This document shows positions 1-64,000 of a DNA stretch of 64,000 nt, piece by piece. The translations under genes were made by a program, and so were the position numbers. The notes under the pieces were generated by a model. It made no database searches. It was not told the DNA's origin and worked only from the letters and a program-made list of their open reading frames with translations. Every line of letters begins with the position of its first letter. Positions within the stretch are counted from its first letter, which is position 1. This DNA comes from Sulfurimonas sp. (GTDB lineage: Bacteria; Campylobacterota; Campylobacteria; Campylobacterales; Sulfurimonadaceae): contig JAVETX010000002.1 in assembly GCA_034005845.1 (NCBI GenBank), positions 2,342 to 66,341 of the forward strand, in the 5' to 3' direction.

Positions 1-1527
1 CCAAAAAGCCAAGTCCTCCCTCTCATCTATGAAGATTTAAAAAAGAGTATAAGCACCTATGGTGAGAAGACACGTATAGAGTCAAAGTACGACTCAGGCG
101 GCTGGTTTGGAATCTTTCATGATAAGATATCTTCAGATGCCAATGAGGTGTATGAGTATTTCCATAAGGGGATGCCAAAGAAGGTGGTAGATTTTATCTT
201 TGAAGCACTCTTGCCTGATGGAGTAGAATCAAGCTATGCAGGAGAACATACCAATATTGTCAAACTTTATGATTGTTATGATACCTCTCTAGATGCATCA
301 GCAGAGGCACATCTTCATATCTGCTACAAAGAGAAGCTCTATATTACAGGTGCAGGAACTTATGATGATAGATATGTTGGTGAGAAAAAAGAGGATGCAG
401 TACTCAGAGGCTCTGCTTTTGCAATGGGCGAGACAGGTATCCTTGCAAAAGTAGAACAGGCGTGCGCAGATCTACGCAAAGCACTCGCCAAACTCCCTCT
501 TACGTATGTAGATACTCTTGTCTTGGATGTGTTTGGTTTTTCTCGTGGGGCAGCTGAAGCACGTCACTTTGTAGGTTCGATCTCTAAAGAGTTAGACCTT
601 AGTTATGAACAAAAGAAACTCACAAAGAAAAAAGAGGAGTATATTGAGTATGAACTTAGTAAGAGTGGTGAAAATCTTTACCCCTATCTTATCAAAGAGG
701 AAGGCATCCAAAAAGACACCCTCATCATCTCTAAAATCGTCTTTCGCTTTGTAGGTATTTTTGACACTGTACCTCATTATGGACTTTTTCAAAGTAATGA
801 TGTAAAAGAGCTTGATTTGAAACTACATTACAACAAAGTCTCGTCTGTCTTACATCTTATTGCACAACATGAGTACCGTGCAAACTTTGATCTTGTCTCT
901 TTAAAAAGTTCTCAAGATGCATCGCTTCCAAAGCACTTTGAAGAGAGGGAGTTCTTTGGTGCACACTCAGATATCGGAGGTGGCTACAACGATGATGTGG
1001 CAGAGACCATTAAGCTCGCAAGCTTCTCTTATAAACTCATACCATATGTAAGTGATGCAAATACCCACGATAAAGAGATAGAATATAAAGTAAACGCGTG
1101 GAATCAACAGCACCATTGGATTGAGAATCCTGTATATATTTTGATTCAGTCAAAAAAAGAGATAAATAATAAAGCGGATGGTTTTTATGTACTCAAAGAG
1201 ATTGTGCAAGAAAATGATACTAGCCAAAGTGTTCACTACAGCATCTATATGCACCGAGGTCATGTAGACACAGAATATAGTCAGATCCCTCTAGAGTATA
1301 TGCATAACTTTGCAAAACGCTATATATCTTTAAAAGAACTCCCTCCACTTAGTTATAAAAAAATTGAAGTACTTCAAAAAGAGAAAGTTCTTGCTTTAGA
1401 TAAAGAGTATCTCAAAACCATCAAAGCAAAATTCCTTCATCACTCAGCCCAAGTAAATATCGCTCACCGTGCTAACAGAGGTAAAGAAAATATCCTTTAT
1501 GGACAAAGAACGGTCCATTATGTGTAA
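1..1527 (+). CDS. DUF2235 / Tle1-like alpha/beta-hydrolase (T6SS phospholipase effector family), 5'-truncated by the window edge
   Basis: Frame 1 is open from base 1 (PKSQVLPLIY...) to TAA at 1527. Motifs TNIVKLY, YITGAGT, GFSRGAAEAR (nucleophile Ser), VGIFDTV and FFGAHSDIGGGY match DUF2235. Confidence 0.8.
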   Translation, partial: PKSQVLPLIYEDLKKSISTYGEKTRIESKYDSGGWFGIFHDKISSDANEVYEYFHKGMPKKVVDFIFEALLPDGVESSYAGEHTNIVKLYDCYDTSLDASAEAHLHICYKEKLYITGAGTYDDRYVGEKKEDAVLRGSAFAMGETGILAKVEQACADLRKALAKLPLTYVDTLVLDVFGFSRGAAEARHFVGSISKELDLSYEQKKLTKKKEEYIEYELSKSGENLYPYLIKEEGIQKDTLIISKIVFRFVGIFDTVPHYGLFQSNDVKELDLKLHYNKVSSVLHLIAQHEYRANFDLVSLKSSQDASLPKHFEEREFFGAHSDIGGGYNDDVAETIKLASFSYKLIPYVSDANTHDKEIEYKVNAWNQQHHWIENPVYILIQSKKEINNKADGFYVLKEIVQENDTSQSVHYSIYMHRGHVDTEYSQIPLEYMHNFAKRYISLKELPPLSYKKIEVLQKEKVLALDKEYLKTIKAKFLHHSAQVNIAHRANRGKENILYGQRTVHYV

Positions 1528-1542
1528 ATGCTATTTATTTAA

Positions 1543-2271
1543 CTAACTCAAAAACTTATACCCAATCCCATACACACTCTCAACAGTATTTGCAGGGAGT
1601 TTTTTTCTTAGTTTTGAGACGAGTTTTCTGATATTTGCTGCGTTGAGGGTTTCTTGCTTGTCGCTGTAGTGCGAGGAGATCTCTTCATTGGTGTAGATTT
1701 TGCCTATATTTGTTGTGAGCAGTTGCAAAAAGATGATCTCATATTTTGTGAGATAGACAGAGTTTCCATTTTGTGTGAGCGATTCTGTTTGCTTGTCAAA
1801 AACAAAAGAATCTTGGAGTGTGATCTGTGAAGATGTATTCGTTTTTTCACTCTTTTTGAGATTCTTTGAGACTTGCAAGAGAGCTTTTAAAAACTCTTGA
1901 TAATCAATAGGCTTTTTGATGTATTGTTTGACACCCAAATTAATAAGAGGTAAGAGGTGGTTTGTCTCTTCGTGTGCTGAGAGGATGATCACGGCTTGAT
2001 CTGGATTGAAAGAATAAAGCTCGGATGTAAGCTCGATACCGTTGATCTTTGGCATACGAATATCTGAGAGCACAAGGTCGTAGTACTGATTTGTTTTTTT
2101 GTGATGGCTTGTATAAGCCTCGAGTGCTTCTAGACCATTTTTGACACTTTTTACTTCGAAAAAAAAGTTCTTGAGTATCTCAGTGGTTGCTGTTCTAAAT
2201 TCATCATCATCCTCTGCAAAGAGGATAGACAAGTTTTTTGTATACGATAAAAGTTCTTTGGAATTAATCAT
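1543..2271 (-). CDS. OmpR-family response regulator (REC + winged helix)
   Basis: ILFAEDD, LVLSDIRMPKING, YIKKP; C-terminal LTKYE...ISKLRKKL...ESVYGIGYKF. Start moved from 2334 to the ATG at 2271 (MINSKELL). Confidence 0.9.
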   Translation of the reverse strand: MINSKELLSYTKNLSILFAEDDDEFRTATTEILKNFFFEVKSVKNGLEALEAYTSHHKKTNQYYDLVLSDIRMPKINGIELTSELYSFNPDQAVIILSAHEETNHLLPLINLGVKQYIKKPIDYQEFLKALLQVSKNLKKSEKTNTSSQITLQDSFVFDKQTESLTQNGNSVYLTKYEIIFLQLLTTNIGKIYTNEEISSHYSDKQETLNAANIRKLVSKLRKKLPANTVESVYGIGYKFLS

Positions 2272-2375
2272 TATGTGTTCTTTAAAAGTTGCTTTGTTGA
2301 ATCCAATTATATCTAGAATTGACTCTTGTTTCAATAAATAGTGTTACAATTATGCAATTAAATTTGAAAGAAGAA

Positions 2376-2918
2376 ATGATGAAATATTTCCTATTTTTAG
2401 CGTTAAGTATTTTCGCTTTTGCCGATGATGTAGATGGCAGAGCTCCATTGCACGATGCGGTGTATTATGAAGAGTATGAGAAGGTCTCTACGCTCATCAA
2501 AGAGGGTGTGGATGTAGATGTTATCAATGCTGCAGGACTCACCCCTTTGCACATCGCGATCAAAAAGCGTGACACCCAAGCAGCAACGCTTCTTTTGGAT
2601 GGGGGAGCTGATATCAATGCGCAAGATAATAATGAAAACACACCGCTCATCCTTGCAGTGAAGAAAAAGAGTCTTGAGCTTGTGCGATTCTTGATTCTAA
2701 GGGGTGCAAATCTTAACCTCAAAAATAGCGAGGGGATCTCCCCTTTGCATCAAGCAGCATATACAGGCAACCCAGATGTAGTTGAATATTTGTTAAATAT
2801 GGGAGCCGATTATAAAGAGAGATCTAAGCAAGGGCATACAGCTTTTGACTTTGCTGTGATGCAAAACAATCTTTCTGTGATCGATGTATTAAAACTTTAT
2901 GAAAGGAAACACCAATGA
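2376..2918 (+). CDS. Exported ankyrin-repeat protein
   Basis: Signal peptide MMKYFLFLALSIFAFA, then about 5 ankyrin repeats (GRAPLHDAV, GLTPLHIAI, NTPLILAV, GISPLHQAA, GHTAFDFAV). Confidence 0.9.
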   Translation: MMKYFLFLALSIFAFADDVDGRAPLHDAVYYEEYEKVSTLIKEGVDVDVINAAGLTPLHIAIKKRDTQAATLLLDGGADINAQDNNENTPLILAVKKKSLELVRFLILRGANLNLKNSEGISPLHQAAYTGNPDVVEYLLNMGADYKERSKQGHTAFDFAVMQNNLSVIDVLKLYERKHQ

Positions 2919-3115
2919 TCTTATGGATAAATGGCGAACAAAAAGAGTTTGAAGCAAATAGCACACTCGCGCAGATACTTGCAAAGCTTTCTCTTGAGGG
3001 AAAAGTGATGGCAGCAGCTGTGAATATGCAGATCGTAAAACAAGATATGTGGGAGACACAGATCTTAAACGATGGTGATAAGCTAGAGCTTTTAGATTTT
3101 GTTGGCGGTGGATGA
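2915..3115 (+). CDS. thiS: Sulfur carrier protein ThiS
   Basis: 66 aa; INGEQKE start, AAAVNMQIV, LNDGDKLELLDFVGGG with C-terminal diglycine. Confidence 0.9.
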   Translation: MILWINGEQKEFEANSTLAQILAKLSLEGKVMAAAVNMQIVKQDMWETQILNDGDKLELLDFVGGG

Positions 3116-3457
3116 TTCTATCGCGACAACTGCAATAGCATAATCTCCATCGTGCGTGATGGAGAGACTTGTATCTTTTATTGCAAAGGCTTGCATCACT
3201 TTTTCAGACAAGCTGATACGTGGTGCTCCTTTTGGAGTTTTTGAGATACACATATCAAAAAAAGAACACTCACTCCCAATCCCTACACCCAAAGCCTTTG
3301 AGCACGCTTCTTTGGCTGCCCAGAATCCCGAAGCAGTTTTATAGTTCTTGACGAGTTTTTGCTCCTCTTTGGAGAGAAATCTATCCAGAGCCTTCTCGCC
3401 AAAGCGTTCTATAAGACGCTCCATACGAGAGCTCTTAATAAGATCTATACCTATCAT
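3092..3457 (-). CDS. acpS: Holo-ACP synthase
   Basis: MIGIDLI, SGFWAAKEACSKALGVGIG, LSITHDGDYAIAVV. Confidence 0.95.
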   Translation of the reverse strand: MIGIDLIKSSRMERLIERFGEKALDRFLSKEEQKLVKNYKTASGFWAAKEACSKALGVGIGSECSFFDMCISKTPKGAPRISLSEKVMQAFAIKDTSLSITHDGDYAIAVVAIESSTANKI

Positions 3458-4012
3458 CTACTGGATAACGAACTCTGTAAAGTAGATTCCACGAATCTGA
3501 CCATCTGAGATCATCGCATTGAGTGTATCCATGATCTGTTGTGATACTTTTTGTTTCCCTTTTGAAGAGGATATCTCCTCAAGAGTCTTGGATGTAAGAA
3601 TACGGATCACTCTATCACGCACCACTGGAGACTTGTTGTCAAGCTCCATACTGATCTCTTTTCCATCAAGCTCAAGGGACATAGTCACTTTGAGGTAACG
3701 ACGCCCTGAATCACTTTTGAGGTTGACTGTAAAAGTATCTAGAGGATAAAGTATCCCGATACTACTCAAGCTTCGTGAATCGAGTTCATCTCCACTTGCC
3801 ACGGCTTTTCTGATATTTGTCGGAGCTCTTTGTTCTTGCTGTACGTTTTGATATTGTTGATTTGAACTATCATCACCCATCAAAAGAATCGTTAAAACAG
3901 CACCGATGAGAATAATCAAAACAAGTACGACGATGATGATAATCATCAGCATATTACTAGATTTTTTTCCCTCTTGTTGACTCTCTTCTTCGTTTTTTTC
4001 TGCATCTGCCAT
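3458..4012 (-). CDS. fliL: Flagellar basal body-associated protein FliL
   Basis: Single N-terminal TM; YPLDTFTVNL, RRYLKVTMSLEL, VRDRVIRILTSKT, IYFTEFVIQ; adjacent to acpS as in other Campylobacterota. Confidence 0.92.
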   Translation of the reverse strand: MADAEKNEEESQQEGKKSSNMLMIIIIVVLVLIILIGAVLTILLMGDDSSNQQYQNVQQEQRAPTNIRKAVASGDELDSRSLSSIGILYPLDTFTVNLKSDSGRRYLKVTMSLELDGKEISMELDNKSPVVRDRVIRILTSKTLEEISSSKGKQKVSQQIMDTLNAMISDGQIRGIYFTEFVIQ

Positions 4013-4030
4013 AAAAACTCCTTTAGTAGT

Positions 4031-4291
4031 TTAGTTTGAACACTTGATCCCAAGTGCTTTGATGAGCTCTTCAAAAACTTCTCCGGCTTCACGGTTGACA
4101 TCATCATGGTATTCTAAAACCACGACATCTTTTCCCTCAGAGATATTACACGAATAACTCTCTGGTTTGATGCTGTATTTTGCTGTTACCTTATCAATTG
4201 TAGAGCACACGAGCTCTGATTCCTCTTTTCCCTCATAAGCGATAGAGAGTTTTGCGTATTTTTCTTCACTTTTAAATTGCGCGTCGATCAT
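4031..4291 (-). CDS. Small hypothetical protein (86 aa, acidic)
   Basis: ATG ORF filling the gap between radA and fliL on the same strand, with AGGAAA upstream; no recognised motif. Confidence 0.65.
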   Translation of the reverse strand: MIDAQFKSEEKYAKLSIAYEGKEESELVCSTIDKVTAKYSIKPESYSCNISEGKDVVVLEYHDDVNREAGEVFEELIKALGIKCSN

Positions 4292-4368
4292 AAATTTCCT
4301 TTTTTTCTATCTCAAGTGTTACGATTATAGTACGATAAAGTTTTAGTTTTGCTTTGCTTCTTTGCTCT

Positions 4369-5715
4369 TTAATACCATTCGAGCAATTTTGTAACTTCAT
4401 CGACGACAAATGTTTTCATACTCGTCTTCTCTAGGGGCTTTTTCGCCAAGAGAGCTTTAGAGATATTTTGCATCTTTGCCTCTTTGAGCCTTACATCGGT
4501 CGCATACACTTCACGTACATCCCCAACTAAAGAGACCTCACCTATAAAGACCGTCTCTTTAGAGATGGCTCTATCTCGAAAGCTTGATATGATCGCAGCG
4601 AGTACAGCTAGATCGGCAGCTGTCTCTGTGATTTTAATCCCACCTGTGATATTGATAAAAACATCATAGCCTGAGAGAGGAATCTCTAGTTTTCGCTCAA
4701 GGAGTGCAAGAAGCATATTAAGACGGTTGGTATCAAAGCCAGTTGCTTGGCGCTTGGAGTTGGGTGTGTGTGATTCTGAAACAAGGGCTTGAACCTCTAA
4801 AATAATAGGGCGCGATCCCTCCATGATAACGGTAAGAGCCGAGCCCGCTTGTTCTGAGTTTCGATTGAAAAATCTTGATGATACATCCGTAGCTGAGACA
4901 AGCCCATCATGGCGCATAATAAATACGCCGATCTCACTTGTAGGTCCAAAACGGTTTTTAAACCCACGCAAGATACGAAGCTCTTGAGAAGAATCCCCCT
5001 CGAAATAAAGCACTGTATCGACCATGTGCTCTAAAACACGCGGACCAGCGATAGAACCCTCTTTGGTGATATGCCCGATAATAAAGATCGCTAAGTCTTT
5101 CTCTTTTGCGATACGCATCAGCTCAAAGGTGATCTGGCGCACTTGTGTGACAGAACCAGGTGCGGATGTGATATTTTCAGAGTAAAGTGTTTGGATAGAA
5201 TCGATGATCAAAAAATCATAACTTCGATGTTCTAGTTCCACAAGAACTTGTTCAAGACGGATCTCACTCAAAAGATAAAGGCTATCTTGATTGGAGCTCA
5301 GACGGTTGGCACGGAGTTTGATCTGTCCTGCAGATTCTTCCCCCGTGACATAGAGGACATTTTTGCCTGTTGAAGCGATGTTTGAGCCCACTTTGAGCAG
5401 AAGTGTTGATTTTCCAACCCCTGGGCTTCCCCCAATAAGGGTGAGTGAACCAGGAACGATCCCCCCACCAAGAACCATATCAAGTTCATCATCCAAAGAG
5501 CTGTAGCGATACACCTCAGTTTCGATGATATCATTGATACTGACCGCTTTTGCAGCCGCAGAGCCGTGTGCTTTGCTTTGTTTGACTACTTCTTGTTGGT
5601 GCTCGCTGAGCTCTATAAAAGAATCCCACGCCCCACAGTTGGTACATTTTCCCATCCATTTTGGAGTGGTAAGCCCACAATGTTGGCACTCAAAGAGGAT
5701 CTTTTTTTTTGCCAT
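4369..5715 (-). CDS. radA: DNA repair protein RadA/Sms
   Basis: C4 zinc finger CQHCG...CTNCG, Walker A GGSPGVGKSTLL, GFKNRFG motif, Lon-like C-terminus. Confidence 0.97.
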   Translation of the reverse strand: MAKKKILFECQHCGLTTPKWMGKCTNCGAWDSFIELSEHQQEVVKQSKAHGSAAAKAVSINDIIETEVYRYSSLDDELDMVLGGGIVPGSLTLIGGSPGVGKSTLLLKVGSNIASTGKNVLYVTGEESAGQIKLRANRLSSNQDSLYLLSEIRLEQVLVELEHRSYDFLIIDSIQTLYSENITSAPGSVTQVRQITFELMRIAKEKDLAIFIIGHITKEGSIAGPRVLEHMVDTVLYFEGDSSQELRILRGFKNRFGPTSEIGVFIMRHDGLVSATDVSSRFFNRNSEQAGSALTVIMEGSRPIILEVQALVSESHTPNSKRQATGFDTNRLNMLLALLERKLEIPLSGYDVFINITGGIKITETAADLAVLAAIISSFRDRAISKETVFIGEVSLVGDVREVYATDVRLKEAKMQNISKALLAKKPLEKTSMKTFVVDEVTKLLEWY

Positions 5716-6599
5716 TATGCACTTTCTTCTTCAACAAATATCGCGTCTAAAAGCCCATCGACAAACTCATATTTATCAAAAGGTGTAAGGTTTTCAGGCT
5801 GCTCACCCGTCCCCACATAAAGGATAGGCAACTCAAGTGCATAGGCGATACTAAAGATACTTCCCCCTTTGGCTGTTCCATCGAGTTTGGTGATGATGAT
5901 CCCATCGATCCCTATCATTTCGTTGAATGCTTTTGCTTGGGCAATCGCTGAGTTTCCTTGTGTTCCATCTAAGATAAGAATGGTTCTATGTGGCGCGCCA
6001 GCATGCGCTTTTTCACAGATACGAGCGATCTTTTTGAGCTCATTTGCAAGGTTGGTTTGGGTGTGAAGACGCCCCGCTGTATCGATGATAACATTATCAA
6101 AATTGCGCGCTTTGGCAGAGTCGATCGTATCGTACGCCACCGCAGAGCTATCATGCCCTTGTTTTGAAGAGATGATAGGGATGTCTAGTTTTTTTGCCCA
6201 AAGGGTGAGCTGTTCGATCGCTGCAGCACGAAAGGTGTCTCCTGCGCCAAGCATCACTTTTTTTCCCTCATTTTTATAGCGTTGTGCGAGTTTGGAGATA
6301 GTTGTGGTTTTTCCAGCACCATTGACCCCCACGATGAGCTCGACAAAAGGTGCAGTAAATTCAGGCTCTTTGTAGGATGTATAAGCAAGTGTCGCTAAGA
6401 GTTTTGAGCGTACGATCTCGCGTGTCACTTTCTCTTGGTAGATCTCATTGAGAATGATCTCTACAAGTTCATACTCTACATCCGCTTCTAAAAGGATCTC
6501 TTCGAGCTCCTCTTTGGTGATAGTGAGCTTTTTTTTGGGTGCGACAGTCTTAATAGCATCGACAGTCTTTTTGAGAGAATTTTTAATAAATCCAAACAT
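5715..6599 (-). CDS. ftsY: SRP receptor FtsY
   Basis: [34 protein letters not shown]. Confidence 0.97.
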
Positions 6600-7148
6600 C
6601 TATTTTCCTAAAGCTTGTTTGATATCGCTCTCTATAAATTCCTCTTGAACAGCTCCAAGATAGTAGTTGATGAGCTTGCCATCTTTATACATCGCAAGAA
6701 CAGGGATAGGAAATCTCTCTCCAAGATCTAAATGGGTTGCGATCGCATCCACGAGGCGACGGTTCTCTTTAGAGTTTGTGAGTGTGTAACGTGCGTTGTA
6801 TTGCTCTTTAAACTCTGCGAGCTTTTCGTTTGTGATCGTATCTTCGATCGTTACACCGATCACAATAAGATCTTCTTTGTACTTTTCTTGAAGGGATGTA
6901 AGGTGGGTTGCTCCATCTTGACAAGGGGGACACCACGTAGCAAAGATATCAAAAATGACAACTTTTCCTTCAGCTCCTTGAAGTGAAAACCCTTCTAAAC
7001 CTTTGGTCACGATATGTTGTGCGCTCGATAAATCGCTAAGAGTGTATTGGTGTTTTGTAAGAAGTTCGTTTGGATCCTCAGTATCAGAACAAGCCTGAAA
7101 TAAAACAGACAAGGAGATGAGAGTTGCAAGAAGAGATTTTTGAAACAT
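6600..7148 (-). CDS. TlpA/ResA-type thioredoxin lipoprotein
   Basis: Lipobox LFQAC; FATWCPPC thioredoxin motif. Confidence 0.88.
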   Translation of the reverse strand: MFQKSLLATLISLSVLFQACSDTEDPNELLTKHQYTLSDLSSAQHIVTKGLEGFSLQGAEGKVVIFDIFATWCPPCQDGATHLTSLQEKYKEDLIVIGVTIEDTITNEKLAEFKEQYNARYTLTNSKENRRLVDAIATHLDLGERFPIPVLAMYKDGKLINYYLGAVQEEFIESDIKQALGK

Positions 7149-7211
7149 ATAAGTACCTTTTTTGTGATTTTTTTAGTAAAATGCTTGAAATTATAACCAT
7201 AAAGATTTTAT

Positions 7212-7760
7212 ATGCCTCTTACAAAAAATAGTTTTCGACAAATATGTTTAGAAAAGATCAAAAACATGCCAAAGCATAATCTTTTGTATAAAAATGCTCT
7301 GCTTCACAAGGCGTTATTAAAAGAGATTGGGAAGGTAAAAAATGCAAAAATTCTTCTTTATCATCCTATGGGGCATGAGCCAAATATCCTCAAGCTTCTT
7401 GGGCACTTGAGGAAAAAAAATCAAATTTTTGTGCCATTTATGGAAGGTAAAAGTTTTAAGATGGTACCATTTAGATTACCGCTTGAGCAAAAAAAATTTG
7501 GTATTTTTGAAGCGGGAAACACATTACGAGATATAAAAAATATTGATATAGCTATAGTGCCTGTGATCGGCGTAGATGGAGCGTTACAAAGAATTGGTTT
7601 TGGAAAAGGGATGTATGATCGTTTCTTTGCAAAGTTAAAAAAGAAACCTTATACTCTATTTGTTCAACTAGAATTTTGTTATACAAAAGAATTGATTTGT
7701 GATTCCTATGATGTTTCGTGTGATCTACTCCTAACTCCTGGAATGCGGCTAGAAAAATAA
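7212..7760 (+). CDS. 5-formyltetrahydrofolate cyclo-ligase
   Basis: FGIFEA, IDIAIVPVIGVD, RIGFGKGMYDRF motifs. Confidence 0.92.
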   Translation: MPLTKNSFRQICLEKIKNMPKHNLLYKNALLHKALLKEIGKVKNAKILLYHPMGHEPNILKLLGHLRKKNQIFVPFMEGKSFKMVPFRLPLEQKKFGIFEAGNTLRDIKNIDIAIVPVIGVDGALQRIGFGKGMYDRFFAKLKKKPYTLFVQLEFCYTKELICDSYDVSCDLLLTPGMRLEK

Positions 7761-7770
7761 GGACAACAAG

Positions 7771-9339
7771 ATGTTAAATGAAATACTGCTAGGTGGCTCT
7801 ATAGCTACGCTTAGTGGGATTGTAGGATTTTTCATCTCTAAAAAAATTACAAATGCTAATTTTGATATATACATCGATAAAGCAAAGGCAAAAGCAAGTG
7901 CGATAGAGAGTGAAGCACAGATTCTTTTGCAAAAATCAAACCTCAAAGCGAGTGAGATCGAGCTTGAGGCGACAAAACAGTATGAAAATGCAAAAGAGAG
8001 AGCAAAAGCAGACCTTTTTGCACGTGAAGACGATGTAATACGAAAAGAGCAAAGTTTTAAACGATACAAACAAGCAGAAGAGAAACGACTGCGCGAAGAA
8101 TCGATGTATCTTAAGACGAAAAAAGTGGATTTAGAGAGAAATGAAAAGTCGCTTGACCTACTCAAGAAACGATACGAAGAGAAGATAGATGAAGCACTCC
8201 ATGCCATCGAGCATAGTGCAGGGATGACAAAAGAGGAAGCAAAAAGAGTGCTTCTAGATAAAGTGGAAGAAAAATCACGTGCAGAGATAGCCCATGTTGT
8301 GCGTCGCTATGAAAATGAAGCTAAACGTGAAGCGAAAAAAAGAGCAAACTATATCCTCGCACAAGCGACATCTCGCTTTGCAGGGGAGTTTGCTTCTGAG
8401 CGTCTCACCAACTTGATCCACCTTGACAATGATGAGCTCAAAGGGCGTATCATTGGAAAAGAGGGGCGTAATATCAAAGCACTTGAGACCCTTTTGGGTG
8501 TTGATATCATTATCGATGACACGCCAAATGCGATCTTGGTGAGTAGTTTTAACCTCTATCGCCGCGCTATTGCGACCAAGACGATAGAGCTTCTTATCGA
8601 AGATGGACGTATTCAGCCTGCTCGTATTGAAGAGATCTTTGAAAAAGTCTCTGATGAGTTTGAAAATGCGATCCTTAGCGAGGGTGAAGAGATCGTGGCT
8701 GACCTTGATATTGGTGTGATGCATCCTGAGCTGATGAAGCTGATCGGGCGCTTGCGCTACCGTGCGAGCTATGGGCAAAATGCTCTGGCACACACACTTG
8801 AAGTAGCCCATCTCGCGGGTATTATGGCGGCAGAAATGGGGGGAGATCCTATTTTAGCAAAACGCGCTGGATTGCTACATGATATCGGAAAGTCACTCAC
8901 TCATGAACACGATGGAAACCATGTCGATTTAGGCGCTGAGATCTGTAATAGATACAACGAGCACAGCGTGGTTATCAACGCGATCTACGCACATCACGGA
9001 CACGAAGAGGTCAACTCTATTGAGTGTGGCGCTGTATGTGCAGCCGATGCACTCTCAGCAGCGCGCCCAGGGGCGAGACGCGAGGTGTTAGAGAGCTTCT
9101 TAAAACGTGTCACAGCGATCGAAGAGATCGCAAGTGAGCATAATGGTGTCAAACAAGCCTATGCGATCAATGCAGGGCGCGAAGTGCGCGTGATGGTCAA
9201 TGCGACCCTTATTAATGATGATGAATCTGTCCTTTTAGCGCGTGAGATTGCAAAAGAGATAGAGGAAAAAGTGCAGTATCCAGGCGATATTAAAGTGAGC
9301 GTGATTCGAGAGAGCCGCGCTGTAGAATTTGCAAAGTAA
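7771..9339 (+). CDS. rny: Ribonuclease Y
   Basis: N-terminal TM, coiled coil, KH domain (KGRIIGKEGRNI), HD domain (GLLHDIGK, AADALSAARPGAR). Confidence 0.97.
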   Translation: MLNEILLGGSIATLSGIVGFFISKKITNANFDIYIDKAKAKASAIESEAQILLQKSNLKASEIELEATKQYENAKERAKADLFAREDDVIRKEQSFKRYKQAEEKRLREESMYLKTKKVDLERNEKSLDLLKKRYEEKIDEALHAIEHSAGMTKEEAKRVLLDKVEEKSRAEIAHVVRRYENEAKREAKKRANYILAQATSRFAGEFASERLTNLIHLDNDELKGRIIGKEGRNIKALETLLGVDIIIDDTPNAILVSSFNLYRRAIATKTIELLIEDGRIQPARIEEIFEKVSDEFENAILSEGEEIVADLDIGVMHPELMKLIGRLRYRASYGQNALAHTLEVAHLAGIMAAEMGGDPILAKRAGLLHDIGKSLTHEHDGNHVDLGAEICNRYNEHSVVINAIYAHHGHEEVNSIECGAVCAADALSAARPGARREVLESFLKRVTAIEEIASEHNGVKQAYAINAGREVRVMVNATLINDDESVLLAREIAKEIEEKVQYPGDIKVSVIRESRAVEFAK

Positions 9340-9348
9340 GGATCTTTG

Positions 9349-9777
9349 ATGCGAGTATTTTTAGCTTTGTTTCTTCTCTTTGGACTCTTTGGATGTAGCT
9401 CTAAAGATACCTCAAAGAGCACGCCTGTACGCCATATGATCAAGAGTGAAAAGCTTCATATTCTGATGCGTGAACTTGATATGGTGATCTATGAGCGTCA
9501 ACAAAGTGAGATCGATAGAGATGCGATGCGCAAACGCTATCTGCTTACTCTCTCAGAGACTCTCAAAAATCTCTCAGGTGAACTCGAGAAGCTCGTCGAT
9601 GAAAAAAGCAAAGAGGATCAGGCCGTGTATAAAAAACACGCGCTGCTTCTTAAAGCAAATGCAAATGATCTTGAAGATCTCGCACAAAAGTATCAGTTTG
9701 AACTTCTTTCGCAAAGACTTGAAGAGGTAAAGCAAAGCTGTAACTCTTGCCATCAACATTTTGGAGTCAAGCGTTAA
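9349..9777 (+). CDS. Monoheme class II (cytochrome c'-like) lipoprotein
   Basis: Lipobox GLFGC; helical body; one CxxCH (CNSCH) close to the C-terminus, as in class II cytochromes c. Confidence 0.75.
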   Translation: MRVFLALFLLFGLFGCSSKDTSKSTPVRHMIKSEKLHILMRELDMVIYERQQSEIDRDAMRKRYLLTLSETLKNLSGELEKLVDEKSKEDQAVYKKHALLLKANANDLEDLAQKYQFELLSQRLEEVKQSCNSCHQHFGVKR

Positions 9778-11027
9778 TGATGGGAAAAAGAAAGAATCTA
9801 GCACTTAGTATGCTCTTGGGATGTGGCGCTTTATTTGCAAATGATGAGGTCGAGGTTTTACGCAAGCAGGTGCAAGAACTCAGTCAAAAAATAGACTCTA
9901 TTGAGAAGCAGCAAAAGGTGCAAAAAGGGGTCTTAGAGCTTGTCTCAACCGATACGGTTTTGAGTATTGGTGGGCGTATTCAGCTCAACGGTGCTTACTC
10001 TTCTCCTGATGCGTCTTATTTTGCAAGTAAGATCCCTGCTAATAGCGAGCAAAAGAGTGATAAGTTTTCTATGAATGCGCGCGATAGTAGATTGTGGGTC
10101 AAGACACGTACACCCTCTGAATATGGGATGATCCGCACCACCTTAGAGATCGATTTTTTTGGCTCTGCTGCGACGAATGTAAGTGTGAATGATCATAACC
10201 CAAGATTGCGTCATGCCTATGTACAGGTGGGTGATTTTGGTTTTGGGCAAACCAACTCTGCGTTTAATTCCGTTGTCGCGATTGAGACAGCAAACTACGC
10301 GATGGATGATACTTTCGTGCGCCAGCCTGTGGTGCGTTATACACATAATAGTGGTGATTGGGCTTGGGATGTATCGTTTGAAGAGCCAAATGCGATGTTT
10401 TTTAAAGATGGCTCTAGCTCTTTAGTAAAAGGGGGAAGTGATACACTCCCAGATCTTGTACTGCGCGGGCGTTATTTTGATACTTGGGGCGAGGTGGGGC
10501 TTGCGTATCTCTCTCGTTATATCCGCTATAAAGAAGATGATAATACTTTGCCAACTTTTGGAACGAGTGATGCCAAATATGGCTATGGACTCAATCTCTC
10601 AGGACGTATCAAAACCTTCGGTCTTGATGGTATCCGTTTTAATGCGCACTATGGAGAGGGGAGTGGACGCTATATCGCTTACAATGGCTTTGGAGCGGGA
10701 ACTATTACATCCCAAGGTGCTATAGAGCTCACAGAGATCTATGGGGGGCATATTGGGTATCGCCATTGGTGGAGTACAAAACTTCGCTCTACTTTGGCAT
10801 TTTCTTATATAGGTGCGAATACATCCGATGAAGCATTAGGTTATGGTGGTGATCCTAAGAAAACTAACATCACAAAAGAGAGTTATGCAACACAACTCAA
10901 TCTTTTTTACAATCCTCTCAAAAATCTTTTGGCTGGTGTAGAGCTGAGTGATGCAACGAGAAAGTTCAAAGATGGGCGTCGAGGAGACGCGCAGGCTGTC
11001 AACTTGATCGTGCGTTTTGACTTTTAG
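9777..11027 (+). CDS. DcaP-like outer-membrane porin
   Basis: Signal peptide, N-terminal coiled coil (VLRKQVQELSQKI), ARDSRLWVKT, PRLRHAY, RQPVVRY, C-terminal aromatic RFDF. ATG overlaps the upstream TAA. Confidence 0.78.
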   Translation: MMGKRKNLALSMLLGCGALFANDEVEVLRKQVQELSQKIDSIEKQQKVQKGVLELVSTDTVLSIGGRIQLNGAYSSPDASYFASKIPANSEQKSDKFSMNARDSRLWVKTRTPSEYGMIRTTLEIDFFGSAATNVSVNDHNPRLRHAYVQVGDFGFGQTNSAFNSVVAIETANYAMDDTFVRQPVVRYTHNSGDWAWDVSFEEPNAMFFKDGSSSLVKGGSDTLPDLVLRGRYFDTWGEVGLAYLSRYIRYKEDDNTLPTFGTSDAKYGYGLNLSGRIKTFGLDGIRFNAHYGEGSGRYIAYNGFGAGTITSQGAIELTEIYGGHIGYRHWWSTKLRSTLAFSYIGANTSDEALGYGGDPKKTNITKESYATQLNLFYNPLKNLLAGVELSDATRKFKDGRRGDAQAVNLIVRFDF

Positions 11028-11917
11028 TAGATATCTTCCACCGCGTTCATCTCTGAGTCATCATAGGGATCCATGTGAATGAGGGTATGAACATACTTCT
11101 CTTCAAAAGCATCACGAAACTTTGCTTCGAGCCTATCCGAGACGAGATGGGCATCATAGAGTGAGATGCTCACATTAAAGACGGTATGCACAGAGATAAA
11201 GATGTGCGAGCCCGATTCTCTTGTTTTGAGATCATGATAGCCTGTGATATCCTTTTCATCTTCTAAAATCGCCTCGATGGTAGCTACATCCTCAGCGGAA
11301 AGTGCGGCATCGAGCAACATCAAAAGCCCCTCTTTGATAATTGGTACTGCTGAATAGATCATATAAAAGGCTATACCGATCCCAAGTATTGGGTCGATGA
11401 GGTGTTCTCCTGTATAGGCGATGAGCCCGAGTGCTAGTAAGATAGCTCCGTTAGAGTAGAGGTCTGTTTTGTAGTGAAGCGCGTCTGCTTTGATCACCAT
11501 ATTTTTTGTTTTTTTAGCGACGTAGTTTAAAAACGCAACTAAAAAAGCGGTGATAACAAAAGAGGCGATCATCACCAAAACACTTGTACCCACATACTCC
11601 ATAGGCTTGTAGTGGATGATCTTTGCGATCGCTTCATAGAGGATAAAGAGCGCTGAAAAAGAGATCACGACACCCTCTATCACAGCAGCAAGTGGCTCTA
11701 TTTTGCTTCGTCCGTAGTGAAATTTATCATCAGGGTCTTTTTCTGCACTGTTGAGCGCGAAGTAGTTAAAGAGTGAGACTGTGAGATCTAAAAGCGAATC
11801 GATCGCTGAGGCTAAAACCGCGATAGAGCCACTAAAAAGCCCAACTGTCATTTTCATAAGTACAAGTACAGCGGCTACACTCGTTGAGACAACGGTAGCT
11901 TTCTTTTCTAATCGCAT
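11024..11917 (-). CDS. Cation diffusion facilitator (FieF-like)
   Basis: ASAIDSLLD, FHYGRSKIE, ADALHYKTD, C-terminal HLVSD and IHMDP. Confidence 0.92.
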   Translation of the reverse strand: MRLEKKATVVSTSVAAVLVLMKMTVGLFSGSIAVLASAIDSLLDLTVSLFNYFALNSAEKDPDDKFHYGRSKIEPLAAVIEGVVISFSALFILYEAIAKIIHYKPMEYVGTSVLVMIASFVITAFLVAFLNYVAKKTKNMVIKADALHYKTDLYSNGAILLALGLIAYTGEHLIDPILGIGIAFYMIYSAVPIIKEGLLMLLDAALSAEDVATIEAILEDEKDITGYHDLKTRESGSHIFISVHTVFNVSISLYDAHLVSDRLEAKFRDAFEEKYVHTLIHMDPYDDSEMNAVEDIY

Positions 11918-11980
11918 CAAATTTCCTATAGATAACTTTAGGTACAATTATAATTAAAATTTTTTAAGATAAAGTATAAA

Positions 11981-12874
11981 ATGAATATTGACGCATTAAG
12001 ACAAGAGAGACAAAAATGGATGGGGTGGAAAAACATTGCCCCACTACGCCAAGCTTTAGAGAGCCTGCAAGAGGGATCTTGGGATGTAGAGCTAGGAGAT
12101 GTTGTAAAGATCAGTGGTAATTATGCTACACCTTCGGATGTAGAGGGTGTGGCAAGACTGATGATGCCATGGCGCAAAGGACCTTTTGAACTTTTTGATA
12201 CTTACATAGATACCGAGTGGAAGAGTGATATTAAGTACAATCTTTTGCGCAAGCATTTTGATTTACAAGATAAGAAAGTTGCCGATATAGGGTGTAACAA
12301 CGGGTACTATCTTTTTCGAATGCAAGAGGATAAACCAAAGTTGCTTGTGGGTTTTGACCCTTCACCTCTTTATAAGACACAGTTTGATTTTATCAACCAT
12401 TTTGTCAAAAGCGATATTGTGTATGAGCTTTTGGGTGTGGAGCATCTTGAGTTCTATGAGCAGAAATTTGATACTATCTTTTGTTTGGGCGTGCTCTATC
12501 ACCGAAGCGATCCTGTAGCGATGCTCAAATCTTTGTATCGTGGACTCGAAAAGGGTGGGGAGCTGATCCTTGATACTTTTTATATTGATGGAGAAGATGA
12601 GATGGCTTTGTGCCCTGAATCATCTTACTCGAAGATACCAAATATCTATTTTGTCCCGACGATCAAAGCGCTTGAAAACTGGTGCAAACGTGCAGGATTT
12701 AGTGACTTTGAGGTTTTAGAAACCTCTGTGACAACATCTGAGGAACAACGCAAAACAGACTGGATAGAGGGGCAATCGCTTGAAGATTTTTTAGATCCTG
12801 AGGATCCGAGCAAGACGGTTGAGGGGTATCCAGCACCCAAAAGAGTTTATGTGAAAATGAAAAAGGAAAAATAA
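11981..12874 (+). CDS. cmoB: tRNA U34 carboxymethyltransferase CmoB
   Basis: [48 protein letters not shown]. Confidence 0.95.
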
Positions 12875-13380
12875 TGGCTAAAAATAAAACGGCTAGCACT
12901 AAAAACGATAGAGAGATGGATGAAGAGCTCGAAGGGGATGATTTTGTAGAAGAACATAATAATCAGGTTGTTCTTAATACCCATGAAACGATCAACCGTG
13001 ATCTGTGTGGTGAGATCATGAAGCTTGAACGCGGCTATGTAGAGCTTCGCCTCACGACCACTTCTGAGATGATCGTGGATAATATGGGTCTGATCCACGG
13101 AGGTTTCGTCTTTGGTGCAGCTGACTTTGCAGCGATGGCGTGTGTCAATGAAAAAAATGTGGTGCTTGTGGGGAGTGACTGTCAGTTCCTCTCCCCTGTA
13201 AAGTTTGGTGATGAGGTGAACTTTGTAGGGCGTGTACGCCACAAAGAGGGAAGAAAAAGAAATGTGCACGTAGAGGGTTTTGTGCTTGATATCAAAGTGT
13301 TTGAGGGGGAGTTTAAAACAGTGGTTTTAGAGCGCCATGTCTTAAAGCTCAAGCTCTTAGATGAACATGAAGAGAAGTAG
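12874..13380 (+). CDS. Hotdog-fold (PaaI-like) thioesterase
   Basis: GLIHGGFVFGAADFAAM, QFLSPVKFGD. Confidence 0.85.
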   Translation: MAKNKTASTKNDREMDEELEGDDFVEEHNNQVVLNTHETINRDLCGEIMKLERGYVELRLTTTSEMIVDNMGLIHGGFVFGAADFAAMACVNEKNVVLVGSDCQFLSPVKFGDEVNFVGRVRHKEGRKRNVHVEGFVLDIKVFEGEFKTVVLERHVLKLKLLDEHEEK

Positions 13381-14202
13381 GCTCAGCGCCATTACTAACA
13401 TCCCAAGCGTGATCCCTGCGAGAGTGGTGTGTGCATTGCCATAGACTCTTGCAGCGGGTAAGAGCTCATCAAAAGAGATATAGATCATAATCCCCGCGAC
13501 CACTCCAAAAGTGATCCCCAAAGTAAAATCCCCCATAAATGGAAGCAGTACAAAAAAGCCCAAGATCGCACCGATGGGTTCTGCAAGCCCTGAGAGTGTT
13601 GCGTACCAAAAAGCTTTTTTCTTCTCTCCTGTCGCGTGGTAGATCGGCAAAGAGACCGCCATCCCCTCTGGGATATTATGCAGCGCGATCGCAAGGGCGA
13701 TACTCACCCCCAAGGTCACATCATCGAGTGCAGAGACAAAGGTTGCAAAACCCTCTGGAAAGTTGTGGATACCAATGGCGAGTGCGGTAAAGATGCCTGT
13801 TCTTCTGAGTGCTGAAGTGCTTATCACACTGTTTTGATTTTCGGGTTTGAGCTCTAAAAGATCATTGTTACTTTTTGGTTCGTGGGGGTTGACATCCTCA
13901 GGAACAAAATAATCGATCACAGCACTCAGAGCCATCCCTGCAAAAAAAGCAAGAATAGTGTAAAGCTCAGCACTCATCTCACTCTTAGAGAGATCTAAAA
14001 ATGCCTGAGTCGATTTTGGGAGGATCTCCATAAAAGAGACATAGATCATCACCCCCGCTGAAAAGCCTAGCCCTATAGAGAGAAATATGTGGTTTTTTGC
14101 ATGAGAAAAAAAGGCGAGCAGGGCACCCACAGATGTTGCAAGCCCTGCAAAGAGTGTGAGTGCAAATGCAAGAAGATAGGTCTCAAGGGCTAGGTCTTGC
14201 AT
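13357..14202 (-). CDS. zupT: ZIP-family zinc transporter ZupT
   Basis: GFSAGVMIYVSF, AIGIHNFPEG, IALHNIPEGMAVS, SGLAEPIGA, ISFDELLP. Confidence 0.93.
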   Translation of the reverse strand: MQDLALETYLLAFALTLFAGLATSVGALLAFFSHAKNHIFLSIGLGFSAGVMIYVSFMEILPKSTQAFLDLSKSEMSAELYTILAFFAGMALSAVIDYFVPEDVNPHEPKSNNDLLELKPENQNSVISTSALRRTGIFTALAIGIHNFPEGFATFVSALDDVTLGVSIALAIALHNIPEGMAVSLPIYHATGEKKKAFWYATLSGLAEPIGAILGFFVLLPFMGDFTLGITFGVVAGIMIYISFDELLPAARVYGNAHTTLAGITLGMLVMALSLLLFMFI

Positions 14203-14209
14203 CTACATC

Positions 14210-14956
14210 CTAAGCTTTGCTTTGAGGAAACATCTTGCTGATATCTCCTGAAAATGGAAAAACGATCGTGTTCGTTTTGTCATTAGAAATATCACTGAGT
14301 GTTTGTAAGTAGCGCAGTTGCAAGGCTTGCGGATTTTGTGCCAAGACATTTGCCGCTTCGAGAAGGTTTTGACTCGCTTCAAACTCCCCTTTGGCATTGA
14401 TCACTTTTGCACGTCTTTGACGCTCCGCCTCCGCTTGTTTTGCGATAGCGCGGATCATACTTTCATCAAGATCGATATGCTTGATCTCTACGTTTGAGAT
14501 CTTGATCCCCCACGCATCGGTTTGTTTATCAAGGATCTGTTGGATATCGTAGTTGAGCTTTTCACGCTCTGCGAGCATCTCATCGAGCTCGTGCCCACCG
14601 AGAACTGATCTGAGTGTGGTTTGGGCAAGTTGGGATGTAGCCGCATCAAAGTCTTCTACTTGGATGATCGCTTTTTCTGGATCGATCACTCTGTAGTACA
14701 CAACGGCATTGACATGAACAGAGACATTATCATGTGAGATTACATCCTGAGAAGGGACATCCAGCACGATCGTACGCAGATCAAGCCGCGCCATCTTTTG
14801 GATAAGTGGGATGATGATAATAAGCCCCGGACCTTTGACACCCGTAAAACGACCGAGGGTAAAGACAACCCCTCTTTGGTATTCGTTGAGAATGCGGATC
14901 GAAGCGGCGATAAGAAAGACAACGAAAAAGAGAAGGTAGATTGCAGTTTCGTACAT
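14210..14956 (-). CDS. SPFH/band-7 stomatin-like protein (slipin)
   Basis: [56 protein letters not shown]. Confidence 0.95.
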
Positions 14957-14959
14957 GAT

Positions 14960-15319
14960 TTACTCCTTTGGTTTGAGATGTAAAAGCAGACCAGCAAGTG
15001 CATCTACTTTAACGATCTGATTGATCTCTAAGGGCGTATCACTCACACCCTCCCAGGTTTCTGAATGGCAAGTGACAAGATAGCCATCCTCAGTTTTGGC
15101 GATCACCTTTGCATCGAGCCCTATCATCTCTTCCATACCTGTATCTGTAACTATCGAGCGTGACTTGATAATAAAATAGATACTATAGATGATAAAAGCA
15201 AAAGAGATAAGGGTAGAAGCGATAAGAATGGGAAAAAGGTGCTTGCACTCTGTGAGGATAAATGTCTTTTCAGAGGCGACGAGTGAGAAAGGAAAAAGTA
15301 GAGCGAATAACCTTTGCAT
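14960..15319 (-). CDS. Short NfeD-family protein (signal peptide + TM + OB fold), possibly internally deleted
   Basis: C-terminal TGMEEMIG...GYLVTCHSETW...INQIVKV OB-fold pattern; directly upstream of the slipin gene. Confidence 0.7.
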   Translation of the reverse strand: MQRLFALLFPFSLVASEKTFILTECKHLFPILIASTLISFAFIIYSIYFIIKSRSIVTDTGMEEMIGLDAKVIAKTEDGYLVTCHSETWEGVSDTPLEINQIVKVDALAGLLLHLKPKE

Positions 15320-15397
15320 AAGAAACTCCTTCGCACACTTAGGTAGCTATCATAGTAGCGAAGTTTCAAGAGAAAAGTCAAGAAACTTCAGTATCGT

Positions 15398-15997
15398 TTA
15401 TTTGCTCGCAGTCAGTAAGAAAACTCCAAAATCGCGGTGAGGTTTTTTGATGATATTGATACACTCACAGCGGATGTTTTGAAAGCCTGCTTCTTCTACG
15501 ATCTTGCAAAGAGACTCTGCTTCAAAACCGTAGTGGTGTACCCCTGTGTTGTCAGAGTGAAAGCTTCCATCTTCACTCTCAAGGTCAGCTATCGCGATAA
15601 AACCATCTTTTTTGATGTTTTTGTAAATAGTGGCAAAAAACTTCTCAAGGTGCTCTATATGGTGCAGAGTCATAGAACTGATAAGCCCATCATATTCTCC
15701 CTCAAGCGGTTGTGCGATGATGTTTTGTTGGAGAGGTTCTATAAAAAGCTCGGGAGTATTTTTCTCGCTGAGTTTCTCAAGCATACTCTCGGATGTATCG
15801 ACCCCGTACACCTTTTTGGCATGTTTGGCGATCTCAAAACCCAAAAGCCCCGTACCCACACCAAAGTCAATGATCTCCATCTCTTTGTTGATAGGAAACT
15901 GCTCTAAAATAGCCTCAGAGATCGTACGTGTATTTTGCTGACGAATTGAGCCTTTATCCCAATCTTTTGCCTTGTCTTGAAAATGATCTTGTTGCAT
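15398..15997 (-). CDS. Class I SAM-dependent methyltransferase
   Basis: IIDFGVGTGLL, GVDTSESML, SMTLHHI, IADLESEDGSFH. Confidence 0.9.
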   Translation of the reverse strand: MQQDHFQDKAKDWDKGSIRQQNTRTISEAILEQFPINKEMEIIDFGVGTGLLGFEIAKHAKKVYGVDTSESMLEKLSEKNTPELFIEPLQQNIIAQPLEGEYDGLISSMTLHHIEHLEKFFATIYKNIKKDGFIAIADLESEDGSFHSDNTGVHHYGFEAESLCKIVEEAGFQNIRCECINIIKKPHRDFGVFLLTASK

Positions 15998-16080
15998 CTT
16001 TACTCCGATAAATAGTGATAATTTTTTTGCATTATAGCTTGAGTTTATTAATGGTGTTTGGTGTGTTTATGTAAGAAGTG

Positions 16081-16110
16081 TACTCTCTCACGCGGGAGTA
16101 TGGGAGTGAG
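16081..16110. repeat. Possible degenerate REP-like hairpin
   Basis: GC-rich island in an AT-rich spacer; TACTCTC/GGGAGTA stem. The minus strand CTCCCATACTCCCGCGTGAGAG resembles CCCACGCT-CGCGTGGGA-type extragenic palindromes. Single copy in the window. Confidence 0.3.
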
Positions 16111-16172
16111 AAAAATATACATTTACAAACATTTTACAGCTTTGTAGTTTTGAGTCAATTTATCCTATTGTC

Positions 16173-16520
16173 TTACAACCCAAGATGTTTTGTTAATTTC
16201 GAATTCACTTCTAAAATTTCTTCTTGAGTTAGTGAGGTGAGAAGCTTGTCTAGCTGTATTCTACTGATATCTAAAGTGCACAATTCATTGACACATATTT
16301 CACAGGTTTTTTCTAGATTATCTCTTGATCGAATTTGTACTCTTAAGTCTCCGCCATAAAGATTGGTAGAGATAGGAATCACACTAACACCTTTAAATTC
16401 TACTTTGTCAATATTTCTATTTGCGACATCATTTTGAATGATTAATGCGGGTCTCACTTTTCCAAATTCGCTGTTATATTTTTTTCCAAAATTTACGAGG
16501 TATATCTCACCTCTTTTCAT
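16173..16520 (-). CDS. PemK/MazF-family toxin
   Basis: MKRGEIYLVNF...SEFGKVRPALIIQND, VIPIST, ELCTLDISRI; ATG overlaps the antitoxin stop (ATGA). Confidence 0.9.
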   Translation of the reverse strand: MKRGEIYLVNFGKKYNSEFGKVRPALIIQNDVANRNIDKVEFKGVSVIPISTNLYGGDLRVQIRSRDNLEKTCEICVNELCTLDISRIQLDKLLTSLTQEEILEVNSKLTKHLGL

Positions 16521-16768
16521 TTTTGAGACTCTTCAACCACAGCTTCGATCTCTAAAAACTCTTCGTGAGCTTGTTTTGACAAAGCTTGTTTGTTGTTCAT
16601 CAGATAAAGCTCGTCTTCTATCTTTTCTTTCACTTTTTCATATAATTCATAGGGGAGAACCACACTTCTGGTAATATGTTTTTTCGCATCTTCTATAAAT
16701 GTAATATCAGTAGGTCTTGTAACATAAGATGGCTTTTTGATGACATCACTTGAGTTTATCGTTAACAT
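16517..16768 (-). CDS. Putative antitoxin, Phd/YefM-like
   Basis: 83 aa, upstream of and coupled to the toxin, AGGAG RBS. MLTINSSD...ITFIED...SVVLPYELYEK resembles the Phd/YefM pattern; acidic C-terminus. Confidence 0.7.
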   Translation of the reverse strand: MLTINSSDVIKKPSYVTRPTDITFIEDAKKHITRSVVLPYELYEKVKEKIEDELYLMNNKQALSKQAHEEFLEIEAVVEESQK

Positions 16769-16791
16769 TGTAGTGCTCCTATTTTATTATT

Positions 16792-16827
16792 TGTACATAT
16801 TGTACTATTATATTATACTACTGTCAA
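16792..16827 (-). promoter_or_regulatory. Sigma70 promoter and operator of the TA operon
   Basis: Minus strand TTGACA (16827-16822)-N17-TACAAT (16804-16799), overlapped by AGTACA-ATA-TGTACA (16806-16792). Confidence 0.7.
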
Positions 16828-16840
16828 AACTCACAATACT

Positions 16841-17434
16841 TTAGAGCTGCTGTATCCAATAATCTGAATATTGTTGCTCTTGCTTGATAGTTGTAGTTCC
16901 ACCATGCCCTGGATAGATCGTCTTGTCATAAGGGATCGTCTTGAATTTTTGCAGACTTTTTTTCATATCCTCAGGGCTTGAGTAAGGAAAGTCAGTGCGC
17001 CCGATAGAGCGCTCAAAGATAAAATCTCCGCTAAACATCGCTTCACCGATCTCTATAGTAGAACATCCCGGGCAGTGTCCTGGGAAATGGCGAAATTTTA
17101 CTTTGACACCATCAAAATCAAGCTCCTCATCACCATCTACTTCATAATCAGGTGTAGATGGAGGAAGATCGGGCATCCAGTTACTTCCACTCAGTAACAT
17201 CACATCCCCTTTGGGAGTATAGAGCTCAACATTGAGTGCTTTTTGTAGTTCTGCATTGCTCCACACATGGTCAAAATGTCCGTGTGTGTTGAGGATCGCC
17301 ACAGGGTTTGTAACATTGTCTAAAACCCATGAGGTCGCATCTACTCCAGGATCTATAATAAAATCCTTTCCATCGACACTCACGATGTAACAATTTGTCT
17401 GGTATGCGCCCATAGGTTGAACTTTTATCTGCAT
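16841..17434 (-). CDS. MBL-fold metallo-hydrolase (glyoxalase II-like)
   Basis: YQTNCYIV, IIDPG, THGHFDH, PGHCPG, FSGDFIF, IYPGHG. Confidence 0.92.
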   Translation of the reverse strand: MQIKVQPMGAYQTNCYIVSVDGKDFIIDPGVDATSWVLDNVTNPVAILNTHGHFDHVWSNAELQKALNVELYTPKGDVMLLSGSNWMPDLPPSTPDYEVDGDEELDFDGVKVKFRHFPGHCPGCSTIEIGEAMFSGDFIFERSIGRTDFPYSSPEDMKKSLQKFKTIPYDKTIYPGHGGTTTIKQEQQYSDYWIQQL

Positions 17435-17485
17435 ATTTCACTCTTTTTTAGCCGGATTATAGCATCTTTGTTTTATCATTGCTTT

Positions 17486-18304
17486 ATGAATTTTTATCAA
17501 GAACTAGAATTAATCCTGCAAGCAAAAACATCCCAAGAGAAGTTTGTACACTTTGAGCGTTTTTACCAAGCATATAAAAATGAGACTCCTTGTTTTGAGA
17601 GCTCTGTGGTGGCTCAAGAGTTTGAAGAGCCCTCTTATGGTGAGCTGTGCAGGGTCGTTGCTCCACAAAAGGTACCAAAGCGAAGTAACCTTACATCCCA
17701 AGAGGGGCAGATCAATCTTTTGCATGCTATCGCGCATATAGAGTACTCTGCGATCGACCTTGCCCTTGATGCAGCGTATCGTTTTCGCTCTTTACCAAAA
17801 GAGTATTATGATGATTGGCTTGAGGTTGCCGATGATGAGATAAGACATTTTATAATGTTAGAAGAACTCTTGCAAGAACTTGGAGCAAACTATGGGGATG
17901 TTGAGGTGCACAATGCTCTTTTTGAAGCGAGTCAAAAGACCCAAACACTCTTAGAGCGCATGGCGGTTGTGCCACGCTATCTTGAAGCAAACGGGCTTGA
18001 TGCCACGCCGATGATACTTGAGAAACTTCAAAAATTGCCACAAAGTGAGATGCTTTGCAAGATTCAAGAGAAGCTCAAGATCATTTTGCACGAAGAGATA
18101 GACCATGTCAAAAAAGGGGATGTGTGGTTTCACTATGCGTGTGAGTTAGAAAAAACATCGCCTGATATCTATTTTGAGATCATAGACAAATACTATCCAC
18201 AAGGGTTTTTACGCCCAAAAAATCTCAATACACAAGCGAGAAAAGAGGCAGGATTTTCTTGTTCTGAACTCAACTTTATGGCAAAACGTGAAGTGTGTGT
18301 ATAA
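17486..18304 (+). CDS. Ferritin-like DUF455 protein
   Basis: LLHAIAHIEYSAIDLA, DEIRHF, VPRYLEANGLDA, EEIDHVKKG. Start moved from 17417 to 17486. Confidence 0.88.
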   Translation: MNFYQELELILQAKTSQEKFVHFERFYQAYKNETPCFESSVVAQEFEEPSYGELCRVVAPQKVPKRSNLTSQEGQINLLHAIAHIEYSAIDLALDAAYRFRSLPKEYYDDWLEVADDEIRHFIMLEELLQELGANYGDVEVHNALFEASQKTQTLLERMAVVPRYLEANGLDATPMILEKLQKLPQSEMLCKIQEKLKIILHEEIDHVKKGDVWFHYACELEKTSPDIYFEIIDKYYPQGFLRPKNLNTQARKEAGFSCSELNFMAKREVCV

Positions 18305-18374
18305 AAAAATCCTATTTTTACGAAACTTTGTTATAATATTTATTGTTAAAGTTTCTTAAAGGTTTGAACACAAG

Positions 18375-19181
18375 ATGGGAAAATATTCACAAATAGCTGA
18401 TTACCTCCAACGCTTTTTGGATGACGAAGTAAGAAAAACAGGAATCCAAAGAGTTGTCGTGGGGCTAAGTGGTGGGCTTGATTCTGCTGTAGTTGCAGTT
18501 TTGGCACACAAAACATTTGGAGATGATCTGTTGTGTGTGAAGATGCCCTCACACTACTCTTCGCAAAGCTCACTCGATGATGCAGATGCGCTTTGCAGGG
18601 ATTTTGGTATGCGCTCTATTGAATGTTCGATCGCACCTATGGTGCAGGCGTATGAAGCGATGCATCCAGATATGGATAATTTGCGCAAAGGGAACTTCTC
18701 TTCACGTATGCGTATGGCGACACTCTTTGACATCTCAGCACGTGAGAATGCGCTTGTGCTTGGTACGAGCAATAAAAGTGAATTGATGCTAGGCTATGGC
18801 ACACTCTATGGAGATCTCGCATCTGCGATCAACCCGATAGGTGATCTTTACAAGAGTGAAGTGTATGAGCTAGCAAGGTATCTTGGTGTGACAGAGGCAA
18901 TTATAAAAAAAGCTCCCTCTGCCGATCTGTGGGACGGACAAAGCGATGAAGAGGATCTAGGATATACCTATGCACAGCTCGATAGTGCGATGAAACTCTA
19001 TGTCGATGAAAGACTTAGCCCCGAGGAGATAGTGCTTCAAGGGGTAGATAAAGAGATGTTAGATATGATCATTTCACGAATTTTTCACAACCATTTTAAG
19101 AGAAAAATGCCTGTGATCGCCAAGCTTACATCCAGAACTATGAATCATGATTTTAATTATCCACGCGATATTACTTTATAA
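18375..19181 (+). CDS. nadE: NH3-dependent NAD+ synthetase
   Basis: GLSGGLDSAV, GTSNKSE, GYGTLYGD, PIGDLYKSEV, KAPSADLW. Confidence 0.96.
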   Translation: MGKYSQIADYLQRFLDDEVRKTGIQRVVVGLSGGLDSAVVAVLAHKTFGDDLLCVKMPSHYSSQSSLDDADALCRDFGMRSIECSIAPMVQAYEAMHPDMDNLRKGNFSSRMRMATLFDISARENALVLGTSNKSELMLGYGTLYGDLASAINPIGDLYKSEVYELARYLGVTEAIIKKAPSADLWDGQSDEEDLGYTYAQLDSAMKLYVDERLSPEEIVLQGVDKEMLDMIISRIFHNHFKRKMPVIAKLTSRTMNHDFNYPRDITL

Positions 19182-19190
19182 GGAAAAAAG

Positions 19191-20312
19191 ATGAAAATTC
19201 CATTTTACAAATATGAAAGCGGTCGAGACGAACACTCCAATGTAAGTGACGTTCTTGATGGTGAAGAGATCGATCAGGTAGCCGAGCTAGAATCAGAGTT
19301 TTGTGATTATATCGGCTGTTCGTATGCACTGGCTGCTTCTCATGGTACATCCGCACTTCATTTAGCGATGCTTGCACTTGATCTCAAACGTGGGGACAAG
19401 GTAGTTTGTTCGGTCAATGCACATCCTAACGTACCAGAAGTGGTGCGCCATTTTGATGCAGAGCCTGTTTTTATCGATATCGATCCAGATACGTATAATA
19501 TCAATCTAGACAAACTCGAATCGTACTTAGAAGATAATAAATCAAAAAAACTCAAAGCAGTTATTGTGACACATGTAGCAGGTTTATCGGTTGATCTTGC
19601 GCGCTTGTACTCTATTGCTGAGATCTATGATGTCAAGATCGTAGAGGATGCTTGTGATGCCTTGGGTGCAACCTATGGCGGTAAAAAGATCGGTGCGACA
19701 GGTGCAGATATTACCTGCTTTAACTTCTCTTCACACCTAAAAAAGAACATCTGCACAGGTGGGATGATGGTGAGTGATGATGAGGATATCATGGAACGTG
19801 CACGTCTTTTGCTCAACCATGCGATCGTACGTGATGAAGACGCCCTAGAGTATATCTATGATGTCACAGATATTGGGCATGATTACTCTATGAGCCCACT
19901 CTCAGCTGCCTACATCCGAGCACAACTCCAAGATCAAGATAAAAATATCAAGAGATATCAAGAGATCGCTGCGATCTATACAAAAGAGCTCTCAGGTGTG
20001 CCACATATCAAGGTTCCAGATGCAAGTTCAGCAGAGCATCCTTACGCGTTGTATATTATCAAAGTGGATAAGAACCGTGACTCTTTTGCTCTTGATCTCA
20101 AAGAAGCAGGGATCGAGACGGGACTTCACTACATCCCACTTCACCTGCTCTCATACTATAAAGCAAAATACTCACTACGCGTCAATGACTTTCCTGTAGC
20201 ACTTCGTAGTTTTCAGCAGGTTTTATCATTGCCGAGTTACCCAAGTATGGAAGATGTGGATGTGAAGTTTGTATGTGAAACGATCAAAAAAATAGCAAAA
20301 ACAAAAGTATAA
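19191..20312 (+). CDS. DegT/DnrJ/EryC1/StrS-family PLP-dependent aminotransferase
   Basis: SHGTSALHLAMLAL, PVFIDID, IVEDACDALGA, GLHYIPLH, VLSLP. Confidence 0.88.
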   Translation: MKIPFYKYESGRDEHSNVSDVLDGEEIDQVAELESEFCDYIGCSYALAASHGTSALHLAMLALDLKRGDKVVCSVNAHPNVPEVVRHFDAEPVFIDIDPDTYNINLDKLESYLEDNKSKKLKAVIVTHVAGLSVDLARLYSIAEIYDVKIVEDACDALGATYGGKKIGATGADITCFNFSSHLKKNICTGGMMVSDDEDIMERARLLLNHAIVRDEDALEYIYDVTDIGHDYSMSPLSAAYIRAQLQDQDKNIKRYQEIAAIYTKELSGVPHIKVPDASSAEHPYALYIIKVDKNRDSFALDLKEAGIETGLHYIPLHLLSYYKAKYSLRVNDFPVALRSFQQVLSLPSYPSMEDVDVKFVCETIKKIAKTKV

Positions 20313-20318
20313 ACACCA

Positions 20319-21242
20319 TTGAAAAAAAATATCGTTTTTTGGGTTGAGGAGTATTTCTACAACCCAAATATTTTACAAAAAATACTTTCTATTCTTCTTC
20401 TCCCACTGAGTTGGCTCTATTGTTTGATCGTGTATCTGCGCTATAAAAGTAAAAAAGCAGAAAATATGGGGATCGCGGTGGTAAGTGTAGGGAATCTAAC
20501 GGTTGGGGGAAGTGGAAAGACCCCCTTAGTGACCGCACTCGCGCAAAGATATAGAGATGTTGCGATCGTGCTTCGTGGTTATGGGCGCCAAAGCAGGGGA
20601 CTTGTCGTAGTCAAAGATAGACAAGAGATCCTTTGTGATGTGTACAAAAGCGGTGATGAAGCGATGATCTATGCCCATAAGGTTGCTGGTGCGATCGTGA
20701 TCGTGAGTGAAGATAGAAAAAAAGGGATAGCTAAAGCCAAAGAGATGGGGGCGAGGCTTGTGTTTTTGGATGATGCCTATTCCAAACACGACATCAAAAA
20801 GCTTGATCTTTTAATAGACGTAGATGTGGCCAATCAAAACTGTCTTCCCTCGGGTCCTTTTCGTGAAAAGATGTGGCGAGGGAAAGAGGTGATTTTACTC
20901 AAAGAGCAAAAAGATTTTACAAGAGGTGTTGAACTTAAAAATAAAAGTGATAAAATGTCATTAGTAACAGCTATAGCTAGGGGAGGTCGATTAGACCCCT
21001 ATCTGCCAGAGCTTGTGAGCAAAAATTATTTTGAAGATCATCACACATTTACCAAAGAAGAGCTCGAAGAGATCCTGAAGCGAGATGGTTCTGAGTCTTT
21101 GTTGGTTACCTACAAAGACTATGTGAAAGTGGAGTCTTTTGGGCTTCCTCTCTCGCTTTTGGATTTGGATGTAGATGTAGATGAGAGTATTTTTACAAAG
21201 ATAGATCACTATAAAAAGGGATACGATGCAAAAAAAGATTGA
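20319..21242 (+). CDS. lpxK: Tetraacyldisaccharide 4'-kinase
   Basis: VGNLTVGGSGKTP, LRGYGR, GDEA, LDDA, LPSGPFRE, FEDHHTF. Confidence 0.95.
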   Translation: MKKNIVFWVEEYFYNPNILQKILSILLLPLSWLYCLIVYLRYKSKKAENMGIAVVSVGNLTVGGSGKTPLVTALAQRYRDVAIVLRGYGRQSRGLVVVKDRQEILCDVYKSGDEAMIYAHKVAGAIVIVSEDRKKGIAKAKEMGARLVFLDDAYSKHDIKKLDLLIDVDVANQNCLPSGPFREKMWRGKEVILLKEQKDFTRGVELKNKSDKMSLVTAIARGGRLDPYLPELVSKNYFEDHHTFTKEELEEILKRDGSESLLVTYKDYVKVESFGLPLSLLDLDVDVDESIFTKIDHYKKGYDAKKD

Positions 21243-22077
21243 GACAGTTAAGACCTTACTCGATGCATTACCGTTTATTAAGGCATTTAACAAAGAGATA
21301 GTTGTCATAAAATATGGTGGAAGTGCACAAACTTCTCCACAACTTAAAGAGAAGTTTGCAGAAGATATTTTGCTGATGTATTTGGTGGGGATCAAACCTG
21401 TGATCGTACACGGTGGTGGATACAAGATCACAGATATGCTCGATGCACTCAAAATCGATACAAAGTTCATCGATGGGCAAAGGGTGACGACCAAAGAGGT
21501 GATGCGTATCGTTGAGATGATTTTGAGTGGAGAGATCAACAAAGATATCGTTTCTTTATTGAATTCGCATGGAGCAAAAGCGATCGGTGTGAGTGGAAAA
21601 GATGCGCACTTTATCACCGCAAAGCCAAAAGATTTCGCAAAATGGGGTCTGACTGGAAATATCACTCATGTCAAATCTGAAGTGATCGAAAATCTTATCG
21701 CAGAAAAATTTGTGCCAGTGATTGCTCCAATTGCTGCGGGTGAAGAGATGGGGCACCCTGGATATAACATTAATGCAGATCTTTGTGCTTCGTATGTAGC
21801 CAAAGCGATCGGTGCAAATAAGATCATCTTTTTAACCGATACAGCGGGTGTTTTAAATAAAGACAAAGAGCTCATAGGCACACTTACCAAAGCGGATATA
21901 GAAGCTCTCAAAGCAGATGGAACGATCCACGGTGGGATGGTTCCAAAAGTGGATGCTTGTCTTGAAGCGATAGAGGGTGGGGTGCAAAAAGCGCACATTA
22001 TAGATGGAAGAATCGAGCATTCGATGCTTCTTGAGCTCTTTACATCTGAGGGTGTTGGAACACAGATTGTGCATTAA
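21226..22077 (+). CDS. argB: Acetylglutamate kinase
   Basis: VIKYGGSA, IVHGGG, DGQRVT, NINAD, GGMVPKV. Confidence 0.97.
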   Translation: MQKKIETVKTLLDALPFIKAFNKEIVVIKYGGSAQTSPQLKEKFAEDILLMYLVGIKPVIVHGGGYKITDMLDALKIDTKFIDGQRVTTKEVMRIVEMILSGEINKDIVSLLNSHGAKAIGVSGKDAHFITAKPKDFAKWGLTGNITHVKSEVIENLIAEKFVPVIAPIAAGEEMGHPGYNINADLCASYVAKAIGANKIIFLTDTAGVLNKDKELIGTLTKADIEALKADGTIHGGMVPKVDACLEAIEGGVQKAHIIDGRIEHSMLLELFTSEGVGTQIVH

Positions 22078-22088
22078 AGAAAAGTGAT

Positions 22089-22499
22089 TTGAAGAAAATT
22101 TTACAGCTATTTATCTTTACAGCGCTCTTTTTGAGTACAATTTCAGCCAATGATTTTGCGCAAAAGTTAGAAATATCGCTCAAAAAAGATGAGCAAAAGA
22201 AAATTCTTGTAAAATACGATTCGATTGAAAAGCTTTTTAAGCTAAGATGGACCCTTTATCATAACAATGGCTTGGTCGTTTTACGCTCTTATGACAAGAT
22301 CGTCGCGCAAAATGTGCTCTATCTTAGAGGGAAAAATCAAAGTTTTTTACTTGAACTGAATCCAGGTGGACGGGATTATTATAATCCTCCCTATTTTCTC
22401 GTGAAATTCAAAGATTTTGACTACGAGAAAAAAGAGGCACTTTTTGAGATATTTTTATCAGATAAAAATTTACAAATAGAATTTGAAGAACTACAATAG
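22089..22499 (+). CDS. Exported hypothetical protein
   Basis: Signal peptide; LRWTLYHNNGL motif; sits upstream of ispB as in Campylobacter gene order (recalled synteny). Confidence 0.75.
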   Translation: MKKILQLFIFTALFLSTISANDFAQKLEISLKKDEQKKILVKYDSIEKLFKLRWTLYHNNGLVVLRSYDKIVAQNVLYLRGKNQSFLLELNPGGRDYYNPPYFLVKFKDFDYEKKEALFEIFLSDKNLQIEFEELQ

Positions 22500-22518
22500 A
22501 TGAGGAAAGAGGATATCG

Positions 22519-23406
22519 ATGCAAAACGTTGAGCAGGAGATAGCAAGACTGATACAAGAGGTAGATTATGAGGAGGTCACACATCTTTTTGAAAGCCTTA
22601 GTGGTGGAAAAAGATTGCGTGCGAAGCTCATTTTAAAGATTGCTCCACAACATCCCAAGGCTCCTCTTTTAGCTGCGATCGTAGAACTTATCCATGCGGC
22701 AAGTCTTTTGCATGATGATGTGATCGATGAAGCAAGCCTACGCCGTGGTGTTCCCTCAGTCAATGCGACAGAGGGGAGTAAAACAGCGGTGATGCTCGGA
22801 GATATCCTCTACTCAAAAGCGTTTACCGAACTTGTCTCTTTTGATAAAGAGGTCGCGCGCATTATCGCCTCTTCGGTTACAGCTCTTTCAAAAGGAGAGA
22901 TGATGGATGTGAAGATGGCAGAGCATTTTAATAGCGATGCTGCTTTGTATCTTGATATGCTTTATCTTAAAACCGCAACACTTATCGAAGCTGCTGCTAT
23001 GGCGGCTGCACACCTTGCAAATAAAGATGTGACTCGCTATGGGATCTATGGCAAAAACCTCGGGCTCTCTTTTCAGATCATCGATGATATATTAGATATT
23101 ACATCCGATGCCGCAACACTTGGAAAACCTGCGATGAATGATTTTGTGGAGGGGAAATGTACCCTGCCATACATCTACCTCTATGATGCTCTGAGTGAAG
23201 AGGAGAAAAGTCGCCTGATCGCCTCTCACGCCAAAGAGCTTGAGACCCAAGAGAGTGCTTGGATCTTACAAAAGATGCAGGAGTACGCTTGCATCGACAA
23301 ATCTTTTGAGCTTGCAAAGCAGCTCTCAGATGAAGCGATGCAAGCGGTGAGTGATGATGCAGAGCTTGTAGCTATTTTACAAACTATGATACAAAGAAGT
23401 TATTGA
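22519..23406 (+). CDS. ispB: Polyprenyl diphosphate synthase
   Basis: GGKRLRA, LHDDVID (FARM), FQIIDDILD (SARM), GKPAMND. Confidence 0.9.
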   Translation: MQNVEQEIARLIQEVDYEEVTHLFESLSGGKRLRAKLILKIAPQHPKAPLLAAIVELIHAASLLHDDVIDEASLRRGVPSVNATEGSKTAVMLGDILYSKAFTELVSFDKEVARIIASSVTALSKGEMMDVKMAEHFNSDAALYLDMLYLKTATLIEAAAMAAAHLANKDVTRYGIYGKNLGLSFQIIDDILDITSDAATLGKPAMNDFVEGKCTLPYIYLYDALSEEEKSRLIASHAKELETQESAWILQKMQEYACIDKSFELAKQLSDEAMQAVSDDAELVAILQTMIQRSY

Positions 23407-24650
23407 TGCATTATTTAACAGTTAGTTTTTCACACAAAAACTCTACGATGGAGATACGCGAGCGACTCTCTTATCCTGATGATGAGGATATGCACGGCTG
23501 TTTGCAAAAACTCAACTCTTGCGGAACGATCAATGAGGCGCTTTTGATCTCTACGTGTAATCGCATGGAGGTTTTTTGTAGCTGTAGTGATTTAGTATCT
23601 GCCACGCAACATATCTTTACGATGCTCAGTGAGCGCTCTGAGATCTCTATAGAGGAGTTAGAAGGGCGTGCAGACGTCTTTGATGATAGCAGTGCGATCC
23701 ATCATCTCTTTAGCGTCGCGGCTTCCCTTGATTCGATGGTGATAGGGGAGACACAGATAGCAGGACAGCTCAAAGATGCCTTTCGTTTCTCTTATGATAA
23801 TAACTACTGCTCCAAAAAAATAGCCCGAGCGGTCAAGAGTGCTTTTAAGTGTGCGGCAAAGGTGAGAAATGTCACCGATATCTCCTCAAAGCCTGTTTCT
23901 ATGGCAAGTGTGGCGGTTGCACAGCTCAAATCACTTTTGAATGATCTCACAGGCAAAAAAGCTTTAGTGATAGGTGTGGGTGAGATGTCTGAAATCACGG
24001 CAAAACACCTCTTGGCAAACGGTGCGGATGTATACATCATGAATAGAACCAAACACAAAGCGGATGCTTTGGCACAAATCACAGGTGCTAAAAGTATCGA
24101 GATGACACAGCTCACAAGTGCTATCAATGAGTTTGAGATCCTCTTTACAGCAACATCCGCACATGATCCTATCATCACTGATGCCATCATCGAACCGTGT
24201 GATTTTGATCGCTATTGGTTTGATCTCGCACTTCCACGCGATATCAAATACAACAAGGGGGAGAGGATCAATCTCTATGTGATCGATGATCTCAAATCGA
24301 TCGTGAATGAAAATATGGGACTGCGCGAAGAGAGCGCACGTGAAGCGCACAGTATTATAGGGCGTGGTGTGGTAGAGTTTTTTGAATCCCTCTCAACACT
24401 GGATATAGAGCCGATGATAAAACAGATCTATCAAAAAGCGTACAAAGATGCCAAGATAGAAGCAACGCGTGTAATAGAAAACGCTTACATCCCAAGAGAA
24501 TATGAAGAGCAGGTGCACAAAATGGCACAACAGGTTTTGAAGAGATTTTTACACGATATGACCTATAAAATGAGAGCAGAAGCAAGCGAAGAGAGTAATG
24601 ATACGATCACGAGTGCGATGCGATTTTTGATCGAACAAAATAAAGGATAA
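23406..24650 (+). CDS. hemA: Glutamyl-tRNA reductase
   Basis: [35 protein letters not shown]. Confidence 0.96.
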
Positions 24651-24654
24651 AAAG

Positions 24655-26361
24655 TTGAGAAGAAGTAGAGCGTTTATTCCTACAACAAAAGAGGCACCTT
24701 CGGATGCTTCTTTGGCGAGTCACATTTTTCTTGCGCGTGCAGGATTTATTTCACAGGTTTCAAGTGGGCTATATAACTATATGCCTTTGGCAAAACGTGT
24801 GATCAAAAAGATAGAGAATGTGATCAATCAAGAGATGGAGCGAATCCATGCTCAAGAGGTGGAACTAAGCTTTGTTACCCCTGCTGAGTTGTGGCAAGAG
24901 AGTGGACGGATAGAGAAGTTTGGAAAAGAGCTTTTACGTTTTCGTGACCGTAAAGAAAACCTCTTTGTTCTTGGACCGACACACGAAGAGATGATGGTGG
25001 ACTTGGTACGTAATCGTATCACCTCTTACAAGCAACTTCCAATCAACCTCTATCAGATTAAAACAAAGTTCCGTGATGAAGCGCGTCCACGTTTTGGATT
25101 GATGCGCGGACGTGAGTTTATCATGAAAGATGGCTATAGTTTTCACGCGAGCATTGAAGATATGGATAGAGAGTTTGATACCGTAGAGGAAGCGTACAAA
25201 AAAATCCTTACACGTTTAGGACTTGATTTTAGAATCGTAGAAGCTGATAGTGGTGCGATTGGTGGAAGTGGATCTAAAGAGCTTATGGTGCTTGCAAACA
25301 GTGGTGAAGACACGATCGCTGTGTGTGATAGCTGTGAGTATGGTGCCAATATTGAAGCGGCAAAACGCTCAAGTAGAGCAAGTATCCCAGAGGCTCCAAC
25401 GGCAGAATTTAATAAGTTTAAAACTCCGGATGTAAAGTCTATCGAAGATCTCGCAGAATTTTTTAAAGTTGATCCATACTATACAGTGAAATGTGTGGCA
25501 AAACGTGTGATCTATGAAGAGGACTCAGAGATCGTACTTTTCTTCTTACGTGGATGTGACACACTCCAAGAGGTCAAAGCACTCAATGCAACGGGTGGTT
25601 TGGATCTTGTGGATCTCGAAGAGGAGGAGCTTCGCTCTTTAGGGCTTGTTCCAGGATTTATGGGACCACTCGATCAAGACAAAGCCAAACATGTAATTGA
25701 TACTGATCTCAAAGATGCCAAAAATCTTATCTGTGGAGCTAATGAGCTTGATTATCACTTTGTAGGTGTAGATATGTCTGTGATGGCAGAGGCGTATTAT
25801 ATGGATATCGCTCAGGTCAATGAGGGGGATACTTGTCCCTATTGTTCAGGAAAACTCTCTTTTACCAAAGGGATAGAGGTGGGGCATATTTTTAAGCTTG
25901 GTACTACATATTCTGCTGCACTCAAAGCAGAGTTCTTGGATGAAAATGGTAAGGCACAACCTTTTGTTATGGGAACATACGGTATGGGTGTGTCTCGTTT
26001 AGTCGCGGCTATCATTGAACAACACCACGATGAAAATGGCTGTATCTGGACCAAAGAGAGTGCGCCATACCTTGTTAATATTATGATCTCAAATATCAAA
26101 GATGAGGAGCAAAACGGAGTGGGTGAAGCACTCTATGAGCAACTTATGGCTTCGGATGTAGATGTTGTTCTTGATGATAGAAAAGAGCGTTTTGGTTTTA
26201 AGATGAAAGATGCAGAACTTATTGGATTTCCTTATACGGTGATCATTGGAAAAGAGCTTGAAAATAATCAAGTGCAGATCTATGATAGAGTAACGGGTGA
26301 GAAGAGTGCTGTGGATAAAGATGAGATCTATGCGCAGATCATGGAACGTGTGAGATCATGA
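24655..26361 (+). CDS. proS: Proline-tRNA ligase
   Basis: [27 protein letters not shown] domain, [16 protein letters not shown]. Confidence 0.98.
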
Positions 26362-26795
26362 TCTATTTTTTAGTCTATCTTTTTTTAGAGGTGCTCGTCT
26401 CTGTCAATATCTCCTCTGCAATCGGTGGCTTGATGACTTTTTTGGAGATCATCTTGAGTGCTTTTATCGGCATAGCGATCTTAGTCAACTTTAGAAAGAC
26501 CCTCATAGAAAATCTCACAGCAGTTTCGTACAACTGTATCGACCTCAAAGAGTTTCAAAGTCTCAACCTCTTTACGCTCCTTGGAGCGATCTTGCTTATC
26601 ATTCCAGGGTTTCTCACTGATATCCTCGGAATACTGATGCAGTTTAGTGTTTTTACCACTATGCTTGTTAACCGTTATCAAGTAAAATCATCTCAATGCA
26701 AGACAGATTTTGACGAAGTGCAAAATCAAAACAATCAAAAGGATTATGATGTTATCGATGTGGAAATTATTAACGACAACAACTCTCTTAAGTAG
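26358..26795 (+). CDS. fxsA: FxsA-family membrane protein
   Basis: [19 protein letters not shown], acidic tail DVIDVEII. Confidence 0.85.
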
Positions 26796-27585
26796 TGCTC
26801 TTCTTGCACAAAACAATGATAAACAAATCGTAGAATATTTAGAAACAAACTTTAAAAATAACCCAAGTATTAAAAGTTTGGATATTAGTATTGTTGATAA
26901 AACAAAGCTAGAGAGTCCAAAAGATTGGACAGGCTATATGCTGCGTCTTGATGCTGTGGTGGATGATAAAGGCAAAGATCGCCAAGTCTCTCAAAAGATG
27001 GTTTGGTTTGCAAAAGGGAGCGTTATCGCACCAGATCTTATCGATATGGATACAGGTGAGAGCCTCAAAGCGATGGTACAACCCTCTTTTAAACCAGAGT
27101 TTTATAAAAAGGCAAACCTTGTTTCTGGGGATAAAAACTCCAAACATAGAGTCGCGATCTTTTCGGATCCATTGTGCCCATTTTGTAGCCAGTTCGTACC
27201 AAAAGCGATCGAGGATATGAAAAAAGATCCTAAAAAGTTTGCTGTGTATTATTACCATTTTCCACTCGCAGGTCTCCATCCAGCAGCAGTTGAGCTTGCA
27301 AAAGCGGCAATCGTAGCTGAACAAAGTGGAAGAGAAAATGTAGTCTTGGATCTTTACAAAGTAAATATCAACTCCAAAGAGAGAGATGTAAAGAAAATTC
27401 TAGAGGCATTTAACAAAACACTAGGGACAAAAATAACGCCAAGTGATTTGGAGAAGCCATCTGTGCTCAAACAATTTAATGAGGATCAACATATTGCAGA
27501 GGAGTTGATGGTTCAAGGGACCCCAACACTCTTTTTTGATGATAAACTTGATAAAACGAAAAGAAAATATGAGAAGGTACAATAG
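26746..27585 (+). CDS. Periplasmic DsbC/DsbA-like thioredoxin-fold protein
   Basis: Signal peptide; FSDPLCPFC; VQGTPTLF (cis-Pro loop). Confidence 0.85.
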   Translation: MMLSMWKLLTTTTLLSSALLAQNNDKQIVEYLETNFKNNPSIKSLDISIVDKTKLESPKDWTGYMLRLDAVVDDKGKDRQVSQKMVWFAKGSVIAPDLIDMDTGESLKAMVQPSFKPEFYKKANLVSGDKNSKHRVAIFSDPLCPFCSQFVPKAIEDMKKDPKKFAVYYYHFPLAGLHPAAVELAKAAIVAEQSGRENVVLDLYKVNINSKERDVKKILEAFNKTLGTKITPSDLEKPSVLKQFNEDQHIAEELMVQGTPTLFFDDKLDKTKRKYEKVQ

Positions 27586-28539
27586 ATGAAAAAACTAATC
27601 ATTGCAACACGTGGTTCAAAACTTGCCCTTTGGCAATCAGAGCATATGAAAGCGGTCATTGAAGAGCAAAACCCAGGTCTTGAAGTAGAACTTAATGTGA
27701 TCGTCACAACTGGGGATAAGATCATCGATCGACCACTTGCTTCTATTGGTGGTAAAGGTTTGTTTTTAAAAGAACTCGAAGAGGCGATGCTTCGTGGTGA
27801 GGCACATATCGCTGTGCATTCACTCAAAGATGTTCCAACTGTGATGCCTGAGGGGCTTTTACTCGCAGCAATTACAGAGCGTGAGGATGTACGTGATGCT
27901 CTTTTATCTGAGAAGTATGCAGATATTGACGCGCTTCCAAAAAAAGCGGTAGTGGGAACCTCTTCGCTTCGTCGTCGTATGCAGCTCGAGCGTATCCGTC
28001 CTGATCTTATCATCAAAGATCTTCGTGGAAATGTGGATACAAGAATAAGAAAGCTTAAAGAGGGTGAGTTTGATGCCATAGTACTCGCAGCTGCTGGGAT
28101 CAATAGACTCTCACTTTTAGATGCTGTAGAGTATGTGTATCCGATCTCGCTTTTTGAGATGATCCCATCAATGGGGCAAGGTGCTCTAGGGATCGAGGCG
28201 ATCAATGATCCTGAAGTCTTAGCAATCGTAGCAAAACTCGAAGATGAATACTCTCGTATTGAGACAACGATAGAGAGAGACTTCGTAGATAGCTTAGAGG
28301 GTGGATGTCATGTGCCAATCGGTGTGAACGCGACAGTGCTTGAAAATGATGATGTGATCATCAAAGCGATTTTAGGGATGCCTGATGCGAGTGAGATCCT
28401 TAGTGATTCAAAGATCGTTTCACGCGAGCAATATAAAATAATCGGTCGTGAGATGGCGCAAGAGTTTATCGATAAAGGTGCAAAAGAGCTTTTAGCACGT
28501 GCTGATGCGATGCAAAAAGAGAATGAGGCAAACAGCTAG
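27586..28539 (+). CDS. hemC: Porphobilinogen deaminase
   Basis: ATRGSKLALWQ, GGKGLFLKELE, VHSLKDVP, GTSSLRR, RGNVDTR, LEGGCHVPIG. Confidence 0.98.
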   Translation: MKKLIIATRGSKLALWQSEHMKAVIEEQNPGLEVELNVIVTTGDKIIDRPLASIGGKGLFLKELEEAMLRGEAHIAVHSLKDVPTVMPEGLLLAAITEREDVRDALLSEKYADIDALPKKAVVGTSSLRRRMQLERIRPDLIIKDLRGNVDTRIRKLKEGEFDAIVLAAAGINRLSLLDAVEYVYPISLFEMIPSMGQGALGIEAINDPEVLAIVAKLEDEYSRIETTIERDFVDSLEGGCHVPIGVNATVLENDDVIIKAILGMPDASEILSDSKIVSREQYKIIGREMAQEFIDKGAKELLARADAMQKENEANS

Positions 28540-28540
28540 A

Positions 28541-30355
28541 ATGCAAAAAACGATCAAGCTTTTAAACAAAAACAATGAACTCCGTGTCATAGAAGAGCCT
28601 CTTGATATCTATCTTGAGATCCCCCATATTGCTTATGGGGAAGTAAAAAAAAAAGATGGGGGCAAGGCACTTTTATTTACCAATGTGGTAGATAAAAAAA
28701 ATAACAAAACTTTTGATGAACCAGTATTGATGAATATTTTTGGTTCTTATAAGCGTTGTGAACTTCTCTTTGGTCGCTCTATCGAGTCTGTAGCTGATGA
28801 GATCACGAAGCTTCTGCATATGAAACCCCCTGCAAAATTTATGGAAAAAGTCTCTATGGCAAGAGAACTTTTCTCTCTCAAAGATATTTTTCCAAAACGT
28901 CTCAAGGGTGAGGGTGCGTGTCAAAAGATCAAATATCTTGATGGTGCTATAGATCTCTCTAAGATTCCAGTGCTCACAACATGGGAGCAAGATGGAGGTC
29001 CTTTTATCACGATGGGACAGGTCTATACGCAAAGTCTTGAGGGAGATATGATCAACCTTGGGATGTATAGACTCCAAGTGTATGATAAGAATCATCTTGG
29101 GATGCACTGGCAGATCCACAAAGACTCTTCACACTTTTTCGATCAGTATCAAAAAGCGGGTAAAAAGATGCCTGTAAGTATCGCCATCGGTGGTGATCCG
29201 CTCTATACTTGGTGTGCAACAGCACCTCTTCCTTATGGTGTCAATGAGCTTTTGATGTATGGACTCATCACCAAAAATCCTGCAAAACTTGTCAAATCAC
29301 TCACGACACCTCTTTATATTCCTGAGGATGTAGACTATGTGATTGAGGGTTGGGTGGACACCAATGAGATGAAAATAGAGGGACCTTTTGGGGATCATAC
29401 AGGGTATTACACTCTAGCAGAACCTTATCCTGTGATGGAGGTAAGTGCTATTACGACCAAAAAAGAGCCAGTATTTTTAGCGACAGTTGTTGGAAAACCA
29501 CCATTAGAAGACAAATATATGGGTTGGGCAACTGGAAAGATATTTTTTCCACTTCTCAAAACAACAGCGCCTGATCTCTTAGATTATCACATGCCAGAAA
29601 ATGCTGGTTTTCACAATCTTATCTTAGCAAAGATGCAGCCACACTACAAAGGGCATGCAAAGCAGTTTATGCACGCTTTTTGGGGTGCTGGACAGATGAG
29701 TTTTGTCAAGCACGCTATCTTTTTAGATGAAAAAGCTCCAAAGCTTGAAAACTATGGGGCGCTTACATCCTATATCCTTGATAGATTTACTCCACAGTGT
29801 CTCTTTATCACAGAGGGGATATTAGATGCACTTGATCACTCTTCGCCTGAGAGTTTGGTAGGTGGCAAGCTTGGTATCGATATGACCGCTGCACATAAGG
29901 TGGAAGCGCCTCAACTCTTAGGAGATGAAGAGCTTTTAGCCGAAGTCAAAGAGTTGATCCCTGAGGCGGTAGAACTCGCACAGTTTATGCGTCGTTGTAA
30001 AAATCCGATCACTGTGATCTCTGTAAAGAAACAAAAAAATGTCAAAGAATATTTTGATGCCCTTGTAACACTCAGCACTCACATCCGTATCGTTATCTTT
30101 GTAGATGAGGCAAAAAATGATGTGCATAACCCTTATATGCTTCTGTGGCGTGTGACAAATAATATGGATGCACAAAGAGATATCTTTGTCTCTGGTTTGA
30201 TGGTTGGGATCGATGGAACCAATAAAAATCAATTGGATAACTTTAGCAGAGAGTGGCCTGATGATGTTGAGTGTACACCGAGTGTGATCGCTTCACTTCA
30301 AGAGCGTGGACTTTTTGATCTCGATCCAAAATTGATCGAAAAGTATCAAATCTAG
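28541..30355 (+). CDS. UbiD-family menaquinone-biosynthesis (futalosine pathway) decarboxylase
   Basis: NLGMYRLQ, MHWQIHKD, EGPFGDHTGYY, GKPPLED, DALDHS. Confidence 0.92.
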   Translation: MQKTIKLLNKNNELRVIEEPLDIYLEIPHIAYGEVKKKDGGKALLFTNVVDKKNNKTFDEPVLMNIFGSYKRCELLFGRSIESVADEITKLLHMKPPAKFMEKVSMARELFSLKDIFPKRLKGEGACQKIKYLDGAIDLSKIPVLTTWEQDGGPFITMGQVYTQSLEGDMINLGMYRLQVYDKNHLGMHWQIHKDSSHFFDQYQKAGKKMPVSIAIGGDPLYTWCATAPLPYGVNELLMYGLITKNPAKLVKSLTTPLYIPEDVDYVIEGWVDTNEMKIEGPFGDHTGYYTLAEPYPVMEVSAITTKKEPVFLATVVGKPPLEDKYMGWATGKIFFPLLKTTAPDLLDYHMPENAGFHNLILAKMQPHYKGHAKQFMHAFWGAGQMSFVKHAIFLDEKAPKLENYGALTSYILDRFTPQCLFITEGILDALDHSSPESLVGGKLGIDMTAAHKVEAPQLLGDEELLAEVKELIPEAVELAQFMRRCKNPITVISVKKQKNVKEYFDALVTLSTHIRIVIFVDEAKNDVHNPYMLLWRVTNNMDAQRDIFVSGLMVGIDGTNKNQLDNFSREWPDDVECTPSVIASLQERGLFDLDPKLIEKYQI

Positions 30356-30456
30356 ATTTTTTGATAAACTTTTTAAATAATATTACTAAATGTTATAAAA
30401 GTAAGGAAAATGTAATAAATTATAGACTATCATAAACCAAATCAGAAAAAAAGGTT

Positions 30457-30795
30457 GTGTTTGTGAAAAAAATATTTTTTATTGTTTTTCTTCTCCTTGT
30501 CAGTTCTCAGTTTGTGAATGCAAGTGTTTATAAAGGGCATAAGCTTTTTAAGATGAAATGCTTGAGCTGTCATGGAAAAGCTCTTGACTTTGTTATTAGT
30601 AAAACGTCTCAAGAGTGGGAGCTTATGTTGCAACACAAGGGTAAGTTGATCCGTAATGAACATCTTCAAAGAGAAGATGCCCAAGCATCGATGAAGTACT
30701 TTAACTCCGATAGTTATGCCGATCATATTCCCCATTTTAGAGATTTCTTTTTAGAATATGCCGCAGATACGGGAAATATTCCTGCTTGTGATTGA
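30457..30795 (+). CDS. Monoheme cytochrome c, paralogue A
   Basis: Signal peptide, CLSCH, C-terminus EYAADTGNIPACD. Confidence 0.85.
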   Translation: MFVKKIFFIVFLLLVSSQFVNASVYKGHKLFKMKCLSCHGKALDFVISKTSQEWELMLQHKGKLIRNEHLQREDAQASMKYFNSDSYADHIPHFRDFFLEYAADTGNIPACD

Positions 30796-30917
30796 GGTTT
30801 TGCTCTTCGTTGTAAAATGACGTTTTTTCACAAATATAAAATTTTTTTAATACCTGTAAGCTTTATATAATAATTTCTAATGTAATATTGAAAAATATAT
30901 ACCATTAAGGTTTGCAG

Positions 30918-31247
30918 ATGAATAAAGTTTCAATTTTGTTGATTGTTGTCTTTGCTTTTTCTACTTTACATGCAGCAGCATACAAGGGGCAGAGGGAGTT
31001 TGTAAGAAATTGTGTGGGGTGCCATGATACAGGACAAGCTTTTGTAGCGGAGAAGAAAATGCGTTACTGGGATCAGGTAACGAAGAAAAATGGTAAAGAG
31101 CTCGCTGAGATCCATCTCAAAAGTAGCAAGGCAAAAAAGTCTTGGAAATATTTTAAAGCTAGCAGATATAAAAAAATGTCAAAACATTTATCTGACTTTT
31201 TACAAGAATATGCAAAAGATAGTGGAAACGTTCCTGCATGTAACTAA
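30918..31247 (+). CDS. Monoheme cytochrome c, paralogue B (very basic)
   Basis: Signal peptide, CVGCH, C-terminus EYAKDSGNVPACN. Confidence 0.88.
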   Translation: MNKVSILLIVVFAFSTLHAAAYKGQREFVRNCVGCHDTGQAFVAEKKMRYWDQVTKKNGKELAEIHLKSSKAKKSWKYFKASRYKKMSKHLSDFLQEYAKDSGNVPACN

Positions 31248-31253
31248 CTTATA

Positions 31254-31282
31254 AGAAGCTACATCTTATCCTCGTAGCTTCT
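31254..31282 (+). terminator. Hairpin after the cytochrome pair
   Basis: Perfect 9-bp stem AGAAGCTAC/GTAGCTTCT with an 11-nt loop, 7 nt after the stop codon. Confidence 0.6.
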
Positions 31283-31347
31283 ATCCCCCTTTGTAATCTC
31301 ACGTATTTTAGTTAAAATAACAAACTTTTTTATGAATTGGAGAATTT

Positions 31348-32727
31348 ATGGACAAAATGTGGTCAGGTCGTTTTTCTGCAAGTGCATCGGATCTTTTAGA
31401 TCAATTTAATGCTTCTATAATGTTTGATAGAAAACTTTATCGTGAAGATATTGAGGGCTCGCTCGCTCACGCTACTATGCTTGAGCACCAAGGGATCCTT
31501 ACATCCCAAGAGCTCGACGAGATCAAGAGTGGTCTCGCACAAGTGATGCAAGAGATCGAAGAGGGGAGCTTTGAGTGGAAGATCTCAGATGAAGATCTTC
31601 ATATGGGGATTGAGAAGCGCCTTACAGCTCTTATTGGAGATGCTGGGAAAAAACTGCATACTGCGCGTAGCCGTAACGATCAGATCGCTACAGATTTTAG
31701 ACGTTATGTTCTCAAAAAAAATCTTGAGATCGTAGAAGGCCTAAAAGTTCTGATGCAAGAGGTGATCGTGGTCGCCGAGAAGCACACAGAGACACTTCTT
31801 CCCGGTATGACACACCTCCAACACGCACAACCTATTAACTTTGGCTTTCACTTGGGTGCGTATTTAGCGATGTTCAAGCGTGATATTGAGCGTTTTGAAG
31901 ATTCACACAAAAGAAACAATGTCTCACCTCTTGGATGTGCGGCACTCGCTGGAACGCCACACAAGATAGATAGAGAGCTCTCCGCTTCCCTTTTAGGTTT
32001 TGAGAGTGTGAGTATCAATTGTCTTGATACGGTGAGTGACAGGGATTTTGCTTTAGAGATCCTCTTTAATATATCAACGATGATGATGCATATTTCACGT
32101 CTGAGTGAAGAGATCATTATGTGGTCGAGTTATGAGTTTGGTTTTGTGGAACTTAGCGATGAGTACTCTACAGGCTCTTCTATCATGCCACAAAAGAAAA
32201 ACCCTGATGTTCCTGAGCTTTTACGTGGAAAAACTGGGCGCGTTTTTGGTTCACTTATGGGACTCTTAACGGTGATGAAAGGTCTTCCACTCGCGTACAA
32301 CAAAGATACGCAAGAGGATAAAGAGGGTGTTTTTGATGCAGTTGAGACGGCACAGATCTCATTAGAGATCCTCAAAGAAGCGATCAAAACCATGCAGGTA
32401 AAACCTGAAAATATGAAAAACGCTTGTAAAATCGGACACCTTAGTGCAACTGACTTGGCAGATTATTTGGTAGAAAAATGTGGCATACCATTTCGTGAAG
32501 CGCATTTTATTACTGGAAAAGCGGTGGCAAAAAGTGAAGAGCTGGGCATTGATCTTAGCGATATCGCCCTTGCAGAGCTTCAAGCGATCGATAGTAGAAT
32601 AGACGAGGATGTACTTGCATTTCTCTCGATCAACAACTCTATGAATGCACGAACATCCCAGGGGGGCACATCAAGTCTTCGTACAAAAGAGCAACTCATA
32701 TACTTTAAAAACTTTTTGGAGGCGTAA
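31348..32727 (+). CDS. argH: Argininosuccinate lyase
   Basis: [49 protein letters not shown]. Confidence 0.98.
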
Positions 32728-33192
32728 ATGAAAGTCACAGTTTCCCACCAAGACGCAATGAAGTTTGAAGCAAAAACAGAGAAGAGCTCTTTTGTTATCG
32801 ATTGTACACAGATCACTCCTGTAGAATATTTTCTCGCAGGGATCATCACATGTTCTGCAACGGATATGGTGCTTATGCCAAAAAATTCAGGCAAGAGTGT
32901 AAGTAACTTAGTAATAGATGGAGATGCTACGCGTAATGAGGATCATCCTCGTAAGTTTAATGCCTTGCATCTGAACTACACATTTGATTCAGACGCGGAT
33001 GATACGATGGCTGCACGCTGGGTGATGGCATCTCTTGAGACCTATTGCTCTACCATCAACACGATTCGTGATACGACACAGATCAGCTATACGATCACCC
33101 ATAACTCTAAAGTGATTCGCGAAAACGAGAAGATGATCTCAGGTGGTGGAGCAAAGATAGATATGGGTGCAATAGAGAGTTGTCCTAGTTAG
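32728..33192 (+). CDS. OsmC/Ohr-family protein
   Basis: TPVEYFLAGIITCSATD and second Cys in ETYCSTINT; extra C-terminal tail ending ESCPS. Confidence 0.82.
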   Translation: MKVTVSHQDAMKFEAKTEKSSFVIDCTQITPVEYFLAGIITCSATDMVLMPKNSGKSVSNLVIDGDATRNEDHPRKFNALHLNYTFDSDADDTMAARWVMASLETYCSTINTIRDTTQISYTITHNSKVIRENEKMISGGGAKIDMGAIESCPS

Positions 33193-34748
33193 GACTCTCT
33201 TTGTGCGTAAGGCTCTTTGGTGAGGATCCTTGGATCACTCAGCGCTCTTCCTATTGTGAAGTGGTAGAGTGATTGGTATTTGTTTGACTCTAAGCCTAAG
33301 AGCTCATGAAAGATATCGTCTAAAAAACATCCTATCCCTGTGGCACTGAGACCTTGGGATGTGGACTCTAAATAGAGCTGTTGTCCAATCGCTCCACATT
33401 CCCAATACAACTCCTTATAACGATGCTCCCCATAGTTGATAATCTCTTGGCTAAAAGATGCCAACATCCCAAGTGAAAAAGCTCCATCACTCGCTATACT
33501 TTGATTGCAAGAGATGTTTTGTGAGATGGCGCGATAATCACCTTTTTTGAGAAGAAAAAGCTTGGGTTCTCTCTTCTCAAATAAAAAAGATGGATCTAAA
33601 GAGCTTTTGAGATCTTCTAAATGATCTTCTTGGCGCAGATAAAGATACAAGCCTGAATCTAACTCCTCTACACTGTGCACAAAAAGCACAAGATTCACAC
33701 TGTTTTGATAGCCGCTAAAACTCTCTTGTGTAGCGTGTAGGAGTGTCAGAAAACTTTTCTTAGAGATCCATGCATGAGATCTATCCATCATCTGTGCACT
33801 TCTACGTTTGAGTATCACCGATTTTACATCACGACTCGGCTCCCTTTGAGCGATAAACGGTTCTGCTTTTTCCCTTTTTGCAAGAGTGCCTTTGCTTGCC
33901 TCCTCTATCAAAGAGATGAGGGGCCATTTTTGGTGGTTTGTGGCGAGTGTGTTGGCGATAGACTCAAATGGAGCTGGTGCAAGAGAGCTTAGATCTACAT
34001 CTGCATAAGATCTTTGTGGAGAGAAGAGTAAAAGCATATCTGCACTCTCCCTTTCATTGGGATGAAAACGGCTCTCTTGATCAAGTCCAAAGAGCTTATT
34101 GAGCTCTGTGTCACTGAGTGAGTCTATGAGGCTTGAATCCCATCCAAGAGTGAGTCCACTCACTTGTGCCGCACGCATTGCATGTCCAGCATCAAGCTGC
34201 GTATAGCGAAAAGCACGCTCCCCATATTTCCAAACCTCTCTATAAACAATCGAGCTTATAAGAACAAAAAAAGAGCCCTCTGGGAGTGTCTCAAAAAGGG
34301 AGCTCTCAAAAGTAGAGAGCAACTCTAGCGAGTGATCTTTTGGTGCATAGTGTGTTATGGATGTTTGCTCACTCACTCCTTGAATAGGTGGAAGCAAAAG
34401 ATAGGCCTCACTTGGGTGGAGATTGCCACTTGAAGCGTTGCAGCGAAGTGCCCACTCATCAATTCCATTGGACTTGATCGCTGAAATTCCCATACAAAAC
34501 TGTAAAAATTGCGAGAGAGATTCTAACAATAGAGGGGCTGTAGGTACTTGGGATGTAAAGATGAGATGATAAGGTGGGGTGTTATGATTATGTGCTAAGG
34601 GAAGAGTGATTTTTTCTGCCCCACGATAAGAGCGAAAGGGATCAGGCTGATTTGCCCAATCCATATAACCAAGTGAGCGAGCATAGCGACGTGGCGCGTG
34701 TTTGGTTTGTTCATGGTAGGTAAAAATATCTTGTATATTTTTTTTCAA
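33189..34748 (-). CDS. SagB/ThcOx-like tandem nitroreductase-domain protein
   Basis: YHEQTKH, LRCNASSGNLHP, KYGERAFRY...DAGH, second domain YRELYW-like YKELYWECGAIGQQLYL, TGIGCFLD. Confidence 0.85.
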   Translation of the reverse strand: MKKNIQDIFTYHEQTKHAPRRYARSLGYMDWANQPDPFRSYRGAEKITLPLAHNHNTPPYHLIFTSQVPTAPLLLESLSQFLQFCMGISAIKSNGIDEWALRCNASSGNLHPSEAYLLLPPIQGVSEQTSITHYAPKDHSLELLSTFESSLFETLPEGSFFVLISSIVYREVWKYGERAFRYTQLDAGHAMRAAQVSGLTLGWDSSLIDSLSDTELNKLFGLDQESRFHPNERESADMLLLFSPQRSYADVDLSSLAPAPFESIANTLATNHQKWPLISLIEEASKGTLAKREKAEPFIAQREPSRDVKSVILKRRSAQMMDRSHAWISKKSFLTLLHATQESFSGYQNSVNLVLFVHSVEELDSGLYLYLRQEDHLEDLKSSLDPSFLFEKREPKLFLLKKGDYRAISQNISCNQSIASDGAFSLGMLASFSQEIINYGEHRYKELYWECGAIGQQLYLESTSQGLSATGIGCFLDDIFHELLGLESNKYQSLYHFTIGRALSDPRILTKEPYAQRES

Positions 34749-35936
34749 TTAAGCTCCATAATGTTGATAGTATGGTCCCATTCTTTTTGTTACATTTTTA
34801 AGATAGTGTTTTGGCTCATCATAGCGCAGATCTCTTAGGAGTCTATTATACACCTCTTGGGGGGAGAAAGAGTTGATGATAGGGGCAGCTTTTTTCATAT
34901 TATAACTTTTCGTAAAAGCCCAAGCGATATTGCCCGCTCCAGTATTATAAGCGGCGATGGTGCAATAGAGCCTTGCATCTGGATCTTTAATATCTTTGAG
35001 ATATTTGTAATAGAGGATATGCATATACGCAACCCCCATCTCGATGTTATTTTTACTATTATAAAGGTAGCTTCCACTCACGAGCTTTTTTTGCTTGTAA
35101 AGAAAATTATACGCATCGATTCCAGCACTCTTTGGAACGATCTGTAAAAGCCCATAGGCTGGGATGTGAGAGCGTGCTTTTGGGTTAAAGCTACTTTCTG
35201 AGTGCATAATAGCAAACACAAGAGGTAGAGGGATCTTTTGACGTGACGCCTCTTTTTTGACATCTTGATAATACACTTGTGAGCGCTTCAACATCGTATC
35301 TGATGGAAGTTTAACAGAGATGCTGTAGACTTTTTGATGGGGTAGTTTAGTTGTATCTGTGCTTTGGATCTTAGAGGGTTTGACATGGGTGCTGACATAG
35401 CTATCAACATCGGCTTGAGTTGGTTTTTTCTCAAAAAGAACCGGAGCTAAAATAGGTTTTGCATCCACCTTGTCATCTTTGACTTCTACTGGTTTTTTCA
35501 CCTTTGCTAGTTTTTGCTCAAGTGGGTCACTCTCTTGGAGCTCTTTTGTGTCGATCGTGATCACTTTTGACAGAGCTTCTTTGAGCTTTTGTTCTGCCTC
35601 TTGTGGACTTGAAGCGATCGTCTCAACTTGGATGCTCTCTTTTTCAAAATCTACATCCGTTCTTGTTTTTTTGTCCTCTGTATAGTTGACCATTTTCTTT
35701 TTTGTAGAGAGCTTAGGGTCATCCCAAAGGGCTCCTATCTCTTTTTTATAGTCATTATACGCTTGCATTTGCTCTTGTTCATACGCTGCAAAAGCCTCTT
35801 CTTGAGACTTTTTATAGATATCAAAACCGCTTTGTTCTTGGCTAAAACCTTGCATCTGCTCTTTGGCAAAATCTTCGGCACTCTGAGCAAAAGCAAAACT
35901 CAGAAGGGATGTGAGTAGTAGTGTATGTTTAAGCAT
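34749..35936 (-). CDS. MltC-like lytic transglycosylase (DUF3393 + SLT)
   Basis: Signal peptide; AIMHSESSFNP, AYGLLQIVP, AAYNTGAGN. Confidence 0.88.
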   Translation of the reverse strand: MLKHTLLLTSLLSFAFAQSAEDFAKEQMQGFSQEQSGFDIYKKSQEEAFAAYEQEQMQAYNDYKKEIGALWDDPKLSTKKKMVNYTEDKKTRTDVDFEKESIQVETIASSPQEAEQKLKEALSKVITIDTKELQESDPLEQKLAKVKKPVEVKDDKVDAKPILAPVLFEKKPTQADVDSYVSTHVKPSKIQSTDTTKLPHQKVYSISVKLPSDTMLKRSQVYYQDVKKEASRQKIPLPLVFAIMHSESSFNPKARSHIPAYGLLQIVPKSAGIDAYNFLYKQKKLVSGSYLYNSKNNIEMGVAYMHILYYKYLKDIKDPDARLYCTIAAYNTGAGNIAWAFTKSYNMKKAAPIINSFSPQEVYNRLLRDLRYDEPKHYLKNVTKRMGPYYQHYGA

Positions 35937-35952
35937 ATCTTCCCTTTAAATG

Positions 35953-36309
35953 TTAGAAATGACCTTGAGGATCTGCATCGCTAAAGTGTCCCCATTTAAG
36001 TTTTGCACCGCCAAGGATGTGAAAGTGGAGATGCCCCACCTCTTGACCACCGTTCTTACCGATGTTCGTTATCACTCTATAGCCTGTTTTTTCAATATGC
36101 ACTTCGCGCACAAGTTCGTGGATAAACTCAGTCATTTTTCCCATGATACTTGGATCAACTGTATCAAAGCTATCGACATGTTTTTTTGGAATCACCAAGA
36201 TATGGATAGGAGCCTTTGGATTGATATCATGAAATGCGAGAAAATCATCATTTTCTAATACTACATTTGAGGGGATCTCTTTGTTGACCAATTTACAAAA
36301 TAAGCACAT
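35953..36309 (-). CDS. HIT-family nucleotide hydrolase
   Basis: CLFCK, AFHDINPKAPIHILVIPK, GQEVGHLHFHILGG. Start moved from 36402 to 36309. Confidence 0.95.
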   Translation of the reverse strand: MCLFCKLVNKEIPSNVVLENDDFLAFHDINPKAPIHILVIPKKHVDSFDTVDPSIMGKMTEFIHELVREVHIEKTGYRVITNIGKNGGQEVGHLHFHILGGAKLKWGHFSDADPQGHF

Positions 36310-36463
36310 ATATTTTCCTTGTTTTTGGATAATTGTAGCATAGAAAATTGAATCTATGATTGAAAATGAAGCTGTATGTAAATAATAATTGACTATAATC
36401 ATCTGGCTTAAAATCCTACAAAATAATTTTTATTAGGTATATTCTAAAGAATGGAGACTCTAT

Positions 36464-37456
36464 TTGAAAGAGTGGTATGATGCAATTAAAGAAGCACAGA
36501 GTGTTGAAAAACTCGAAGAGATCCGCATCTCTGTGTTTGGAAAAAAAGGTGTTTTAGCAGCTGAGTTTGCAAAGATGAAAAGTGCAGCGAATGAAGAAAA
36601 AGCACAACTCGCAAAAGAACTCAATACACACAAAGCAGCTCTAACGGATGAATTGACACAAAGAAAAGTGGTCCTTCAAACGCTTGAGTTAGAAGCGAAT
36701 ATGAAAGCAGAAGCGATCGATGTTTCACTCTATCGCGCAAAATGCGAATCGGGCGGGCTTCATCCTGTAATGGAGACGATGGATAGAATTATTGAGTACT
36801 TTGTAGCGATGAACTTTGCAGTAAAAACTGGAAATATGCTCGAAGACGATTTTAACAATTTTGAAGCGCTCAATCTACCAAAGTACCATCCAGCACGCGA
36901 TATGCAAGATACTTTTTATTTTAAAGATGAGATGTTACTTCGTACCCATACATCCCCAGTACAGATCCGTACAATGATGGCGAATAAGCCACCGATCCGT
37001 ATGATCGCTCCTGGTGCTGTATTTCGTCGCGACTATGATTTGACCCATACACCGATGTTTCACCAAGTTGAGGGTCTGCTTGTAGATGAAGAGGGAAAAG
37101 TCTCTTTTGCAAATCTCAAGTTTATCTTAGAAGACTTTTTAAAGTATATGTTTGGGGATGTAGAGGTGCGTTTTCGCCCTTCATTCTTCCCTTTTACAGA
37201 GCCATCTGCTGAGGTGGATATCTCGTGTGTTTTTTGTAAGGGTGATGGTTGTCGTGTATGTTCTAAGACAGGCTGGTTAGAGGTCTTGGGATGTGGAATC
37301 GTAGATCCAAATGTATTTGACGCTGTTGGATACAAAGATGTAAGTGGGTATGCATTTGGTTTAGGTGTAGAAAGGTTTGCAATGTTGATTCATCATATTG
37401 GTGACTTACGCTCACTCTTTGAGGGTGATATAAAACTATTGGAGCAGTTTCAATGA
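36464..37456 (+). CDS. pheS: Phenylalanine-tRNA ligase alpha subunit
   Basis: [47 protein letters not shown]-type motif. Confidence 0.98.
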
Positions 37457-39789
37457 TAGTAACAAGAAGCTGGCTGAGTGAATGGATCGATCTTAGCGGT
37501 ATCACAACGGATGATCTTACAAAAACACTTAACTCTATTGGTTTGGAAGTGGACCGTGTACATAAGTATGAGATCCCTTCAAAGATCATCTTTGGACGCG
37601 TTTTAGATTGTGAAAAACATCCTGATGCAGATAAGTTAAACGTCTGTAAAGTAGATATTGGTACAAGTGTACGCCAGATCGTTTGTGGGGCATCGAATGT
37701 CCGTGCAGGCTTGGATGTAGTGGTCGCAACCATTGGCGCTGTAATGCCAAGTGGTCTAGTCATCAAACCTGTCAAACTTCGTGGTGTTGAGAGTGAGGGG
37801 ATGATCTGTTCGGCAAGTGAGATAGGACTAGAAGATTGTCAAAGCGGTATTATCGAACTTGATAAAAGTGTGGGTACTTATGAACTAGGGCAAGAGCTTT
37901 GCACTAACCCTATCTTCAATGATGACCTTATCGAGATCGAGCTTACTGCCAATCGTGGTGATTGTCTGAGTATTCGCGGGATCGCAAGAGATCTTAGCGC
38001 TGCACTTGGACGTGACCTCAAAGAGAGAAATACAGAAGATAGTAATGAAGATAGACGTATTGGTATCGGGAGAATCCTCTCTTTGGCACACGAAAAAGAT
38101 CTTCATGTCAATCTTCGCTATAAAGCGGTTGATCTTGAGGGGCTTGCACTTCCATTTGTTGTAAAATTGCGCCTTGCACAGATCGAAGAGAAAAGAGAAA
38201 CAGATATTGAATCACTGATGCTTTATGCAACGCATAGTAGCGGGGTGATCTTACGTGCGTATGATTATAGTTTCTTCTGTGATAAAGAGGAGACGATGGC
38301 AAAAGTGGAGCTCAGTGAAGATGAGAATGGCTATGCGATCATCGGCTCAAAAGAGAAAGCTTCTACGATAGGGATCATTCAAGAGGATGATTCTAAAGTC
38401 AAATATGACAAGGGTACCGTTCTCATCGAAGCGAGCTACATCCCACCTGATATTATCTCTAAGCAGATGTATGTAAATAAAATACCTTCTGGACCAATGT
38501 ATTATAGAACATCACGTGGAAGTGAGCCTGAACTCAATCAAGGGCTTGACTTTTGTCTTCAAATCTTAGAGGAGAACTCTGAGTCTTCAATCTATGGTGG
38601 AACGATAGAGATCAGTGATAAATATGATGAAAAAGTTGTAAGTGTCACCAAAAAAGAGATCGATGCAATCATCGGTGCGACAATAGAAAAAGCAAAGATC
38701 ACGAAGATACTCAAAAATCTCGGGTTTAATACTTCAAAATCTCAGGCAGATACTTTTGTGATCACAGTGCCTAGATTTCGTCACGATATTGTCAATAAGC
38801 AAGATGTGATCGAAGAGATCGTACGTATGATCGGGATCGATAATATCCCTTCAAAACCTTTTGTATTTACAGAAGCAAATAGATTTGAAGATGATTATTT
38901 TCTCTTTAAGAAAAAGCGCTTTTTTCGACATAAAGCTGCAAGCTGTGGCTTTTTTGAGAGTGTTCATTTTGTATTTGATGAGAAAAAAGTGCTCAATGGT
39001 TTTGGCTTTGAAACAACACAAGAGGAGCTAGAACTTCTCAATCCGATCGTCAATACCCTTGATACGCTTCGACCAACACTCATTACAGGTTTACTCAAAG
39101 CAGCGTCTCAAAACAAAAAGAATGGCTATGCAAGTGTGAGACTTTTTGAAGTGGGTTCTGTATTCTCCCCTTTACGTGAGGAGAGTTTAAAGATGGGATT
39201 ACTCTTTAGTGGTGACAAAGAACAAGAGTCTCTTTTAAATAGTGGAAAGCCCTCTTTGATCGATTTTGGAACCTTTGTACAAAAAGTAGCGGATGTGATT
39301 GGTGATTTCGAACTCCAAGCGTATGAGACAAAACATTCACTCTCCCATCAGTATCAATCAGCACAAATTCTTATCGCTGGCGAAGTAGCAGGGGAGCTTT
39401 TTAGACTTCACCCAAATGTTGAAGAGAGTTATGATCTTGAAGCGACCTATATTTGTGAGCTTGATTTTGAGAAAATTCCATTTGCACTCAAAAAAGCAAA
39501 AAGCTATTCAAAATACCAAGCTTCTTTTAGAGATTTGAGTGTCATTATTCCAAAAGAGATGCGTTTTTCTCAGCTTCAAGCTGTGATCGATGCACTAGAG
39601 AATGAAGAACTTATTCGCTACTATCCAGTCGATAGATATTCTGATGCAAGTCTTGGTGAAAATATAAGTCTCTCGATTCGATTTGTACTTCAATCGCAAG
39701 AGAAAACATTGCAAGAGGAGGATATCACCTCTACTATGGATGCAATCTTAGAAGCATTCAAAACAAACTTAGGTGTAGGTCTGAGATGA
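37453..39789 (+). CDS. pheT: Phenylalanine-tRNA ligase beta subunit
   Basis: [45 protein letters not shown]. Confidence 0.97.
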
Positions 39790-41060
39790 AAAATGTAAAA
39801 GTATCACCTTGTAGTTCGTTCCATATCACGATTGCAGATATTGCAAGTGATAAGTCGATCTCACACCGCTCTGCTATGTTTGCGATGTTGGCTTCGGGTG
39901 AGAGTGTTGTGACAAACTTCTTACGCGCTGAAGATACGATGAATACACTCAATATCGTCAAAAATCTTGGCGCAAAAGTAGAAGATGACGGGGAGACGAT
40001 CCGTATCAGTTCAGAGGGGATACAAGAGAGTTTTGAAGTACTTGATTGTGGCAACTCTGGAACGGGTATGCGTCTTTTTTGTGGACTTTTAAGCTCTGCA
40101 AATGGTCATTTTGTGCTCACTGGCGATGAATATCTTCGTCGTCGTCCGATGAAGCGTGTCACCGCTCCCCTACAAGATATCGGTGCAAAACTTGATGGTC
40201 GTGCGCATGGAGATCTCGCCCCTCTGAGTATTCGTGGAGCATCTCTGCGTGCTTTTGATTATGAGAGCAAGATCGCATCCGCTCAAGTAAAGAGTGCTAT
40301 GATCCTTGCGGCACTTCGTGCAGATGGTGTTTGTACGTACCGTGAGCCAGAACTCAGCCGTGATCATACAGAGCGGATGTTACGAGGGATGGGTGCTGAT
40401 ATTCAAGTAGAGGGTCTCAAAACAACGATCACTCCACTTAAAGAACTTCTCTCACCCTTACATATTCGCGTACCAGCAGATCCATCGAGTGCTTTTTTCT
40501 TTGCTGTTGCTGCTGCTATCACACCAGGTTCGGATGTAGTACTTCAAGGGGTGACACTCAACCCTACACGTATTGAAGCGTTTAAAGCGCTTGAGCGTAT
40601 GGGTGCGGATATAGTGTATGAGCTCAAAGAGGATAAATACGAACCTGTGGGCGATATTCATGTCAAATATGCACCGCTTCATGCGATCATTGTAGAGGAA
40701 AATATCTCTTGGCTTATCGATGAGCTTCCAGCTCTTTCTATCGCTTTTGCGTGTGCGAGTGGGACGAGTGTGGTGAAAAATGCCGAGGAGCTTCGTGTCA
40801 AAGAGAGTGATAGAATCTCTACTGTGGTCAATGGTCTTCGCACTTGTGGCATAGAGGTTGATGAGGTGGAAGATGGCTACTCGGTAGTAGGCTCCAAGCT
40901 GCAATCTGCTGTGATCGAGAGTCATGGAGACCATAGAATAGCGATGAGCTTTCTTATTGCAGGTCTTCGCTGTGGTATGGAAGTAAAAGATGTTGAGTGT
41001 ATCAACACATCTTTTCCAAACTTTTTTGAGATCCTTTCACAACTTACAAAGGTTGAGTAG
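39786..41060 (+). CDS. aroA: EPSP synthase
   Basis: [49 protein letters not shown]. Confidence 0.98.
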
Positions 41061-41062
41061 AT

Positions 41063-41902
41063 ATGAAAATACAGCTTGCTGAGAATTATGGGTTTTGTTT
41101 TGGTGTCAAGCGTGCGATCAAGATCGCTGAAGAGAATAAAAACTCCTCAACTTATGGTCCATTAATCCATAACTCCAAAGAGATCGAACGTCTTGAAAAA
41201 GATTTTAAAGTGGGTCTCACAGATGATTTTAGAACCTTTGCTAAAGGGGATAAAGCCGTTATCCGTACCCATGGAATCCCAAAAAATGAGCTTGAAGCTC
41301 TGCACAATAATGGTGTGGATGTAGTCGATGCAACTTGCCCTTATGTGACTAAACCCCAACAGATCTGCCAAGAGATGAGTGAGGCTGGATACGATATCGT
41401 GATTTTTGGAGATGATACACATCCAGAGATCAAAGGTGTGAAAAGTTACGCAACTCATGGTGCCCACGTTGTTTCCTCTGCAAAAGATCTTGAAGATATC
41501 AAACTTTCTGAAAAAGTGGCACTTGTCGCACAAACAACCCGAAAAATAGATGAGTATATGGATGTAGCGAATTTTTTGATCGCACGCCATAAAGAGGTGC
41601 GTGTTTTTAATACGATCTGTAACGCTACTTTTGAGAATCAAGATGCTGTGAAAAAACTCTCTAAAGAAGCGGATGTAATGATCATTATCGGTGGAAAAAA
41701 CTCCTCCAATACGAAGCAACTCTTTAGTATCTCCCAAGATAACTGCGCAGATAGTTACCATATAGAAGATGAAAAAGATTTGGATTGTAGATGGTTTGAG
41801 AATAAATCTTTGTGTGGCATCAGTGCGGGAGCTTCTACACCTGACTGGATTATCCAAAATGTTATCAAAGCGATCCAAGAAAACTGTCTAATTCAAAATT
41901 GA
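41063..41902 (+). CDS. ispH: 4-hydroxy-3-methylbut-2-enyl diphosphate reductase
   Basis: GFCFGVKRA, IRTHG, DATCPYV, NTICNAT, SSNT, GASTP. Confidence 0.97.
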   Translation: MKIQLAENYGFCFGVKRAIKIAEENKNSSTYGPLIHNSKEIERLEKDFKVGLTDDFRTFAKGDKAVIRTHGIPKNELEALHNNGVDVVDATCPYVTKPQQICQEMSEAGYDIVIFGDDTHPEIKGVKSYATHGAHVVSSAKDLEDIKLSEKVALVAQTTRKIDEYMDVANFLIARHKEVRVFNTICNATFENQDAVKKLSKEADVMIIIGGKNSSNTKQLFSISQDNCADSYHIEDEKDLDCRWFENKSLCGISAGASTPDWIIQNVIKAIQENCLIQN

Positions 41903-41976
41903 AGAGTAGATTAATCTAAAAATAATCAATTTTTAGGTACAATTGCCACAATTTTTATGTAACAAGAGGATAGGTA

Positions 41977-43632
41977 ATGGCGTTCGATAACGAATCATTT
42001 GAAGAAGAGAGTTTTGCAGAGCTGTTTGCAGAAAGTGAAAAACAGCAAGAAACAAGTCGCATCGTAGAGGGTGAGATTGTTGAGATCCAAGCGGATGAAA
42101 ATAGAGCATTAGTAGGTATTGGCGATAAGCTAGAGGGTATTATTAATTTAGATGAGATCCGTGATGAAAATGGAGAACTAAAGTTTAATACTGGTGATAA
42201 AATTAAAGTTATGACAATGGGATACTATAATGAGCGTCCTAAAATTTCATACAAAAAAGTTTTAGAGCAACAAAAAACTATTGATTTTATTGATGCGCAC
42301 AAAGACAACTTCGAAGAATTGATTATTGAGGGTGTTATCACTAAGAAAAATCGTGGTGGATACGTAGTAGAAGCAGACGATGTTGCTTTCTTTATGCCAC
42401 GTTCACTAGCAGCGTTCAAAGACACAGACGATGTGATCGGTCGCAAGATCAAAGCACAAGTTATAAAGATCGATGAAGCAGAAAACTCAATCGTAGTTTC
42501 TCGTCGTAAACTTTTTAATGAAGAGCGCAAAAAGAAAAAAGAGATCATCGACAAATTGATGGAAGATGATGCGATCATCGAGGGAACGATCAAGAAGATC
42601 ACAAGCTACGGTATGTTCGTAGATGTTGGTGGTGTTGATGGTCTAGTACACTACAACGAGATCAGCTACAAAGGTCCTGTGAACCCTTCTAAACTTTACA
42701 AAGAGGGTGATACTGTAACAGTCAAAGCTATCTCTTATGATAAAGACAAAAGACATCTTTCCCTTTCTATCAAAGCAGTTCAAGAGGATCCATGGGAAGA
42801 AGTAGAGAGTGAGTTGGATGAAGGTGATACGATCACTGTTACTGTTTCAAATATCGAAGCATACGGTGTATTTGTAGATCTTGGAAACGATATCGAAGGT
42901 TTCTTACATATTTCAGAGATCACTTGGGACAAAAACGTTAAAAATCCAAACGATTATTTAACAGTAGGTCAAGAGATCGATGTAGAAGTGATCGAGATCA
43001 ATCCTAAAACACACAAACTCCGTGTATCTTTAAAAAGACTTTTACCAAAACCATTTGATGAGTTTATGAAAAAACACAATGAAGGTGACGTTGTAACTGG
43101 TACAGTTACATCCCTTACTGATTTTGGTGCATTCGTGAAAATTGACGGTGTAGAAGGTCTTTTACATAATCAAGATGTATCTTGGGATAAAGCTGTTAAA
43201 TCTAAAGATATCTTAAATGTTGGCGATGAAGTAGAAGTGAAAATTGCGAAGATCAATAAAGAGGATCAAAAGATCTCTTTAAACCGCAAAACACTTTTAG
43301 AGAGCCCAATTGATACATTTGCTACGAAACATAAAATAAACTCAGTTATCAAAGGAACTATCCGTGATATTAAAGAGTTTGGTGTATTCGTATCTCTTGA
43401 AGATGGTGTAGATGCATTGATCCGTGATGAAGATTTAGCTCCACTTGTAAAAGAGGAGTTAGAGGCTGGTCAAGAGATCGAAGCTGCTATCGCTGTAATC
43501 GATACAAAACGTGATCGTATCCGTCTTTCTGTGAAAAAGTTAGACTATATTAAAAATCAAGCACTTCTTGAAGAGATCAATGATACTGCATCACACTCTT
43601 TAGGTGATTTGATTAAAGACAAATTTAAGTAA
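41977..43632 (+). CDS. rpsA: 30S ribosomal protein S1
   Basis: Repeated S1 domains (YGMFVDVGGVDGLVH, YGVFVDLG, FGAFVKI, FGVFVSL). Confidence 0.97.
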   Translation: MAFDNESFEEESFAELFAESEKQQETSRIVEGEIVEIQADENRALVGIGDKLEGIINLDEIRDENGELKFNTGDKIKVMTMGYYNERPKISYKKVLEQQKTIDFIDAHKDNFEELIIEGVITKKNRGGYVVEADDVAFFMPRSLAAFKDTDDVIGRKIKAQVIKIDEAENSIVVSRRKLFNEERKKKKEIIDKLMEDDAIIEGTIKKITSYGMFVDVGGVDGLVHYNEISYKGPVNPSKLYKEGDTVTVKAISYDKDKRHLSLSIKAVQEDPWEEVESELDEGDTITVTVSNIEAYGVFVDLGNDIEGFLHISEITWDKNVKNPNDYLTVGQEIDVEVIEINPKTHKLRVSLKRLLPKPFDEFMKKHNEGDVVTGTVTSLTDFGAFVKIDGVEGLLHNQDVSWDKAVKSKDILNVGDEVEVKIAKINKEDQKISLNRKTLLESPIDTFATKHKINSVIKGTIRDIKEFGVFVSLEDGVDALIRDEDLAPLVKEELEAGQEIEAAIAVIDTKRDRIRLSVKKLDYIKNQALLEEINDTASHSLGDLIKDKFK

Positions 43633-43637
43633 ATAAT

Positions 43638-44117
43638 ATGCAAAAGATACTAAAATGGTTCACTCCAGTGCTCGCACTTGGAGTAGCTGTTTTTATTATC
43701 TTTTTTATTATCTCTATAAACTCTCATGAGCGTATAGAGGATCCAAAACCACTTGTACTTAAAACAGATGTTGTTGATGGTACCCCAAAGATAAATTGGT
43801 TGAGTCATTTTTCTCAGTCTGAGAGATTGGGCTATTTTTATCCAGTCAATGAAGTCTATGTGAAACTTGACCTTGATGAAAAAATAATTAAAAAGACTAC
43901 CTATAAGCTATCTGCCCCGATTTTAGACCCCTACCAACTGTTTTGTTTAAAAGAGGAACTAAGCCATCATGGGTTAAAATACTTTTTGAAACGTGATGAC
44001 AAATCGGTCGAGTTACTTATTTTTTCAAAAGATATTAACAAGTTGAATTCATTAGTTAAAGTATTGAAAAATTATCAAATTTTGGCAACTATAAAGCCGT
44101 ATAAAGAGGATGTATAA
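43638..44117 (+). CDS. Membrane-anchored periplasmic hypothetical protein
   Basis: One N-terminal TM; lies between rpsA and serA as in Campylobacter (recalled synteny). Confidence 0.75.
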   Translation: MQKILKWFTPVLALGVAVFIIFFIISINSHERIEDPKPLVLKTDVVDGTPKINWLSHFSQSERLGYFYPVNEVYVKLDLDEKIIKKTTYKLSAPILDPYQLFCLKEELSHHGLKYFLKRDDKSVELLIFSKDINKLNSLVKVLKNYQILATIKPYKEDV

Positions 44118-45703
44118 TGCAAAAACACACAATTGTAGTATGTGATCATATTCATGAAGCTGGTCTTGAGATGCTTCGTAATGATGAAAATATCAACTTC
44201 ATCATGGCAGCAGATGAAGATAAAGTAAAGTTGTTAGATATTATCGCTGATGCGGATGTAGCTATCACGAGAAGTTCAACGGATGTAGACGAAAAATTCA
44301 TTGCTGCGGCAAAAAATATGAAAGCGATCGTGCGTGCAGGGGTGGGTGTAGATAACGTAGATATTCCTGGATGTTCAAAAGAGGGGATCATTGTGATGAA
44401 CGTACCAACTGCAAACACAATTGCAGCGGTAGAGCTTACAATGGCACATATGCTCTCTTGTATGAGAATGTTCCCATACTCTCACGATCACCTCAAAAAC
44501 CAACGTATCTGGAAAAGAGAAAAGTGGTATGGTTATGAGATGAAAGGCAAAAAGCTTGGTGTGATCGGTTTTGGTAATATTGGAAGCCGCGTTGCAAAAA
44601 GAGCGAAAGCTTTTGAGATGGATATCGTAGCATACGACCCATATATCAACCCATCTAAAGTAACTGATCTTGATATGACCTACACAAAGAATTTTGAAGA
44701 TATTTTAGCATGTGATATCATCACGATCCACACACCAAAAAATCAAGAAACTATTGGTATGATCGGTGAAGCTGAGATCGCTAAGATGAAAGATGGTGTC
44801 GTGCTTATCAACTGTGCACGTGGAGGACTTTATGATGAAGAAGCTCTTTATAATGGACTCACATCAGGAAAGATCCGTTTTGCAGGGATCGATGTATTTA
44901 ACAAAGAACCAGCAACAGATCATCCACTCTTAGATCTTGATAATGTAACTGTTTCTCCACACCTTGGAGCAAATACTTATGAGTCTCAATACAATATCGG
45001 AACACAAGCAGCTCAAAACGCGATTGAGGCTGCAAAAGGGATCGCTTATCCACACGCGATGAACCTTCCAATTGATGAGAGTAAGATCCCATCTTTTGTA
45101 AAACCATTTTTGGAGATGGGACAAAAGATCGGTTTCTTAGCATCTCAGATCAATAAGTCACAACTTCTTGCTATCAAAGTAAGCGGGCAGGGTGCTATCT
45201 CTGAGTATGTAGATTCTCTTTCAACTTTTGTTGCAGTGGGTGCGATGAGTGAGACAAGTGGTGATACGATCAACTACGTCAATGCTGATTTTATTGCCAA
45301 AGAAAAAGGGATCAAAATAGAGTCTGAGTCTCTTGTAGAGTCTTCAGTCTTTAAAAACCTTATCACTGTGAAGCTCACAACTGCAGAGGGAACAACAACG
45401 ATCTCTGCAACGATCTTTGATGATAACATCCAAAGAATCGTAGATATCAATGGTTTTGATGTTGAAGTGGGTCTCAAAGGGCATATGATATTCGTTAAAA
45501 ATACAGATGTTCCTGGAGTGATTGGTAGTGTGGGAACTATCCTTGCAAACAACAATGTAAATATCGCAGACTTCTCACTCGCGCGCAATGACAAATCACA
45601 AGCACTTGCTGTGATCTTGGTTGATAGTGCTGTGAGTGAAAAAACACTCAAAGAGCTCTCTTCTCTAGAAGCTTGCCTTAGCGTAAACTACGCACGCCTC
45701 TAA
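44117..45703 (+). CDS. serA: D-3-phosphoglycerate dehydrogenase
   Basis: RAGVGVDNVD, GVIGFGNIG, INCARGG, PHLGANT, C-terminal ACT domain. Confidence 0.97.
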   Translation: MQKHTIVVCDHIHEAGLEMLRNDENINFIMAADEDKVKLLDIIADADVAITRSSTDVDEKFIAAAKNMKAIVRAGVGVDNVDIPGCSKEGIIVMNVPTANTIAAVELTMAHMLSCMRMFPYSHDHLKNQRIWKREKWYGYEMKGKKLGVIGFGNIGSRVAKRAKAFEMDIVAYDPYINPSKVTDLDMTYTKNFEDILACDIITIHTPKNQETIGMIGEAEIAKMKDGVVLINCARGGLYDEEALYNGLTSGKIRFAGIDVFNKEPATDHPLLDLDNVTVSPHLGANTYESQYNIGTQAAQNAIEAAKGIAYPHAMNLPIDESKIPSFVKPFLEMGQKIGFLASQINKSQLLAIKVSGQGAISEYVDSLSTFVAVGAMSETSGDTINYVNADFIAKEKGIKIESESLVESSVFKNLITVKLTTAEGTTTISATIFDDNIQRIVDINGFDVEVGLKGHMIFVKNTDVPGVIGSVGTILANNNVNIADFSLARNDKSQALAVILVDSAVSEKTLKELSSLEACLSVNYARL

Positions 45704-45711
45704 CAAAAATC

Positions 45712-45731
45712 GTGACACCTTGTGGTGTCGC
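45712..45731 (+). terminator. Hairpin after serA
   Basis: GTGACACC-TTGT-GGTGTCGC, 8-bp stem with one G-U pair; weak U tract. Confidence 0.5.
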
Positions 45732-45779
45732 TTAAGAATCAATTTGCTACCATAGAGTTATATCTATGGGAGCAAAAAT

Positions 45780-47522
45780 ATGATTCTTAATGAAAAAAAT
45801 ATCCTCAAATTCATTGTCTTCACTCCTCTTATTACTATCCCTTTTATTGCCTTTTTTATTGCATACCTTACTCTCACTCGTAATCATGATACCTTTCAAA
45901 CAGCGATCAAGAGCATTCAAAAAGATCTGATTAAAATAGAGAAAAAGAAGGTACAAGCCAAAGTAGATAGTGTGGTCGATCTAGTCAAATATCGCCAGTC
46001 TATTATAAAAGAGGAACTCAAAGCAAGAGTCAAAGACCGTGTTTATACCGCCTATAATGTAGCCCATTCAATATATCAGCAGTTTAAAGGTAAAAAGTCA
46101 GATAAGGAGATAAAAAAACTTATCGTGAGTGCTCTTAGACCTCTTGTTTGGAATAATGGGGAGAGTTTTATCTGGATCCTTGATTTTCATGGAGTCTCCT
46201 ATCTGGCACCTGAGTATTTAAAACATCTTGAGGGAAGATCGTGGATCGATATTCAAGGGGCTAATGGAGAGTATGTGATCAAAGAGGAGATCGCTTTTTG
46301 TAAAGAGCATAAAGAGGGCTTTTTTTGGAATACATTTACAAAGCCCAATGACCCCTCACTCGAACAACATGAACAGCTCGTCTATCTCAAAGCTTTTGAT
46401 GATTATAAATGGTATATGGGATCAGGAGAGTATCTTCAAACCGCTTCGAAGATATCCGATGAAGATCTCTTAAACTCGATCCAAAAAATTGGTGAGCATG
46501 GAAGCTCTTATGTCTTTGTAGTCGATAGTGTTATGAATATTGTGCTCAATACATCTCTGGATCAAACAGCTCAAGTAAATACACAGAGTGTTTTAAAGAA
46601 GATTGAGAGCGTTTTAGCAAAACAAGAAAATGGCTTTATTGAATATCAGTGGATCAATCCAGCAACACAAAAAAAAGAGCTCAAATACTCCTACATCCAA
46701 AGAGTTCATAAAAATGGCTGGATCATTGGGAGTGGCTTTTACGCCTCAGAAATAGAAGCGATCGCCAAGATTCAGATACAAGCCCTACAAGATGCTTATA
46801 ATAAAGAAACGCGCTATTTACTTCTCTTGAGCGCTTTTTTTATTCTCATATCTTTTGTTGTATCCTATATCTTACATATTTATATCAAAAAGATCTTGCA
46901 ACGCTATGAGATCGATATTCTAGCCAAACAAAAGGCTCTAAGAAAACTCAACCAAAGCTTAGAAGCAAAGGTGCAAGCTCGCACCAAAGAGCTCCAAGAG
47001 AGTACAAAACAACTCGAAGAGCTCGCACATAAAGATGCACTGACATCTATAGAAAACCGCTATTCGATCATGAAAACACTTGCATCAGAAATAGATAGAG
47101 CCAGAAGATATAAAAATAAACTCTCTGTAGTGATGTATGATATCGATCACTTTAAAGATATCAATGATACCTATGGGCATGACGTGGGGGATGATGTTTT
47201 GGTCGCTTTGACGCAGCTTGTTGATCATAACTGTCGTGAGATCGATTTTCTAGGGCGCTATGGTGGAGAGGAGTTTTTGATCATTATGCCAAACACCTCA
47301 AGAGAAGACGCAAAAGAGTTTGCTCACCGTATTCGTCTTGTGGTGCAAAACCACTCTTTTAAAATTATAGGAAAGCTCACAATTAGTTTGGGACTTATTG
47401 AGTATCAAGAGGGCGAAGAGATCAAAGAGCTTTTCAAACGTCTCGATACACTTTTGTATCAAGCAAAAAATGGGGGAAGAAATAAACTTTGTAGCGATGA
47501 TGGCACGGAAGATGTTCTTTGA
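45780..47522 (+). CDS. Cache-domain diguanylate cyclase
   Basis: Two TMs flanking tandem Cache domains; DALTSIENR, DIDHFKDINDTYGHDVGD, RYGGEEF. Confidence 0.93.
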   Translation: MILNEKNILKFIVFTPLITIPFIAFFIAYLTLTRNHDTFQTAIKSIQKDLIKIEKKKVQAKVDSVVDLVKYRQSIIKEELKARVKDRVYTAYNVAHSIYQQFKGKKSDKEIKKLIVSALRPLVWNNGESFIWILDFHGVSYLAPEYLKHLEGRSWIDIQGANGEYVIKEEIAFCKEHKEGFFWNTFTKPNDPSLEQHEQLVYLKAFDDYKWYMGSGEYLQTASKISDEDLLNSIQKIGEHGSSYVFVVDSVMNIVLNTSLDQTAQVNTQSVLKKIESVLAKQENGFIEYQWINPATQKKELKYSYIQRVHKNGWIIGSGFYASEIEAIAKIQIQALQDAYNKETRYLLLLSAFFILISFVVSYILHIYIKKILQRYEIDILAKQKALRKLNQSLEAKVQARTKELQESTKQLEELAHKDALTSIENRYSIMKTLASEIDRARRYKNKLSVVMYDIDHFKDINDTYGHDVGDDVLVALTQLVDHNCREIDFLGRYGGEEFLIIMPNTSREDAKEFAHRIRLVVQNHSFKIIGKLTISLGLIEYQEGEEIKELFKRLDTLLYQAKNGGRNKLCSDDGTEDVL

Positions 47523-47546
47523 TTCTACATCCCAAGGATGTAGAAT
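47522..47546. terminator. Bidirectional hairpin between convergent genes, built on the ACATCCCAAG motif
   Basis: ATTCTACATCC-CAA-GGATGTAGAAT, perfect 11-bp stem between the DGC stop (47522) and the RND stop (47550). Confidence 0.75.
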
Positions 47547-47549
47547 AGT

Positions 47550-49262
47550 TTATGGCTCATAGATAGAGACCTTCTCTTTATCATGAAAATCAAAGTGACG
47601 CTCAAGATCAGCATTATATAAAAGAACAGGTACAACAACGAGTGAAGCAACAACCGCTGCAATGGTACCAAAGATAAGTGCCACACCAAGTCCACCAAAT
47701 ACTGCGTCTCCTGCTAGAAGGGTCGATGCAAGAATAATCGCAGCGGCAGTTAAAAAGATAGGTTTTGCGCGCGTTGCCGCCGCATATGCGACAGCTTCTG
47801 CTTTGTGCATCCCTTTATCACACATCAGTGACTTGGTAAAGTCAATAAGCAAGAGGGAGTTTCTCGAACTGATCCCAATAAGAGCGATAAATCCGATAAG
47901 CGAAGTTGCTGTGAGGAAAAATGTATCGTGGGTGAAAAGATCCATGATCCAATGTCCTAAGATCACTCCGATGATAGATAAAAAAGATCCAAGTAAAATA
48001 ATCCCGCTGAGTGTATAGCTTTTGTAGTAGATCACCATAAGTAAAAAGATCAGTACGAGTGCAGCGATAAATGCAGCTCCCAGCTCAACAAAAGTATCGA
48101 GTGTTACTTCCATCTCTCCATCCCATTTAAGCGCATAGACCTCATTACTTTGTTTATGCTTGAGCTCAAGATTAAATAAGCCCGTTTTGCGAATATCGTA
48201 GTGCTCTGAGAGAGATTCTAAAATCGTATCTCGTGCTTCCATCAAAGGATAAACCTGTGAGACCATATCTGTCTCTGCGACAACATTTGTCATCTTATGC
48301 AAGTTCTTACTCATGATCATAGGGTTTGATTTTTTTGCAACTATAGTGACAAGCTCGGTAAGAGGGATCATCATCCCCGATGGATTCATAAGCTTGAGTG
48401 AGGAGAGTTTCATCTCGATAGCTCTTTTGTCTTTGTTTGAGAACTTCTTGGTCTCAGAGCTGAGCGTGAGAAAAATTGGGATCTGATCGTTGTAGAGATC
48501 AGAGTTTTTCACAGCGATCGCCATCCCCTCAAAAGCAAGATAGATGATATCATTGAGCTGTTTGACATTGATACCTGATTTTGCAGCTTTGATGCTATCT
48601 ACACGGATCTCAAAAGTATCATAGATATCATCTTGCATAATATCTACATCCACAAGTCCTGGAGTGTTTTTAAAGATATTTGCTACATCCTCAGAGAGCT
48701 GGCGTAAACCTTCACTATCATTTCCATAGATCTCAGCTACGATGGCAGCGAGTACTGGAGGACCAGCAGGAGGTTCAACAAAAGAGATATTGGTATTTGG
48801 ATAGATCTTCTCACAGCTTTGCACGATCATCGGGCGCATTCTTTGCACCATAAAATAAGATGGCTCTTCTCTATCATGTTTTTTAGTGAGATTCACAACG
48901 ATCTCAGCTTCGTTCTCAGAGTTTTTAAAGTGAGAACCTTTGATAAGCCCTGCAAAATCCAGAGGTGCTCCCATCCCTAAAAAGACCTCAGTATCTAAGA
49001 CCTCACTCTCCTTTTGGATAAAACCAACCACACAGTCTGTCACCTGCTTTGTCTGCTCAATCGAGCTTCCATTTGCAAGGGATGTGTAGATAGTAAACGT
49101 GTCATTGTTCTTTCCAGGAAGCATCTTGGCAAGTACTATTTTACTTGGTGCGATCATCAGTACTGAGAGGATAAAGGCGATAAGTGTTCCAAAGAGAACT
49201 ATTTTACGTTTTTTACTGCTTTGGATAACTTCTAAAAGGAACTGTTCAAATTTTTGAAACAT
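47550..49262 (-). CDS. RND efflux permease, C-terminal half
   Basis: AKMLPGKN, PPAGPPV, GISSRNSLLLIDF, RAKPIFLTA; own RBS and TAATG coupling. Confidence 0.9.
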   Translation of the reverse strand: MFQKFEQFLLEVIQSSKKRKIVLFGTLIAFILSVLMIAPSKIVLAKMLPGKNNDTFTIYTSLANGSSIEQTKQVTDCVVGFIQKESEVLDTEVFLGMGAPLDFAGLIKGSHFKNSENEAEIVVNLTKKHDREEPSYFMVQRMRPMIVQSCEKIYPNTNISFVEPPAGPPVLAAIVAEIYGNDSEGLRQLSEDVANIFKNTPGLVDVDIMQDDIYDTFEIRVDSIKAAKSGINVKQLNDIIYLAFEGMAIAVKNSDLYNDQIPIFLTLSSETKKFSNKDKRAIEMKLSSLKLMNPSGMMIPLTELVTIVAKKSNPMIMSKNLHKMTNVVAETDMVSQVYPLMEARDTILESLSEHYDIRKTGLFNLELKHKQSNEVYALKWDGEMEVTLDTFVELGAAFIAALVLIFLLMVIYYKSYTLSGIILLGSFLSIIGVILGHWIMDLFTHDTFFLTATSLIGFIALIGISSRNSLLLIDFTKSLMCDKGMHKAEAVAYAAATRAKPIFLTAAAIILASTLLAGDAVFGGLGVALIFGTIAAVVASLVVVPVLLYNADLERHFDFHDKEKVSIYEP

Positions 49263-50854
49263 TAGTGTTTTTCTCCCTCTTTATGATCTGGTTTTTTGAG
49301 CATACGGAGTGCTAAATAGGGTGTAAAGATATAAGCAACAAAGAGTGAAGCGATAAGTGCAACAGGAACATTTGCAGGAATAGGCTTCATAAATTGCCCC
49401 ATCATCTGCCCTACAAACGCCATAGGTACCATCGTCATAATGATCGCTAGGGTCGCAATATTTGTCGGTGGTCCGATCTCATCGGTTGCTTTGACCATCA
49501 ACTCTTCTGTGGTCTCATGTTGTGACTCGATAGAGTGAAAATGTCTGTGGATATTCTCGATCACAATGATTGCGGCATCGACTAAGAGTCCAAGGGAGAG
49601 CAAGAATGCAAAGAGGGTGATACGATTGATCGTTTGCCCACTAAGATAAGCTACAAAGAGGGTAATAGCCAAGATCGCAGGAACGGTAAAGGTTACGATC
49701 AAAGATTCTCTCCATCCAAGCACAAAGATAAGTAAGATCGCGATGATGATGATCGATAAAACCAGGTGAAAGACAAGTTCGTTGACCGCTTCATTTGCTC
49801 TTTCCCCATCGTTGCGTGTAATGACATAGTTGATCCCATTTTTTGCGAGCACATCTTTATAGGTCTCAAGCTCTGTTTTGACTGCATCAGCTATCACAAC
49901 GGCGTTGGTGCCTTGAAGCTTGGAGATGGTGAGTGTCACTTGCTCTTGCAGGGGTGTAAAGGAGCCATCCTCTTTTTGGATACTAATAGAAGCAGATTTA
50001 AAGTTTTGAATATCATACGAATCAGAAACTTTGGCGATCTGCTTGAGATAGATCGGAGAGCCCATATATTGAGCGACCATGATATCGCCTACATCCTTTG
50101 CACTCTCTATCGCATTTTTGACCCCAACCATTACGATCTCATTCTCTTTGGTTCTGTTCTTAACCGCAGGAACACTATAAGAGAGTGCTTGGACAGCTTG
50201 ATGAATTTGCCCCATAGAGATGTTGTAGCCTGAGAGTTTATGCAGATCGACCTCGATATTGAACTGATGACGATTGCCCCCTTTGAGCTCAGTTACGGCA
50301 ACATTTTCAAGTCCATTGATATGGTGCTGGATATCTTTGACCCTATCATAGAGTTCTGTGTTTTGTATCTTTGCATCATTAGAGTAAAAAGCAACCGATA
50401 CCACAGGGATGTCAACATCAATGTCTAGAGGTTTGATGATCGGCTCCATCGCGCCTTTTGGAAAGATATCTGCATTTTGCATGATCTTGTCATAGATCTT
50501 GAGGTTAGAATCTTCCTTCTCCTCACCAATATAAAAAGCAGCATTGACCACACCCACATTGTCCATCGCCATGCTTTGGATGTGTTCAACCCCTTTGACC
50601 TCTTTGAGTTTGCGCTCAAGAGGCTTGACGATCACTTTTTCGATCTCAGCAGCACTTGCCCCTGGGAGTGCGACGATCACGGTTGAGCCACTTACCACCA
50701 TTTGTGGGTTTTCCTCACGTGGCATCACCATAAGTGCGAGATATCCAATAGCCAAAAGAGATATTCCAAGAACGATGGTCAGAGGATTTTTCAAAAAAGC
50801 AAAAGCGAGCTTTCCTGAGATATCCTTTGGTTGATAGCTTTTTGTTGTACTCAT
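49262..50854 (-). CDS. RND efflux permease, N-terminal half
   Basis: MPREENPQM, LPGASAAEIE, GLLVDAAIIVIENI, PANVPVALIASLFVA. Confidence 0.9.
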   Translation of the reverse strand: MSTTKSYQPKDISGKLAFAFLKNPLTIVLGISLLAIGYLALMVMPREENPQMVVSGSTVIVALPGASAAEIEKVIVKPLERKLKEVKGVEHIQSMAMDNVGVVNAAFYIGEEKEDSNLKIYDKIMQNADIFPKGAMEPIIKPLDIDVDIPVVSVAFYSNDAKIQNTELYDRVKDIQHHINGLENVAVTELKGGNRHQFNIEVDLHKLSGYNISMGQIHQAVQALSYSVPAVKNRTKENEIVMVGVKNAIESAKDVGDIMVAQYMGSPIYLKQIAKVSDSYDIQNFKSASISIQKEDGSFTPLQEQVTLTISKLQGTNAVVIADAVKTELETYKDVLAKNGINYVITRNDGERANEAVNELVFHLVLSIIIIAILLIFVLGWRESLIVTFTVPAILAITLFVAYLSGQTINRITLFAFLLSLGLLVDAAIIVIENIHRHFHSIESQHETTEELMVKATDEIGPPTNIATLAIIMTMVPMAFVGQMMGQFMKPIPANVPVALIASLFVAYIFTPYLALRMLKKPDHKEGEKH

Positions 50855-50864
50855 ATCTTTGCCT

Positions 50865-51653
50865 TTAGTCTATATGTATCGTTGCATACATCCCAGGATA
50901 TACGGAGTTATTTTTATTTTCAAAGGAGACCTTGATCTTAAATGTGTGTGTCATTGGGTTTGAGCTAGGGATGATCGCACTCACTTTTGCTATCTGTGTG
51001 ATCCCAAGGGATGGGATGTTGACAGTGACTTGCTTGCCATGTTTGATGAGTGCTAAGTTCCCCTCAGCGATCTCCGCTTCTATCTTAAGGTTTGTAAGAT
51101 CAGAGAGGATGATCGCTGGCATTCCAGGCATTGCCATCTCGCCCACTTTAATATTTTTTGCGATCACGACACCATCATTGGGTGCTTTGATATTGAGGTA
51201 GCGGTATTGGTTTTTGACCTCTGTGAGTCGTGCTTGTGCTTGTTCGACCTGTTTTTTTGCGATGAGGATCATATCTGCGAGATTTTTTTCAGCAAGCTCG
51301 AGATTTTCCACTTCATATTTTGAAACCATATCTTTTTCTAAGAGTCTTCTATGACGATCAAGGTTGAGGCGTACATTGGTGTATTGGTTTTGGTACATCC
51401 CAAGGCTTAGCTCTGCTTGAGAGATAGCGAGTTCTACTTGAGAAAGCGCTGCATCGATCTCTTTGGAGTCGATCGTATAAAGAAGATCCCCTTTTTTGAC
51501 ATACTCACCCTCTGAGACATTTACATTGGTGACAAAGCCCATAAAGCGACTTGTGATCATCTTTTGATTATCCGAGATCACACTTCCAGAGAGTGTGAGT
51601 GTTTCTGCAACGAGTGCGAGGCTTAAGCTTAAAAGTAAGACTATCTTTTTCAT
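50865..51653 (-). CDS. RND periplasmic adaptor (MFP)
   Basis: SRFMGFVTNVNVSEGEYVKKGDLL, IKAPNDGVV, VYPGMYA. Confidence 0.93.
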   Translation of the reverse strand: MKKIVLLLSLSLALVAETLTLSGSVISDNQKMITSRFMGFVTNVNVSEGEYVKKGDLLYTIDSKEIDAALSQVELAISQAELSLGMYQNQYTNVRLNLDRHRRLLEKDMVSKYEVENLELAEKNLADMILIAKKQVEQAQARLTEVKNQYRYLNIKAPNDGVVIAKNIKVGEMAMPGMPAIILSDLTNLKIEAEIAEGNLALIKHGKQVTVNIPSLGITQIAKVSAIIPSSNPMTHTFKIKVSFENKNNSVYPGMYATIHID

Positions 51654-53060
51654 TTAAAATTCTCCGTTTGCTAGTTTTTCAAGTGCGAAAATTCTTTCGT
51701 TTCTTTTGTTTTTGACCATTTGTAGTTCGAGTATCTTCTCTATTTGCTCTGATTGTTTGATGATCACATCACTCATAGAAGAGAGTTGCTCTTTGTAACG
51801 GCTCTCGTAGTTCTCATAGATCTCATTTGCCAAAAGAAGCTCTTTTTCCAAAGAGGCGATCTCTGCATCAAAGGTCTTGATCTCTGTTTGGATCTCATCG
51901 ACTTTGAGCGCGATCCCTTTTTTTGCAAGCTCTATTTGCGTTCTAGTTTTCAAACGCTCGATCTTGGATTTTTCAATTGCCGCACTATCGCTTCCCCCAT
52001 GAAAAAGGTTCCATGAGAGTCTCGCACCGATCGTATAAGATTTATGCTCATCTGCATCTCCCATAAAGGTATCATCTGCAGTTGCAACTTCTGCAAAAGC
52101 ACCGAGTGTTGGGTAGTAAGAAGCTTGCGCAGCACTAAGCATATTCTCACGTATCTCAAGCCCTGTCTTTGCTCTTTTGATATCGATATTCTTGTTCAAA
52201 ACATCTTGCACATCGATCTGTGGCATCGCTACATACAAAGAGGGAGCGACAATATTTTCTACTTTTGTATTAAGTAAAAAACTTATATAGTGGTACAAAA
52301 GCTCTTGGTTGGACTCCATCTGCATGATAAAGCGTTGCACATTTCCCTTTTTTGCTTGCACTTCAAGCAGATCAACGTTCTTTGCGTAGCCAACATCGAT
52401 CATCTCTTTGGTGATATCTTCGAGGGTTTTGATATTTGTGAGGATGGTGTTGAGGTTGCTCACCGCTTCTTTTAAAAGAGCCATATCGTAAAAACTTTTG
52501 CGTAGTTGATACACTTGTTCGCTTATGAGTTGCTCTTTTTCTAAGCCCTTCATCTTTGTCATAGCATCCATGATCGAGACATAACTACTAATGGCGAAAC
52601 CTGTAAATAAAGGGAGTTCGTATTTGAGTTTGGCTTGGAAGAAGTTTCTGTAGCCTGGGTAGTTGAGGTCGTTTGGCTGTGATGCAAGAAGTGCCTGCCC
52701 AACACTTGGATCATTTGGGTTTGCTAAGAGATTGGGCATTTGTGTTAAGAAGTCGCTAAACCCAAAATCACCAAAAGCCGCTTCACGCCCTGCGAGTTTA
52801 AAACCAAACACATTTCCCGCATCATTGGAACGCGCAAAGTCTTGGATAAAGTCAAGTTTTCCCAAGTGCATCCCAAAAGCACCATCGGCATCCTCTTTGG
52901 ATATTGCAAGATCGTAGTTGCTATTTTGTATCTCTAGGTTGTTTGCTTTGAGCAAATCGAGTGCTTCATCGAGCGTCAAGGCTTTAGAGAGTGTGATATC
53001 ATAGGCACTCAAATAAAGTGTGGCACCACATAAAAGAGAGAGTATTCTTTTCATCTGCAT
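51654..53060 (-). CDS. TolC-family outer-membrane protein
   Basis: Signal peptide, LPLFTGF, YYPTLGA, SWNLFHGG; first gene of the MFP-RND operon. Confidence 0.9.
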   Translation of the reverse strand: MQMKRILSLLCGATLYLSAYDITLSKALTLDEALDLLKANNLEIQNSNYDLAISKEDADGAFGMHLGKLDFIQDFARSNDAGNVFGFKLAGREAAFGDFGFSDFLTQMPNLLANPNDPSVGQALLASQPNDLNYPGYRNFFQAKLKYELPLFTGFAISSYVSIMDAMTKMKGLEKEQLISEQVYQLRKSFYDMALLKEAVSNLNTILTNIKTLEDITKEMIDVGYAKNVDLLEVQAKKGNVQRFIMQMESNQELLYHYISFLLNTKVENIVAPSLYVAMPQIDVQDVLNKNIDIKRAKTGLEIRENMLSAAQASYYPTLGAFAEVATADDTFMGDADEHKSYTIGARLSWNLFHGGSDSAAIEKSKIERLKTRTQIELAKKGIALKVDEIQTEIKTFDAEIASLEKELLLANEIYENYESRYKEQLSSMSDVIIKQSEQIEKILELQMVKNKRNERIFALEKLANGEF

Positions 53061-53249
53061 TCACTCCAAAATTGGTAATAATTTTAAGATAGAATTATAA
53101 CATCTATTTTATATTAGTATAATTAAAGCATATAATATAGCGTTAAATATTAATTTTTCTCTAAAATCTTTTATAAGAAATTTCTATAATACCTCTTTAA
53201 GAATATGTGATTAAAATTCCCTCACAATATTATTTAAAAAGAAGCGTTC

Positions 53250-53693
53250 ATGGCTTATAACTGCCCCTTAACATTTCAAAAAGTAGAATCTCATATCTCT
53301 CGCTTGAGTTCTTTTTTGGTGAGCTCACTTATTATTGCATATCTTATTACATCCAATGTATATATTTTATATTTTTTATTGATAGATTTTTTGATTCGAC
53401 TTTACATGGATAAATCCTACTCACTGATCTTTCTTTTTGCAAAAGCGATCAAAAATATATTAGCCCTCAAAGATAGTTTTTGTGATGGGGGAGCAAAGCG
53501 ACTCGCTGCTTATTTTGGTCTGCTTTTTGTTTTTTTATTAATAGCGACACACTACCTTGATCAATGGCTTGTATCTCTCGCTATAGCGGCCATCTTTTTA
53601 GTTTGTTCCTTGCTTGATGTGCTTTTTGATTTTTGCATCGGATGTAAGGTGTATTATCTTATCAAAAGAGTTTTTCCAAACTTTATGAGTTAA
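53250..53693 (+). CDS. DUF4395-like membrane protein
   Basis: NCPL...SRL, AKRLAAYFG, LFDFCIGCKVY. Confidence 0.75.
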   Translation: MAYNCPLTFQKVESHISRLSSFLVSSLIIAYLITSNVYILYFLLIDFLIRLYMDKSYSLIFLFAKAIKNILALKDSFCDGGAKRLAAYFGLLFVFLLIATHYLDQWLVSLAIAAIFLVCSLLDVLFDFCIGCKVYYLIKRVFPNFMS

Positions 53694-53751
53694 ATCTAAT
53701 TAATATTAATTCGATATAATTCCCAATAATTCTAAACTATTAGGAATTCTA

Positions 53752-55281
53752 TTGTCCAGAAATAATAATTTCTCCATCAATTTAATCCCCTCAAATGTTG
53801 TCCTCTACACACCTACGCAAGAGGGTGACTTTATTATTGATGCTTTTAATAGACGCGCACAAATCACCGAAAAGATCTCCACGCAAGATGTTGTTGGCAA
53901 GAAGCTGACCCAAGTGTTCCCAAATGTAGAGGAGATGGGTCTTTTAGATCTTTTAAGACGAGTCAATTACACGGGTATCACAGAAGTGCTCGAAAATGCT
54001 TACTACAAAGATGAAAGAGTTGCAGGGTGGCGCAAATGTAAGGTGTATAAGCTTGACGATGGCAGGCTTATGAATATCTATGAAAACACCTCAGATCAAA
54101 AGAGCTCTTTTCAAGTGGGTAAAACGAAGCGTGACTCTTATCTCAAAGACAGAAAACGTGATGATAAACAAGTTCTTTTGACACTCTTTGACAAAGGCTC
54201 TTCGGTGCTCTTTAAGTGGAATAATGATGCAAACTGGAATGCTTTGTATGTCTCAAAAAGTGTTGAGGGGCTTTTGGGCTATACACGGGATGATTTTTTA
54301 AAGAACCATGTCTCTTTTGTTTCGTGCGTGCATAAAGATGATCTTGAGAGGGTAGCAAAAGAGGTGCATGACGCTATTGCTACAAACAAAGACTATTTTG
54401 AGCATCAACCCTATAGGCTTTATACAAAGTCAGGTGATGTCAAATGGGTTTATGATAGTACAGTGATCTTGCGTGATGATGAGGGAAGGGCTACGAGTTT
54501 TGTAGGTTATACGATCGATATTACAGATATCAAGAAAAAAGAGCAACAGCTTTTATTGCACGTCAAACAAGCCCAAATGGGGGAGATGATCAGTATGATC
54601 GCCCATCAGTGGAGACAGCCTCTTGCTACCATCTCAGTACGCGCTGCAAATATTAAGATGAATCTTTTATTCAAAAATTATGATCTGAGTGATGCCAAAA
54701 GGGCAGAGGAGTTCGTGGAATATCTCGATGATTCACTCTCTGAGATAGAGCATCTCACACAAGTGCTCTCACAAACAGTAGATGATTTTAGAACCTTTTA
54801 TATGCCTGATAAAAGCCCTATAAAACAAAGTGTGGATATCCCAATAACAAAAGCTTTAGAGATTATTCAAAGCTCTTTAAAATCAAATGATGTAGAGGTC
54901 TTGCACAATTATAAAAGCAAGAAGAAAATCGAGCTTTTTGATACGGAGATGATGCAGGTCATCGTCAATATTTTGAAAAATTCTGAAGATAATTTTATTG
55001 AAAAACAGATCGAAAAGAGAAGAATCAATATCAATACATACGATACGACAGATGGAGTGATGATAGAGATATTAGATAATGGAAGTGGGATCGAAGAGAG
55101 TATGCTCGATAGAATCTATGAGCCTTATTTTTCCACCAAAAGTGAAAAAAATGGGACGGGGCTTGGTTTATATATGTCCAAGATGATCATAGAAGAGCAT
55201 CATAAAGGAACTATTGAGGTGAAGAATTTTCATGAGGGTGCATGCTTTAAAATTACCCTCAAAGATACGCTTCAAACCTAA
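53752..55281 (+). CDS. Cytoplasmic PAS-PAS sensor histidine kinase
   Basis: PAS (VHKDD, KWVYD), H-box MIAHQWRQP, NILKNS, DNGSGI, FSTK, GTGLGL; no TM seen. Confidence 0.93.
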   Translation: MSRNNNFSINLIPSNVVLYTPTQEGDFIIDAFNRRAQITEKISTQDVVGKKLTQVFPNVEEMGLLDLLRRVNYTGITEVLENAYYKDERVAGWRKCKVYKLDDGRLMNIYENTSDQKSSFQVGKTKRDSYLKDRKRDDKQVLLTLFDKGSSVLFKWNNDANWNALYVSKSVEGLLGYTRDDFLKNHVSFVSCVHKDDLERVAKEVHDAIATNKDYFEHQPYRLYTKSGDVKWVYDSTVILRDDEGRATSFVGYTIDITDIKKKEQQLLLHVKQAQMGEMISMIAHQWRQPLATISVRAANIKMNLLFKNYDLSDAKRAEEFVEYLDDSLSEIEHLTQVLSQTVDDFRTFYMPDKSPIKQSVDIPITKALEIIQSSLKSNDVEVLHNYKSKKKIELFDTEMMQVIVNILKNSEDNFIEKQIEKRRININTYDTTDGVMIEILDNGSGIEESMLDRIYEPYFSTKSEKNGTGLGLYMSKMIIEEHHKGTIEVKNFHEGACFKITLKDTLQT

Positions 55282-55335
55282 AGTATACTTTTGCTAAAAT
55301 ACGACAAAAGAGAATAAAAAGGGTTTGTCATAGAT

Positions 55336-55656
55336 ATGCAAATGGTGGTAGATTCCCTTCGCAAGAGGGGGAAGATTTATAAAAAGATGCAAGAGATCCC
55401 TCCTAAAGACTTAGGGATTCGCAATAAGATAAAGATCTATAAAGCAACGGATGTACACGGATATTTTTGGGCGATCTTTGCGGTGAGCCAAAAGAGCAGA
55501 CTTCTTATGAAAGATGTGCATAAATTTGAAGAGATCTATGGCAAACTCACACTTTTTTTCGATCATAACTTTAAAAATAAGGTGATCTTTATCGATGCTC
55601 CCCTTTGTTCTAAAGCCAAAGATGCTTTTGTAAAAGCGGGATGGAAGATACTCTAA
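55336..55656 (+). CDS. Hypothetical protein coupled to coaX
   Basis: 106-aa ORF whose TAA overlaps the coaX ATG. Confidence 0.75.
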   Translation: MQMVVDSLRKRGKIYKKMQEIPPKDLGIRNKIKIYKATDVHGYFWAIFAVSQKSRLLMKDVHKFEEIYGKLTLFFDHNFKNKVIFIDAPLCSKAKDAFVKAGWKIL

Positions 55657-56273
55657 TGCTCTTGTGTGATATTGGCAACACCTCTTTTCATTTTTATGAT
55701 GGGCAAGATTATTACAAAAAGAGTGTCAAAGAGTTTGATCCTCAAACACTTCCAGAGGAGGTGTTTTATATCTGCGTCAATCCTCAGATCAAAACTCTTC
55801 TCAAACCACTCTCAAACTGGAGAGATCTCTCAGCGTTTATCGACTATACAAACTACTATCCAAGCATGGGGATCGATAGGATCATCGCGTGTGAATCGAT
55901 AGAAGATGGAATTATCATTGATGCGGGGAGTGCGATCACTGTAGATATCGTCAAAGAGGGCGTTTTTGGTGGTGGCTATATCTATCCAGGGACACAGGCG
56001 ATGCAAAAATGCTATCAAAATATCTCAAGTGCGCTGGAGTACTCATTTAATTACGAGCTAGATTTGGATATAATGCCAAAAAATTCCCAAGATGCTATCA
56101 CGTATGGATTTCTCAAACCCCTGCAAAGTGAAGTGAGATCGCATCAAATGGATCTCTATCTTACAGGTGGAGATGCAAAGAAGATAGCAAAAATATTTCC
56201 AGATGCACATATCGATGAAGCATTACTATTTCATGGGATGAAAAAGATAATACAAAGGGCAAATCTATGCTGA
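55656..56273 (+). CDS. coaX: Type III pantothenate kinase
   Basis: LLCDIGNT, MGIDR, IIDAGSAITVD, LTGGD. Start moved from 55641 to 55656. Confidence 0.93.
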   Translation: MLLCDIGNTSFHFYDGQDYYKKSVKEFDPQTLPEEVFYICVNPQIKTLLKPLSNWRDLSAFIDYTNYYPSMGIDRIIACESIEDGIIIDAGSAITVDIVKEGVFGGGYIYPGTQAMQKCYQNISSALEYSFNYELDLDIMPKNSQDAITYGFLKPLQSEVRSHQMDLYLTGGDAKKIAKIFPDAHIDEALLFHGMKKIIQRANLC

Positions 56274-56893
56274 CAGTAGCACTTCCAAAAGGGCGTATTG
56301 CGCAAGAGACACTAGAGATTTTTGAGACAATTTTTGGAGATAGTTTCAAGTTTGATGATAGAAAATTGATCTTAGAGACTCCAAAATTTCGTTTTTTACT
56401 TGTGAGAAACCAAGATGTAGCGACCTATGTGTACCATCAAGCTGCAGATATCGGAGTGGTAGGTCTTGATACGCTTGAAGAGCAAGGTTTGGATGTTATC
56501 CGCTTGCTTGATCTTCGTCGTGGAGTGTGTAAAGTAGCTATTGGGATGCGCAAGGGTGAAAAGCTCGATCTCAACAAACCTGAGCTCAAAGTTGCTTCTA
56601 AGATGGTCAATATCACCAAGCGCTATTTTGAAGAGCGTGCTGTATCTGTAGATATTATCAAGCTTTATGGCTCTATTGAACTCGCACCACTTATTGGGCT
56701 TGCTGACATGATCGTAGATATTGTAGAAACTGGTACGACGATGAAGCAAAACGGCTTAGAGGTGGTTGAGGATATTATGGAGTCTTCTACCTATCTTATC
56801 GCTAATAAAAACTCTTATATCTCTAAAAAAGATGAGGTACTTGATATCTATGAGAGAATCAATGCTGTGATCAAAGCGGAGCAAAACAGATAA
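56267..56893 (+). CDS. hisG: ATP phosphoribosyltransferase (short form)
   Basis: VALPKGRI, DIGVVGLD, VASK, KLYGSIELAP, IVDIVETGTTMKQNGL; 208 aa. Confidence 0.97.
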   Translation: MLTVALPKGRIAQETLEIFETIFGDSFKFDDRKLILETPKFRFLLVRNQDVATYVYHQAADIGVVGLDTLEEQGLDVIRLLDLRRGVCKVAIGMRKGEKLDLNKPELKVASKMVNITKRYFEERAVSVDIIKLYGSIELAPLIGLADMIVDIVETGTTMKQNGLEVVEDIMESSTYLIANKNSYISKKDEVLDIYERINAVIKAEQNR

Positions 56894-57615
56894 TGACAAA
56901 CCTTGATCTTTACGCAAAAGCGGAGCATCTCTTAGGAATAGAAGAAGCGACAGAAGCACTCTATGATCTTTACCGCTCAGAACTCGATGACTATAAGGTC
57001 AAAACCCTTTTAGATGTTGGGTGTGGACGCGGTGGATTTATGCGCCGTATGATCAGCGATGGTGTGGCGTGCAAAGGGATCGATAAAAGTGCTGTGATGG
57101 TTGCAGAGTGCAAAGCCCTTGGTCTGGATGCTTCGGATGTAGAGATAAGCGAGGTTGAGGGAAAATTCGATGCGATCGTGAGTATCTTTGATGTGCTTAA
57201 CTTTATGCCCAAAGAGGAGCTTTTAAACTTTTTAGAAGCGGTCTCTTCTAAACTTGAAGAGGATGGTGTCTTTATAGCCGATATCAACACACGTTATGGT
57301 TTTAGCGATGTGGCTGAGGGAACGATGAGCAACGACACCGATAAAGAGTTCTTGAGTGTCGATGCTGTTTTTGAAAATGATCAACTGCATACAAAATTTA
57401 CCCTTTTTGAAAAAGAGGAAGATGGCAGATACACCAAATATCAAGATACGATCGTGCAGTATTTTCATAAGATGGTACTTTTTCAAAAGATACCCTCACT
57501 CAAGCTTGTAGACAAACAAACTTTTTCCTTGTATGATACAGAAGATAAAACACTTCTTATCTTTAAGAAAAAAGGTGCGACTCATGGAAAATCTGACAAA
57601 GTGTCCTCTGTGTGA
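56893..57615 (+). CDS. Class I SAM-dependent methyltransferase
   Basis: LLDVGCGRG, GIDKS, FDVLNF, FIADINT. Confidence 0.88.
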   Translation: MTNLDLYAKAEHLLGIEEATEALYDLYRSELDDYKVKTLLDVGCGRGGFMRRMISDGVACKGIDKSAVMVAECKALGLDASDVEISEVEGKFDAIVSIFDVLNFMPKEELLNFLEAVSSKLEEDGVFIADINTRYGFSDVAEGTMSNDTDKEFLSVDAVFENDQLHTKFTLFEKEEDGRYTKYQDTIVQYFHKMVLFQKIPSLKLVDKQTFSLYDTEDKTLLIFKKKGATHGKSDKVSSV

Positions 57616-58213
57616 AAGTGAAGCGGAGTTTTTTTACCAACATAAATATCTTCGTTGCCCAGAGTGCGACTCTCTCTTTAAACATCCCAAGCTTCTCCCA
57701 AGTCTAGAGGAGGAGAAAAAGCGCTACACACTTCACAACAATGACGTACAAGACCCCAAATACCAACATTTTGTCTCCCCTCTCACCGATGCTATCTTTG
57801 ATGATTTTACCCCTACGAGTCTTGGCTTAGACTTTGGATGTGGGAATGGACCCGTGATCTCTAAAGTACTGAGCGATCAAGGTTTTGAGATACTTCAATA
57901 TGACCCACTTTTTTGTAATAACAAAGAGGTGTTAGAGAAAAAATATGATTATATTGTTTGTTGTGAAGTGATCGAGCATTTTCACAAGCCAAACAAAGAG
58001 TTCGCACTTTTGCGCTCCCTTTTAAAAGAGGGTGGTAAGCTTTATTGCAAAACACACCCCTTTGATGAGAGTATCGATTTTGAGACATGGTATTATAAAG
58101 AAGATGAGACCCATGTCTTTTTTTACCAAGCAAAAACGCTTCAATGGATCAAAGAGAAGTTTGGCTTTGTAGATGTGATGCTTGATGGTCGCATCATCAC
58201 CTTTATAGCTTAG
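57584..58213 (+). CDS. Class I SAM methyltransferase with N-terminal zinc ribbon
   Basis: CPLC...CPEC, GLDFGCGNGP, CEVIEHF, WYYKEDETHVFFY. Confidence 0.88.
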   Translation: MENLTKCPLCESEAEFFYQHKYLRCPECDSLFKHPKLLPSLEEEKKRYTLHNNDVQDPKYQHFVSPLTDAIFDDFTPTSLGLDFGCGNGPVISKVLSDQGFEILQYDPLFCNNKEVLEKKYDYIVCCEVIEHFHKPNKEFALLRSLLKEGGKLYCKTHPFDESIDFETWYYKEDETHVFFYQAKTLQWIKEKFGFVDVMLDGRIITFIA

Positions 58214-59334
58214 ATTTGCTCTGCATAGAGTGTGATCTCAGTGATCTCACTACTCGCGCCTAAGCGCATTGGTGGTCCCCAAAATCCTGTCCCTTTATTG
58301 ACATAGATCTGCATATCTTTTGTGTGTTGATACAGACCACTTATATAGGGCTGTTGGAGTTTGACGAGTGCACGAAATGGGTAAAGTTGCCCTCCATGTG
58401 TATGTCCACTGAGCATAAGATCGATGGAGTGTGGTACCTCATGGATGTAGCGTGGTTGGTGTGCTAGAAGGATCGTAGGAGATGCTTTGATCCCCTCAAT
58501 CGCTTTGTGGATATCTGGGATGTAGCTTTGGGTGCGATAGCCTATCACATCATACACACCGACAAGATTAAATCCACTTTCTAGCTCTCCAATATAGATA
58601 TTTTCATTTTCTAAAACGCGAATATCAAGCTTGTTGAGTGTATCAATAATTGCAGCGACGCCGTGAAAATACTCATGGTTGCCCACGACAAAAAAAGTGC
58701 CGTAGGTGGAGCGAAGTTTTTGCAGTTCGCTGAGTGCTTCGTGTGCGTATTTGAGCTCTATATCAACAAGATCTCCTGTGATAACGACAAGATCAGGCTC
58801 TCTTTGATTTACGCGCTCTACAATCTCGCGGATAAAAGCAGCATCGATGAGCCCACCAATATGGATATCACTAAGCTGGATGATCTTGTACTCTTTTTTG
58901 AGACCTTTGAGTTTGATACCAACTCTCTCGAGCTCCACATGGCGTGCATTATAAAGGGCTGTACCACTCAGGGCTGTGGCTGCAACGAGTGAAGAGAGAT
59001 CAAGCGATCTTTTAAAAAAGCGGCGACGATTAGGCGAGAGTGGGGTGAATCTAAGCATTAGGCGCGAGAGATCATAGATGAGGGTCGTACAAAAGAGTAA
59101 GAACAAAATACCAATAGGCACAGAGAGCAAAAAATACAGAGTATTATCCAAGCTAGGATAGTAGCGCGCGAGCATATACCCTATGATTCCAAGATAATTG
59201 ATCACTAAGAACCAACGAAAGGCTTTTTTGTATGATTCATTAATATCAAGATGGGCGATGAGCCTGCGGGATATGTACATATTGAGAAGGTAAAAGACGC
59301 CTAAAAAGGCTGCTGCAAAGAGTGTTATTTTCAT
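58210..59334 (-). CDS. Membrane-anchored metallophosphoesterase (YkuE-like)
   Basis: Three TMs; LSDIH, TGDLVD, GNHE, LLAHQP, SGHTHGGQ, GPPMRLG. Confidence 0.92.
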   Translation of the reverse strand: MKITLFAAAFLGVFYLLNMYISRRLIAHLDINESYKKAFRWFLVINYLGIIGYMLARYYPSLDNTLYFLLSVPIGILFLLFCTTLIYDLSRLMLRFTPLSPNRRRFFKRSLDLSSLVAATALSGTALYNARHVELERVGIKLKGLKKEYKIIQLSDIHIGGLIDAAFIREIVERVNQREPDLVVITGDLVDIELKYAHEALSELQKLRSTYGTFFVVGNHEYFHGVAAIIDTLNKLDIRVLENENIYIGELESGFNLVGVYDVIGYRTQSYIPDIHKAIEGIKASPTILLAHQPRYIHEVPHSIDLMLSGHTHGGQLYPFRALVKLQQPYISGLYQHTKDMQIYVNKGTGFWGPPMRLGASSEITEITLYAEQI

Positions 59335-59350
59335 GGCGCTATTGTAACAT

Positions 59351-61360
59351 CTATTTTACAACATCCAGAGTGATGTTTGGTTGCCCAAAATAATACCCTT
59401 GCACAAAATCGATACCGATCTCTTTGACCTTTTCATAGATCTCATCAGAGCTGACAAACTCAGCGACCACCATGATATTTTTACGTTTGGCAAAAGAGAC
59501 GATGGTGCGGACAATATCTTCAGAATCGATATTGGTGTCGATATTTTTGATAAGGGAGTCATCGATTTTAATGATGTCTGCTTCTAGGCGCAAAAGATAT
59601 TCAAAGTTTGAATAGCCTGTTCCAAAATCATCGATCGATATCTTGGCACCTAGTTTTTTTGCTTGGAGTAAAAACTCATTGACAATAGGAATATTGTGTA
59701 GCTCTTCAGACTCGACGATCTCAAAAATAGTGCGTGCTGCGATAGTGTGATCTTGGAGCATCTCATAGCAGTAATTGCGCACTTGATCCGATTCGATATC
59801 TTGGGATGTAAGGTTGATCGAGAAACTATACTCAGAGTTTTTGATCTGCTCAAAGACTTTTTGGATCATAGCCAAAGAGAGATCGATATAGAGGTTAGAG
59901 CGTTTTGCAATATCTAAAAAGAAAAAAGGTGAAGCATAATTCTCTTTGTCTTGGAGTCGCATTAGGGCTTCGTATTTTACAAGCTCTTGGGTTTGTGTAT
60001 CAAATATTGGTTGGTAAAAAGGGATAACACCTTTGTTTTTGATAGCATCTTGAATCTTGATCGTCCAGTCGATATTGTCTTGGTATTGTTTGGTATTTGC
60101 TTCAGAGTACTCATAGATACGAAACTTGTCTCGATGTGCTTTTGCTTGGTGCATCGCCATAGAACATGAGGTGATAAGGTCCTCTTTTTTCTCTTGAGAG
60201 AGAGCTACTGTGATATTGATGGGGATCTCTTTGTCATCTACGAGCACTTTATTTGCGTTGACAAAAGCTTGTACCTCTTGCATAAAGATGATAAAGTTTT
60301 TAAAAGGGACACTGTAGTTAAGGATCGCAAACTCATCGACGTGGATATGATAGAGCTCAAACTGAGTGTTATTCAAGAGGATACGCATAGTGCTTGAGAG
60401 CTTTTTAATCACTTCATCCCCTCTTGCATAGCCATAGAGATTGTTGAGATTATTAAAGCGATTGATATTGATAAGAGCTATAGAGCCACTCTCTATCTCT
60501 TGGAGCTTTTTATTGAGTGCAGAGATATTTTTTGTACCCGTAATATTTGAGGTGTAAGAGAGTTCATGGAGTCTGTTTTGTTGCTGTATATAGTCAGTCA
60601 TATCATAACGAATCGCAAGATACTCTCGAATATCGCCTAAACTATCTAAGATAGGAACAATGGTGAGATTGACATAGTATGTATACTTATGTTTTGAGAG
60701 GTTTGCTAAGAGACCTTTTCACACTTTTTTTGCCTGTATCGTCTCCCAAAGATCTTTAAAAGTAGATGCAGGAGTGATAGGATTGCGTAGGATACTATGA
60801 GGTTTTCCGATCAGTTCCTCGCGTGAATATCCAGAGATATCAATAAGGTTTTGGTTCACATGGGTGATATTGCCGTGGATGTCGGACTTAGAGATGATAT
60901 AGCTCTCATCAAGAGCTTTTTGGTATTGTGCAATGTCGTTGGAGCGAATCTCTAGCTCTAAAATATTTTTCTCTAGCTCTTTTTCGTAGCTGATTAGGTT
61001 GGTAATATCGGTGATATGCCCATAAAAATAGAGGATCTCTCCTTTGTCATCTCTTTGAATTCTGGTCGTATCTTCTACCCAAAGAGTTTGCCCTGTAGCT
61101 GTGATGACACGATAAGGCTCATGCTCAAAACTCTCTAGTTTGTTCTCGATCGCATGTTGTACCTCTTTGATTACACGAGAGAGATCCTCTGGATGTATGA
61201 TCTTTGCATAGGCGATCTCTTGTGAGAGAAATTGTTCGTGGGTATAGCCAAAGAGTTTTATTGTATTGGTGCTAGCATAACTTACACTCCACGAAGCATC
61301 GTTGCGCCACTTAAAAAAGACAGACGGGGAGTGGTTTAAATAGTGTTCAAAATTATCCAT
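59351..61360 (-). pseudogene. PAS-PAS-GGDEF(degenerate)-EAL phosphodiesterase interrupted by one in-frame TGA at 60721-60719
   Basis: The two track ORFs (61360-60719 and 60601-59351) are in one frame. The 117 nt between them translate without stops and complete the PAS/PAC domain (KKV*KGLLANLSK...NLTIVPILDSLGDIREYLAIRYD). EALMR and DDFGTGYS are intact; GGDEF is replaced by HVDEF. Confidence 0.85.
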
Positions 61361-61463
61361 AAAAGTTTACATCTGATTTTAAATTATATTATTGAGTAAC
61401 ATATGACTGTATAGTATCTGAATAATGTTAAAGGGAAATTTAGAAAGGCTAAGAGAGAGTCAA

Positions 61464-61482
61464 ATGACCCAAAAAGGGTCAT
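61464..61482 (-). terminator. Terminator of the cytochrome c peroxidase gene
   Basis: Minus strand ATGACCC-TTTTT-GGGTCAT followed by TTG, 5 nt after the stop codon. Confidence 0.6.
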
Positions 61483-61487
61483 CTGTT

Positions 61488-62501
61488 TTAGTTCATATTT
61501 GGTTTTGGTGTCGTATCTGTTGATGCAGGAAGCATTGGCAAAGTGATCTGTGGCATTTTTCCATCAAGAGATTTTAAGAAAGCCTCGATAGAGTTTGTTT
61601 GTTTCTCAGAGAGATCCACACCAAGTTGGATACGTCCCATCTCAACGATCGCTTCTTTAAGACTCCAGATCTGACCATTGTGGTAATAAGGTGCAGTTTT
61701 TGTGATATTTCTAAGTGTTGGTACTTTTACCATACCATTTGCATCCCCTTTAAAATCACCTATGTTCATATGTTTATACTCAGCTACAACATTGAGCATA
61801 TTCATCGTTCCACCAAGTGCTACACCATTGTGACATGATGCACATCCCACGTCGATAAATGTTTTAAGACCCTCTTGCTCTGCTTTTGTAAGTGCTTTTT
61901 TATCACCATTTAAAAAGTCATCGTAGCGTGATGGCGTTACAAGTGTACGCTCATAAAGACCGATCGTATCTGTAACTTTTTCAAATGTGATCTTTACATC
62001 TTTGCCGTACGCTTTTTTAAACTCAGCAACATATTCTGGCATAGAAGTGACCGTGTTTACAACATGATCTTTTGTCGCAGCCATCTCTGGATGTGCTTGG
62101 ATCGGACCTTGTGCTTGTTTTTCTAAGTTAGGATCTCTACCATCCCAAAACTGTGCTGAGAAAAACACTGCATTATAAACAGTTGGTGAGTTTAAGTGGT
62201 GTGGATTTGCAGCCCATTTGTGACCGATCGCAGCACTTACACCATCATCTCCACCCTCGCTAAGGTTGTGACATGTGTTACAGCTAATAAGCCCACTTTT
62301 AGAAAGTCTAGGATCAAAATAAAGCTTTTTCCCAAGTTCAGCTTTTGCATCTGTGATAGGGTTTTTTGGGTTGTCAATAAGTTTCATAAGTTCAGATTTT
62401 GAAGTTGGAATTGCCTCAAGAGAGTTTTGTTTTGCTGTATCAACAAGGCTAGATGCCATCAGTGAAGAACCTACTAAAAGGAGAGAAAGTGTTGTTTTCA
62501 T
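61488..62501 (-). CDS. Diheme cytochrome c peroxidase (CcpA/MauG family)
   Basis: Signal peptide; LYFDPRLS, SCNTCH, QFWDGR, GCASCHNG, KVPTLRNI, APYYHNG. Confidence 0.93.
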   Translation of the reverse strand: MKTTLSLLLVGSSLMASSLVDTAKQNSLEAIPTSKSELMKLIDNPKNPITDAKAELGKKLYFDPRLSKSGLISCNTCHNLSEGGDDGVSAAIGHKWAANPHHLNSPTVYNAVFFSAQFWDGRDPNLEKQAQGPIQAHPEMAATKDHVVNTVTSMPEYVAEFKKAYGKDVKITFEKVTDTIGLYERTLVTPSRYDDFLNGDKKALTKAEQEGLKTFIDVGCASCHNGVALGGTMNMLNVVAEYKHMNIGDFKGDANGMVKVPTLRNITKTAPYYHNGQIWSLKEAIVEMGRIQLGVDLSEKQTNSIEAFLKSLDGKMPQITLPMLPASTDTTPKPNMN

Positions 62502-62517
62502 TATTGTTCCTTATTTT

Positions 62518-62535
62518 AATTATCAAACGATAATT
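62518..62535. promoter_or_regulatory. Candidate operator upstream of the peroxidase gene
   Basis: Perfect 7-4-7 inverted repeat AATTATC-AAAC-GATAATT, 16 nt upstream of the start codon; AT-rich, so chance is possible. Confidence 0.45.
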
Positions 62536-62581
62536 TTTTTCTTTTAGAAATTTTAACGCTTCAAAGCTTAAACTAAGTTGA

Positions 62582-63502
62582 TTAGTTTTTGTTGAGAATA
62601 TCTTTTGCACTCTTGATAGCATTAAGATAGCTCAGCGTATTTGCCCTGCCTTGGTAGGCAATATCAAAGGCGGTGCCGTGATCTACAGATGTACGGATGA
62701 TGGGGAGGTTGAGTGAGATATTGACACTCTCATCAAAGTAGAGGGCTTTGAGGGGTGCTAAACCTTGGTCGTGATACATCGCAACAAAGTAGCGAAAGTT
62801 TTTGCGAAAGTTTGGAGTAAATGCGATATCGGGAACGATAGAGCCAATGAAGCATTTTTTGCCGATGATCTCATTTGCCTCATCGATCGCTTCATCGATA
62901 ATGCTCTCCTCATTTCCAAGCACCCCATTATCACCCGCATGAGGGTTGAGACCCAAAACGGCAACCTCTTTGTCTCCAATGCTTTGATGTAGATCGAGTA
63001 AAAATGTAAGCAATTTTTCTTTTGTGATACTATCGGCGACTTGACGTAGGGGTATATGTTCGGTGTACAGAGCCACAAACATCTTCTCACATCCAAGCAT
63101 CATGATCGCCTCTTTGTCAAAGTGTTTGCGCAAGAGATCGGTATGCCCCTTAAACTCCAAACCAGCCATCATCCACGCTTCTTTGTGGATAGGAAGGGTA
63201 ACGATCGCATCGACTTTTTTCTCCTCTGCAAGTTTGATCGCTTCCATAAAAGAATCATACGAATAGCGCCCACTCTCCACACTCAAAATTCCAGGAGTGA
63301 TAAGAAATGAACCCTCTACATCCCAAGTACATAGATCATTAGGGATACTACATCCCAAGAGCTTTGCAGCTTGATCGAGCATCTCTTTATTAATACAATA
63401 AAGAGGCTCTACCATTTGTGCTATCTCATGGTGTGCGCGAAGTGCGATCTCGATCCCCACGCCACTAAGATCACCGATACTTATGGCAACTTTTGGTTTC
63501 AT
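62582..63502 (-). CDS. pdxA: 4-hydroxythreonine-4-phosphate dehydrogenase
   Basis: IGDLSGVGIEI, GHTD, TEHIPL, LNPHAG, MYHDQGL, RTSVDHGTAFDIA. Confidence 0.96.
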   Translation of the reverse strand: MKPKVAISIGDLSGVGIEIALRAHHEIAQMVEPLYCINKEMLDQAAKLLGCSIPNDLCTWDVEGSFLITPGILSVESGRYSYDSFMEAIKLAEEKKVDAIVTLPIHKEAWMMAGLEFKGHTDLLRKHFDKEAIMMLGCEKMFVALYTEHIPLRQVADSITKEKLLTFLLDLHQSIGDKEVAVLGLNPHAGDNGVLGNEESIIDEAIDEANEIIGKKCFIGSIVPDIAFTPNFRKNFRYFVAMYHDQGLAPLKALYFDESVNISLNLPIIRTSVDHGTAFDIAYQGRANTLSYLNAIKSAKDILNKN

Positions 63503-64000
63503 CGCGTAGTGAGTCTTTTCATCTCACGAACCGCTTCAGCCAAACCACTAAAAACACTACGAGCGATAATGCTTTGCCCAATATTGAGCTCAACGATCTC
63601 TTGAATCTGCATCATATGCGAAACATTGTGATAATTTAGACCATGCCCTGCAGCAACTTCTAGCCCCAAAGAGTGTGCATGAGCAGCCGCAGTTTGAAGC
63701 TCTTCAAGAGATCTTTCCAGCTTACTCTCGAGTGTAGAGCGTGGAAGTTCGAGCTCTTTGATAGAGTGGTGCGAATAGCCCAAAGAGGAGTGAAGCATCG
63801 CAAAGATATTGGCAAAACTTCCCGTGTGTAGTTCTACCATCTCAGCGCCAAGCTCTTTTGCCTTTTCCATCGCTTCGAGTGTTGGATCGACAAAAAGAGA
63901 AACAGGGATCAAAGAATCGTGAAGCTGCTCAATCGCAAAAGCGATCGATTCTTCATGTGTGAAGAGATCTAGCCCACCCTCAGTTGTCACCTCTTCACGC
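63499..64000 (-). CDS. pdxJ: Pyridoxine 5'-phosphate synthase, 5'-truncated by the window edge
   Basis: REEVTTEGGLD, VSLFVDP, VELHTG, AAGHGLNY, ELNIGQSIIA; the frame is open to the window end. Confidence 0.96.
   Translation of the reverse strand, partial: REEVTTEGGLDLFTHEESIAFAIEQLHDSLIPVSLFVDPTLEAMEKAKELGAEMVELHTGSFANIFAMLHSSLGYSHHSIKELELPRSTLESKLERSLEELQTAAAHAHSLGLEVAAGHGLNYHNVSHMMQIQEIVELNIGQSIIARSVFSGLAEAVREMKRLTTR

Follow-up and report, generated by a model that had tools for sequence, protein, structure and literature searches.

A dispersed and strongly over-represented 10-base word in Sulfurimonas: a putative DNA-uptake signal with dialects in sister lineages

Results

The window analysed here is a 64,000-nt stretch (1..64000), to whose positions all copy coordinates refer. 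Between 9815 and 63359 it carries 21 exact copies of the word ACATCCCAAG, 13 on the plus strand and 8 on the minus strand, spread over genes as different as a DcaP-like porin, argH, pheS, hemA and pdxA (Table 1). An earlier note on this DNA had placed the copies and counted those on the minus strand correctly, but its total of 20, with 12 on the plus strand, was one too low.

Table 1. Copies of ACATCCCAAG and the associated hairpin in the window, with the equivalent sites in relatives
Feature	Position	Strand	Context and reading	Equivalent site in relatives
Copy 1	9815..9824	-	antisense, DcaP-like porin gene (9747-11027, +), LLGC	
Copy 2	10363..10372	-	antisense, same porin gene, AWDV	
Copy 3	10707..10716	+	sense, same porin gene, TSQG	
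Copy 4	12078..12087	-	antisense, Methyltransf_9 (cmoB-like) gene 11981-12874, SWDV	
Copy 5	13398..13407	+	antisense, ZIP transporter gene 13357-14202 (-), LGML	
Copy 6	17528..17537	+	sense, DUF455 gene 17417-18304, TSQE	
Copy 7	17693..17702	+	sense, same DUF455 gene, TSQE	
Copy 8	22650..22659	+	sense, polyprenyl synthetase gene 22519-23406, QHPK	mostly xHEK; one-off ACATCCCAAA in 90%-identical relative
Copy 9	24487..24496	+	sense, hemA (23403-24650), YIPR	YIPK in 30/56 relatives
Copy 10	29057..29066	-	antisense, ubiD-family gene 28499-30355, LGMY	LGMY conserved, word via synonymous codons; TACATGCCAAGG in dialect-C genome
Copy 11	31501..31510	+	sense, argH (31348-32727), TSQE	TTEE or TADE in most; one-off ACATCCCAGG in 90% relative
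Copy 12	33353..33362	-	sense, 519-aa nitroreductase-family gene 33189-34748 (-), TSQG	TSLG or TAFG
Copy 13	33464..33473	+	antisense, same nitroreductase-family gene, LGML	LGML conserved, word via synonymous codons
Copy 14	34547..34556	-	sense, same nitroreductase-family gene, TSQV	highly variable position
Copy 15	37285..37294	-	antisense, pheS (36464-37456), VLGC	VLGC invariant in 60 relatives, word via synonymous codons
Copy 16	47527..47536	+	sole intergenic copy, within hairpin 47522..47546	
Perfect 11-bp inverted repeat	47522..47546		ATTCTACATCC-CAA-GGATGTAGAAT	
Copy 17	51395..51404	+	antisense, HlyD/CusB-like membrane-fusion gene 50865-51653 (-), LGMY	
Copy 18	57682..57691	+	sense, methyltransferase gene 57533-58213, KHPK	
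Copy 19	59800..59809	-	sense, EAL part of PAS-GGDEF-EAL gene (59351-60601, -), TSQD	
Copy 20	63318..63327	+	antisense, pdxA (62582-63502, -), TWDV	
Copy 21	63350..63359	+	antisense, pdxA (62582-63502, -), LLGC	

The excess of this scattered word, the top-ranking 10-mer of the window by frequency, is real and amounts to about 200 times chance. Dinucleotide shuffles (n = 100) gave 0.08 expected copies and a maximum of 1, in line with the roughly 0.1 calculated before. Shuffling synonymous codons gene by gene, with all proteins and the codon usage of each gene held constant, gave a mean of 2.6 and a maximum of 7 (300 shuffles), and codon-order shuffles gave a mean of 1.15 and a maximum of 3. The enrichment therefore ranges from about 8-fold against the codon-aware null, which it survives, to more than 200-fold. 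One-mismatch variants number 17 in the window, not about five as first reported, and are about 5-fold enriched; the exact copies are nevertheless more numerous, as had been stated, and both classes together make 38 copies against 3.4 expected. The third C is the differing base in 9/17 variants (ACATCC[N]AAG), and the five copies of the one-base-shorter form ACATCCAAG are present as described. The base 5' of the word is T in 13 of the 21 copies (the earlier T count, over a denominator of 20) and G in none.

The signal extends beyond the 10-mer, which the earlier note had missed. ACATCCCAAG is the sharpest part of a longer, degenerate signal with the consensus yTACATCCCAAGa and a core, YTACATCC, found about once per kb. 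ACATCC occurs at 118 positions of 1..64000 (49 +/- 5.5 expected), which include all 69 copies of TACATCC (31 on the plus and 38 on the minus strand; 16 +/- 3 expected), and TACATCCG occurs 20 times against 2 expected. Per kb, the window has 1.08 copies of TACATCC and the gspG region of genome AUK043 has 0.98, but other Sulfurimonas DNA (975 kb) has 0.11, and YTACATCC is there about 10 times less dense than in the window. Since the flanks of ACATCCCAAG are not conserved past about 2 bases, the word is not part of a longer repeat element.

Coding sequence holds 20 of the 21 copies, so that the word is mostly genic, as previously noted with the figure of 19/20. Ten are sense and ten antisense, and all six frames are used, which bears out the claim that no single peptide accounts for the word; the most frequent reading, TSQ, is found in 7 of the 20. 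Intergenic copies are not enriched in the window (1/21, non-coding DNA being 3.5%). Where the encoded peptide is conserved (LGMY, VLGC, LGML), comparison with relatives shows that the word is built by synonymous codons only, and at variable peptides residues specific to the lineage come with it (YIPR for YIPK and TSQE for TTEE, for example). The use of six frames, the equality of sense and antisense copies and the synonymous codons at conserved peptides show that the signal acts at the DNA level and not at the protein level.

The hairpin around the intergenic copy almost fills the 27-base gap between a Cache-GGDEF gene (ending at 47522) and a convergent RND pump gene (ending at 47550). The 61-nt stretch holding it folds with -18.1 kcal/mol (z = -3.0), and no T-run follows it. 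It is the sole hairpin of the window to bear a copy, and in it a full word is paired with a core-only partner. Perfect inverted-pair hairpins at gene ends, of which the window has this one, are many in genomes with the dialects B and C described below, and about 25-32% of the dialect-B and F copies are intergenic, against about 5% of the DNA.

Outside the window, ACATCCCAAG occurs 6 times in 15 kb of the argH region of AUK043 (at 90.5% identity with the window), 6 times in 20.4 kb of its gspG region, 4 times in 21 kb of a 2.5-Mb JGI contig (82-87% identical to AUK043 along the shared gene cluster) and 3 times in the 5.9 kb that follow the end of the window in a 98%-identical strain. Two other genomes have it in unlinked regions at about 0.3 per kb, the same density as in the window, and enrichment is therefore not restricted to the latter. 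The pooled tally is 35 copies in 123 kb, or some 700 for a whole genome by extrapolation, as for a genome-wide word. Three genomes with 10-18% divergence where alignable have it in common. Most other Sulfurimonas lack it, and at 47 other Sulfurimonas loci the genes for the window's proteins are almost always free of it.

Mapping across relatives, which had been proposed, revealed a lineage-specific word with related dialects in sister lineages. One sister lineage carries TACATGCCAAGA, a single base off ACATCCCAAG (dialect A), and further Sulfurimonas words, related or different, are TTCCACATGCCA, TTCCACATGCCAaga, GCTGCGTTTA and CTCACGCA; CATG is part of other dialects, among which is the palindrome TACATGTA. 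For dialects A to D the word was found again in a second, unlinked region wherever one genome was sampled twice, and at the orthologous ubiD site two genomes each show their own dialect. Shifts between close relatives are sometimes drastic (ACAT-type vs CTGCGT-type words). Dialects B and D each appear in several separate clades interleaved with wordless lineages, which requires repeated loss or horizontal transfer of specificity.

Polarity was gauged against local GC skew over about 123 kb. The G-rich strand holds 20 of 35 copies (P(20 or fewer | 0.75) = 0.016) and a fraction of 0.40-0.56 across dialects, and no replication polarity was seen in these copies and dialects by local GC skew, which disfavours Chi or KOPS. 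The check for matS- or parS-like positional clustering was also negative (dispersion index 0.78).

Two dialect-A genomes other than the window's own encode a type II secretion-like cluster, made up of gspG, gspF, gspD, gspE, a GspC-like PDZ protein and three more proteins of the prepilin type. Campylobacter jejuni transformation needs a pseudopilus of this type. The cluster is found in almost every Sulfurimonas sampled, including about half without a detectable word; its presence is therefore no predictor of the signal, and none of its proteins is more divergent with dialect than phylogeny predicts. Its role may simply be secretion. The literature search turned up no report of competent Sulfurimonas.

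Discussion

We consider it probable that ACATCCCAAG belongs to an uptake signal of the DUS/USS type, with dialects, that is new for Campylobacterota; searchable papers yielded no report of such a word in the phylum. Most computational checks favour the DUS-like profile proposed in the earlier note, and preferential uptake itself is inferred, because it is not demonstrable from sequence.

The Neisseriaceae DUS comprises GCCGTCTGAA and its dialects (PMC3630211) and is read by the minor pilin ComP; its length, copy number and terminator association have been described (preprint 10.1101/2025.10.24.684340). Like DUS, the Sulfurimonas word is non-palindromic and 10-12 bases long, lies within genes in several frames and both orientations at roughly 0.3-1 copy per kb, has more exact than one-off copies, forms hairpins at gene ends as inverted pairs, and has dialects in related lineages that are one or a few bases apart. 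Unlike DUS, it is found in a different phylum, is unrelated in sequence and less often intergenic in dialect A (1/21 in the window), sometimes changes drastically among close relatives, and has a type II secretion-like pseudopilus rather than a type IV pilus as candidate machinery. The Pasteurellaceae USS, with its core AAGTGCGGT and weaker flanks, resembles it in that a strong core is flanked by less strongly preferred bases (YTACATCC with CAAGa), genes hold most copies and the exact to one-off ratio is near 1-2:1, the ratio of ACATCCCAAG being similar to that in Haemophilus. USS copies are placed where proteins tolerate them, bringing amino-acid changes (PMC2817400), as are the Sulfurimonas copies. 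The latter, however, are of unrelated sequence, in another phylum, and their uptake role is putative.

Within Campylobacterota, C. jejuni prefers DNA of its own kind through methylation of RAATTY by CtsM and is transformed by a type II secretion-like (Cts) machinery, but RAATTY is a short, common and unenriched palindrome, whereas the Sulfurimonas word is long, non-palindromic and strongly enriched. The HIP1 word of cyanobacteria (GCGATCGC), whose function is debated, is likewise short, genic and hugely over-represented; it is a palindrome linked to a methyltransferase, and the Sulfurimonas word is asymmetric.

Sites with functions other than uptake share parts of this profile. Chi (RecBCD/AddAB) and KOPS or architecture-imparting sequences are also dispersed, species-specific, over-represented and mostly genic. 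With a Chi-like word, the helicase-nuclease AddAB (or RecBCD) would recognise one strand and switch from degradation to RecA loading, and own DNA would be protected and repaired. We know of no Chi sequence in Campylobacterota, and the G-rich strand, presumably the leading one, has 13 of the 21 window copies. Such a role nevertheless seems quite improbable: Chi and KOPS are strongly co-oriented with replication, shorter and much less enriched, while no consistent polarity is seen here in the pooled copies, in the core TACATCC (31/38 by strand) and in the dialects, and known Chi sites are 5-8 bases long and few-fold over-represented, largely via favoured codons, compared with 10-12 bases, an 8-fold (codon-aware) to >200-fold excess and forced amino-acid changes. 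Chi would also have no role for perfect inverted pairs at gene ends, and the word differs sharply among congeneric species. It is unlikely, though less so, that the word marks own DNA as the site of an orphan or type IIS/III-like methyltransferase, or of a nucleoid or defence-related protein, and was spread by selection unrelated to DNA uptake. Within the core lies GGATG/CATCC, which is a recognition sequence of the FokI type, other dialects contain CATG or the palindrome, the abrupt word changes among close relatives resemble changes of restriction-modification specificity, and the pseudopilus cluster shows no covariation with dialect. However, genomes normally avoid restriction or modification sites or are indifferent to them, and do not enrich them 10- to 200-fold, and the known sites that organise chromosomes (parS, matS and those bound by Noc and SlmA) are small in number, palindromic and concentrated in particular regions, unlike these evenly spread copies of a non-palindromic word. 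To our knowledge, only uptake or recombination drive builds hundreds of copies at the expense of proteins. In a possible hybrid, the word would have to be methylated for uptake, as RAATTY is in C. jejuni.

Biased mutation or repair, such as a very-short-patch-like process coupled to a methyltransferase, could leave such a word as a by-product without a function of its own. Very-short-patch repair skews oligonucleotide frequencies in E. coli, the one-off variants are enriched too, and the position under least constraint is one C of a run of Cs. We find this improbable, since effects of that type are about 2-fold at one position, whereas all ten positions are constrained here, the enrichment is 8-fold to >200-fold, non-synonymous changes affect several word positions and the inverted pairs at gene ends would be left unexplained. 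The idea that the word is an artefact, reflecting codon or dipeptide usage or stemming from a mobile element or a repeated protein, to which the frequency of TSQ might point, is refuted by the unrelated flanks, the six frames, the shuffles (at most 7 and 3 copies) and the near absence of the word from equivalent proteins in the 47 loci; Rfam and tRNA searches gave no matches.

If ACATCCCAAG is an uptake signal, the cells would be competent and the word would raise uptake. A DNA-binding component of the uptake machinery would prefer double-stranded DNA bearing the word, and fragments of the same lineage would therefore enter the cell and recombine more frequently than other DNA. The likeliest machinery would be the type II secretion-like pseudopilus, the putative receptor being either a minor prepilin or a DNA-binding protein of the periplasm. 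By molecular drive, such a bias would steadily turn near-matches into matches where the protein tolerates it, and as the specificity of the receptor drifts the genomic word would follow, which may have given rise to the dialects of sister lineages of Sulfurimonas.

Results

Enrichment of the word

The 10-mer ACATCCCAAG occurs 21 times in the window, with 13 copies on the plus strand and 8 on the minus strand, and is the commonest 10-mer of this sequence; the earlier note had counted 20 copies and overlooked one on the plus strand. Dinucleotide-preserving shuffles (n = 100) gave a mean of 0.08 copies and never more than 1. Gene calling placed 69 genes on 96.5% of the window, and 300 shuffles were run for each type of codon-aware null. 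Shuffling synonymous codons gene by gene, which preserves all proteins and each gene's codon usage, gave a mean of 2.6 copies (maximum 7), and shuffling codon order a mean of 1.15 (maximum 3), so the enrichment persists under the codon-aware null that had been proposed as a check.

These nulls also showed that the enrichment is wider than the 10-mer, which is its peak. In the window, ACATCC was observed 118 times against 49 ± 5.5 expected, TACATCC 69 times against 16 ± 3 and TACATCCG 20 times against 2. TACATCC reaches 1.08/kb in the window, compared with 0.11/kb across 47 other Sulfurimonas loci (975 kb), and is enriched whichever of the four bases follows it. One-mismatch variants of the 10-mer, previously put at about 5, number 17 on recount, with the third C as the variant position in 9 of them; exact and one-off copies together amount to 38 against 3.4 expected. 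The base 5' of the 10-mer is T in 13/21 copies and G in none, and the base 3' of it is A or G in 15/21. Past about 2 bases the flanks of the copies bear no relation to each other, and ACATCCCAAG is therefore no piece of a longer repeat. Rfam and tRNA scans over the whole window returned no matches. The signal is best written in its fullest spelling, yTACATCCCAAGa, with the core YTACATCC at about 1 per kb and the full 10-mer at about 1 per 3 kb.

Coding context and protein cost

As the earlier note had claimed, the copies lie in genes (20/21; 10 sense, 10 antisense) and are read in all six frames. The sense readings are TSQ (seven copies), HPK (two) and YIPR (one), and the antisense readings LGM (four), WDV (three) and LGC (three). 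The host genes are ordinary housekeeping and transport genes, among them those for a DcaP-like porin, a cmoB-like methyltransferase, a ZIP transporter, DUF455, a polyprenyl synthetase, a nitroreductase-family protein and a membrane-fusion protein, as well as hemA, ubiD, argH, pheS and pdxA.

Nine sites of the 10-mer were compared with orthologues from up to 80 other Sulfurimonas genomes. At conserved peptides such as LGMY (ubiD), VLGC (pheS, 60/60 relatives) and LGML, relatives use different synonymous codons and the word is spelled in the window's lineage only. At variable peptides the word coincides with lineage-specific residues; for example, YIPK becomes YIPR in hemA, TTEE or TADE becomes TSQE in argH, and at one site each xHEK becomes QHPK and TSLG becomes TSQG. 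Synonymous spelling at conserved peptides, combined with residue changes at variable ones, indicates that the constraint is on the DNA and that the protein bears the cost. The same pattern, with the cost borne by protein sequence, has been described for the uptake sequences of Haemophilus and Neisseria (PMC2817400).

Several other genes of the window were recorded in passing and are listed with the remaining coordinates in the table. For the interrupted PAS-GGDEF-EAL gene, a pseudogene, a difference between strains and an error of sequencing are all possible.

Coordinates of features in the window and in the nearest genome, MAG AUK043
Feature	Sequence	Position	Strand	Remarks
Copies of the 10-mer	Window	9815-63359	Both	Span of all copies
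Tle1-like phospholipase domain protein (type VI effector type) and ankyrin-repeat protein	Window	148-1524 and 2319-2915		First 3 kb
MazF/PemK-type toxin gene	Window	16176-16768	Minus	Small ORF upstream, likely a toxin-antitoxin pair; among housekeeping genes
AcrB-type RND pump as two ORFs	Window	47553-49262 and 49265-50854	Minus	N-terminal half 530 aa, C-terminal half 570 aa, overlapping TAATG stop/start, versus one ~1000-aa gene
PAS-GGDEF-EAL gene	Window	59354-61360	Minus	In-frame stop, ORFs of 213 and 416 aa; single 669-aa ORF in the 98% identical strain (L081)
Insertion between first prepilin gene and gspF	AUK043	L252 10949-20414; L436 1-9901		~9 kb

Spread across related genomes

The window belongs to a Sulfurimonas-like organism, and its closest match among the genomes of the species collection is the MAG AUK043 (argH protein 98% identical, aligned DNA 90.5%). 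Its argH region (L001), the same region as the window at 90.5% identity, carries 6 copies of the 10-mer in 15 kb, and its unlinked gspG region (L252) carries 6 in 20.4 kb, three on each strand, with 20 TACATCC. An ENA contig from a 98% identical strain (L081) keeps 5/5 overlapping sites and reaches 5.9 kb past the window end, where 3 further copies are found. A 2.5-Mb JGI contig (L439; Ga0645781_00002), aligned to AUK043 alone at 82-87% identity over the shared gene cluster, has 4 copies in 21 kb and 16 TACATCC. The worry that the enrichment might be limited to the window is thus answered by copies in unlinked regions of other genomes. In total, 35 copies were found in 123 kb of non-overlapping sequence from three genomes (0.28/kb), which extrapolates to about 700 per 2.5-Mb genome.

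Between the window and AUK043, 5 sites are shared, 2 are in the window only and 1 is in AUK043 only, and the counterpart of an unshared site is one base off every time. The 47 longest other argH-region loci have at most one copy of the 10-mer apiece. A scan of the genome collection with the 15-mer CTTACATCCCAAGAG gave, among the matches listed, chance matches in unrelated bacteria only, and exact-protein look-ups with the first and last genes of the window gave no match; look-ups with two other genes led to the contig that reaches 5.9 kb past the window end. The copies are neither clustered nor confined (dispersion index 0.78 in 4-kb bins), so the check for positional clustering proposed earlier came out negative, and there was no significant excess of genes with multiple copies of the 10-mer in the window (P = 0.10). 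Signals of the DUS/USS type are commoner in the core genome and depleted in DNA acquired recently; the 9.2-kb surface-protein insertion of L252 has no copy, with P of about 0.05 at the measured density by our own arithmetic, and the window contains little accessory DNA for such a comparison. The first 9.8 kb of the window lack full copies.

Dialects in other lineages

Many other Sulfurimonas lineages have an over-represented word of their own, and we refer to these words as dialects, that of the window being dialect A. The sister lineage (L003, L250 and two metagenome contigs) uses yTACATGCCAAGa, dialect C, which is one base from dialect A. Several lineages have TTCCACATGCCAaga, which has the ACATGCC core in common and a weaker AAGA tail. 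Two more, unrelated words are (G)CTGCGTTTA(A), which reaches 1 per kb, and CTCACGCA(A/G), which reaches 25 per 21 kb; both are found chiefly inside genes and in either orientation (L009, L029, L020, L244, L249, L233, L396, L412, L419; L423, L405, L071). In many lineages of Sulfurimonas and in one Sulfurospirillum MAG (for example L051, L074, L066, L368, L428, L429 and L243), the palindrome TACATGTA, which has TACATG in common with dialect C, has 4-9 sites per 20 kb versus about 0.4 expected. No over-represented word was seen in about half of the loci. A separate palindrome, GGAGCTCC, was seen in the Thermovibrio/Desulfurobacteriaceae MAGs L267-L269 at 28-30 per 16-20 kb versus 3.7-5.8 with both strands counted, or about 14-15 sites versus 2-3 expected.

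Eleven genomes sampled at two unlinked regions have the same word in both, at 6-23 copies per 20 kb; one additional locus was too short for a call. The dialects do not mix: ACATCCCAAG is absent from the C-dialect loci L003 and L250, and ACATGCCAAG is absent among the one-off variants of the window. One ubiD position, compared between orthologues, reads TACATCCCAAGG in the window and TACATGCCAAGG in a C-dialect genome, a difference in the third base of a glycine codon; the remaining mapped C-dialect sites are unshared. In a tree built from four proteins the dialects group as coherent, shallow clades, but B occupies three clades and D two, with wordless lineages interleaved among them. For dialects B, C, D and F, too, most copies are in genes, in several frames and in either orientation, and for B and F 25-32% of copies are intergenic versus about 5% of DNA being non-coding.

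The sole intergenic copy in the window is inside a perfect 11-bp inverted repeat, ATTCTACATCC-CAA-GGATGTAGAAT, which pairs the full word with a core-only partner and nearly fills the 27-base gap separating two convergent genes. A 61-nt stretch with this hairpin has a folding energy of -18.1 kcal/mol (z = -3.0); no T-run follows the stem. Perfect inverted pairs are numerous in the genomes of dialects B and C. Dialect-B genomes commonly have cTTGGCATGTGGAA-loop-TTCCACATGCCAAg pairs, several of them at one same gene end downstream of argH, where a C-dialect genome has a pair in its own dialect. TTCCACATGCCA occurs at about 0.5/kb in other Sulfurimonas lineages, frequently in perfect inverted pairs where genes end (L007, L042, L230, L256, L262, L218, L206 and others).

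Candidate uptake machinery

The only competence gene in the window is that for RadA. Prepilin leaders, searched for by regular expression, pointed to a type II secretion-like cluster that is conserved in nearly all Sulfurimonas sampled, in the order gspG, a 174-aa prepilin, gspF, four small proteins, a PDZ (GspC-like) protein, gspD, gspE and two prepilins. The dialect-A cluster was reached through protein search, cluster members and contig look-ups; it was absent among the matches listed from a GspE scan of the genome collection and a GspF-alignment scan of metagenomes. Two dialect-A genomes have gspG (matching TIGR01710 at 138 bits), gspF, gspD and gspE with three further prepilins; of the two, AUK043 has the entire cluster and the 2.5-Mb genome has gspF to gspE with two prepilins. 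The AUK043 insertion carries genes for a PKD-like lipoprotein and for a 2519-aa LVIVD/cadherin-like repeat protein and breaks up a cluster that runs uninterrupted in other Sulfurimonas, and the 2.5-Mb genome has a 2798-aa cadherin-like gene directly upstream of gspF.

A minor prepilin diverges fast, with 33-48% identity versus 75-81% for GspG. None of 12 cluster proteins tracks dialect beyond phylogeny (residuals ≤0.02), and a sequence search of three minor prepilins against solved structures matched the N-terminal pilin helix only, or nothing.

Discussion

Our results suggest that the 10-mer is probably an uptake signal, kept up by a drive of uptake plus recombination. This reading is favoured because the word combines the properties of the DUS of Neisseriaceae and the USS of Pasteurellaceae: a long asymmetric word with 8- to more than 200-fold enrichment, a protein cost independent of frame, genome-wide occurrence in a lineage, an even split between orientations, inverted pairs at the ends of genes (one, with a core-only partner, in the window; many in dialects B and C) and dialects differing by single bases. 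DUS and USS are words of 9-12 bases that number from hundreds to thousands in a genome, far more than composition or codon use would give, a range reached here by extrapolation from 123 kb; their inverted pairs form hairpins or terminators where genes end. Like them, the Sulfurimonas word sits in genes, in several frames, at places that the protein can accommodate, has no replichore polarity as judged by local GC skew, and is lineage-specific with dialects in related taxa. We know of no other class with the whole combination.

GC skew is above zero across almost the whole window, and polarity was gauged by local GC skew over sequence nearly all of positive skew, which gives no direct comparison of the two replichores. 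The G-rich strand holds 13/21 copies in the window and 20/35 over all dialect-A sequence (P = 0.50 against 0.5; P = 0.016 for 20 or fewer given 0.75), where orthologous sites are non-independent. Local-skew scores, taken over 3 kb on each side of a copy, are 0.50 (dialect A), 0.49 (B), 0.56 (C), 0.43 (D) and 0.44 (F), and the G-rich-strand fraction over the dialects is 0.40-0.56. By this gauge there is none of the replichore polarity that the earlier note had proposed to look for. Chi typically has 70-90% of copies on one strand per replichore, and KOPS or architecture-imparting sequences require a strand skew above 80% with a switch at the terminus, whereas TACATCC is divided 31/38 between the strands of the window. 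With polarity lacking, a long word and a large enrichment, Chi and KOPS are disfavoured.

Other candidates were rejected on different properties. Elements of the REP/MITE type are longer, mostly intergenic and conserved in their flanks, whereas the flanks here are unrelated and nearly all copies are in genes; sites of the parS, matS, Noc or SlmA type are palindromic, few and clustered, whereas this word is asymmetric, dispersed and present at about 0.3/kb. An RNA motif was rejected on the empty Rfam and tRNA scans, and the shuffles exclude a codon or dipeptide artefact. A pure by-product of repair bias is unlikely. A methylation-linked or other self-marking function, which might be coupled to uptake as in C. 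jejuni, is a less likely alternative to the uptake signal.

Sequence-specific DNA uptake has been described in two bacterial families only, both host-associated Proteobacteria, and a 2025 preprint places uptake signals in Neisseriaceae and Pasteurellaceae only (10.1101/2025.10.24.684340). Our literature search on uptake sequences or competence in Sulfurimonas, Campylobacterota and Epsilonproteobacteria found nothing relevant apart from one general review, in agreement with the remark that no such motif was known in Campylobacterota. The case is evenly balanced for a broader proposal, in which Sulfurimonadaceae would have a third family of DNA uptake signals, of independent origin and with at least five dialects, implying widespread sequence-selective transformation through a non-ComP receptor of repeatedly changed specificity. 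Of these dialects, ACATCCCAAG and ACATGCCAAG are a single-base step apart, and GCTGCGTTTA and CTCACGCA are unrelated. The word would be read by a new receptor, possibly one of the prepilins of the type II secretion-like pseudopilus, and its specificity would have changed repeatedly between close relatives. C. jejuni cannot be transformed without its type II secretion-like (Cts) system.

Sulfurimonadaceae are widespread sulfur-oxidizing Campylobacterota of vents, sediments, groundwater and oxygen-depleted waters. The words can be used as markers to assign contigs to lineages and to detect foreign DNA. If true, a third case in another phylum, among free-living chemolithoautotrophs, would mean that uptake signals evolve repeatedly. 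It would also supply a natural dialect series for receptor-genome co-evolution, with one single-base pair and apparent switches between unrelated words, and a handle for receptor discovery. Many uncultured or genetically intractable Sulfurimonas might then be transformable by placing the right word on donor DNA.
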